Notes under the pieces: generated by a model | The model's database searches: none | Told to the model about the DNA's origin: nothing | What the model saw: the letters and a program-made list of their open reading frames with translations, nothing else | From: a virus | Lineage: Duplodnaviria > Caudoviricetes | Direction: 5' to 3' (one strand) | Length of the DNA stretch: 33,038 nt | IMG/VR virus record: IMGVR_UViG_3300027863_000112 | Coordinates: 1 to 33,038 of that record | Part shown: positions 1 through 33,038 of the stretch, one piece after another | Numbering within the stretch: the first letter of the stretch is position 1 | Layout: the number at the start of each line of letters is the position of its first letter | Translations under genes and position numbers: made by a program

Positions 1-294
1 TATTTAGTAAGATAGCTTTTTAAAGCTATGCCCGCAAAAACACTATACACCCTCTCTAAAAGGTGATAATATGCATGACACGTGGAAGTATTGGTATGAA
101 GAGCATCCCACCGCCGAAGCACAACGGCGCTGGCTGCTTAGATTGCAGTGTGCTTTTTCTCCGTCATGCGCGCCTGTTGTGGTTTGTAAGGAGGTCAACA
201 CCGAAAGGCTGCGACTTCCTGAGGCGATTTTGACGTATCAATTGCCTGTTAATCACCGTGTGATTTTGAAAAACGAGATAGTGATTGAATACGA
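1..294 (+). repeat. Direct repeat copy 1 (promoter plus 5' end of primase gene)
   Basis: 1-126 is identical to 17660-17785. Near-identity with clustered mismatches continues to about 294/17953. Confidence 0.97.
12..29 (+). promoter_or_regulatory. TATA box (TTTTTAAA) embedded in a palindrome; primase promoter/operator (also at 17671-17688)
   Basis: ATAGCTTT-TT-AAAGCTAT is a perfect 8-bp inverted repeat. SD AGGTGA at 61-66, ATG at 71. Confidence 0.55.
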
Positions 295-805
295 CAGTGA
301 GGAGCAAGAAAAAAACAAAGAAGCAACGCATGAAGTTATAGCGTGGCTGCGGCGGCGCAAAATTCCCTACGTCGTCGGATGGAGTGGCAACAAATCTTAC
401 CACGTCCACGTTTGGATAGACGTTGCAAGCATCACGTTTTCTGCAGACACTGCGGAATGGATGAAGACGTTGGGGCTCACCGCAGCGGACTTTAGGAACT
501 ACGTCTATCAAAAGTTTTTCTATAAGCGCTTAAAAGATATTGAAACGAAGACAGGCGCGAAACTAGACGAGACGCTCCACAACCGCAACCACCTCATTCG
601 CGAGTTTGGGGGCGTGAATCAGAAAACAGGAAAGCGCAAAACATTTATAAATGATGAGTTGGAATTACCTCACCCATTGCAAGTTATTTATCCGCAAGGC
701 GTGGAGTTTTGGCACGTCCCGGAATGGCAAGAGGTGTTCTTCAAATTCCTAAGCACGATGGAGAAACAAAAGAAAAAAGAAACATTAGAGGGGTGGTTTG
801 CGTGA
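71..805 (+). CDS. Archaeo-eukaryotic primase (AEP) superfamily primase/polymerase
   Basis: Motif I IVIEYD (ExD variant), motif II SGNKSYHVH, motif III LDE followed by HLIREFG. Coupled to an SF3 helicase. Confidence 0.75.
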   Translation: MHDTWKYWYEEHPTAEAQRRWLLRLQCAFSPSCAPVVVCKEVNTERLRLPEAILTYQLPVNHRVILKNEIVIEYDSEEQEKNKEATHEVIAWLRRRKIPYVVGWSGNKSYHVHVWIDVASITFSADTAEWMKTLGLTAADFRNYVYQKFFYKRLKDIETKTGAKLDETLHNRNHLIREFGGVNQKTGKRKTFINDELELPHPLQVIYPQGVEFWHVPEWQEVFFKFLSTMEKQKKKETLEGWFA

Positions 806-2379
806 CGGAAAGCGCGAATAAGTTGTTTGACTACAACAGTTGGAAAGAAAAGAAAATGGAAGATGGCTTCTTCAAAAAATTTCACCAAAACGAGGAAATC
901 CTTAAAATAATGGAGCAGTCAATTTGGAACGCCATGCGCGCAAAAACGTTGACCCTTGAGGAATACGAAACGTTGAAGATGAACTTAATTCGCGTCCGTT
1001 TACCTTCTGCGCGGGACACGCTTTTTATATGCGTTATCCTTATAGACCTTCAACGCCAGGATTACTACCCCTACGCATTGCTTGACTATAAAGGCAGACC
1101 TTATGAATTAATGATTACACACTGGGATAGAGAAAAAGGAACTTTGGAGAATGTGGTTAATATCCACCAAAAGTTTTTAGAAATGGCTATTAAAAATATT
1201 ACATATTACAGAGGATGCTTAACGTACCCAAAAATCAAAGAATTACAAGAATACGCAGCGCAAATATGCGCACTGTGCGGTTTTGTACAGCAACAGAACC
1301 AAGGGCAGTTCGCTGTGAGAAACGGGACGGTGCTTGTAGGCGGCGGTGAACTTATTGTTAACCAACCCAACGAAGATACAATTTATTTTGATGCACCCAT
1401 CCCGAATAGAATTCCACGCGTGATATTACAAAACTTCCAACGAGACCCAAAACACCGCATAGAAAAAATTTTAAGCGACATCCTCGGCGAAGAAAAAGAG
1501 CGGTTTTTGATGGCGCTCGCGTCTTCGCTTATTTCTACGCAGAAATTAGCGCTATTTCTTGTAGGCTGCGGAGCAAACGGAAAAAGCGTATTATGTGAAA
1601 TGCTGCGCACGACATTTGGACGAGAGAACTGCGGAAGCGTTAGATTCTCCAACATCGCACATAATGACTATGCACTCCCAAACTTAGAAAATAAAATATT
1701 AAACATCGCATCGGAGGAAGGCACCGAACTTTTGAAGAGTCTAAGCACAGCAGATTTTAAAGGAATAACAGGCAACGATATTATAGAAGTGGAACAAAAA
1801 TACCAACCACGGCGCGAAGCGCAGATATACGCAACGCATATATTCGCTATGAATGAACTACCAGAAATAGAACTCAGCCAGGCGGTGCTTCGACGTATTG
1901 AAATCTTCCACTGCCCCCACATCTTCGTGCCCGCAGAGGAAGCGGACGGCGTAAAAACACTGCCCGAAAATAAAAACTTGCTTAATGAATTAACAAACGA
2001 AGATTATGATTACCTGGCGAATCTGATAATCCATAAAATGAAAGAAGTTAAAGACATTACAAAACTGCCAATCATGAATGAAGAGGCAAAACGGAAAAAA
2101 TATGAAGAACACACACCGACGGAAAGCATCGCTCGCTTCTTAGAAGAAACTTTTGAGCGCAGATTTAACGATTACGGCGAACCTGAGCCAGGCAAGAACA
2201 TCCCACGCAAGGAACTTTACGAACTTTATACCGCATGGTGCAAGAAAACGGGCGCTAGTATCTGCGGCAAAAAGAGAGTTTTTGAATATTTAGAAAAAGA
2301 AGAAGGGTTGGAAGTTAAGATTGTGCGCGGCATACCTTGTTTTGCAGGTTTGGATAAAAAGGATAGATTTGTGAAATAA
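802..2379 (+). CDS. SF3 (D5/P4-like) replicative helicase with C-terminal winged helix
   Basis: Walker A GCGANGKS, Walker B NIASEE, motif C IFAMNELP, Arg finger LRRI, C-terminal ELYELYTAWC. Start placed at GTG 802 (GTGA overlap with primase stop, SD GAGGGGTGG). Confidence 0.9.
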   Translation: MTESANKLFDYNSWKEKKMEDGFFKKFHQNEEILKIMEQSIWNAMRAKTLTLEEYETLKMNLIRVRLPSARDTLFICVILIDLQRQDYYPYALLDYKGRPYELMITHWDREKGTLENVVNIHQKFLEMAIKNITYYRGCLTYPKIKELQEYAAQICALCGFVQQQNQGQFAVRNGTVLVGGGELIVNQPNEDTIYFDAPIPNRIPRVILQNFQRDPKHRIEKILSDILGEEKERFLMALASSLISTQKLALFLVGCGANGKSVLCEMLRTTFGRENCGSVRFSNIAHNDYALPNLENKILNIASEEGTELLKSLSTADFKGITGNDIIEVEQKYQPRREAQIYATHIFAMNELPEIELSQAVLRRIEIFHCPHIFVPAEEADGVKTLPENKNLLNELTNEDYDYLANLIIHKMKEVKDITKLPIMNEEAKRKKYEEHTPTESIARFLEETFERRFNDYGEPEPGKNIPRKELYELYTAWCKKTGASICGKKRVFEYLEKEEGLEVKIVRGIPCFAGLDKKDRFVK

Positions 2380-2482
2380 ACGCAGCTTAATCTATATAAA
2401 AGGGTCTGCTGCGGACCTCCGCCGCCCTTCTTTTTTCCTTTTCCGACGCCTAACTTTTGCCCCTTCTTTTTGTTTTTTTGTT

Positions 2483-2720
2483 AAGGGGGTATATAAGAAG
2501 TAATACGTATATTAAAAGGGTGAAAAACACTTTGAACTTTTTGGAAAGTTTGTGAAGGTATATACATAGTATATGTGTCACACCCCAGTTTTGCGTATGG
2601 TGTTTTAACCATTCTTCACCCTATATCGATTTTTACGTCATAGCATTTAGGGTGTAAAATCATTTTTTTTACTTTTCACCCTCAGTTTTTTATTTTACAC
2701 CCCAAATATATACCCCCCTT
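2483..2720. repeat. Putative replication origin A with CACCC/GGGTG iterons
   Basis: AT-rich and non-coding. AGGGTGAAAA 2517, TCACACCCC 2578, TTCACCCT 2615, AGGGTGTAAAAT 2649, TTTTCACCCT 2673, ATTTTACACCCC 2692. Bracketed by inverted AAGGGGGTATATA (2483) and TATATACCCCCCTT (2707). Confidence 0.6.
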
Positions 2721-3019
2721 TTAAAAAACAACGAGCGGAAAACGAGCAGAGCGGGCGCTGCGGGGCAGAAAACGGGGAGGGAGGAAGGGAAGAGCGGGCG
2801 CGCAGCGTTTGCAGGTTTAAAGCCTGTTCCTGTGCGTTTTTTGGAGGGTTAGCGGTCAGGGCGCCTTGTTAGTGTGTTGTTCACTGCGCCCCCAAAAAAA
2901 GAGAAATAAAGAAAAACGCGCGCGTCATAGTGGCCTAAAAAGAAAGAAAGAGAAAAACGGAGCAGTATATACGTCGCAACATTTATAAATTTAATATCTG
3001 GTATATAAACATAACCTGA

Positions 3020-3035
3020 CCAAAAGATTTATATA
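3020..3035 (+). promoter_or_regulatory. BRE-TATA promoter
   Basis: CCAAAAGATTTATATA, conserved with 20999-21014. SD GAGGTGA before ATG 3069. Confidence 0.65.
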
Positions 3036-3068
3036 TATAATTGTATACAATAAACCTGAGGTGAATAT

Positions 3069-3329
3069 ATGCAAGAAGAACAGAAACAGAATATACAGGG
3101 CGTCGTGCAAAGTCCAGGCATCCGAAAATTTGAACCTGCGCCTCCTGACTTCATTGGGCGCACGGAGAAAGGCGAATACGTGGGCATGTGGGAGAGGATA
3201 ACACGACAGCGCCGCGCCTATTTTCGCGTCGCGGTTAAGCGCAGCGATGGCACAATTGAAAAATTCAACCTCTACATCAACGAGCGCGCAAAGGTCAAAC
3301 CTTCCCCAGATGTTGCTACGAGTCCCTGA
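3069..3329 (+). CDS. Small beta-rich protein, DUF736-like pattern, possible ssDNA-binding protein
   Basis: PDFIGRTEKGEYVGMWERIT...YFRVAV...FNLYIN. Clear homolog at 21051-21332. Function is inferred. Confidence 0.6.
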   Translation: MQEEQKQNIQGVVQSPGIRKFEPAPPDFIGRTEKGEYVGMWERITRQRRAYFRVAVKRSDGTIEKFNLYINERAKVKPSPDVATSP

Positions 3330-3339
3330 GGTGGTTGGA

Positions 3340-3738
3340 ATGCCTGTTCGGTTAGAAAAGAAATATACACCTGAGCAACAACAGCAGATTATCAACGAAT
3401 ACCAGGCTGGCGCAGTGTTAGTCGATTTGGCGGCGCGATATAAATACACCCCTGTAACCGTCCTTAACTTTCTCAAACGAAAAGGAGTGAAGACGTGGGG
3501 ACGTATTGAGCGCATACAAGGGAGGCGTTCACAACGCCAGGAATGGATTAAGCAGTTGCTACTCTCCAAAATTGCAACAGGCAATATATTTACGTTGAAA
3601 CAGATTTGTGCGGAGGTCGGGCTTTCTGAGGTCTGCGTCCGCGGGCATCTAAGAGATTTAGTCAGGAAAAAAGAAATAGACCAGGCTAAACTCCAGGTGT
3701 GTTGCAAGCGCCTGCGATTCCCTACGGATGGTTGTTGA
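3340..3738 (+). CDS. Tandem HTH DNA-binding protein
   Basis: Two HTH-like segments (LVDLAARYKYTPVTVLNFL; LKQICAEVGLSEVCVRGHL). Homolog at 21494-21973. Start reassigned to ATG 3340 (SD GAGGTGG). Confidence 0.75.
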   Translation: MPVRLEKKYTPEQQQQIINEYQAGAVLVDLAARYKYTPVTVLNFLKRKGVKTWGRIERIQGRRSQRQEWIKQLLLSKIATGNIFTLKQICAEVGLSEVCVRGHLRDLVRKKEIDQAKLQVCCKRLRFPTDGC

Positions 3739-3752
3739 GGAGGTGTCAGGAC

Positions 3753-3891
3753 ATGGCTGGATGTATAAGAATGCGGCGCCGCAGACGCCGAAATTATGCT
3801 CTGTGAGGAGTGTTACACGCGGCTTAAGCGCCGCCACCGTCTATTCCCATATGACCCTGGCGAGGAGGATGACTATGATGAAGACATTTAA
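3753..3891 (+). pseudogene. Frameshifted small CxxC-CxxC zinc-binding protein
   Basis: Removing one A at 3767/3768 gives MAGCIECGAADAEIMLCEECYTRLKRRHRLFPYDPGEEDDYDEDI. SD GAGGAGGTG upstream; stop overlaps the next gene. Confidence 0.5.
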
Positions 3892-4204
3892 CCGACGCCG
3901 CAGCGCTGCGCGTGGCAGCGAATACGAACGCCTTCGTATGCATTTTTACGTCGAGCAGGGCTACGGTGTCCTCCACCGCGCAACGCGCGCAAAATTCCAA
4001 CAAGTGGACTTAGCAGGCGTCTGGGACTTGTGGCTTGCTAAAGGTGGCAAGTGGCTATTCGTTCAGGTCACGACGCGCCCAAACGCAGCGAAACACCGCC
4101 GTGAGTGCGTAGTCTGGCTCGGGAAATACAGAAACCCATCATGTGAATATCGCCTAGATTACTATGACCCTAAAGCCGATGTTTGGCAATCCGAAGTCTT
4201 TTAA
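3875..4204 (+). CDS. PD-(D/E)xK nuclease, archaeal Holliday junction resolvase (Hjc)-like
   Basis: RGSEYER...QGYGVLHR...WDLWLAKGGKWLFVQVT. SD GAGGAGG at 3862-3868. Confidence 0.65.
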   Translation: MMKTFNRRRSAARGSEYERLRMHFYVEQGYGVLHRATRAKFQQVDLAGVWDLWLAKGGKWLFVQVTTRPNAAKHRRECVVWLGKYRNPSCEYRLDYYDPKADVWQSEVF

Positions 4205-4499
4205 CCTCCTCCTTTTCTTTTCTCTTCTTTTTTTTGTTTTGCTTATTATGTTCCTTGCTTCCTTGCTCTTCCCAGACGACCAAGTTTTAGAAACTCGCAA
4301 ATATCTATGCGATGCTAAAATAGTTTCGGCCGATGTCTGCGAAAGATGGGCGCGTGAAGCCGAATTTATGCGAATGCTGCAAGAATGCGGGAAAAAATGC
4401 GAAGGGATGCACGGGGTTGTTCTCTATCTATGCGCAGGCATTGACGGTGAATACCACTACACTAACACGACCTGCTTTGCTCCTCAAATCCAGCCATGA
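4164..4499 (+). CDS. Membrane-anchored Cys-rich hypothetical protein
   Basis: N-terminal hydrophobic helix LLLFFSLLFFVLLIMFLASLLF and six Cys. Start uncertain. Confidence 0.55.
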   Translation: MTLKPMFGNPKSFNLLLFFSLLFFVLLIMFLASLLFPDDQVLETRKYLCDAKIVSADVCERWAREAEFMRMLQECGKKCEGMHGVVLYLCAGIDGEYHYTNTTCFAPQIQP

Positions 4500-4675
4500 G
4501 CGTCCGAGCGGTTGCGTCTATATCCATAATAAGATTTACCATGTTTTGATTTTCTTTTCCCTGGCTCCATGGCGTGGCGTTTGAAGTCCAACAACTCGCA
4601 ACGCACGCCATGCTTGCAGACTACTTCAGTTTGGCGGTCAGAAGCACAGACTACCCTCGCGCCACCATGGCTCAT
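4484..4675 (-). CDS. Small basic protein, putative virion DNA-binding protein
   Basis: K/R-rich C-terminus KRHAMEPGKRKSKHGKSYYGYRRNRSD. Co-oriented downstream of the capsid candidate. ATG 4675 overlaps an upstream TAA. Confidence 0.5.
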   Translation of the reverse strand: MSHGGARVVCASDRQTEVVCKHGVRCELLDFKRHAMEPGKRKSKHGKSYYGYRRNRSDAHGWI

Positions 4676-4773
4676 TAATCCACCACGCACGTGGCGCGTT
4701 TTCTCTTCATTGTTTCACCTCTCTAAAAGAAAGAGAAAAGCGCAGGCATTGTTGCCTGCGCTCGTCTCATTCT

Positions 4774-5022
4774 TTATTCCTGCCTGCCAAAGCCCACTGA
4801 GAACGCGCTAATCACGACGGTCATAACTACCGACAGCGCTATGATGGTTCCAACGAGCCCGAGGTCGCTGCCCAGGTTAGTGAATGCCGAAGTGACGTTC
4901 CCGACGAACAGCCCAGCATCTCCTGTCAAGTTCAGGCTGTTAAGCACCTTCAGCATGACACCGCCGAAGATGCCTATCATGCCGAGAATATAGACGGCAG
5001 GCACCAAATCTCCAAGCTTCAT
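4774..5022 (-). CDS. Putative major capsid protein, spindle-shaped virus type (SSV1 VP1/His1-like hydrophobic hairpin)
   Basis: 82 aa with two long hydrophobic helices separated by a polar loop carrying NLT and NVT sequons, and a short charged tail GRQE. Strong SD AGGTGA and own divergent promoter. Confidence 0.6.
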   Translation of the reverse strand: MKLGDLVPAVYILGMIGIFGGVMLKVLNSLNLTGDAGLFVGNVTSAFTNLGSDLGLVGTIIALSVVMTVVISAFSVGFGRQE

Positions 5023-5069
5023 TTTATCACCTTGCCCCGACGAGGGACAAAAGGATTAAGATATATGCC

Positions 5070-5140
5070 TTTAAAAAACTATGTTAACAAGTAAAAAACT
5101 ATGTTAACAAGTTAACACGTCCGACCAAAAGCTTTAAATA
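5070..5140. promoter_or_regulatory. Divergent promoter region with tandem 20-bp repeat and palindromic operators
   Basis: TAAAAAACTATGTTAACAAG twice (5072-5091, 5092-5111). TGTTAACA at 5082 and 5102, GTTAAC at 5111. Minus-strand TATA at 5070-5077; plus-strand CCAAAAGCTTTAAATA at 5125-5140. Confidence 0.7.
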
Positions 5141-5162
5141 TACCATCTCCAAAATGCAAAGC

Positions 5163-8048
5163 ATGGCATGGGGTGACATCCCCGCCGTGCGCACGGGGCA
5201 AATGCCTGCGCGCACCGAAGGGACGGGTTGGGCATCTACTGGTTGGGCTTCTTACGTCGCAGGGGGAGGGGGTGGCAGCACAGGCACAGGCGGAGGGAGT
5301 AGTGGAAGGGGCGGAAGTTCAACGACAAGCCAGTCGACGCCGCCGCAGCAAACACAACCGCAGGGGCGCATCGTCGGCTACAATCCTGACAAGACACCGA
5401 TCTATGCGACAACTGAGACAGCGCAGACGCCAGCACCGACGCAACCGAGCGAAACGCCGAGCGCTTCTAATTTGTTTCATGGCGCTCCCATCTACATCAA
5501 TGGACAACGGGTATATCCTAACACACCGTCGTGGACTGCGCAAGGATATCAGAACGTCGGACTAGTTTACACTGAGCACGGCGTCCTACCGCCTGCAGCA
5601 GCTGGCTATTATCTCCAGCAGCAATACCGCAACGTCCAAGAAGTTGTGAACCCACAGAAGCAAGTCTACGAATTCCGAGGCACTGGTGAACTAATCGCCA
5701 CGCAATACGTCGCACCGTCGGGCGAACGTTCCCAGATGTTCGTGGCGCCAGGGTGGACTTACAATCCAGCGCAGGAGGCGTTTGTTAAGTATATCACGGT
5801 CGCAACGGAGCCACCCAAACCACAACAACCTCAGCAACCTCAATACACTAACGAGGCATTGCAGGCACGCATCGCACAAATCAACGAGGAACTGCAACCG
5901 CGGCAGTTCATCCCGTCGTGGAGCGATTTGGCGACGGGAGCGTTTAGGTTTGGTCTATTTGGTGGGTTTGAGCCGCAAACACCTGAGGCACGGCTGGAAC
6001 TTGGAAAGCATGTTTTAGCCGAACAAAACCGCATTATCTCGGTTGCACGTGGAGCGCTTCCACTCGTCCGTTCCTACGCCGAACCTGAGGAAGCCGCAAG
6101 GTTTGAGGCGTCCATCCAGGCATTGCAAAAAGAGAATACAAGGGCGGGCGTCCAACTTGCAGATTACGCCGCGAGCATCGGAGCATACCGCTATGCGCAG
6201 GCTCAAACTGTAGCACTTCCTAAAACGCCTTTTAACACTGCTTGGGAGGCGCTTGGGCACAAAGTCCCAGAGCGCTCCGTTGGGCTGGAAAAGATAGGCA
6301 CTCCTGAATTCGGAGAGGCTTTGATGTATTCCTGGGTCGGTGGGGCATATAATCTTGTTCATTCCGCCGTGGAGTTCGGCGTGGAAGTTGGGACACCGAT
6401 TCCGATTATTGCACGAGTTGCGCAAGGTAAAAACGTTGCAAGTTATCCTGTGGAAATGGCGCAAAAGTGGGGCGGGCAGGTAATCGCTGCTGCTCCTTAC
6501 GTTGCACTCGGCGCAACGGGCGCAGGCGCTGCGTTTTATATTCCTGCGTATTGGGCGGGAACGAAATTAGTAAGAGGAGGCGGGCTAACGGCGCAAGACC
6601 TCGGAGAAATCGGCACGGCTGGAACTTTGATATTCTACTCGGCGAAAGCCGCCGAATGGCACAGAGTGGAGCAACCGAGTTATACGCTGCGGTATAAACT
6701 TTGGGAGGCTCCAGAGCGTGGCATGATGGGTGGGACGTCCATCACGCTCACCGAATACCAGCGCAATCTCGGCATTCTCGGCGAGCAGCGCGCAGTTCAA
6801 GCACAAACTGACGTTTGGGCTGCGCAGGTTGGGAAGGGCGGGGTCTCCTCGTATTCGGTGGAGCCTGGCGTTTCTTACTTCCGAGGCCAGCAGATACCGA
6901 CGTATTCCGTGGGGCTTACAAGTCCAGAAATGACCTTACCAGCAAGACCAGGATATTTAAGCGAGGAGGGGCTGCTTGTTAAGCCGCTTCCAGAGATGCA
7001 AGGCGTTAGTCCTGTCGCTGCTGCGACGTTTTCAGAGCAGGGAGCAACGGCTGGCGTGGGACTCGCAAAAGTTTTTAAGCAAGGCGTCAGTCAGACAGGC
7101 ATCCCTTACGTCGATATCATGGGCAACATATACGCAGGTCCCGCAGTTGTTCAATCCGTCGGCGCTGGCGGGGTCTTTGTTGGCGTGGAGGAAGGCACGG
7201 GCGCTTTTCAGCCTTACTTTGTCCGTTTCTTCGACCTGACCGCAACGTCTAAACTTCCCTCTGTCGCTCCATCTGTGACCACCTCAACGTCTGGAGGCGT
7301 GGGCGTGATGGGAGGAGCGCCAACAGGTGCGACTACTCAAGCGCTCGCAGCCTCCACTACTCTTGCTCAAATGCCGCCATCCATCGCGCCATCTCAAATT
7401 ACGACGTTTATCGCGCCTCCGCTTGTTTCGCAGCAACAGACGGCAGTTAAAACGGTGCAGGCAAGCCCTCCAGCGCCAACTCAAACGCGGGTTATGCAGG
7501 TTCAAGCCCCCGCGCTCCAACTCCGCGAAACAGCACGAACGATAACTCAACCTTCGCAGGTTCAAATTCCACGCACGCAGCAGCTTGTCGTTCAAGTTCC
7601 TCGGCAGCAACAGCCAATGCTGCAGTTTTCAAAAGAGACCGAAATCCCTGCACAAATTACGGCACCGCGGCAGGTTCCGATATCCAAGCAGACGCAAATA
7701 CTACAGCCTACTGTGGCGTTGCAGCTGCGGGCTCAAATCCTGCAAAACGTAGAGTTAGGCGCGCCCAAAATCATGCCGCCGCCGTCTCTCAAGATATCCA
7801 CGCCGCCAATTCCACCGATTCCGCCGATTAAATCTTTATGGGGTGGTGGAGGTGAGGGCGCAGGGCTTCCACGTTTCAACGTGGCAAAAGGGAAGCCGCA
7901 ACCGAAACGCTATGCCCCAGACGTTCGCAGTTCGGAGTTTGGGTTTAAGATGCCTAAATTGAAAGCCGAGAAGGTGAGCAAAGCAACGGGCGCACTTGTT
8001 CGCCCCGTTCCAAAAGGTAAGAGAAAATGGAAAAGCGCAGTTATTTAA
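5163..8048 (+). CDS. Large low-complexity (G/S, Q/P/T-rich) protein, probable virion-associated protein
   Basis: About 960-aa open frame with Gly/Ser N-terminus, central weakly hydrophobic Gly/Ala helices, Q/P/T tail and basic C-terminus. ATG 5163 is about 23 nt after the TATA (leaderless). Confidence 0.7.
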   Translation: MAWGDIPAVRTGQMPARTEGTGWASTGWASYVAGGGGGSTGTGGGSSGRGGSSTTSQSTPPQQTQPQGRIVGYNPDKTPIYATTETAQTPAPTQPSETPSASNLFHGAPIYINGQRVYPNTPSWTAQGYQNVGLVYTEHGVLPPAAAGYYLQQQYRNVQEVVNPQKQVYEFRGTGELIATQYVAPSGERSQMFVAPGWTYNPAQEAFVKYITVATEPPKPQQPQQPQYTNEALQARIAQINEELQPRQFIPSWSDLATGAFRFGLFGGFEPQTPEARLELGKHVLAEQNRIISVARGALPLVRSYAEPEEAARFEASIQALQKENTRAGVQLADYAASIGAYRYAQAQTVALPKTPFNTAWEALGHKVPERSVGLEKIGTPEFGEALMYSWVGGAYNLVHSAVEFGVEVGTPIPIIARVAQGKNVASYPVEMAQKWGGQVIAAAPYVALGATGAGAAFYIPAYWAGTKLVRGGGLTAQDLGEIGTAGTLIFYSAKAAEWHRVEQPSYTLRYKLWEAPERGMMGGTSITLTEYQRNLGILGEQRAVQAQTDVWAAQVGKGGVSSYSVEPGVSYFRGQQIPTYSVGLTSPEMTLPARPGYLSEEGLLVKPLPEMQGVSPVAAATFSEQGATAGVGLAKVFKQGVSQTGIPYVDIMGNIYAGPAVVQSVGAGGVFVGVEEGTGAFQPYFVRFFDLTATSKLPSVAPSVTTSTSGGVGVMGGAPTGATTQALAASTTLAQMPPSIAPSQITTFIAPPLVSQQQTAVKTVQASPPAPTQTRVMQVQAPALQLRETARTITQPSQVQIPRTQQLVVQVPRQQQPMLQFSKETEIPAQITAPRQVPISKQTQILQPTVALQLRAQILQNVELGAPKIMPPPSLKISTPPIPPIPPIKSLWGGGGEGAGLPRFNVAKGKPQPKRYAPDVRSSEFGFKMPKLKAEKVSKATGALVRPVPKGKRKWKSAVI

Positions 8049-8542
8049 CCGCAACGAAGAAAGGCACGATATTAGACTTATTCTTTATTGCTATCGTCTT
8101 AATCGTCGTCATGATAGCGGTTATATTATCATTCCATACGTTTAATACAATCCTTGGCGCCTTGCAATCTTCTGAGAATTTTAACAACGGGGAGTTAAAC
8201 ATCACGTCGCAAAGCGTGCAAACCATCGCTAACTTCAACTATCTAATGCTATTTATTTGGGTTGGTGTCGGCGTTGCTTCGGTTGTTTCGGCGTTTGCAG
8301 TCCGCACACATCCCATCTTTTTTGTTTTCTTCTTATTGCTCCAGGTTCTACTGCTTGCGATTCTTCCGATGTTTCAAGACGCTTATAATGCTATCTCATC
8401 CAATCCTTCCTTTTCTTCATCGGTCACGTATTTTAATTGGTTCGCCGTGATTATTTCAAACCTTCCAATTATCACGTTGGCGCTGTCCGTTCTGGTGGCG
8501 CTCGCGATGTTTGCACTGCCAAGCGGTGGGGGTTATGGATAA
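8027..8542 (+). CDS. Four-helix membrane protein with class III (prepilin-type) signal-like N-terminus; possible minor capsid protein
   Basis: KKG|TILDLFFIAIVLIVV start, two hydrophobic hairpins, NIT sequon in the first loop. Confidence 0.65.
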   Translation: MEKRSYLTATKKGTILDLFFIAIVLIVVMIAVILSFHTFNTILGALQSSENFNNGELNITSQSVQTIANFNYLMLFIWVGVGVASVVSAFAVRTHPIFFVFFLLLQVLLLAILPMFQDAYNAISSNPSFSSSVTYFNWFAVIISNLPIITLALSVLVALAMFALPSGGGYG

Positions 8543-11039
8543 TAAATTAATTTTTCTTGGCGTTTTGTTGCTTGCTGCCGTAGTCTTTGCACAGACAAAC
8601 ATTACAGCCTGCGGCACGTATTCAACTAATAACGAAGTCTACGTTATCACACAAGACTTAACAGCAAATAATGCGAACTGCTTAACGTTTAATGGGACTA
8701 ATCAGACGATTAACGGGCAATGGCACACTCTCTGGGTTACAAACGAGGCGGGCTTGCATGCAGTGGTGACTATTTCGGGGAATAATATTACATTTGAAAA
8801 CGCAACAATCACGGGCGGATGTTGGGGGGTTTTGTTCTATAGTTCTTCTGCTAATATCAGAAACCTAGACGTCAGCGGGCAAGTTACACAAATAGGCTGC
8901 GCGGGTATATCCATACCTTCGTCGAATGTCTCAGCGAATCTTACAACGATTTATGTTCATGAGACTAATACTATTAACGCGATATCATCAGCGAGCACGG
9001 CATCAGGGCAAATATTGAACTTCACCAACGTCGTTGCAGAAAGTCCGAATTACGGTTTAGATATGGAGGCGACAAGTTCGACGTTTATAGATGGCGGATA
9101 TAATTATTGGGCTAACTGCACGGGTTCCTGCTCGTGGTATACAATCACACGCACGACTAACGAAATATGCCAAGAAGATACTTGTGCGCTTTCTTCGCAT
9201 CCAGACACTAATTACGGGACAGCGACACAAGAGCCAAACGATGGGTCGACAGGAGACCGTAGGGACTTCTTCCGTCACTGCCGCAATTTATCTATGCCAC
9301 CTGGTCGTGTTATTAGTTCCATCGTCCTCTGGTTTTATGGAGGCGGCTATTGTCCTGATGGGACTACTTACGATTACCTAATAGACCTGGATGGCTCAAA
9401 GATGGGCTGGAGCGAAAACACCACAACATGGAACAACCAACCTAATAATTGGCCGACAGTCGGCACTAATCTAAATTTGGCTTGTGGGTATCATTGGGTT
9501 AGTCTTAACTATCCAATTGATTATAATAATGAGGTTCTTTATAAAGATAATTATGGCTTGTATTCCTTTTCAAGAACTAAAGGGGTTTATTTTCATGAAA
9601 ACGGAACTTATGCGCCTTACCGCCAACTAACTTGGCGTTATGCCTGCGGCAACTATAATAAGAACATTGTTTACTCTTGCAACCTATCCAGCTGCAACGC
9701 GACAATATGGAAACAGATACTTACAACACCGGGCGCGGTATATTGCTCGGTTTCAATACCTAACAATGCAAGCATTGCAATATATAACTTAACATCGGGG
9801 CAAAGTCTTAACCCCACGCTTATTTATGACGCCTACAATTCTACTTATAACTGGGTCTCGTTCGCGGTGTCGGCATATCAATTTTATAATGTTGTAAGCA
9901 CGCAGATAATGGATAAAATAATCGTAGACACAGTATGTCCCATAGGTTTCTCTGACGTTTATAGTATCTCGTTTTTGGATGAGTCCAACAACGTGGCAAC
10001 GCAAGGAAACGCAACGTTAGTTTTTGTAGGCAATAACCTCAACCTGACTAAAACAGTTAGCAATGTCTCCAATTTCAAAATTTGTTTATATCCGGATTTT
10101 CACGGGCAGGCTAGCACCACGATAACATACAATGGCGCTAATTACGCAACGCGTAATTATTACATCACATTTGACGAGAACTCCAGCGGGTCAATAACGT
10201 TATACCAAATCCCTGCCTCCGTAGCGTCATATATCACTTTCAAGACGCAAAACCAATTCGCCCAACCTCTTAAAAACAGGAAGCAATATTATATGCGTTA
10301 TTTCATTTCTGATAACACTTATAAACTCGTTGCTATGGGTATAACGGACGACGACGGGTTTTATACTGCGCCGCTCTTCACGAATGATGGCTCGGCAGTT
10401 TATAAAATTATATCTTATGCTGAGGACGGAACAACAATAGAAAAAACATTTTCTAAGGAAACGGTATACTGCACAGCAGGGCAAGCCTGCGAGCATTACC
10501 TTATCATTTCAAGCACGCAAGAACTGCCAGAATACTGGATAAGTTACTATGGCAAAGTTATTTATAATTGCACTGACGACATGGCAAATAAACAAATCTC
10601 TTGCACTTATACAGACAGCAGCGGCGAGTCGCATACGTTCGACTTGCAACTCTTCCGTCTTGGGCTCGGAAATCCTGTTAGTCTCTGTAATACCTCCTCA
10701 ACAAGCGCGGCAGCGACGCTTACCTGCACGATTAGCGAAAACACGACAGGCAACATCTACGCATGGCGGTTCACACGACATAGCGAACAGACGATAATTA
10801 CTAATGGGCTCTGGGACTACCGAGAAGCAGCGTTTAAAATGGCTGGTCTTGGCGTTTCGTTGCTTATTCTTGCTGCAAGCTTCGCAATAGGGTTATTTAA
10901 TCCTGCTGCCGCCGTGATTTTTGGGTCAATTGGCTTAATCATGAGTAACTTGATGGGGCTTATCCAAATTGATATAACGGCAATTGCTGGCGTGGTGTTG
11001 GTAGCGGTGTTCCTGGCGTGGAGGTTTTCATCAAGGTGA
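8535..11039 (+). CDS. Large secreted, C-terminally membrane-anchored glycoprotein (adhesin/spike, SSV1 VP4-like architecture)
   Basis: Signal peptide MDNKLIFLGVLLLAAVVFA, beta-helix-like N-terminal repeats, many N-x-S/T sequons and Cys, three C-terminal TM helices. Confidence 0.8.
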   Translation: MDNKLIFLGVLLLAAVVFAQTNITACGTYSTNNEVYVITQDLTANNANCLTFNGTNQTINGQWHTLWVTNEAGLHAVVTISGNNITFENATITGGCWGVLFYSSSANIRNLDVSGQVTQIGCAGISIPSSNVSANLTTIYVHETNTINAISSASTASGQILNFTNVVAESPNYGLDMEATSSTFIDGGYNYWANCTGSCSWYTITRTTNEICQEDTCALSSHPDTNYGTATQEPNDGSTGDRRDFFRHCRNLSMPPGRVISSIVLWFYGGGYCPDGTTYDYLIDLDGSKMGWSENTTTWNNQPNNWPTVGTNLNLACGYHWVSLNYPIDYNNEVLYKDNYGLYSFSRTKGVYFHENGTYAPYRQLTWRYACGNYNKNIVYSCNLSSCNATIWKQILTTPGAVYCSVSIPNNASIAIYNLTSGQSLNPTLIYDAYNSTYNWVSFAVSAYQFYNVVSTQIMDKIIVDTVCPIGFSDVYSISFLDESNNVATQGNATLVFVGNNLNLTKTVSNVSNFKICLYPDFHGQASTTITYNGANYATRNYYITFDENSSGSITLYQIPASVASYITFKTQNQFAQPLKNRKQYYMRYFISDNTYKLVAMGITDDDGFYTAPLFTNDGSAVYKIISYAEDGTTIEKTFSKETVYCTAGQACEHYLIISSTQELPEYWISYYGKVIYNCTDDMANKQISCTYTDSSGESHTFDLQLFRLGLGNPVSLCNTSSTSAAATLTCTISENTTGNIYAWRFTRHSEQTIITNGLWDYREAAFKMAGLGVSLLILAASFAIGLFNPAAAVIFGSIGLIMSNLMGLIQIDITAIAGVVLVAVFLAWRFSSR

Positions 11040-11043
11040 TAAA

Positions 11044-11493
11044 GTGGACGGAGAAATCAGCGGGTTGGTGTTCGCAGCGCTGGCGGTGTTTGTTGCTATC
11101 GTTGCATTAACTGGATTCATGAGCAGTTTATCCATATCCTATAACGTTTCTACGACGGCAGATGTCCAAAATCTCATTACCACGGCGAATACATCTACGC
11201 AAAACATCGCGTCATTTGTTAATTCCTCATCGGGGCAGATAACTCAAAATGATTACGGCGGGGGCGTCTCGTTCCTTTGGCTAACGTCAGGCGCCTTAAC
11301 GACCATCGCAAACATAATTACCAGCCTCCCAAGTGTTCTTTATGCTCTCTTCGTGGCGTTTGTTAATGCAATCTCTATACCATTGGGCATTTCTCCCGCG
11401 CTCTCTGGGTTGGTGGTTAGCATAGTCTATACCGCAGTCCTTGCGACGTTCCTATTCGCTGTGTTATATGCCTTAATCAAGGTGAAACTGTGA
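11044..11493 (+). CDS. Membrane protein (about 3 TM, glycosylation sequons)
   Basis: Hydrophobic helices; NVS, NTS and NSS sequons; SD AGGTGA. Confidence 0.7.
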   Translation: MDGEISGLVFAALAVFVAIVALTGFMSSLSISYNVSTTADVQNLITTANTSTQNIASFVNSSSGQITQNDYGGGVSFLWLTSGALTTIANIITSLPSVLYALFVAFVNAISIPLGISPALSGLVVSIVYTAVLATFLFAVLYALIKVKL

Positions 11494-11759
11494 CTTATAA
11501 CTATTCAACGTTTAATGACCTGCTGATAAGTGCAAACACTACAACAGGAGGGCTTTATGGCGCAATCCTTCCGTTCGTGATTTTTTTAATTGTATATGGC
11601 TATACGAGCATCTGGGGATTCAAGAAGGCGTTTGCAACTGCGAGCTTTCTATCGTTCTTGTTCGCTGCTCCATTGTTCGCTTTAGGCATCTTATCGGGTT
11701 GGATTTTCACGATTCTATTAGTTTTAACGCTTATTGGCGTGTTCCTAAACGTCAGGTGA
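11490..11759 (+). CDS. Small 3-TM membrane protein
   Basis: 89 aa, highly hydrophobic, GTGA overlap with the previous gene. Confidence 0.7.
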   Translation: MTYNYSTFNDLLISANTTTGGLYGAILPFVIFLIVYGYTSIWGFKKAFATASFLSFLFAAPLFALGILSGWIFTILLVLTLIGVFLNVR

Positions 11760-11763
11760 TAGA

Positions 11764-12171
11764 ATGTTAGAGGGCGCAATAGTAGCGACGGTAATTTTGG
11801 CTGCCTTTGCTTTGGCTATTCCGCGCGATAGGGATTTTTTGAAAAATCTTTTTTTCTTCGCTTCGCTTCTATCTCTTCTGTTAGTATTTGACCAGTCAAT
11901 GACCGCAGAAAAAGCGGGGGCGTGGTATGTCTCTGGAATAACGGAAAACTGCACGGCTTGGAACTCTACAACCTGCGCAACATGGGAGAAGACATATGCC
12001 TATATCCAGCAACCTGCAACGTGGAACACCGCGACATGGGACACGTTTTACGTCGTAATTATTCTGACTATCGTATTGGCAATGATTTATGTCGTGATTA
12101 TGCTAATAAATAATATGTTACAAGCGATGGCCTCGGCATGGGATAAAATAAGAGGCGTGGAAAATGAATAA
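11764..12171 (+). CDS. Membrane protein (3 TM)
   Basis: Hydrophobic helices flank a Cys/sequon loop (ENCTAWNSTTC). SD AGGTGA. Confidence 0.7.
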   Translation: MLEGAIVATVILAAFALAIPRDRDFLKNLFFFASLLSLLLVFDQSMTAEKAGAWYVSGITENCTAWNSTTCATWEKTYAYIQQPATWNTATWDTFYVVIILTIVLAMIYVVIMLINNMLQAMASAWDKIRGVENE

Positions 12172-12370
12172 CAAGCGCACGCGCATAATCCGAGTTTCGG
12201 AAGAATTCGCGGCACAAGTAGACGAATTAGCAAGAACGAGCGGCTTATCACGAGTGGAAATAACGCGCTTATTGTTAGAACAGCGAGGTTTAGAAGAAAT
12301 GATACAAAAAGCGATGCAAGAAAATATACGGAAAGAAAAACGGAAGGTTTTGGAGTGGAGCCCTATTTAG
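12164..12370 (+). CDS. Ribbon-helix-helix (CopG/Arc-like) regulator
   Basis: TRIIRVSEEFAAQVDELARTSGLSRVEITRLLL fits the RHH pattern. Confidence 0.75.
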   Translation: MNNKRTRIIRVSEEFAAQVDELARTSGLSRVEITRLLLEQRGLEEMIQKAMQENIRKEKRKVLEWSPI

Positions 12371-12428
12371 GGGTGGTTCAAAATGTCTTCCGTCTCCGCG
12401 ACCTAATGGCAGTAAGTAGCGGAAGAGG

Positions 12429-12444
12429 CCGAAAGATTTAAATA
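12429..12444 (+). promoter_or_regulatory. BRE-TATA promoter of the recombinase (leaderless)
   Basis: CCGAAAGATTTAAATA, about 24 nt before ATG 12468. Confidence 0.6.
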
Positions 12445-12467
12445 TGCCTTGGCACTGAAGTCCTATT

Positions 12468-13085
12468 ATGCCTGAAAATGGGAAGCAACAAGAAAACAAG
12501 AAGTGGGGGCGTTATGACTGGAAATATACAAGCGGGCGCATGGCATTAACTCGCGAAGAAATCCATCGTATGCTTTCCTTGATTAACTCGGTCTATGATG
12601 AGGCGCTTATTAAGTTGGCATTGGCGACTGGGATAAGACGCGAGGATATCGTCAGGATAGAGTTACAGAACATAGACTGGGAGCATGGCATTATCAGATT
12701 CTGGGAAGAGAAGAAAAACAGAGAATGGCGGGTATTTGTAGATGAGGCGACGCTTGCAGTGCTGCAAAAACACGTTGAGGTCAATTGCAGACCTTACCGA
12801 ACTAAATATTTATTCCCTGCCATGCGCGGGGACAGAACGAGGAACCACCTAAGTGGGCGTGGCGCATATGGAAAATTCCAGGAGGCGCTTAAACGCGCAG
12901 GACTGGAACCGCGACCATTTCACACGCTCCGCGCAACATTCATTAAAAACGCCTGGGCTGCTGGCTGGACTCCAGCGCAGATAATGGAACAGACGGGCGA
13001 CACATTAGAAACCATCCAATTACATTATGCCACTCCAACCGCTGCCGAAATGGCAGGGGTGGTTAAAGAAAAAAAGATTTTTTAA
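12468..13085 (+). CDS. Tyrosine recombinase/integrase, catalytic domain only
   Basis: TGIRRED (R), EKK (K), HTLR, TGD..TIQLHY (Y); 205 aa. Confidence 0.9.
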   Translation: MPENGKQQENKKWGRYDWKYTSGRMALTREEIHRMLSLINSVYDEALIKLALATGIRREDIVRIELQNIDWEHGIIRFWEEKKNREWRVFVDEATLAVLQKHVEVNCRPYRTKYLFPAMRGDRTRNHLSGRGAYGKFQEALKRAGLEPRPFHTLRATFIKNAWAAGWTPAQIMEQTGDTLETIQLHYATPTAAEMAGVVKEKKIF

Positions 13086-13097
13086 GAGGAGGATAAA

Positions 13098-13331
13098 ATG
13101 AAAGTAGATAAGGCGAAGATGTGGGAAATGAAGCAAGCAGGTAAGAGCGTGCGCGAAATCGCGGACGCGTTCCACGTCAAGGTTTCGACGGTGAATGTCT
13201 ACCTCTGGCAGATGGAGCGCGAGAAAGCAAAGACACAGGCGCAGGCAACACAGGCACAAGCACAAGAGCAGGAGCAGGAAAAGACAGACACGGATAAGGC
13301 GTCCTTACCTAACGCTGGGGTGATTGCATGA
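13098..13331 (+). CDS. HTH DNA-binding protein
   Basis: GKSVREIADAFHVKVSTVNVYL; SD GAGGAGG. Confidence 0.75.
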   Translation: MKVDKAKMWEMKQAGKSVREIADAFHVKVSTVNVYLWQMEREKAKTQAQATQAQAQEQEQEKTDTDKASLPNAGVIA

Positions 13332-13480
13332 AAATCTCTTATATCTGCCCATTGTGCAGCAAAGAGCTGCCTATAACGCTTAACATCTTAGAACACTGCC
13401 AAACAGAACATGCCGAAATCTTCCAGCGCTACCCTAACCCGTTATGCCCACGCGAAAATCTGGTTTTCAAAGTGGATTAA
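13328..13480 (+). CDS. C2H2 zinc-finger protein (50 aa, not in ORF track)
   Basis: MKISYICPLCSKELPITLNILEHCQTEH = Cx2Cx12Hx4H. ATGA overlap upstream; stop abuts the next ATG. Confidence 0.75.
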   Translation: MKISYICPLCSKELPITLNILEHCQTEHAEIFQRYPNPLCPRENLVFKVD

Positions 13481-14032
13481 ATGCGATATCCTACCGATTA
13501 TGACGAAGAAGAGCGGGGGGCGCCTTCACCGCACCCTGCGTCTACTTATTTTATGCCACATCAAAACGAGCCTTCCACAGTGCGCTTCCTCGCAAATACA
13601 CGAGACATCTACGACAGTTTTGAGCGCCACTTAGGCGGATGGGTGCAGACATTTGATGAGAATGGCAACAAAACATGGAAGAAAGTCCAAGAGCCACTTT
13701 GCAATGAGCGCGGGCGGGCGTGGCTGCGGGCAAGCCTGGAACTCTCAACTTCGCGCATAATGACGCTCTCAAATTTTAACGAGGCAAGGATTAGAGCCGC
13801 GACGTGGACGGAGGGGTTAGTTGTTGCTGACCACCTCGCAAAAAACATGAATGAATATGGGATAACGTTGGGCAGTATTGACCAAATCTTCCACCTCTAT
13901 CTGAAAATCGCAGAAAGCGCATTTAGGCGGACGCTTAACGACGCTGAACGTAAGCATATTTTCGGAAGTGTGCAAGAAACGAGTACGCCGCAAGACAACA
14001 AAATCTTCGGCGTGTTCCCAAGACTGTGGTGA
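13481..14032 (+). CDS. Hypothetical protein of the ATPase operon
   Basis: 183 aa, tightly packed in the operon. Confidence 0.7.
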   Translation: MRYPTDYDEEERGAPSPHPASTYFMPHQNEPSTVRFLANTRDIYDSFERHLGGWVQTFDENGNKTWKKVQEPLCNERGRAWLRASLELSTSRIMTLSNFNEARIRAATWTEGLVVADHLAKNMNEYGITLGSIDQIFHLYLKIAESAFRRTLNDAERKHIFGSVQETSTPQDNKIFGVFPRLW

Positions 14033-14036
14033 TCAA

Positions 14037-14675
14037 ATGGATGGAACATTATTAGTTATGGGTTTGTTGGCGGTAATTTTCATCGGCGCCATCATATTCC
14101 TCTACAAAAAACGAATGTGGATTTTTTACTGGGTCGGCGCAAAACCTGCGCCTCTGGTCTATAACAACGAAGGTGGGCGATTGGTGCCTTTACCTTTCGC
14201 CGATTTCTTCCGCGAAACTCATGAAAACGGGAAAACGTACTGGGAAAGCAGAACATTTCGCGACAAATTTCCAGCGGACCACCTGCGAACGCATATTCGC
14301 TACATCAGGCGAAAAAGATTTGGTCTTATCCCTTATGAAACGCTAGAAATCCTTCCGCTCATTCGCAGCGCCCCGAATTCGTGGGCCCGTGTGGACGTAA
14401 GGATGGATGGCAACGCAACGCCATTAATTGAAGACATTCGCACGCTCAAATACGCGCAGGCGAGTATGGCAGAAATCATGAAGAACTACTTTTCAGATAA
14501 CCTGTTAGAAAAATACGTCCCGCTCGTCTCTGCGCTTATCCTCGCCGTGGTCTTCCTTGTGGGTCTGTATTTGATGATCAACGCTACCAGCGCGCACATC
14601 ACAGCAATGAATGCGAACACGGACGCAATGCTCAAATTAGCGAATGCGACGTTAAACGCAACAGGCAAAATTTAA
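14037..14675 (+). CDS. Membrane protein with N- and C-terminal TM helices
   Basis: LLVMGLLAVIFIGAIIFLY and VPLVSALILAVVFLVGLYLMI. Start reassigned using SD GGTGA. Confidence 0.7.
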   Translation: MDGTLLVMGLLAVIFIGAIIFLYKKRMWIFYWVGAKPAPLVYNNEGGRLVPLPFADFFRETHENGKTYWESRTFRDKFPADHLRTHIRYIRRKRFGLIPYETLEILPLIRSAPNSWARVDVRMDGNATPLIEDIRTLKYAQASMAEIMKNYFSDNLLEKYVPLVSALILAVVFLVGLYLMINATSAHITAMNANTDAMLKLANATLNATGKI

Positions 14676-14721
14676 GGAGATGGGGTTTTTAGCATGGCGG
14701 GGTAGGGTTAGAGGGGTAAAA

Positions 14722-15228
14722 ATGGTTGAAGATGGAAAAATCACCGAATATGCACATAAGGATGCCTTCATGATTGAATACATGCGTCACGACCTCGCGC
14801 TCCGAAACTATCTAAAATTTTCTTTTTCACGCCATCCCCTCGCAGTCATCAATGAGCCGAGCCTCCTTTTTGCATATGTTGAAGTCCTTAATGACGTCTG
14901 GGACGAGTTTAGACCTTTCTTCCACGCCGAGAGCGAGCAAATCATCACAGACAAGGACATAGAAGAGTTGGAAAACGAAGCGTTCAACCTTTACAACGCC
15001 ATTACGATGGAAAAAATGAACAACCAAGGCGTCTCAATGCCACTTTTTGAGAAAATCCGCGATTTCTTCAGTAAGGGGCGTGATATCTATCGCCGAATTA
15101 GAGTTTTGAGGCAACTTAAAGGGCTTGGTCTGCGAATGAAAAAGAAAATTACGGACGAGGAGCGTGGGCAGTATATCGCAATGTATGCAGGCGAAAAAGA
15201 AAAGGAGGAAGAAAAGGAGGAGGATTAA
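14722..15228 (+). CDS. Hypothetical helical protein
   Basis: Open frame; SD GAGGGGT before ATG 14722; acidic tail. Confidence 0.6.
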   Translation: MVEDGKITEYAHKDAFMIEYMRHDLALRNYLKFSFSRHPLAVINEPSLLFAYVEVLNDVWDEFRPFFHAESEQIITDKDIEELENEAFNLYNAITMEKMNNQGVSMPLFEKIRDFFSKGRDIYRRIRVLRQLKGLGLRMKKKITDEERGQYIAMYAGEKEKEEEKEED

Positions 15229-15229
15229 G

Positions 15230-16204
15230 ATGCTGCCAATTGAAAAAGAGCGGCTGATGGAACGCCTTGGCGCGAGGACGTGGAACGTGGGCGTCCTTGC
15301 AGAGTTCTGCAAGGCACGGCAAAAGAATCAATACGATTTTACCATCGTTATTTCAGGCTGGAAGGGAACAGGAAAAAGCACGCTCGCTTACCAACTCGCT
15401 AAAGCGATAGACCCGAATTTTTCGTTAGAGCGGAATATCTGTATTAGCCCTGACGCCTTGGACATCATCGCACAAATTGAAAAGATGGAAAAGAACTGTG
15501 CGGTCGTTTTGGACGAGGCCATCGGAGCGCTATATATAGAAAATTGGGCAGAAGCAGAACAGAAGGCATTTCACCAATACGTTAATCAGTTGCAACGTAA
15601 GGGAAAATACGCCGTCGTGATTAACTGCATCCCGTCGCTCGCTGACCTGCGCGGCGTTTATCTACGTTCGGCTGTAGACCTTGTTATCCATCTTTTCGCG
15701 CCACACCGCGGAATCGGTGCGATACTTCTCCGCAACCCCACACCTGTCACACAAGACCCGTTCCAACTCCAGTATTTAGCTCGGCGTTGGGAAGTGAGCG
15801 CAAACTACGAAGGACGTTATAACTCGGCGGCGCAGTATGACCTCGTGTTTCAAAAGTCCGTTTTCTTTTCTCATCCTTGCTTCCAGGCATTTATCCGTTT
15901 CGAAAAATTGCCTGACGCCGAATATAACGCCTATCTCGATTTTTGGGACGCACACCGTGCGGAAATCAACCGAAAAATCCAAGAGCGCGCCCTGACGGCG
16001 AAACTGCTGCGCGAGAAGAAGCGGGCGGTTCTCTATGTTTGTAAGGCGCACGGAGAAGTCGCTTGCAAGGAGTGCAAGCTGCTCTATCCGCTTGATGATA
16101 AGGAACATTGGGAGTTTAGGGAGGACTTGCTAGAGGCTATGTTTTTTAGACCAAAACTAACGAAAGATTTAAAAAAGGATGGTATGGAAGACCGAAAGAT
16201 TTAA
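15230..16204 (+). CDS. P-loop ATPase, probable virion assembly/packaging ATPase (SSV1 B251/Zot-like)
   Basis: Walker A GWKGTGKS, Walker B VVLDEA, QLQRK...INCIP, C-terminal CKAH..CKEC Zn motif. Confidence 0.8.
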   Translation: MLPIEKERLMERLGARTWNVGVLAEFCKARQKNQYDFTIVISGWKGTGKSTLAYQLAKAIDPNFSLERNICISPDALDIIAQIEKMEKNCAVVLDEAIGALYIENWAEAEQKAFHQYVNQLQRKGKYAVVINCIPSLADLRGVYLRSAVDLVIHLFAPHRGIGAILLRNPTPVTQDPFQLQYLARRWEVSANYEGRYNSAAQYDLVFQKSVFFSHPCFQAFIRFEKLPDAEYNAYLDFWDAHRAEINRKIQERALTAKLLREKKRAVLYVCKAHGEVACKECKLLYPLDDKEHWEFREDLLEAMFFRPKLTKDLKKDGMEDRKI

Positions 16205-16241
16205 AAATGAGTATTTAAAGGTTTCGGTGAAGATTTAAAAA
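16165..16241. repeat. Cluster of AGATTTAAAAA repeats and a 15-8-15 inverted repeat
   Basis: AGATTTAAAAA at 16165, 16197, 16231 (and 16621). ACCGAAAGATTTAAA-AATGAGTA-TTTAAAGGTTTCGGT at 16191-16228. Confidence 0.75.
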
Positions 16242-16253
16242 CGAGGTGGAGAT

Positions 16254-16622
16254 ATGAGAATAGGAAAAAATTTAAAGTTTTGGCTGGACGGAATAATTAA
16301 TAAAGAAATTATGGGATTTGAGAAATACTTTTTTTATATCGGCGTCGGTTCTTTGGTGTTCGGGGTTATATTTGCAGATGTTAACGCGCTCCTTATATCA
16401 TTTTTAAATTTTTTTATGATGCCGCTCGGGGAACTTATAGATAAAAGTAATAAATTTAGGCTTACGGCGCTGTCATTTGGTGGGTTGATAGTTAGCTGTA
16501 TTGGTGGGTGGGGTTTAGGTGGTTTAGGCGATATTACATCAATGCCTACGATTACAGCAATAACACTTTTAATATTGGGAGTATTGATTACCACTTTTAG
16601 CTTTAGCATGTCAAAAGCATAG
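16254..16622 (+). CDS. AT-rich 4-TM membrane protein
   Basis: Hydrophobic helices, SD GAGGTGG, visibly lower GC than its neighbours. Confidence 0.65.
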
Positions 16623-16639
16623 ATTTAAAAAGGGATAAC

Positions 16640-17164
16640 ATGGAGGATTGGGAAGTCGCCGTTGTTGTGGTAATGGTATTCGGCGCGATGGCGATTACGA
16701 ATTGGCGTTATTTCGCCTCGGCATCCGATACGTCAACGTCTCTCGTGCTTTCATTATGGAACTCGGGCTCATTAGTTCCAACTCCAACACTCCAACCGAC
16801 GCCAACTACTACGACAACACCAACACCTACGCCGACACCTACACCAGCACCGACTGCAACACCAACGCCACAGCCAACTGAGACCCCAACATCTACCCCG
16901 TCACCAGAACCAACGCCTACACCAACGCCAACGCCTGCATGGATGGCGCAGGGCTTTATCTGCGAGGTTCCCGATGAGTTGCTTAATGAACGTTGGGCGC
17001 AGGAATATAAGTTTAGTTGCGCCTGCATCATTCGGGGAAAGTATGACCTCGGCGCGTGGTTCAACGTTTGGCAGGCGTGTTATTCTTCCTCACAAGTTGC
17101 ATGGCGTCGTGAAAGCTGCGAATGCGTCGCGCAGATTTGCGAGGTTAGACGTGATTTATGTTAG
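16640..17164 (+). CDS. Surface protein: TM/signal, Pro-Thr linker, Cys-rich domain
   Basis: PT repeat at about 16778-16939; seven Cys in the C-terminal part. Confidence 0.7.
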
Positions 17165-17341
17165 ACTACTCAAAAATGAATAGTTACTCATGGATGAGTT
17201 GCATGGGAGAAGCAGGCGGAGCAGAAAACTGGTCGCCTTGCACTCGCCGACGTGTAGCGCGATGGCTATCACGAACCACCCTCCGAGTGCTCGGTCTAAT
17301 TCTGCATATCCGTTCGCTTCTTCATTTTTTCAGGCGGAACT

Positions 17342-17587
17342 ATGAAACAGGAATCCAAGGAGAAGTTGAAAAGAAAAATGAAAATAAAACGAATATTGAT
17401 TACACTATGGACGCCTGATGCAGACGTTTGGTGTGTAGAGATATATGAACAGCGAAAAAAGAAATATACCTTGGAAGCGTGGCATCCAGGGACTGACTGG
17501 ACAAGAAATCATCACGAACTCAACGAGGAAGAAATACAATGGTTGATATCATTTTTGATATGTAAAGTAAAATGTAAAGTAAAATAA
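17342..17587 (+). CDS. Hypothetical protein
   Basis: 81-aa ORF co-oriented with the operon; no motif recognised. Confidence 0.4.
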   Translation: MKQESKEKLKRKMKIKRILITLWTPDADVWCVEIYEQRKKKYTLEAWHPGTDWTRNHHELNEEEIQWLISFLICKVKCKVK

Positions 17588-17595
17588 GCAGAAAT

Positions 17596-17652
17596 GCGGG
17601 CGCATCCCAAGAGGTGATAGGATGCATGACACGGAACATCCAATGCGCCCGC
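17596..17652. other. Stem-loop enclosing a degenerate copy of the primase RBS/start
   Basis: GCGGGCGCAT (17596-17605) pairs with ATGCGCCCGC (17643-17652). The loop holds AGGTGATAGGATGCATGACACG, compared with AGGTGATAATATGCATGACACG at 17720. Confidence 0.6.
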
Positions 17653-17659
17653 CCATTTA

Positions 17660-17953
17660 TATTTAGTAAGATAGCTTTTTAAAGCTATGCCCGCAAAAAC
17701 ACTATACACCCTCTCTAAAAGGTGATAATATGCATGACACGTGGAAGTATTGGTATGAAGAGCATCCCACCGCCGAAGCACAACGTCAGTGGCTGCTTAG
17801 ATTGCAGTGTGCTTTTTCTCCGTCATGCGCGCCTGTTGTTGTGTGCAGAGAAGTCAACACCGAGAGGCTGCGACTTCCTGAGGCGATTTTGACGTATCAA
17901 TTGCCTGTTAATCACCGTGTGATTCTTGCTAACGAGATAGTGATAGAATGCGA
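17660..17953 (+). repeat. Direct repeat copy 2 (promoter plus 5' end of primase gene)
   Basis: Matches 1-294. Confidence 0.97.
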
Positions 17954-18488
17954 CCGACCGAATTTTGAGGACAACCTGTTTTTAACGTTCAAAATCTGCG
18001 AACGGTTAAAACAAGATGGTGTCCCATTCCTGAGTGCCCACTCAGGGAATAAGTCCTTCCATATCCATATCCTGCTCGACTACAGAAATATAACATTCGG
18101 CGCGGATATCGCAGGAATCATAGCGGCGAATACGGACATCCTGCGTCTCTTTAGAAATTACGTCTTTTCTTTGAAGTTCAAACCGTGGCTTGCGAATCTG
18201 GACAAACGGTATAATGCGATGGTGGACGGCAGTGTGTTTAATAAGAATCATCTAATTCGTGAATTCGGAGGCGTGAATGAAAAAACAAAGAAGAAAAAAA
18301 CCGCCGTTGTTGTAGACTTCGAGCGGAAGGAGATAAGAGTTCCTGATTGTGTAATGTATCCTGACGTTGTGGAATTCTATTCATACGAGGGCATCCAAAA
18401 AGATTTTAATTACTTTATTGAAAACAGGCTGTTTGAACAACAGCGCAAATTAGGGAATTGGTTTAAAGACTTTTCAACGAGAGGGTGA
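17730..18488 (+). CDS. AEP superfamily primase/polymerase (homolog of 71-805)
   Basis: IVIECD, SGNKSFHIH, VDG...NHLIREFGG. First ~75 aa are nearly identical to the unit A copy; the remainder is diverged. Confidence 0.75.
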   Translation: MHDTWKYWYEEHPTAEAQRQWLLRLQCAFSPSCAPVVVCREVNTERLRLPEAILTYQLPVNHRVILANEIVIECDRPNFEDNLFLTFKICERLKQDGVPFLSAHSGNKSFHIHILLDYRNITFGADIAGIIAANTDILRLFRNYVFSLKFKPWLANLDKRYNAMVDGSVFNKNHLIREFGGVNEKTKKKKTAVVVDFERKEIRVPDCVMYPDVVEFYSYEGIQKDFNYFIENRLFEQQRKLGNWFKDFSTRG

Positions 18489-18492
18489 TTAA

Positions 18493-20058
18493 ATGCCTGA
18501 GGAGGTTTACAAAATAGACCCCACTATCGGCGCAAAGCTGCGCAATGAAAGCAGACGCAAAGACGTCGCCGAAGACGTTTCAAAAGAAAGGATGGTGACG
18601 GCAGAATGGATAGAAACAAACAAAGAACTTAAAGAATATTTAAACAACATAGACGCGGTGACGTTAGACCAACTCCACGACTTTGTTGTCCGCTCACGCT
18701 CGTATGGGGCTATGGCGTTATATGTTATGGAAGAACTTAAACGTGCTGAGGACACCCACCTTTATCTTGTTCTTAACGGCGAAGAGATGGAAACCGCTGC
18801 AATTAAAGCAATTAAAAACGATCGAGGAGTATACAAAGAATATAAACAGTTGGAAGTAGAGCATATAGTCACACATTATGTTATGAACAGTTGGTTTAAA
18901 AAAACATCATTGACACCCACCGCAGTCAAAGATACGGTCTACTTCATGAAACATATTTTATATAGGCTTGGGCGAGTCGCGGATAAATCAGGAACGCGGA
19001 TATACTTCGCCAACGGTTACGCTGACGGCAACATCTTCCAATTCTATAAGGACACTGAGAAGACGTTTTACCCACACGTCCTTATCCCACGCCATATTTC
19101 AATGACACTTAAACCAAATGAGAAGATAGATACGATATTAACGCAAATCCTCGGCGACGGTAAGGAAGAGTTTTTAGAAGCAGTTGGGGCAGGACTTGCT
19201 GCAAGTAATGAAACACAAATTAAGGTAATATTCTTGGAAGGCATTGGCGCAAATGGGAAGACTGTTTTACTTGAACTTTTGAGGAATTGCTTCGGCGAAC
19301 AGAATTGTGCAAGCGTAAGTTTCACGGATATTTTGACTAACCGTTTTGCGTTGAATGAACTTAACGGCAAACTCTTTAATCTCGTCTCGGAGGAGATGCA
19401 AACAGAACAAACAGGAGATTTAGCGGTTATTAAACGTGTCACAGGAGGAGGGCGGATAACTGTAGAAGAAAAATTTAAACCACGCTACCAAACTGACATT
19501 TTCACGACGCATATATTCGCTGTCAACGTCCCGCCTGCGATAGATACCGCCGACTTTGCGTTTTGGCGGCGTGTCAAACTCTTCCACTGTCCCAACATCT
19601 TTGTAAGTGACCCTGACCCTCAAAACCCGCATGAATATAAAGCAGACCCTACGCTTCTTTCTAAAATCACTGATGAGGATTACGATTACCTCGCGACGTT
19701 GTTAATGAAACACTATTTGATGGTAAAAAGAGAAAATAAAACAGTAGGGATTAAAGAAGCGCTCCAAACGATGGAGGCATATGGACGCAGCTCGGATGTA
19801 ATACAGCTGTTTATAGACGAGTGTCTGGAATTTAGGTATTTGGACGAGCGGCAAGAAATGCCTGACCCCACCTTTAAAATTCAAAAGCAAGAGCTCTATG
19901 AAGCGTATACTCGTTGGTATACAATGAAACGCCTTCCTGGTGCGGTTGGACGCAACCAATTCTATGAAGATTTAGAACGCAACAAAGGCTTTGAATTGAA
20001 AAAAAACAGAGGATATTATTACTATATCGGTGTAGCGTTCAAAACAGGTGTGAGGTGA
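18493..20058 (+). CDS. SF3 (D5/P4-like) helicase (homolog of 802-2379)
   Basis: GIGANGKT, NLVSEE, IFAVNVPP, FWRRV, ELYEAYTRWY. Confidence 0.9.
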   Translation: MPEEVYKIDPTIGAKLRNESRRKDVAEDVSKERMVTAEWIETNKELKEYLNNIDAVTLDQLHDFVVRSRSYGAMALYVMEELKRAEDTHLYLVLNGEEMETAAIKAIKNDRGVYKEYKQLEVEHIVTHYVMNSWFKKTSLTPTAVKDTVYFMKHILYRLGRVADKSGTRIYFANGYADGNIFQFYKDTEKTFYPHVLIPRHISMTLKPNEKIDTILTQILGDGKEEFLEAVGAGLAASNETQIKVIFLEGIGANGKTVLLELLRNCFGEQNCASVSFTDILTNRFALNELNGKLFNLVSEEMQTEQTGDLAVIKRVTGGGRITVEEKFKPRYQTDIFTTHIFAVNVPPAIDTADFAFWRRVKLFHCPNIFVSDPDPQNPHEYKADPTLLSKITDEDYDYLATLLMKHYLMVKRENKTVGIKEALQTMEAYGRSSDVIQLFIDECLEFRYLDERQEMPDPTFKIQKQELYEAYTRWYTMKRLPGAVGRNQFYEDLERNKGFELKKNRGYYYYIGVAFKTGVR

Positions 20059-20062
20059 GAAA

Positions 20063-20374
20063 ATGAAATTGGCTACTGGCGAAAAAGTATATGACACGGC
20101 AAAAGCAAAGAAAATAGCAAAATTAATAATCTACGAAACTGGAGACCCGAACTTTTTAGTGTGGTCAGAAACGATGTATCAGCAAGACGAAAACGAGTTC
20201 TTTATGGTTATAGACTATGAGAAGGTAGCTAAAAGCAATGGATATTCATGCACAAAGCGAAATCATAACACACCTTATATATTAACAAGGGAAGACATGG
20301 AAGAGTGGCGGCAAGGATTAATTAATGTTTGGAGGAACCTTAGGGAAAAAATAGATGCCAGCCGCAGAGTTTAA
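20063..20374 (+). CDS. Hypothetical protein (YDTxKAKKI N-terminal motif)
   Basis: 103 aa, SD GAGGTGA; absent from unit A. Confidence 0.6.
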   Translation: MKLATGEKVYDTAKAKKIAKLIIYETGDPNFLVWSETMYQQDENEFFMVIDYEKVAKSNGYSCTKRNHNTPYILTREDMEEWRQGLINVWRNLREKIDASRRV

Positions 20375-20409
20375 ACTAATTTTGTTTTAGGATAAGATTT
20401 ATAAATGTT

Positions 20410-20693
20410 GGGGGGCAATTTTGAGGGGGGCAATTTTAAAAACACTAAAAAAATTCCATAACTACGGAATAACAAAAAACCTTAACACTAATTTTGTTTT
20501 CAGTGAAAGGCATTTTAAAAAAAGAGGTTTTAACGCCGTAAAACATGGGGGGGCAATTTTTTTTACGACGTTAAAATTACAAGTCTTCGGCGTGAAAAAA
20601 AGGGGGGCAATTTTTCTTACTATCCTAATAATGTTTTTGGTAAGACGTAAAAAAAGATTTTGGGAAGGGATTTTAACTAAGAATTGCCCCCCC
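20410..20693. repeat. Putative replication origin B with GGGGGGCAATTTT iterons
   Basis: Direct copies at 20410, 20425, 20548 and 20602, and an inverted copy AATTGCCCCCCC at 20682, in AT-rich DNA. Confidence 0.7.
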
Positions 20694-20998
20694 AAATTTA
20701 TATACCTTCCGTTTCAAAATTAAAAAGTCGAAAAAATTCGAATATATACGCCGCCTTTTTATTTGGCCGTTAAGGTTGTTTGGCGCAGGGAGGAGGAAGG
20801 GAAGAGCGGGCGCGCAGCGTTCGTAGGTTTAAAGTTCGCTTCTGTGCGTTTAATCGCATTCCAACTTGTTTGGGTTCAGCAGCCTTTCTTTCTGTGAAGG
20901 TTGTGGAGGAAACTCCAGAGAAGAAGAAAAGTTTATAAACTTTGTGTTCCAATAACATTTATAAATAAAACATATTAACTTATATAAATCTAACCTGA

Positions 20999-21014
20999 CC
21001 GAAAGGTTTATATA
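20999..21014 (+). promoter_or_regulatory. BRE-TATA promoter
   Basis: CCGAAAGGTTTATATA, preceded by TAACCTGA as at 3012. Confidence 0.65.
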
Positions 21015-21050
21015 GTTATATGTGTATATAAAGCGACACGAGGTGAGTAC

Positions 21051-21332
21051 ATGGCAAATGTGAATATACAAAAAGTCAACTTCCAGCCACAACAAAAACA
21101 AACACAAACAACTTTAGGCGCTGCAACCAAACCTGCGCCGACGCAACCTGATTTTACAGGGCGCACAGAGAAAGGCGAGCGTATCGCTGCGTGGGAGCGC
21201 ATCACGAAGCGCCACAGAGCGTATTACCACGTGGTTATCAAACGTAAGGACGGCGTAACCGAAGCCTTCAACCTCTTTATCAATGACCGCGCAAAAGTCA
21301 AACCTTCCCAGGACGTTGCAGCGAGTCCCTGA
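21051..21332 (+). CDS. Small beta-rich protein, homolog of 3069-3329
   Basis: PDFTGRTEKGERIAAWERITKRHRAYYHVVIK...FNLFINDRAKVKPS. Confidence 0.65.
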   Translation: MANVNIQKVNFQPQQKQTQTTLGAATKPAPTQPDFTGRTEKGERIAAWERITKRHRAYYHVVIKRKDGVTEAFNLFINDRAKVKPSQDVAASP

Positions 21333-21341
21333 GGTGTTCAA

Positions 21342-21473
21342 ATGAAAGATAAAAAAACAAAACGTTTAACCGAAGGAGAATGGAATGAAGAATATGAGAT
21401 GTATAGAAACGACGACGAGGATTACACAACTGATGAAGAAATTGTTAGGTGGCGCAAGAAACACGCCGATTAA
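21342..21473 (+). CDS. 43-aa acidic peptide (not in ORF track)
   Basis: MKDKKTKRLTEGEWNEEYEMYRNDDEDYTTDEEIVRWRKKHAD. SD GAGGTG; fills the gap exactly. Confidence 0.55.
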   Translation: MKDKKTKRLTEGEWNEEYEMYRNDDEDYTTDEEIVRWRKKHAD

Positions 21474-21493
21474 AAAATTTACGAGGTGACGGA

Positions 21494-21973
21494 ATGTATA
21501 GGTATGTGCATGCGTTCGAGAAGAAATACTCGCTTGAGCAACAGCAGCAGATTATTAATGAATATCTTGCAGGTGCAACGTTAGCAGAATTAGGGCAGCG
21601 CTACGGCTGCACTGCTCCATCTGTTTTAACATTCCTGAGGAAAAAAGGAATTAAAACGTTCGGGCGTGGCGAACGTATTAGGGGACGGTATTCCGAACGA
21701 CAAGCACGGATTAAACAAGCCCTGCTTAATAAGATAATAACTAATACTCCGTTTTCACTAATACAACTCGCAGGGGAGATTGGACTTTCTGAGGTCTGCG
21801 TCCGCGGGCATCTAAGAGATTTAATTAGAAAAAATGAGATAGATAAAGACAAGTTGCTCAAACTACATATCGGCGTGCGTAAATTTGCAGTTCCTCAAGC
21901 GCAGCAGACACAAGAGACGCAAACCGCAGGAGCAGGTGTAAATGTGAATAATGGAAACGAGGGGATGCAATGA
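21494..21973 (+). CDS. Tandem HTH protein, homolog of 3340-3738
   Basis: EKKYS.EQQQQIINEY.AGA...GLSEVCVRGHLRDL; SD GAGGTGA. Confidence 0.75.
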   Translation: MYRYVHAFEKKYSLEQQQQIINEYLAGATLAELGQRYGCTAPSVLTFLRKKGIKTFGRGERIRGRYSERQARIKQALLNKIITNTPFSLIQLAGEIGLSEVCVRGHLRDLIRKNEIDKDKLLKLHIGVRKFAVPQAQQTQETQTAGAGVNVNNGNEGMQ

Positions 21974-22463
21974 AATATGACGTTATAAAAATAAGTGAGT
22001 TAAAAACGAACACGTGGAACCCAAACGAAATGCAAGAATCAGATTATGAACACCTCAAGCGTGAAATCAAGCGAGTTGGGTTCATAGACCTTACAACGAA
22101 GCAAAAATTTTAACAGTAAATCTAAACAAAATTAGAGGCGCACTTGACCCTCTTAAGTTCGCTAACCTGTTAAGCGATTTGCAGAACTCATTTACGTTGC
22201 AGCAACTTGAAGATTTATTAAATTTGCAGGAGGCAGAAATGAAAGGCTACGATATCTTGCGTCAACTCCCAGATGCGCCACCAGAAATCCCTGCAGATGT
22301 TGAACAATTTTCTAAAACCTACTCTTTTATAATAACAAAGAAAGAACAAGCGGAGGAGATAGATAAAGTTTTATTAAGCATAAAATCAAATAAATTTTCA
22401 GATAAATTTTTGACGTTGGTTCGTTTCTATGAAGAGCACGCTGTTGACGCTGGCACGGCGTAA
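21970..22463 (+). pseudogene. ParB/Srx-like protein with internal deletion and frameshift
   Basis: Frame 1 MKYDVIKISELKTNTWNPNEM...LKREIKRVGFID stops at 22113. Frame 2 from 22089 reads PYNEAKILTVNLNKIRGALDPLK... The central DGxHR segment is missing. Confidence 0.7.
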
Positions 22464-22887
22464 AAAAATCATTGAACTAAGAACGTTAGGTTTCACGCTT
22501 CAACAGATAGCAGACACATTAGACCTTGCTTACTCAACAGTGTGGAAAGATGTTCAAGTAGCAGGAAAGGAACGCGCTAAACAATTAGAAAATGAAATAG
22601 ACGCTTACATCCACCGTTACGAGGAAGGAAAGTTGAAGCGCATCAGAGAACTTTGGGCAATGTATGCACGCGCAGAGAACGACAAAGAGCGCCGCAAAAT
22701 TCTAAAGCAAATAGACGACATGGAGGAGCGTTTAATTGAGACGTTACAACGCTTAGATAAATTACCCGCATTAAAAGGTGAAAAAATAAGTATATTGAAT
22801 AAAGTTGAGGTGGCACCTCTTGACAATGAACTCGCAACTTTTATACAGCGGTTTGAACAACGAGCAAAAAGTGAAACTGTTATGTGA
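22429..22887 (+). CDS. terS: Terminase small subunit (putative)
   Basis: N-terminal HTH (GFTLQQIADTLDLAYSTVWKD), coiled-coil, directly before TerL. Confidence 0.7.
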   Translation: MKSTLLTLARRKKIIELRTLGFTLQQIADTLDLAYSTVWKDVQVAGKERAKQLENEIDAYIHRYEEGKLKRIRELWAMYARAENDKERRKILKQIDDMEERLIETLQRLDKLPALKGEKISILNKVEVAPLDNELATFIQRFEQRAKSETVM

Positions 22888-24259
22888 ATTAAGAGACTAC
22901 ATGCTGCTTAAATTGACTAATTGCTGCCTCTACGAATACCAACGCCAAATTAGCGATGCGATAATTAAGAGCGTTGTAGAGAACGAAGGCGGCGAAATCT
23001 ATATGGAGTTAGCTCGCCAATCGGGGAAGTCAACCACAATTGCGCAAACAACTTTCTTTCTATCTTTGTTTTACCCTGTTTTGGAAAATAAAGTTTTTCA
23101 GGTTGGTATATTCGCTCCGAAATTTGACCAAAGCAGAATTACATTTCAACGTTTAAAAGATGCATACGATAAAGCATTACCACAACTCCGAAAATTTGGT
23201 TACGATTTCACGACGTATAATGCAAACGAAATTACAATAACAAACACAAAGAAAAAAATTAGCAGCGTTGCATGTTTGACTGCGTCTCCTGACACAACTA
23301 TCAAAGGATATACATTTGATTTGATTATCCTTGAAGAATGCCAAGATATCCCCGATAAAAAAATCAAAGAAGACATAATTCCTATGGGCTCCTCAACAAA
23401 CGCAACACGTGTTCTGATAGGAACGCCCGCGCTTGGTTCACAATACCGCTATTTTTGCGACGGTATAACACGCAATCAAAGGGTTTTTATTCTACCGTAT
23501 ACGACCGCTGCTAAATACAATCCTAATTATACAAAATATATTGAAGAAGTTAAGGAACGTATTGGTGAGGATAGCGACGAGTTCCAAAGTCAATACAATT
23601 TGAAATGGATATTTGGGGTTAGTAAATTCATAACAGCCCAGCAATTATTTGAATTACGAGAAAATTACGAAATCGTGAAAGAGGACAAAGCACAAGATAG
23701 CGAAATCGTTGCAGGAATCGATATCGCAAGAGACGTTGACAGCACCGTAGTTACACTTCTTAAAAACATTGGGAACCAATTTAATATCCTGAATTGGTTA
23801 GAGTTGAAAGGGGAGGACTACGAAGCACAAGTTGAAATTACCAAAAACTTTTTAGCGAACTACAACGTTAAGCGCGTAATCATTGATGCGGTGGGCGTTG
23901 GCGACCCCGTTGTAGATATGTTCAAAAACAGAACACGTTACAGCATCGAGGGCTTCAAATGGACTCCACAATCGCATCACGAAGTTTTCTTACAACTTCA
24001 AAACGCATTATTAAAAAAACGTATAAAATATCCATATGGGCAGGAAGCACAGAAAACACGAGAAGTGAAACGATTTGAACAACAAATGCTGGATTTAAAC
24101 AAAGAGTATTCTGGTAATTTGTTGCGCTGCCACCACCCCGACGTTGACGGGGCGCATGACGATTATGTTTCTTCATTAGCGCTTGCATTTTATGGCATGA
24201 CAAACACAGGACGGGCGTTAGTGCTGCCCGATATATCTGCGTTGATGGGGAGTGTATAA
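22826..24259 (+). CDS. terL: Terminase large subunit
   Basis: YEYQ adenine motif, Walker A ARQSGKST, Walker B LIILEE, motif III IGTP, RNase H-like GIDIARDVD...IDAVGVG...HDDY. Start uncertain. Confidence 0.93.
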   Translation: MNSQLLYSGLNNEQKVKLLCELRDYMLLKLTNCCLYEYQRQISDAIIKSVVENEGGEIYMELARQSGKSTTIAQTTFFLSLFYPVLENKVFQVGIFAPKFDQSRITFQRLKDAYDKALPQLRKFGYDFTTYNANEITITNTKKKISSVACLTASPDTTIKGYTFDLIILEECQDIPDKKIKEDIIPMGSSTNATRVLIGTPALGSQYRYFCDGITRNQRVFILPYTTAAKYNPNYTKYIEEVKERIGEDSDEFQSQYNLKWIFGVSKFITAQQLFELRENYEIVKEDKAQDSEIVAGIDIARDVDSTVVTLLKNIGNQFNILNWLELKGEDYEAQVEITKNFLANYNVKRVIIDAVGVGDPVVDMFKNRTRYSIEGFKWTPQSHHEVFLQLQNALLKKRIKYPYGQEAQKTREVKRFEQQMLDLNKEYSGNLLRCHHPDVDGAHDDYVSSLALAFYGMTNTGRALVLPDISALMGSV

Positions 24260-24490
24260 ATGAAAAGATATGGATACATTGAAGGAATTATATTCGTTAA
24301 GGAATTCGCAAAAGAAAAATGGGCATTGCATCCAAACGCGGACGTAACAGATTTCAAAGCATGGCGCAATATCGTTAATGAATTATATGATGGTCTTCAA
24401 ACATACGGTGAAGAGAATATCAATGCGTTATGGCAACGTTTCATGATTGAGTGGGCGCAATTACGAAACACAGATAAGGTGAAACAATGA
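24260..24490 (+). CDS. Hypothetical protein
   Basis: 76 aa; abuts the terL stop and overlaps the next ATG. Confidence 0.6.
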   Translation: MKRYGYIEGIIFVKEFAKEKWALHPNADVTDFKAWRNIVNELYDGLQTYGEENINALWQRFMIEWAQLRNTDKVKQ

Positions 24491-24858
24491 ATATTGCAAC
24501 GATAGGTGAAATTAGAAGAGATTTAGAAAATAACTACAAAATTCCATCGTGGCTGTCATATAATCAAGCGGTCAAAATCAAAAAAGCAAATCAATTAACC
24601 GCAGGTGTTTGTGGTATTTGTGGACGCTATGAAGAGCGTTTAGTCCCTGTTGAACTGGGATTATGTAAGCGCTGCGTTGAAAAACGTTTGTTGGAGCGTT
24701 TACCTATACGTTTTAGAATTGCAAAAAATTATCTACATCCTCGTGAATGTGATGTATGCGGGCGTTTAACACCCAAATTATATTTCGTTAATCCTTATAT
24801 TTGCAGTCATTGTATATCAAAATTCTCAAAACAATTCTCAAATACATTTAAATATTAA
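24487..24858 (+). CDS. Zinc-binding protein (four CxxC)
   Basis: CGIC, CKRC, CDVC, CSHC. Confidence 0.7.
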   Translation: MNIATIGEIRRDLENNYKIPSWLSYNQAVKIKKANQLTAGVCGICGRYEERLVPVELGLCKRCVEKRLLERLPIRFRIAKNYLHPRECDVCGRLTPKLYFVNPYICSHCISKFSKQFSNTFKY

Positions 24859-24880
24859 TCATTAAAAAGAAGTGAAATGA

Positions 24881-26968
24881 ATGCGCATCCCTTTTTTGAA
24901 TATTGAAATTTTGAAAGCGAACGATTTTAGTAATATACTAAAGCAAGCGCAGATAAATAATTTTGAACAAATTGCAGCACGGCCACAGGTTAACCAAATT
25001 TTATCGCTTGCAGGTTCCGATGCGCTGCCTAATTACCCTGTCAATCCACGCATGCTTTACGAGATGGCTTATTACTCCGACGTGTTGCGAACAATTATCA
25101 ACGCTCTACGTGTTGAGATTTTTAGAAACGGCGCAGAGGTTAAAGAAAAATTTGTTGTAAAATGCACACAGTGCGGGAAGGAATTTCAGCATGAGGATAA
25201 AGATATGCGTTGCGATATCTGCGGTGGGCAATTACGAGAACCAAACATTCAGCAGAAAATCACACTTGAGCAGTTGGTGGAGAAAGTCAATGAGAACGAG
25301 CAGACATTGCTTGATGTCTGCAAATCAGTTGAGGACGACCTCAACATTATGGATATCGGATACTTCATCGTGCGCAAGGAATACGAGTTGCAAAATAACC
25401 AAATTGTAGACTCAAAAGTTGTTGAGATAATCAGAGGCGACCCGTTGAGCATGCGCATCATTGCAGATAAAACTGGGCGCATGGGATACGACGTCAACGG
25501 AAAAGAAATCAAAGTCTGTATCCAACACAGAGACACGCCGCAGGATGGGACTAAATGCAGAATTTGTGGGTTACCACTCTTTAGAGCCTATTACAAAACA
25601 AGAGTTAAGGAAGCGTGGCATTATTATATCAAAGGCGAGGTCTTGCACGTTAATAAATATTCAACGTTGCTATATGGCTTCCCACCTACGTTGACGTTGT
25701 GGCTCAAACTTTCAACGCTTTTAGCGCAGGATAGGTATATCAGATTATATTACCAACTACAGCGAACACCGAGGGGACTTCTATTTATTGCTTCTAAGAA
25801 TGCGGAAAGTTTTCAAAAGGCATATCTTGCAGCGCTTGAAACTGCACGCAATAATCCACACGCAATAACCCCCATCGTTGTTGAAAATGAAGGACGGGCG
25901 CTTGCGGAATTCATAGACTTATCACATTCGTTAGAGGAGATGCAATTCACAGAAGTAAGAAATGAATTTAGGCGGGTAATTGGTGGGCTTTACGGCGTTA
26001 TGCCTATCTTCCAAGCAGACGTTGAAACATCGGGCGGACTAAATCAAGAACGCTTGCAGATTACCGTCACCTCACGAGCAGTTAGGTCAGGGCAGGAAAT
26101 CTATAATCAAAAAGTTTTTAGATGGTTATTAAATCAAATCGGAATAACAGATTACGAATACGTGTTAAAGAGCGTTGAAATGAGAGACGAGTTAAGAGAG
26201 GAAGAGATTAAGAGCGCAAAGATAACGAACGCAATTAACATGCAAGCACTTGGATTTGATATCAACATAGACGAGGAAGGTAATTTAGTTGCAGTTAAAC
26301 GAAAAACAGAAGAGACAACAGCGCAAGAGCAGACGCAAGCAGTGGAACCACAACAATTCAAATATTTTGGCGAAGATGGTGCTCCAATTGCTTCGTTAGA
26401 GCGTTCAACTGATTTAATCAAAGAGGATATGAACGACGAGGATAAAATAGAGTTGTTGTATTCGTTCGCAGGAAAAGAGATTAATAAGGAATTTATTCCG
26501 CGCCTAAGAAAAGAAGATAAACGCAAACTCAAGCGTTCATTATTTCCACGTTTCAAGACTATGAGTAAAACAGCATCAGAACGAATCAAATCAAAGTTTC
26601 TCGATTGGTTGCTTAGGAAAGTTTCACTTAATGAATTGATAGAAAAAATCAAAAAAGAAGGAAACGTTAGCGAAGAAGAAGCAGAACGGATAGCACGAAC
26701 AGAAAGCCACGAATTATACAGCAAATTAAGGGAGTTGGCGTATAGAGATTTAGACCCCGAGGGTGAGCGCAAATATCGGTGGGTTGGACCGCAAGACCAC
26801 CGAACAACAAACATCTGCAAGCGGATTAAACAACGAACACGAAACGGCGTTGATTTAGACATGCTTAAACGCATAATCAAAGAAGAAGCAGAACGTGAAG
26901 GAATAGAAGCCAGGGAATGGACGCCACATCCGAACTGCAGACATACCGCTGTTGTGGTGGTTGAATGA
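24881..26968 (+). CDS. Portal protein with Zn-ribbon insertions, fused to a C-terminal MuF (Mu gpF/SPP1 gp7-like) domain
   Basis: Position after TerL. Portal-like core (DDLNIMDIGY, YGFPP, RRVIGGLYGVMP). CTQC/CDIC and CIQH/CRIC. MuF motifs AERIARTE, W..PQDHRTTNIC, PHPNCRH. Confidence 0.85.
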   Translation: MRIPFLNIEILKANDFSNILKQAQINNFEQIAARPQVNQILSLAGSDALPNYPVNPRMLYEMAYYSDVLRTIINALRVEIFRNGAEVKEKFVVKCTQCGKEFQHEDKDMRCDICGGQLREPNIQQKITLEQLVEKVNENEQTLLDVCKSVEDDLNIMDIGYFIVRKEYELQNNQIVDSKVVEIIRGDPLSMRIIADKTGRMGYDVNGKEIKVCIQHRDTPQDGTKCRICGLPLFRAYYKTRVKEAWHYYIKGEVLHVNKYSTLLYGFPPTLTLWLKLSTLLAQDRYIRLYYQLQRTPRGLLFIASKNAESFQKAYLAALETARNNPHAITPIVVENEGRALAEFIDLSHSLEEMQFTEVRNEFRRVIGGLYGVMPIFQADVETSGGLNQERLQITVTSRAVRSGQEIYNQKVFRWLLNQIGITDYEYVLKSVEMRDELREEEIKSAKITNAINMQALGFDINIDEEGNLVAVKRKTEETTAQEQTQAVEPQQFKYFGEDGAPIASLERSTDLIKEDMNDEDKIELLYSFAGKEINKEFIPRLRKEDKRKLKRSLFPRFKTMSKTASERIKSKFLDWLLRKVSLNELIEKIKKEGNVSEEEAERIARTESHELYSKLRELAYRDLDPEGERKYRWVGPQDHRTTNICKRIKQRTRNGVDLDMLKRIIKEEAEREGIEAREWTPHPNCRHTAVVVVE

Positions 26969-28236
26969 AAGTTCTAATTGTTGGGAAAGACGCTTTAGCG
27001 CTTGACTTTTGCAACAGTCTAAAGAAGGACGGTGTGGATGTTAAATGGTATATCCAAGACCCAGAGCAGCACGAAATCGGCGAAGGGATAATTAACAAGA
27101 GTGAGGACTGGGAAAAAGACAAAGACTGGGCAGACGTAATCGTATTTGAGGACACGGGCTTTGGAACACGAGCAAGCGAATTAAAAGAGGATGGTTACGT
27201 TATCGTTGGTGGAGCGGAACTATGTGACAACTTAGAAGCTAAAAGAGATTTTGGCGCTCAAGTTGCGAAGGAATATATGGATTTGCTCATTCCGAAGGAT
27301 TACGAATTTAACGATTTTGAAGAAGCGATAAATTTCATTAAAGAAAATCCGAAACGCTACGTTGTAAAATTCAACGGCAACGCTGGAAACATAAAAGATT
27401 TGGTGTATTGTGGAAAGATAAAAAGCGGTGAGGATGTAATAGAAATTTTGTATTATTACAAAAAGATTTGGCAAAAAGAATGGGGCGACGTTTCATTTAT
27501 TTTGCAAGAATTTATCCAAGGGATAGAAGTTGGGATTACGGGATATTTTGACGGCAGCAGTTGGGTCATGCCATATTACATAGACCACGAGTATAAATAT
27601 AATCTTGCTGGCAACGTTGGCGTTCTTACGGGGCAAGAAGGCGAAGCGATGCGTTGGTTTGAAGAGCCAACCGATTTATTCAATTCAACGTTTAAAAAAT
27701 TAATCCCATTACTCAAAAAAGCAGGATATGTTGGTTCATTTAATATCAACGGAATCGCAAACGAAGACGGCTATCATTTTTTGGAATTTACTCCACGTTT
27801 TGGTTATAATTCAACGAGTATTGAATTAGAATTTTTCAAACACAATGGATACGGTGCAAAAGATTTACTCAATCGCTTAATTTCTAATGAATATTTCGAG
27901 CCTCACCCTACGTATTCATTAGGTGTTTTGATTACAATTCCACCTTATCCGCACAGGATAGAATCCATAGACCCCTCTGGAATTCCAATTTCTTTCCTGC
28001 GTTATGTTTCATTCCACCCGCATGAAGTCAAACAAGCGAACGATATACTGCAGACAGCAGGAACGTTAGGTTACATTGGAACAGTTGCATCTGCAGGGAG
28101 TGTATTTGAATTAGTCCAAAAGCGAGTTTATGAGAGCATTAATGATATTGTGCTGCCACGCATTCAATACAGAAATGATATCGGCGATAATTTCATAACA
28201 CAATTAGAACAATTAGAAGAGTGGGGTTATCTCTAA
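26965..28236 (+). CDS. ATP-grasp ligase, phosphoribosylamine-glycine ligase (PurD)-like
   Basis: Pre-ATP-grasp Rossmann-like start MKVLIVG; YVVKFNG; FILQEFIQGIEV; HEYK..AGNVG.LTG; FLEFTPRFG; C-terminal YRNDIG. Confidence 0.85.
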   Translation: MKVLIVGKDALALDFCNSLKKDGVDVKWYIQDPEQHEIGEGIINKSEDWEKDKDWADVIVFEDTGFGTRASELKEDGYVIVGGAELCDNLEAKRDFGAQVAKEYMDLLIPKDYEFNDFEEAINFIKENPKRYVVKFNGNAGNIKDLVYCGKIKSGEDVIEILYYYKKIWQKEWGDVSFILQEFIQGIEVGITGYFDGSSWVMPYYIDHEYKYNLAGNVGVLTGQEGEAMRWFEEPTDLFNSTFKKLIPLLKKAGYVGSFNINGIANEDGYHFLEFTPRFGYNSTSIELEFFKHNGYGAKDLLNRLISNEYFEPHPTYSLGVLITIPPYPHRIESIDPSGIPISFLRYVSFHPHEVKQANDILQTAGTLGYIGTVASAGSVFELVQKRVYESINDIVLPRIQYRNDIGDNFITQLEQLEEWGYL

Positions 28237-28251
28237 AGTTTCTCAAATACG

Positions 28252-28259
28252 TTTATAAA
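28252..28259 (+). promoter_or_regulatory. TATA box for the protease-MCP operon (leaderless)
   Basis: TTTATAAA about 24 nt upstream of ATG 28283. Confidence 0.55.
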
Positions 28260-28282
28260 TTTTGCAAGCGTTGGAGTTTAGC

Positions 28283-29617
28283 ATGGTAGAACAATATCCT
28301 GTTAACGAAATTCTCAATGATAACGAACGAATTTTTACAGCGTGGGCGACAGTTGAAGCAAAAGACAAAGTAGGCGAAATAATACCTATGGAAGAGGTTA
28401 AGCGCCTTATGCCTGTCTATATTGAACGTGGCGCTCCACTAATTGACCAACACACAAATAAAGTTGTTGGCAAAGTAATCAATTATGCATTCAAAGAGCA
28501 TCCAGAAACGAAGAAAGAAGGGCTTTTTATAACAGCAAAAGTTTTTGACCATTACGATTTAGATGACCAAGTTTGGAATGAGATTAAGCAAGGAATACGA
28601 CGGGGAATAAGTTTTGGAGGCAGCAGAAAAAAGAAATTACAGAAAACAATAGACGGTGAGCAAGTCAGCGAATTAAGAAACCTTGAATTATACGAATTTT
28701 CAACGGTGCGTGAACCTGCTAATCCTTATGCTCTTAATGAGCAGGTGAATTTCGTGGCAAAATCTGAAAATACCGACGTTCAAAAACCCTTCGCAGGGTA
28801 TAAGAATTTTGAAGACTGCGTAAATCAAAATAAGGATAAGGACGACCCGCAAGCATATTGTGCAGCGATAATGCATAGAGTAGAAGGCAAGGCAAATAAA
28901 GAATCGGAAGACGTGGATAAACCCGAGGACGCGAGACCGCCGAAACAGTGGTGGAATAAATGCATACGACGTGTTAAGGAAGGAATGCCGAGTTATACAG
29001 ATGAGCAAGCTGCTGCAGTTTGTGGTTCAATGTGGTTCCACGAATGGGGTATGGGCACAAAGAAGGAAGACCCTGATAACGCGCCAATAGATTTTAAAAT
29101 CATACATGAAAAAATGCAAACAATTAAAAGTATTCTGTATGGTGGTGATATAATGAATAATGAAATGAAAAAAGAAGAGGCGAAGGCAACCGAAACAAAG
29201 AAAGAGCCCGAGTTGCCAAAGCCTGTTGAAGAGAAGCCCCCTGAGGAAAAGAAACCGAGGGGAGAAAAAGAAAAACAAGAAGAGCCACGTTTCTCGGATG
29301 AGTTAATAGAGCGTTTGACGAAAATTGAAGGTGCGCTTAATAAATTGATTGCGATGCTGGGTGAAGACGAAGAAGTTGAGGAGAGCACGAAAGCAAAGAA
29401 AACAAAGCCTCCCGAAAAAATTGAAAAGAAACAAGAAGAAGTTGTTAAACAGAATTATCCCATCGTGAAAGTTGATACAACACCAAGACCAGTTCAAGAT
29501 AAAATAATTTACAACAATGAAAGCGAGGATAATATTGTTCTTGATATGCTGCGGGGCTCAAAGAACCCATCGTGGCGTGAGTTGACTGAGTTGGTCAACA
29601 AGAAAAGAAATTTTTAA
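28283..29617 (+). CDS. HK97-type prohead protease fused to Cys mini-domains and a charged scaffold-like tail
   Basis: KDKVGEII, LIDQH (His), GISFGG (Ser), LYEFSTVREPANP; E/K/P-rich C-terminal region. Confidence 0.88.
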   Translation: MVEQYPVNEILNDNERIFTAWATVEAKDKVGEIIPMEEVKRLMPVYIERGAPLIDQHTNKVVGKVINYAFKEHPETKKEGLFITAKVFDHYDLDDQVWNEIKQGIRRGISFGGSRKKKLQKTIDGEQVSELRNLELYEFSTVREPANPYALNEQVNFVAKSENTDVQKPFAGYKNFEDCVNQNKDKDDPQAYCAAIMHRVEGKANKESEDVDKPEDARPPKQWWNKCIRRVKEGMPSYTDEQAAAVCGSMWFHEWGMGTKKEDPDNAPIDFKIIHEKMQTIKSILYGGDIMNNEMKKEEAKATETKKEPELPKPVEEKPPEEKKPRGEKEKQEEPRFSDELIERLTKIEGALNKLIAMLGEDEEVEESTKAKKTKPPEKIEKKQEEVVKQNYPIVKVDTTPRPVQDKIIYNNESEDNIVLDMLRGSKNPSWRELTELVNKKRNF

Positions 29618-29631
29618 TGAGGTGAATAATA

Positions 29632-30825
29632 ATGGGAAACGCATTTGAATTTAAAACAATTCAAGATATGGAGCGCTATTACTACGGCGGTATTGGCGCA
29701 ATGTTGAATGAGACTGAAACAATTGCGAAAGCAGACGCACCGATAACAATTGGAACAACGGGCGTCTATAACGCTGTGTATGGCGCCAAGGTTTGGAGCA
29801 TTCTCAATCACGAGGCAAACGTCTTTGGAGTTCTGCCTAAAGTACCGTGGGCAAGGGCTGGACATCGTGTAATCACTGCACGGTCTGCAACGATGCCGTT
29901 CGGTGGGCGTGCAGAAGCGGCAACGCTTCCAGACAGCGTTAAGCCAACGATTTCAGTATTCAAGACTACACCGAAGACTAACGCAAGCGTCTACGAGTTG
30001 AGCGAATTGGAGCGTGCGCTTGCAGAACAGAGCGAAGACGACGTTGGTCCAGATTATGCGCAATTAGTTGCTTACGCAGGTATAGAGCATGCAGAAGATA
30101 TTAACGTTGCATTGACAACTCAAAACGGAACGCTTGCAGGAGACCAATTTGATAGTATTGACCGTGTAGTTGCTTCGTATTCCGAATTATCCAATTGCAG
30201 AGAAAACGACGAGATTACATCTTACTCCGCGGGCGATTTGGACATCTATGGACTTGACAGGGACGGCGGCGCTTCATTTGCAGACGCATATGTCAATCAT
30301 AACTCCTCAACACTGCGTTCATTGACCGACGAAATAATTAGGGACGTTCTTGTTAACGTGCAGCAGAACGGCGGGCAACCGACGCTGTGGCTCACGGGCT
30401 GGGATACCTACAGCGCAATAACAGGGCTCTATGACATCCAAGTTCGGTATTCCGTGCTGGGGCAGACGACTGCAAAAATCGGCGTGAACGGAATTCAAAC
30501 GCAGGATGGGATTGGCGTTGGAATTAACGTTGCGACGCTTTACGGCATACCTCTGATAATTTCAAAGAACGTTGTTCAGGACGCTCAGAGTTCAGGCGGT
30601 ATTTCAAGACTTTATCTGCTTGACACCTCCAATCCAGAAGGCGACGACTACCCAAGGCTTTGCTTCAAAGTCCTCAAGCCAACTCAGTTCTTTGAGGCAG
30701 GGATTACCAGCGGAACACCATTCGGCGTCAACAAGTTAAGCGATAAGATAATGTATAGGACTGCGGGCGAGTTGACTTGCAGGCACTTCAAAGCACAAGG
30801 CAAAGCAAGAGACTTGAAGAAGTAA
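29632..30825 (+). CDS. Major capsid protein (HK97 fold)
   Basis: 397 aa directly after the protease, SD GAGGTGA, TLYGIPLIISKNV. The N-terminus (TIQDMERYYYG...YGAKVWSILN) resembles, from memory, magrovirus-type archaeal MCPs. Confidence 0.88.
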   Translation: MGNAFEFKTIQDMERYYYGGIGAMLNETETIAKADAPITIGTTGVYNAVYGAKVWSILNHEANVFGVLPKVPWARAGHRVITARSATMPFGGRAEAATLPDSVKPTISVFKTTPKTNASVYELSELERALAEQSEDDVGPDYAQLVAYAGIEHAEDINVALTTQNGTLAGDQFDSIDRVVASYSELSNCRENDEITSYSAGDLDIYGLDRDGGASFADAYVNHNSSTLRSLTDEIIRDVLVNVQQNGGQPTLWLTGWDTYSAITGLYDIQVRYSVLGQTTAKIGVNGIQTQDGIGVGINVATLYGIPLIISKNVVQDAQSSGGISRLYLLDTSNPEGDDYPRLCFKVLKPTQFFEAGITSGTPFGVNKLSDKIMYRTAGELTCRHFKAQGKARDLKK

Positions 30826-30831
30826 ATTAAT

Positions 30832-30858
30832 TGAGGAGGTCAACGCCTCCTCATTTTT
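30832..30858 (+). terminator. Hairpin plus T-tract after MCP
   Basis: TGAGGAGG-tcaacg-CCTCCTCA-TTTTT. Confidence 0.6.
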
Positions 30859-30881
30859 AAAATTTTATATGAGGTGAAAAA

Positions 30882-31226
30882 ATGGCGTTAACGATAACGT
30901 ATAGAAGTCAGACATACAAAACAGATAATAAATTTTTGGCTCATATCGCTTCACGTGGTGGTTTTGTTGCTGGTAGTATCGCTTTTGACAATTCATATCC
31001 AACGGGCGGTGAAAGTTTTGATTTGAGGGGGCAGTTCAATGGCAAAGACCCTTATTTAGTCCTGTTTGAAGCAAATTCGGGCTATGTATTTCAATATGAT
31101 TATACGAACAGAAAAGTAAAAGCATATTACACTTCAACAAGTGGTGGTGCGCTCGTTGAAGTTCCGAACGCAGCTGATTTATCTTCATTAACTGACGTTC
31201 GTTTCGTAGCATTCGGTTATCTGTAG
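30882..31226 (+). CDS. Putative capsid decoration/head-associated protein
   Basis: Directly after MCP; FDNSYPTGGE...GYVFQYD..N.KVKAY...EVPNAADLS pattern. Confidence 0.6.
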   Translation: MALTITYRSQTYKTDNKFLAHIASRGGFVAGSIAFDNSYPTGGESFDLRGQFNGKDPYLVLFEANSGYVFQYDYTNRKVKAYYTSTSGGALVEVPNAADLSSLTDVRFVAFGYL

Positions 31227-31236
31227 GTGCTAGCAA

Positions 31237-31599
31237 ATGGCAGAAGTAGAAAAGACAGAAAAAATAGGCGCAGTGATGCGCTACCACGGCACGAAGACCA
31301 ATTCAAACGCTACGGTAACCACCTCTGTTTCAGATGTTATCAGTGCAACAGAAATAAGAGGAGCGACGGGTTTCTTTGCAATTAAAAATACGGGTGCAAA
31401 TAGTGTTGTTGTGTATCCAAGAATTTCCGCGGATGGCAGTGAGTGGTTTGAGTTGGACAACGGCAGCGGAACGACTATCGCAGCATCTGGGAAATATATA
31501 ATCTCATGGGTTGGGACGTATCGTTTCATTAAATTATCTGCTGCGACTACATCGGGGACTACTACAATCAATGCATATCTCTACTACGCAAAGGCTTGA
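31237..31599 (+). CDS. Beta-rich putative virion protein
   Basis: 120 aa, T/S/G-rich beta-sandwich-like sequence (IKNTGANS, SADGSEW). Confidence 0.55.
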   Translation: MAEVEKTEKIGAVMRYHGTKTNSNATVTTSVSDVISATEIRGATGFFAIKNTGANSVVVYPRISADGSEWFELDNGSGTTIAASGKYIISWVGTYRFIKLSAATTSGTTTINAYLYYAKA

Positions 31600-31611
31600 T
31601 GGTAATGCGAT

Positions 31612-33038
31612 ATGGCAACAATCTACTCAAACGGAACGGGGGGCGGGAATTGGAGTAGTGGTAGTTCTTGGCAGGGTGGCGCAGTTCCTACTTCTTCGGA
31701 TGACGTTATTATTCAAGTAGGAGATACTATTTTACTCGACGTTAACGTTGCTGTGAATTCAATTTGGATTAACGGAGTATTAAACATATCAACATATTCT
31801 ATTAATTCGCCAACGTTCACTGTAGCGAGTGGTGGAGTAGTTCAAACGAGCACTGGAACAATAACGGCAGCTACCTCTCTTGAAATACATGGAACGCTTG
31901 GAACAGCAAATACAGCGTATATATTATCGTGCGGGGCTCTATCTATATTTTCCGATGGAACTTTCAACGCTCCAAATAGTTCGGGTTCATGCACAATTTC
32001 AGGAAATCTAAGTTATTATGTTGGTGGAACGTTTAACCACAATAATGGAACAATCACACTCAACGCCGCCTCAAATAATATTGATATTTCAGGGTCTATG
32101 ACATTTTGGAATTTGACAGCGCAAGGAAGTTATCAAACAAAATTCAACAATAGTACTAACGTCCAAAATGTATTAACTTTTTCGGGTGCGGGTTGGAAAA
32201 CATTAGCGAATGGGGTTGAGTTGACAATCGGGCACTCTGGTAATGCGGGTTCATTTAGCAATTCATGCTCAAACGCATTCAGAACAAATGAAGCAAACGC
32301 AATATTTACGGTGCAAGGTTATCTTTCAACAACAAGGACACCATGCACGGGTAGTAATTGGTATTTTGGTGCGGATGCCCAAAACGTCGTGCTCAAAACA
32401 AAAAATCTTGATTTTCAGTTTAACATTTCTACTGTCGGTGGAAACAACAATTATACGTGGGAAATTATAGATAACGTGAAAGTTGGGTGGGTGTATATTA
32501 ATGGACAAGATACATGGAAATGTACCACGCCTGGCGCAGTAATTGATGGAGGTTCGTCTGGTAGCGCTCAAGTAATTTATGGAAAAATCTATTTTGAAGG
32601 GACAAGCGCAAATCCTCTCCAACTCGGAAAAAATACTATCTGGGGTGGACTTAACGTAGCTGGGAATAACTCTTCTATATATCTCAAATATGTAAATATG
32701 AAGAGTTATTACGCTGCTTTTGCATTTGGATACCCTGCACAAGTTGCAGGATACAATCAAATAGTAATTGAAAATAATTCATTCACGACGTATACGACTG
32801 GCGACCCCTCTATCCATATGTATAATTGCACAGTTCCGATTACAATCAAGGATAGTATTATTACAAGCGCTACAGGGGCTCAAATAAGTATATATTTTTA
32901 CCTTAATGGAAAATTACAATTCGAAAATACCATTTATAACAAATCAGTTAAATTTTATGGTGGAGGTAATAATCGTTGGTTCGTTAACAAAAAATCCAAC
33001 GGCGATTTTGATGTTTACGGGCAATTTAACAGTGAAGA
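31612..33038 (+). CDS. Large beta-rich adhesin/fibre protein (G8-like start), 3'-truncated, not in ORF track
   Basis: MATIYSNGTGGGNWSSGSSWQGGAVPTSSDDVII... The frame stays open with no stop to the window end. Confidence 0.8.
   Translation, partial: MATIYSNGTGGGNWSSGSSWQGGAVPTSSDDVIIQVGDTILLDVNVAVNSIWINGVLNISTYSINSPTFTVASGGVVQTSTGTITAATSLEIHGTLGTANTAYILSCGALSIFSDGTFNAPNSSGSCTISGNLSYYVGGTFNHNNGTITLNAASNNIDISGSMTFWNLTAQGSYQTKFNNSTNVQNVLTFSGAGWKTLANGVELTIGHSGNAGSFSNSCSNAFRTNEANAIFTVQGYLSTTRTPCTGSNWYFGADAQNVVLKTKNLDFQFNISTVGGNNNYTWEIIDNVKVGWVYINGQDTWKCTTPGAVIDGGSSGSAQVIYGKIYFEGTSANPLQLGKNTIWGGLNVAGNNSSIYLKYVNMKSYYAAFAFGYPAQVAGYNQIVIENNSFTTYTTGDPSIHMYNCTVPITIKDSIITSATGAQISIYFYLNGKLQFENTIYNKSVKFYGGGNNRWFVNKKSNGDFDVYGQFNSE

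Follow-up and report, generated by a model that had tools for sequence, protein, structure and literature searches.

Homologous replication cassettes in a predicted spindle-type virus and a tailed virus on one contig, probably joined by assembly

Replication modules move among archaeal virus families, as is known mostly from single-gene trees. Tebi-SV1, a virus of spindle shape, and the pleolipovirus Tebi-PV1 of Halorubrum TLS-6 are co-infecting viruses of differing virion types which, according to the accessible part of the report, have in common a repressor, a nuclease, small proteins, a non-coding region of 88% identity and an operator (PMC13612827). For Thermococcales, the accessible part of a preprint describes MCM exchange between the spindle-shaped 'Sethviridae' and the icosahedral 'Yamaviridae' (PMC12934983). 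Precedents for sharing across morphotypes were found in the literature, but none for a pair of spindle-shaped and head-tail viruses. The window analyzed here, a DNA stretch of 33,038 nt, contains unit A (1–17659; 17,659 bp), likely a spindle-type virus with its circular genome complete, and the first 15.4 kb (17660–33038) of unit B, a tailed virus of ∼27,950 bp in whole, neither unit being assigned a strand. The window probably arose when an assembler passed from one virus into another, the two being separate and likely circular: A (17.7 kb, predicted to be spindle-type) and B (tailed, ∼28 kb). Their primase-helicase-origin-regulator cassettes are homologous, and both contain one near-identical block of 750 bp that likely stems from recent recombination while they occupied the same, likely archaeal, host. 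Compared with the Tebi viruses as described in the accessible text, the partner of A is a head-tail virus and not a pleolipovirus, the shared module is primase-helicase-origin instead of integrase-repressor, and the shared block is 94–100% identical and runs into a coding gene, with co-infection of A and B only deduced. Similar to the Sethviridae and Yamaviridae of the partly accessible preprint, replication genes cross between families of different morphotype; there a single gene was traced by phylogeny, whereas A shares an ordered multi-gene cassette and a recent DNA-level patch with a Caudoviricetes partner. This cassette is common to a spindle-type and a head-tail virus, and the patch is recent enough to show 94–100% identity.

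Unit A resembles Fuselloviridae (SSV1/2), Halspiviridae (His1), TPV1, PAV1, and wyrdviruses, as covered in the accessible part of the source, in its similar genome size and in coding for a pI/Zot-like ATPase, a small hairpin protein of hydrophobic character, an adhesin-like protein, a tyrosine recombinase, and several small membrane proteins; it differs in that only the ATPase is firmly related and that replication is of the predicted AEP plus SF3 type (10.1101/2021.07.29.453957). The Zot/pI-like ATPase (15230–16204, + strand) scored 43.6 bits on the SSV1/SSV2/His1/TPV1 ATPase profile, the next of 19 proteins scoring 0.3, and this score was reached by 0/100 global and 0/100 local shuffles. It also matched phrog_5484 (E 6e-7) and Atlas Zot clusters (0.94), and its prediction as an SSV1/His1/TPV1-type ATPase is well supported. 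No tblastn match was obtained at E 0.1 for SSV1, TPV1, and PAV1 against 16 A proteins. Hydropathy scanning revealed a membrane-protein-rich module following the cassette. The structural operon (5154–12171, + strand) codes for a 964-aa low-complexity protein, a 171-aa protein with four TM segments, an 834-aa adhesin-like protein, and three small multi-TM proteins. The adhesin-like protein contains a CBM96/DNRLRE domain (PF24517, NF033679), C-terminal TM anchors, and 24 sequons, and showed no match to SSV1 VP4. A 205-aa tyrosine recombinase (PF00589, E 1.3e-19) is encoded at 12468–13085 (+ strand). An 82-aa hydrophobic protein (4774–5022, − strand) was modeled as a helical hairpin (H3-29/H35-78, pLDDT 78) with sequons at N31 (NLT) and N42 (NVT). 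A hairpin with sequons in the turn is a described capsid feature of spindle viruses (PMC10866085), and the protein is tentatively proposed as the candidate major capsid protein of A.

The head module of B (22429–30825, + strand) comprises an HTH protein (TerS candidate), TerL, a MuF-like-fused portal, an ATP-grasp PurD-like protein, a prohead protease, and the major capsid protein (MCP), with matches to PF17289, PF04860, PF04233, PF04586, PF17236, phrog_2, phrog_18178, and phrog_24667. Caudoviricetes marks were found in PF17289 and PF04586 (both above cut-off), phrog_2 (E 2e-32), and phrog_18178 (E 8e-46). The MCP, HK97-type by sequence, matched phrog_24667 (E 8e-55) and PF17236 (above cut-off); it had no PDB sequence match, and its single-sequence structure model (pLDDT 29) gave no usable fold. 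The reported continuation of B into terminase, portal, protease, and HK97-type MCP was confirmed at the sequence level by PF17289, phrog_18178, PF04586, and phrog_24667. Beyond the window, the tail side of a separate B record, G001, carries Neck1 (phrog_5), tape measure (phrog_58), and tail genes (phrog_18409 and phrog_400). With genes for the head, neck, tape measure, and tail, B qualifies as a complete tailed virus. Its MCP showed 28–33% identity over 98% of length to those of HVTV-1, HCTV-1, HCTV-5, and Caudoviricetes sp. vir519 (33% for HVTV-1/HCTV-1); the three haloviruses measure ∼102 kb and vir519 38.8 kb, as against ∼28 kb for B. The B terminase was closest to that of Bacillus phage BCD7 (34.5%).

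The gene order, i.e., primase, helicase, repeat-rich non-coding region, ∼90-aa protein, and HTH protein, is the same in A and B. The cassette described earlier as shared in one order was confirmed in its order and in the homology of its genes, but its similarity is mosaic rather than one block, the origin repeats differ, and B contains an extra 103-aa ORF (20063–20374). The A primase (71–805, + strand) is probably AEP/Prim-Pol-like, its profile matching CAPP Prim-Pol structures (E 0.003) over the G-x-K-S-x-H motif. No Pfam match was found for the A or B primase, and sub-cutoff Prim-Pol or DNA_primase_S matches were present in 5/20 relatives scanned. The B primase (17730–18488, + strand) is 54% identical in amino acids to that of A, with 71/75 identical residues in the first 75 and 65/160 in the remainder. 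Even outside the near-identical block the two are mutually closest (39% vs. at most 36%), and they were placed as sisters (SH-aLRT 82) in the primase tree, which came from a quick search of 124 columns and in which the B branch is long. The D5-like SF3 helicase of A (850–2379, + strand; start codon uncertain) matched PF19263 (E 3.5e-15) and TIGR01613 (E 1.5e-29), and that of B (18493–20058, + strand) matched PF19263 above cut-off as well. The helicases share 34% identity, compared with 22–28% for the best-ranked GenBank phage helicases among the matches listed. Nucleotide identity between A and B over A 301–2500 was 46–63 per 100 against 53 in the shuffled control. As only ∼750 bp are near-identical, the helicases share only 34%, and the origin repeats differ, the sharing appears to be old and mosaic with one recent patch. 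The exchange of a whole cassette put forward in the preliminary description overstated how recent the sharing is, only ∼750 bp being recently shared. The description was upheld in that a homologous replication cassette occurs in two viruses with unrelated virions, whichever way the join is judged.

The putative origin region of A (2380–3068, no strand), non-coding, contains AGGGTG/CACCC-type repeats, and that of B (20375–21050, no strand) contains five GGGGGCAATT repeats; all five occurrences of GGGGGCAATT lie within this region (chance mean 0.07). These repeats are not common to the two regions; a 60-nt element (A, 2780–2839; B, 20792–20851) is common to both, and the GCGGGCGC motif is alike in A and B. 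The 86-aa protein of A (3069–3329, + strand) belongs to a family for which A, B, and one fragment were the only members seen (3 matches among 12 candidates in a collection of 5.8 billion). The 93-aa protein and HTH protein of B (21051–21973, + strand) show 66% and 64% identity, respectively, to their A counterparts. The A HTH protein (3247–3738, + strand), the true start of which is probably later, gave two weak Pfam HTH matches at residues 38–64 and 107–146, both below cut-off. Synteny had been thought to break right after the HTH gene. However, the next A gene (3728–4204, + strand), a putative nuclease with a weak YraN/UPF0102 match (E 0.03–0.05), has a homologue in the far part of B outside the window, with 38% identity across 117 aa (E 2e-23), and the upstream limit of the near-identical block is at 17207. 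Each virus would replicate from its own repeat-bearing origin beside its helicase gene. Since origin repeats and helicases have diverged, the replicons would be compatible and could co-reside, and since the ∼90-aa protein, HTH regulator, 60-nt element, and GCGGGCGC motif are still alike, cross-regulation is possible. Diverged origin repeats beside conserved regulators thus suggest how two such viruses could live in one cell. Co-residence would allow homologous recombination to homogenize patches, the latest being the upstream ORFs, promoter, and 5′ end of the primase gene.

The near-identical block (17207–17954, + strand; ∼750 bp, 94–100% identity) covers a 51-aa ORF, an 81-aa ORF, the promoter region, and the first 75 primase codons, reaching 450 nt upstream to 17207. 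It suggests a recent DNA swap inside a shared host and points to ongoing recombination there between viruses whose capsids are unrelated; the block and the alleles concerned are specified here. Positions 1–126 equal 17660–17785 letter for letter, and 1–295 and 17660–17954 are 94% identical, with 17 SNPs in this 295-nt primase-side part. A stretch of 213 nt (17573–17785, + strand) is free of known A/B differences, its limits being a 19-nt deletion at 17554 as the last upstream variant and the first primase SNP at 17786. We infer that A alleles change to B alleles within this stretch, which would be the chimeric join. As a repeat inside the patch, it would allow a short-read assembler to pass from A into B. 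The window starts 126 nt before the first divergent base, like a graph edge. An assembly walk is the most likely source of the tandem arrangement, which was upheld for this contig only, A and B being unjoined in the other assemblies seen.

Both units were found elsewhere as separate contigs of about unit length (27,703, 28,002, and 17,692 nt), which are compatible with, but no proof of, A-to-A or B-to-B closure. Record G001 is 100% identical to window positions 17663–33038 over 15.4 kb, extends 12.3 kb past the window with the full tail module, begins 123 nt ahead of the first primase SNP between A and B, and carries at its far end its own copy of 17207–17395 (A's last region) with 2 SNPs. The longest contig was 28,002 nt for 6/6 B-distal proteins looked up and also for P0008, the 74-aa allele of the 81-aa ORF that both units carry, their location on one contig being deduced from equal lengths; this length exceeds the computed B unit by 48 nt and matches 0/9 k values tried. 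One A protein lies on the separate 17,692-nt contig (17,659+33), a length that fits a circle plus 33 nt, or else breakage at the identical stretch that leaves overlaps of 123 nt. Runs X1 and X2 were examined as assembled contigs. The X1 graph is a figure-of-eight, in which two arms (A, 13,606 nt at depth 30.5; B, 23,413 nt at 23.7) enter one collapsed 718-nt contig (depth 42.7) and two leave it (A, 3,416 nt at 29; B, 3,920 nt at 21.2). The primase letters of the collapsed contig were A-type in both runs. X1 may be the run from which the window itself was assembled. The window's assembler crossed the repeat, possibly with read-pair support.

A real cointegrate, formed by a single crossover in the 750-bp block into a 45.6-kb A+B circle that makes up a substantial share of molecules and is able to resolve, would make the window a true junction. 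The window's contig does pass through the repeat, the block is a substrate for recombination, and a tyrosine recombinase is among the proteins of A. In both runs the two units occur together at 1.1–1.3:1 (A/B 1.29 in X1, ∼1.13 in X2), and they drop together ∼4-fold between them, as linkage would also predict. An obligate single genome, however, predicts equal depth, and in X1 the A arms stood at 29–30.5 vs. 21.2–23.7 for B (rough counting error ∼1), with similar GC in the two replication arms (0.43 vs. 0.41); these depths permit up to all B being joined with surplus free A. The X2 depths (∼6.9 for A, 6.1 for B, from listed pieces only) are too close to discriminate. Moreover, A and B were joined in none of the other assemblies seen, the switch coincides with the single stretch where phasing by short reads is impossible, and the contig start is graph-edge-like. 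We therefore regard the cointegrate as unlikely, and the natural cointegrate or dual-capsid genome suggested earlier is not the favored reading. The fuller version, a reversible 45.6-kb circle of a spindle and a head-tail virus in one archaeal host, with shared regulators, two routes of exit (by chronic extrusion or by lytic packaging), and a real junction in the window, is given only a slim chance. If real, the join would mean a genome with two unrelated virion types; under the favored assembly walk, the short shared block makes the window a clear case of a false 'dual-capsid' contig in virus databases. A helper/satellite pair, one unit relying on the particles or replication of the other, was also suggested earlier. 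Near-constant co-occurrence and the common regulators and motif would suit it, and spindle-virus satellites with primase-helicases have been described, but those in the accessible text measure 2.7–9 kb with incomplete modules (10.1101/2025.02.15.638363). Incomplete morphogenesis, expected of a pSSVx/SRCE-type satellite, was not seen: B is complete, and the 17.7 kb of A include an adhesin-like gene and an ATPase besides the capsid candidate. As each unit encodes its own morphogenesis genes, besides its own primase, helicase, and origin-like region, this relationship is very unlikely.

The virion type of A was considered likewise. Relaxase, VirB4, coupling-protein/ATPase, and pilus-assembly families were all absent at E 0.01 from the A proteins scanned, many of the A proteins lacking any family, and the sole non-helicase ATPase groups with spindle-virus ATPases. 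A looks like a virus rather than a conjugative or pilus element, in agreement with the virus-like nature proposed in the preliminary description. A could be an enveloped virus of a different kind (pleomorphic or bacilliform) or else a plasmid carried in vesicles. The 82-aa protein has no homologues and no Pfam, PHROG, or PDB sequence match, HMM and fold searches giving no match and being uninformative. On a 6-sequence capsid profile it was the best of 19 proteins, but at 6.0 bits (reached by 7/300 and 4/300 shuffles), against 8.0 bits on an unrelated membrane-protein profile. The 171-aa protein starts with a KKG-hydrophobic stretch, which we take to resemble a class III signal peptide. Conversely, the ATPase clearly groups with SSV1 B251, His1 gp16, and TPV1, and the hairpin, turn sequon, adhesin-like protein, and nearest named Atlas clusters (VP1_VP3 0.87, His1_capsid 0.86; leads) fit the published spindle-virus signature. 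A non-spindle A is accordingly considered improbable. Of the 'all-membrane, hairpin-capsid module' described before, the membrane-protein richness and predicted hairpin were retained, the homology to capsid profiles being weak. For the favored pair of a spindle-type and a tailed virus, no host was found; that both are hot-spring viruses of likely archaeal hosts is indicated by the source label (hot spring), by TATA-like boxes, and by what the B capsid and the A ATPase are related to.

A replication region was found to be present twice in the 33,038 bases, 17,659 bases apart. Positions 1-126 match 17660-17785 exactly, and 1-295 is 94% identical to 17660-17954. Both copies, one in unit A (1..17659) and one in unit B (17660 onward), carry in the same order a primase-like gene, a D5-like SF3 helicase gene, a repeat-rich non-coding region, a gene for a ∼90-aa protein, and an HTH gene, with amino-acid identities of 54, 34, 66, and 64% for the primase, helicase, ∼90-aa protein, and HTH protein, respectively. 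This bears out the claim of the preliminary description that the two units share a replication cassette in order: the cassettes are genuinely shared, and one patch of the shared sequence is recent. Both helicases pass Pfam DUF5906. The AEP label of the primase is weaker: it has no Pfam match of its own, its profile match (E 0.003) is to chains including 7P9J, given as the CAPP Prim-Pol domain in PMC10345425, and AEP-type matches weaker than the cut-off occurred in 5 of the 20 relatives scanned. The B cassette contains an additional 103-aa ORF (20063-20374), similar to the gene that immediately precedes the shared block at the far end of B (L009:307-534; 38% over 48 aa). In A, the gene following the HTH gene is 38% identical to a homologue in the far part of B. 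Members of the ∼90-aa family were detected only in A and B and on a 934-nt fragment (P0022, 71% to A), and a 1,592-nt contig (P0004) carries a primase fragment, 42% to A. These two fragments suggest at least one further element with this cassette.

The similarity between the two cassettes is mosaic. The first 75 residues of the primases are identical at 71 positions, the remainder at 65 of 160. Nucleotide identity stands at 88-100 per 100 before falling to ∼47 at position 300, stays at 46-63 per 100 through the helicase (shuffled control, 53), and climbs again in patches near the origin and both small genes. Purifying selection was rejected as the explanation of the near-identical block (∼750 bp, 17207..17954), since non-coding DNA forms part of it and since identity, at 88-100 per 100 before, drops to 47 inside the primase gene at ∼295. 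The origin-like region of B contains five copies of the repeat GGGGGCAATT (chance mean 0.07), which does not occur in A; the region in A carries AGGGTG/CACCC-type repeats, and a 60-nt element adjoining the origin is 88% alike in both. The motif GCGGGCGC occurs six times in the window (chance mean 1.1; none of 100 shuffles reached six), a test that was not blind as the motif was chosen after being noticed; five copies adjoin the origins or are paired in inverted orientation upstream of the primase. At 17609-17666, 108 nt ahead of the real primase start, a sequence resembling the ribosome-binding site and initial codons of the primase opens a 14-codon ORF; it may be a scar left by a past exchange.

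Among the sequences compared, the A and B primases match each other best even beyond the near-identical block, at 39% against at most 36%. A quick tree placed them as sisters (SH-aLRT 82); its 81 rows comprised the four seeds and the best 78 of the 150 new matches listed, one row being removed for length. Scans of viral contigs with both primases, the helicase alignment, and the shared block revealed no close relative except G001, an independent B record; one further locus, L002, was dismissed as a chance match. Three loci (L012-L014) hold distant primase relatives in larger genomes devoid of the other cassette parts. No host was found: the one scan of genome contigs with the ∼90-aa alignment gave a single match, to the single-cell genome of a gammaproteobacterium (L015; 35% over 37 aa, low-complexity type), and this match was rejected as chance. 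The window contains no tRNA, and hence no tRNA-type att site was seen, and no Rfam family.

Unit B is a complete tailed virus. Within the window it encodes a terminase, a portal, a protease, and a capsid protein 33% identical to the capsid proteins of HVTV-1 and HCTV-1. G001 (27,703 nt) begins at window position 17663, is identical as far as the window end, and extends 12.3 kb beyond it, a stretch that contains neck, tail, tape-measure, and methyltransferase genes. At its end stands a further copy of 17207-17395, differing by two SNPs, which shows that B comes back to its starting block, and the unit was computed at 27,954-27,970 bp. The terminase-portal-protease-HK97 capsid series described earlier was confirmed by sequence, on which the HK97 assignment rests because the capsid structure model was unusable (pLDDT 29). 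The portal (24881-26968) is a 695-aa single frame, in which an internal insert resembles a zinc ribbon and the C-terminal part is a MuF-like domain. Between portal and protease lies an ATP-grasp, PurD-like gene (26965-28236; TIGR00877, E 1e-16, below the cut-off).

Judged from its proteins, unit A most probably represents a spindle-type virus. The A ATPase (324 aa) scored 43.6 bits on a profile of the ATPases of SSV1, SSV2, His1, and TPV1; the runner-up among the 19 window proteins scored 0.3 bits, and no shuffle equaled the ATPase. In the Atlas it lies near Zot-like clusters (0.94); a contig scan gave no locus for it, and tblastn no GenBank phage match. No conjugation or pilus family was matched among the A proteins scanned, and the ATPase groups with those of spindle viruses; in keeping with the two-virion claim, unit A seems viral rather than conjugative or pilus-related. 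The module is completed by an anchored adhesin-like protein of 834 aa and a number of small membrane proteins. For two membrane proteins of A, of 89 and 149 aa, a correspondence to His1 gp24/gp23 and SSV B78 found no support (their scores were reached by 251 and 128 of 300 shuffles, respectively). A 171-aa four-TM protein (8027-8542) starts with a basic stretch and KKG followed by a hydrophobic run, resembling a class III (prepilin) signal peptide.

The hairpin capsid proposed for A remains a candidate. The protein, from an 82-aa ORF (4774-5022, minus strand), is predicted to fold into a hairpin of two helices, with sequons placed at the turn and where helix 2 begins, a pattern of spindle capsids according to PMC10866085. 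Against it, no homologue was found, and its 6.0 bits on a six-sequence capsid profile were below the 8.0 bits from an unrelated membrane-protein profile. That profile of capsids includes PAV1 ORF121, the TPV1 8215 ORF, and His1 gp21, which we take to be capsid proteins. Fold searches returned generic helical hairpins only (best Z 8.4; none below E 0.001 in Foldseek), which is evidence neither way, and the nearest named Atlas clusters, VP1_VP3 (0.87) and His1_capsid (0.86), are leads only. A 23-nt inverted repeat with a 4-nt loop (4726-4775) forms a terminator-like hairpin just beyond the stop of the candidate. The divergent intergenic region between it and the structural operon (5022-5154) contains a perfect 20-nt tandem repeat at 5072-5112.

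The join between the units was evaluated with two public sequencing runs, X1 and X2, which cover the region as contigs; the window itself may derive from X1. In X1, the contigs form a graph shaped like a figure-of-eight. Two bodies, one of A with 13,606 nt (depth 30.5) and one of B with 23,413 nt (depth 23.7), stop at 17207-17236 and are followed by a shared contig (718 nt, depth 42.7), from which an A arm (3,416 nt, depth 29) and a B arm (3,920 nt, depth 21.2) depart. The shared contig carries A-type primase letters in both runs. At 17441-17573, X2 showed differing letters equal to P0008, a 74-aa allele of an 81-aa ORF; this is presumably the B allele, as its longest contig measures 28,002 nt, a length also obtained for all six B-distal proteins looked up. 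The predicted depth of the shared contig is 43.6 if A and B differ at 17441-17573 and 47.3 if not, the former being nearer to that seen. In the window, A alleles thus extend as far as 17573 and B alleles begin at 17786, separated by 213 bases that are identical in both units.

The tandem arrangement claimed in the preliminary description is, in our estimation, rather probably an artefact. Each unit stands alone in other assemblies, and the two are joined in this contig only, the 213-nt stretch being phased by none of these contigs. An A protein also lies on a separate 17,692-nt contig, i.e., unit A plus 33 nt, a length also expected for a graph break at the identical stretch with 123-nt overlaps, matching the start offset of G001; 28,002 nt fits none of the nine overlap sizes tried. 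The A/B depth ratio of 1.29 in X1, for which GC bias was ruled out in the replication arms (0.43 vs. 0.41), rules out an obligate single genome and still fits a mixture of free A and joined molecules. The ratio in X2 is ∼1.13 (7 A and 9 B pieces listed, among 46 records), and both depths drop ∼four-fold together between the runs (two runs, no statistic), which is compatible with physical linkage and equally with both viruses residing in one host. A real cointegrate fraction, which would also give such a joint fall, is unlikely.

Under the artefact reading, each virus would use its own origin repeats as the loading site for its SF3 helicase and primase, the divergence of these repeats would render both replicons compatible, and the alike regulators and shared motif could permit cross-talk. 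In a co-infected cell, homologous recombination may copy patches between cassettes, the ∼750 bp being the latest. A single crossover in this block would fuse both circles temporarily, and hence short-lived cointegrates are plausible even if the tandem genome is an artefact. A short conserved patch where the HTH genes end (3612-3680 and 21775-21843; 88% over 69 nt) is a second shared node in the X1 graph, and a crossover there would exchange whole cassettes between the A and B bodies.

By title and start of abstract, the literature covered, which comprised few subscription papers, contained no spindle and head-tail pair with a common replication cassette and no dual-capsid genome; such a case could stand in subscription papers or in supplements. 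The accessible portions of PMC4284463 and PMC10541130 hold nothing specific to this comparison. Spindle-virus replication modules are known to be variable (10.1101/2021.07.29.453957; 10.1101/2025.02.15.638363), and a primase-helicase satellite has been proposed to integrate into its helper virus (10.64898/2026.08.12.739948). Tebi-SV1 and Tebi-PV1 have a repressor and a nuclease in common, as well as a region of 88% identity (PMC13612827), and MCM genes have moved between spindle and icosahedral Thermococcales viruses (PMC12934983), both being precedents for sharing across morphotypes.
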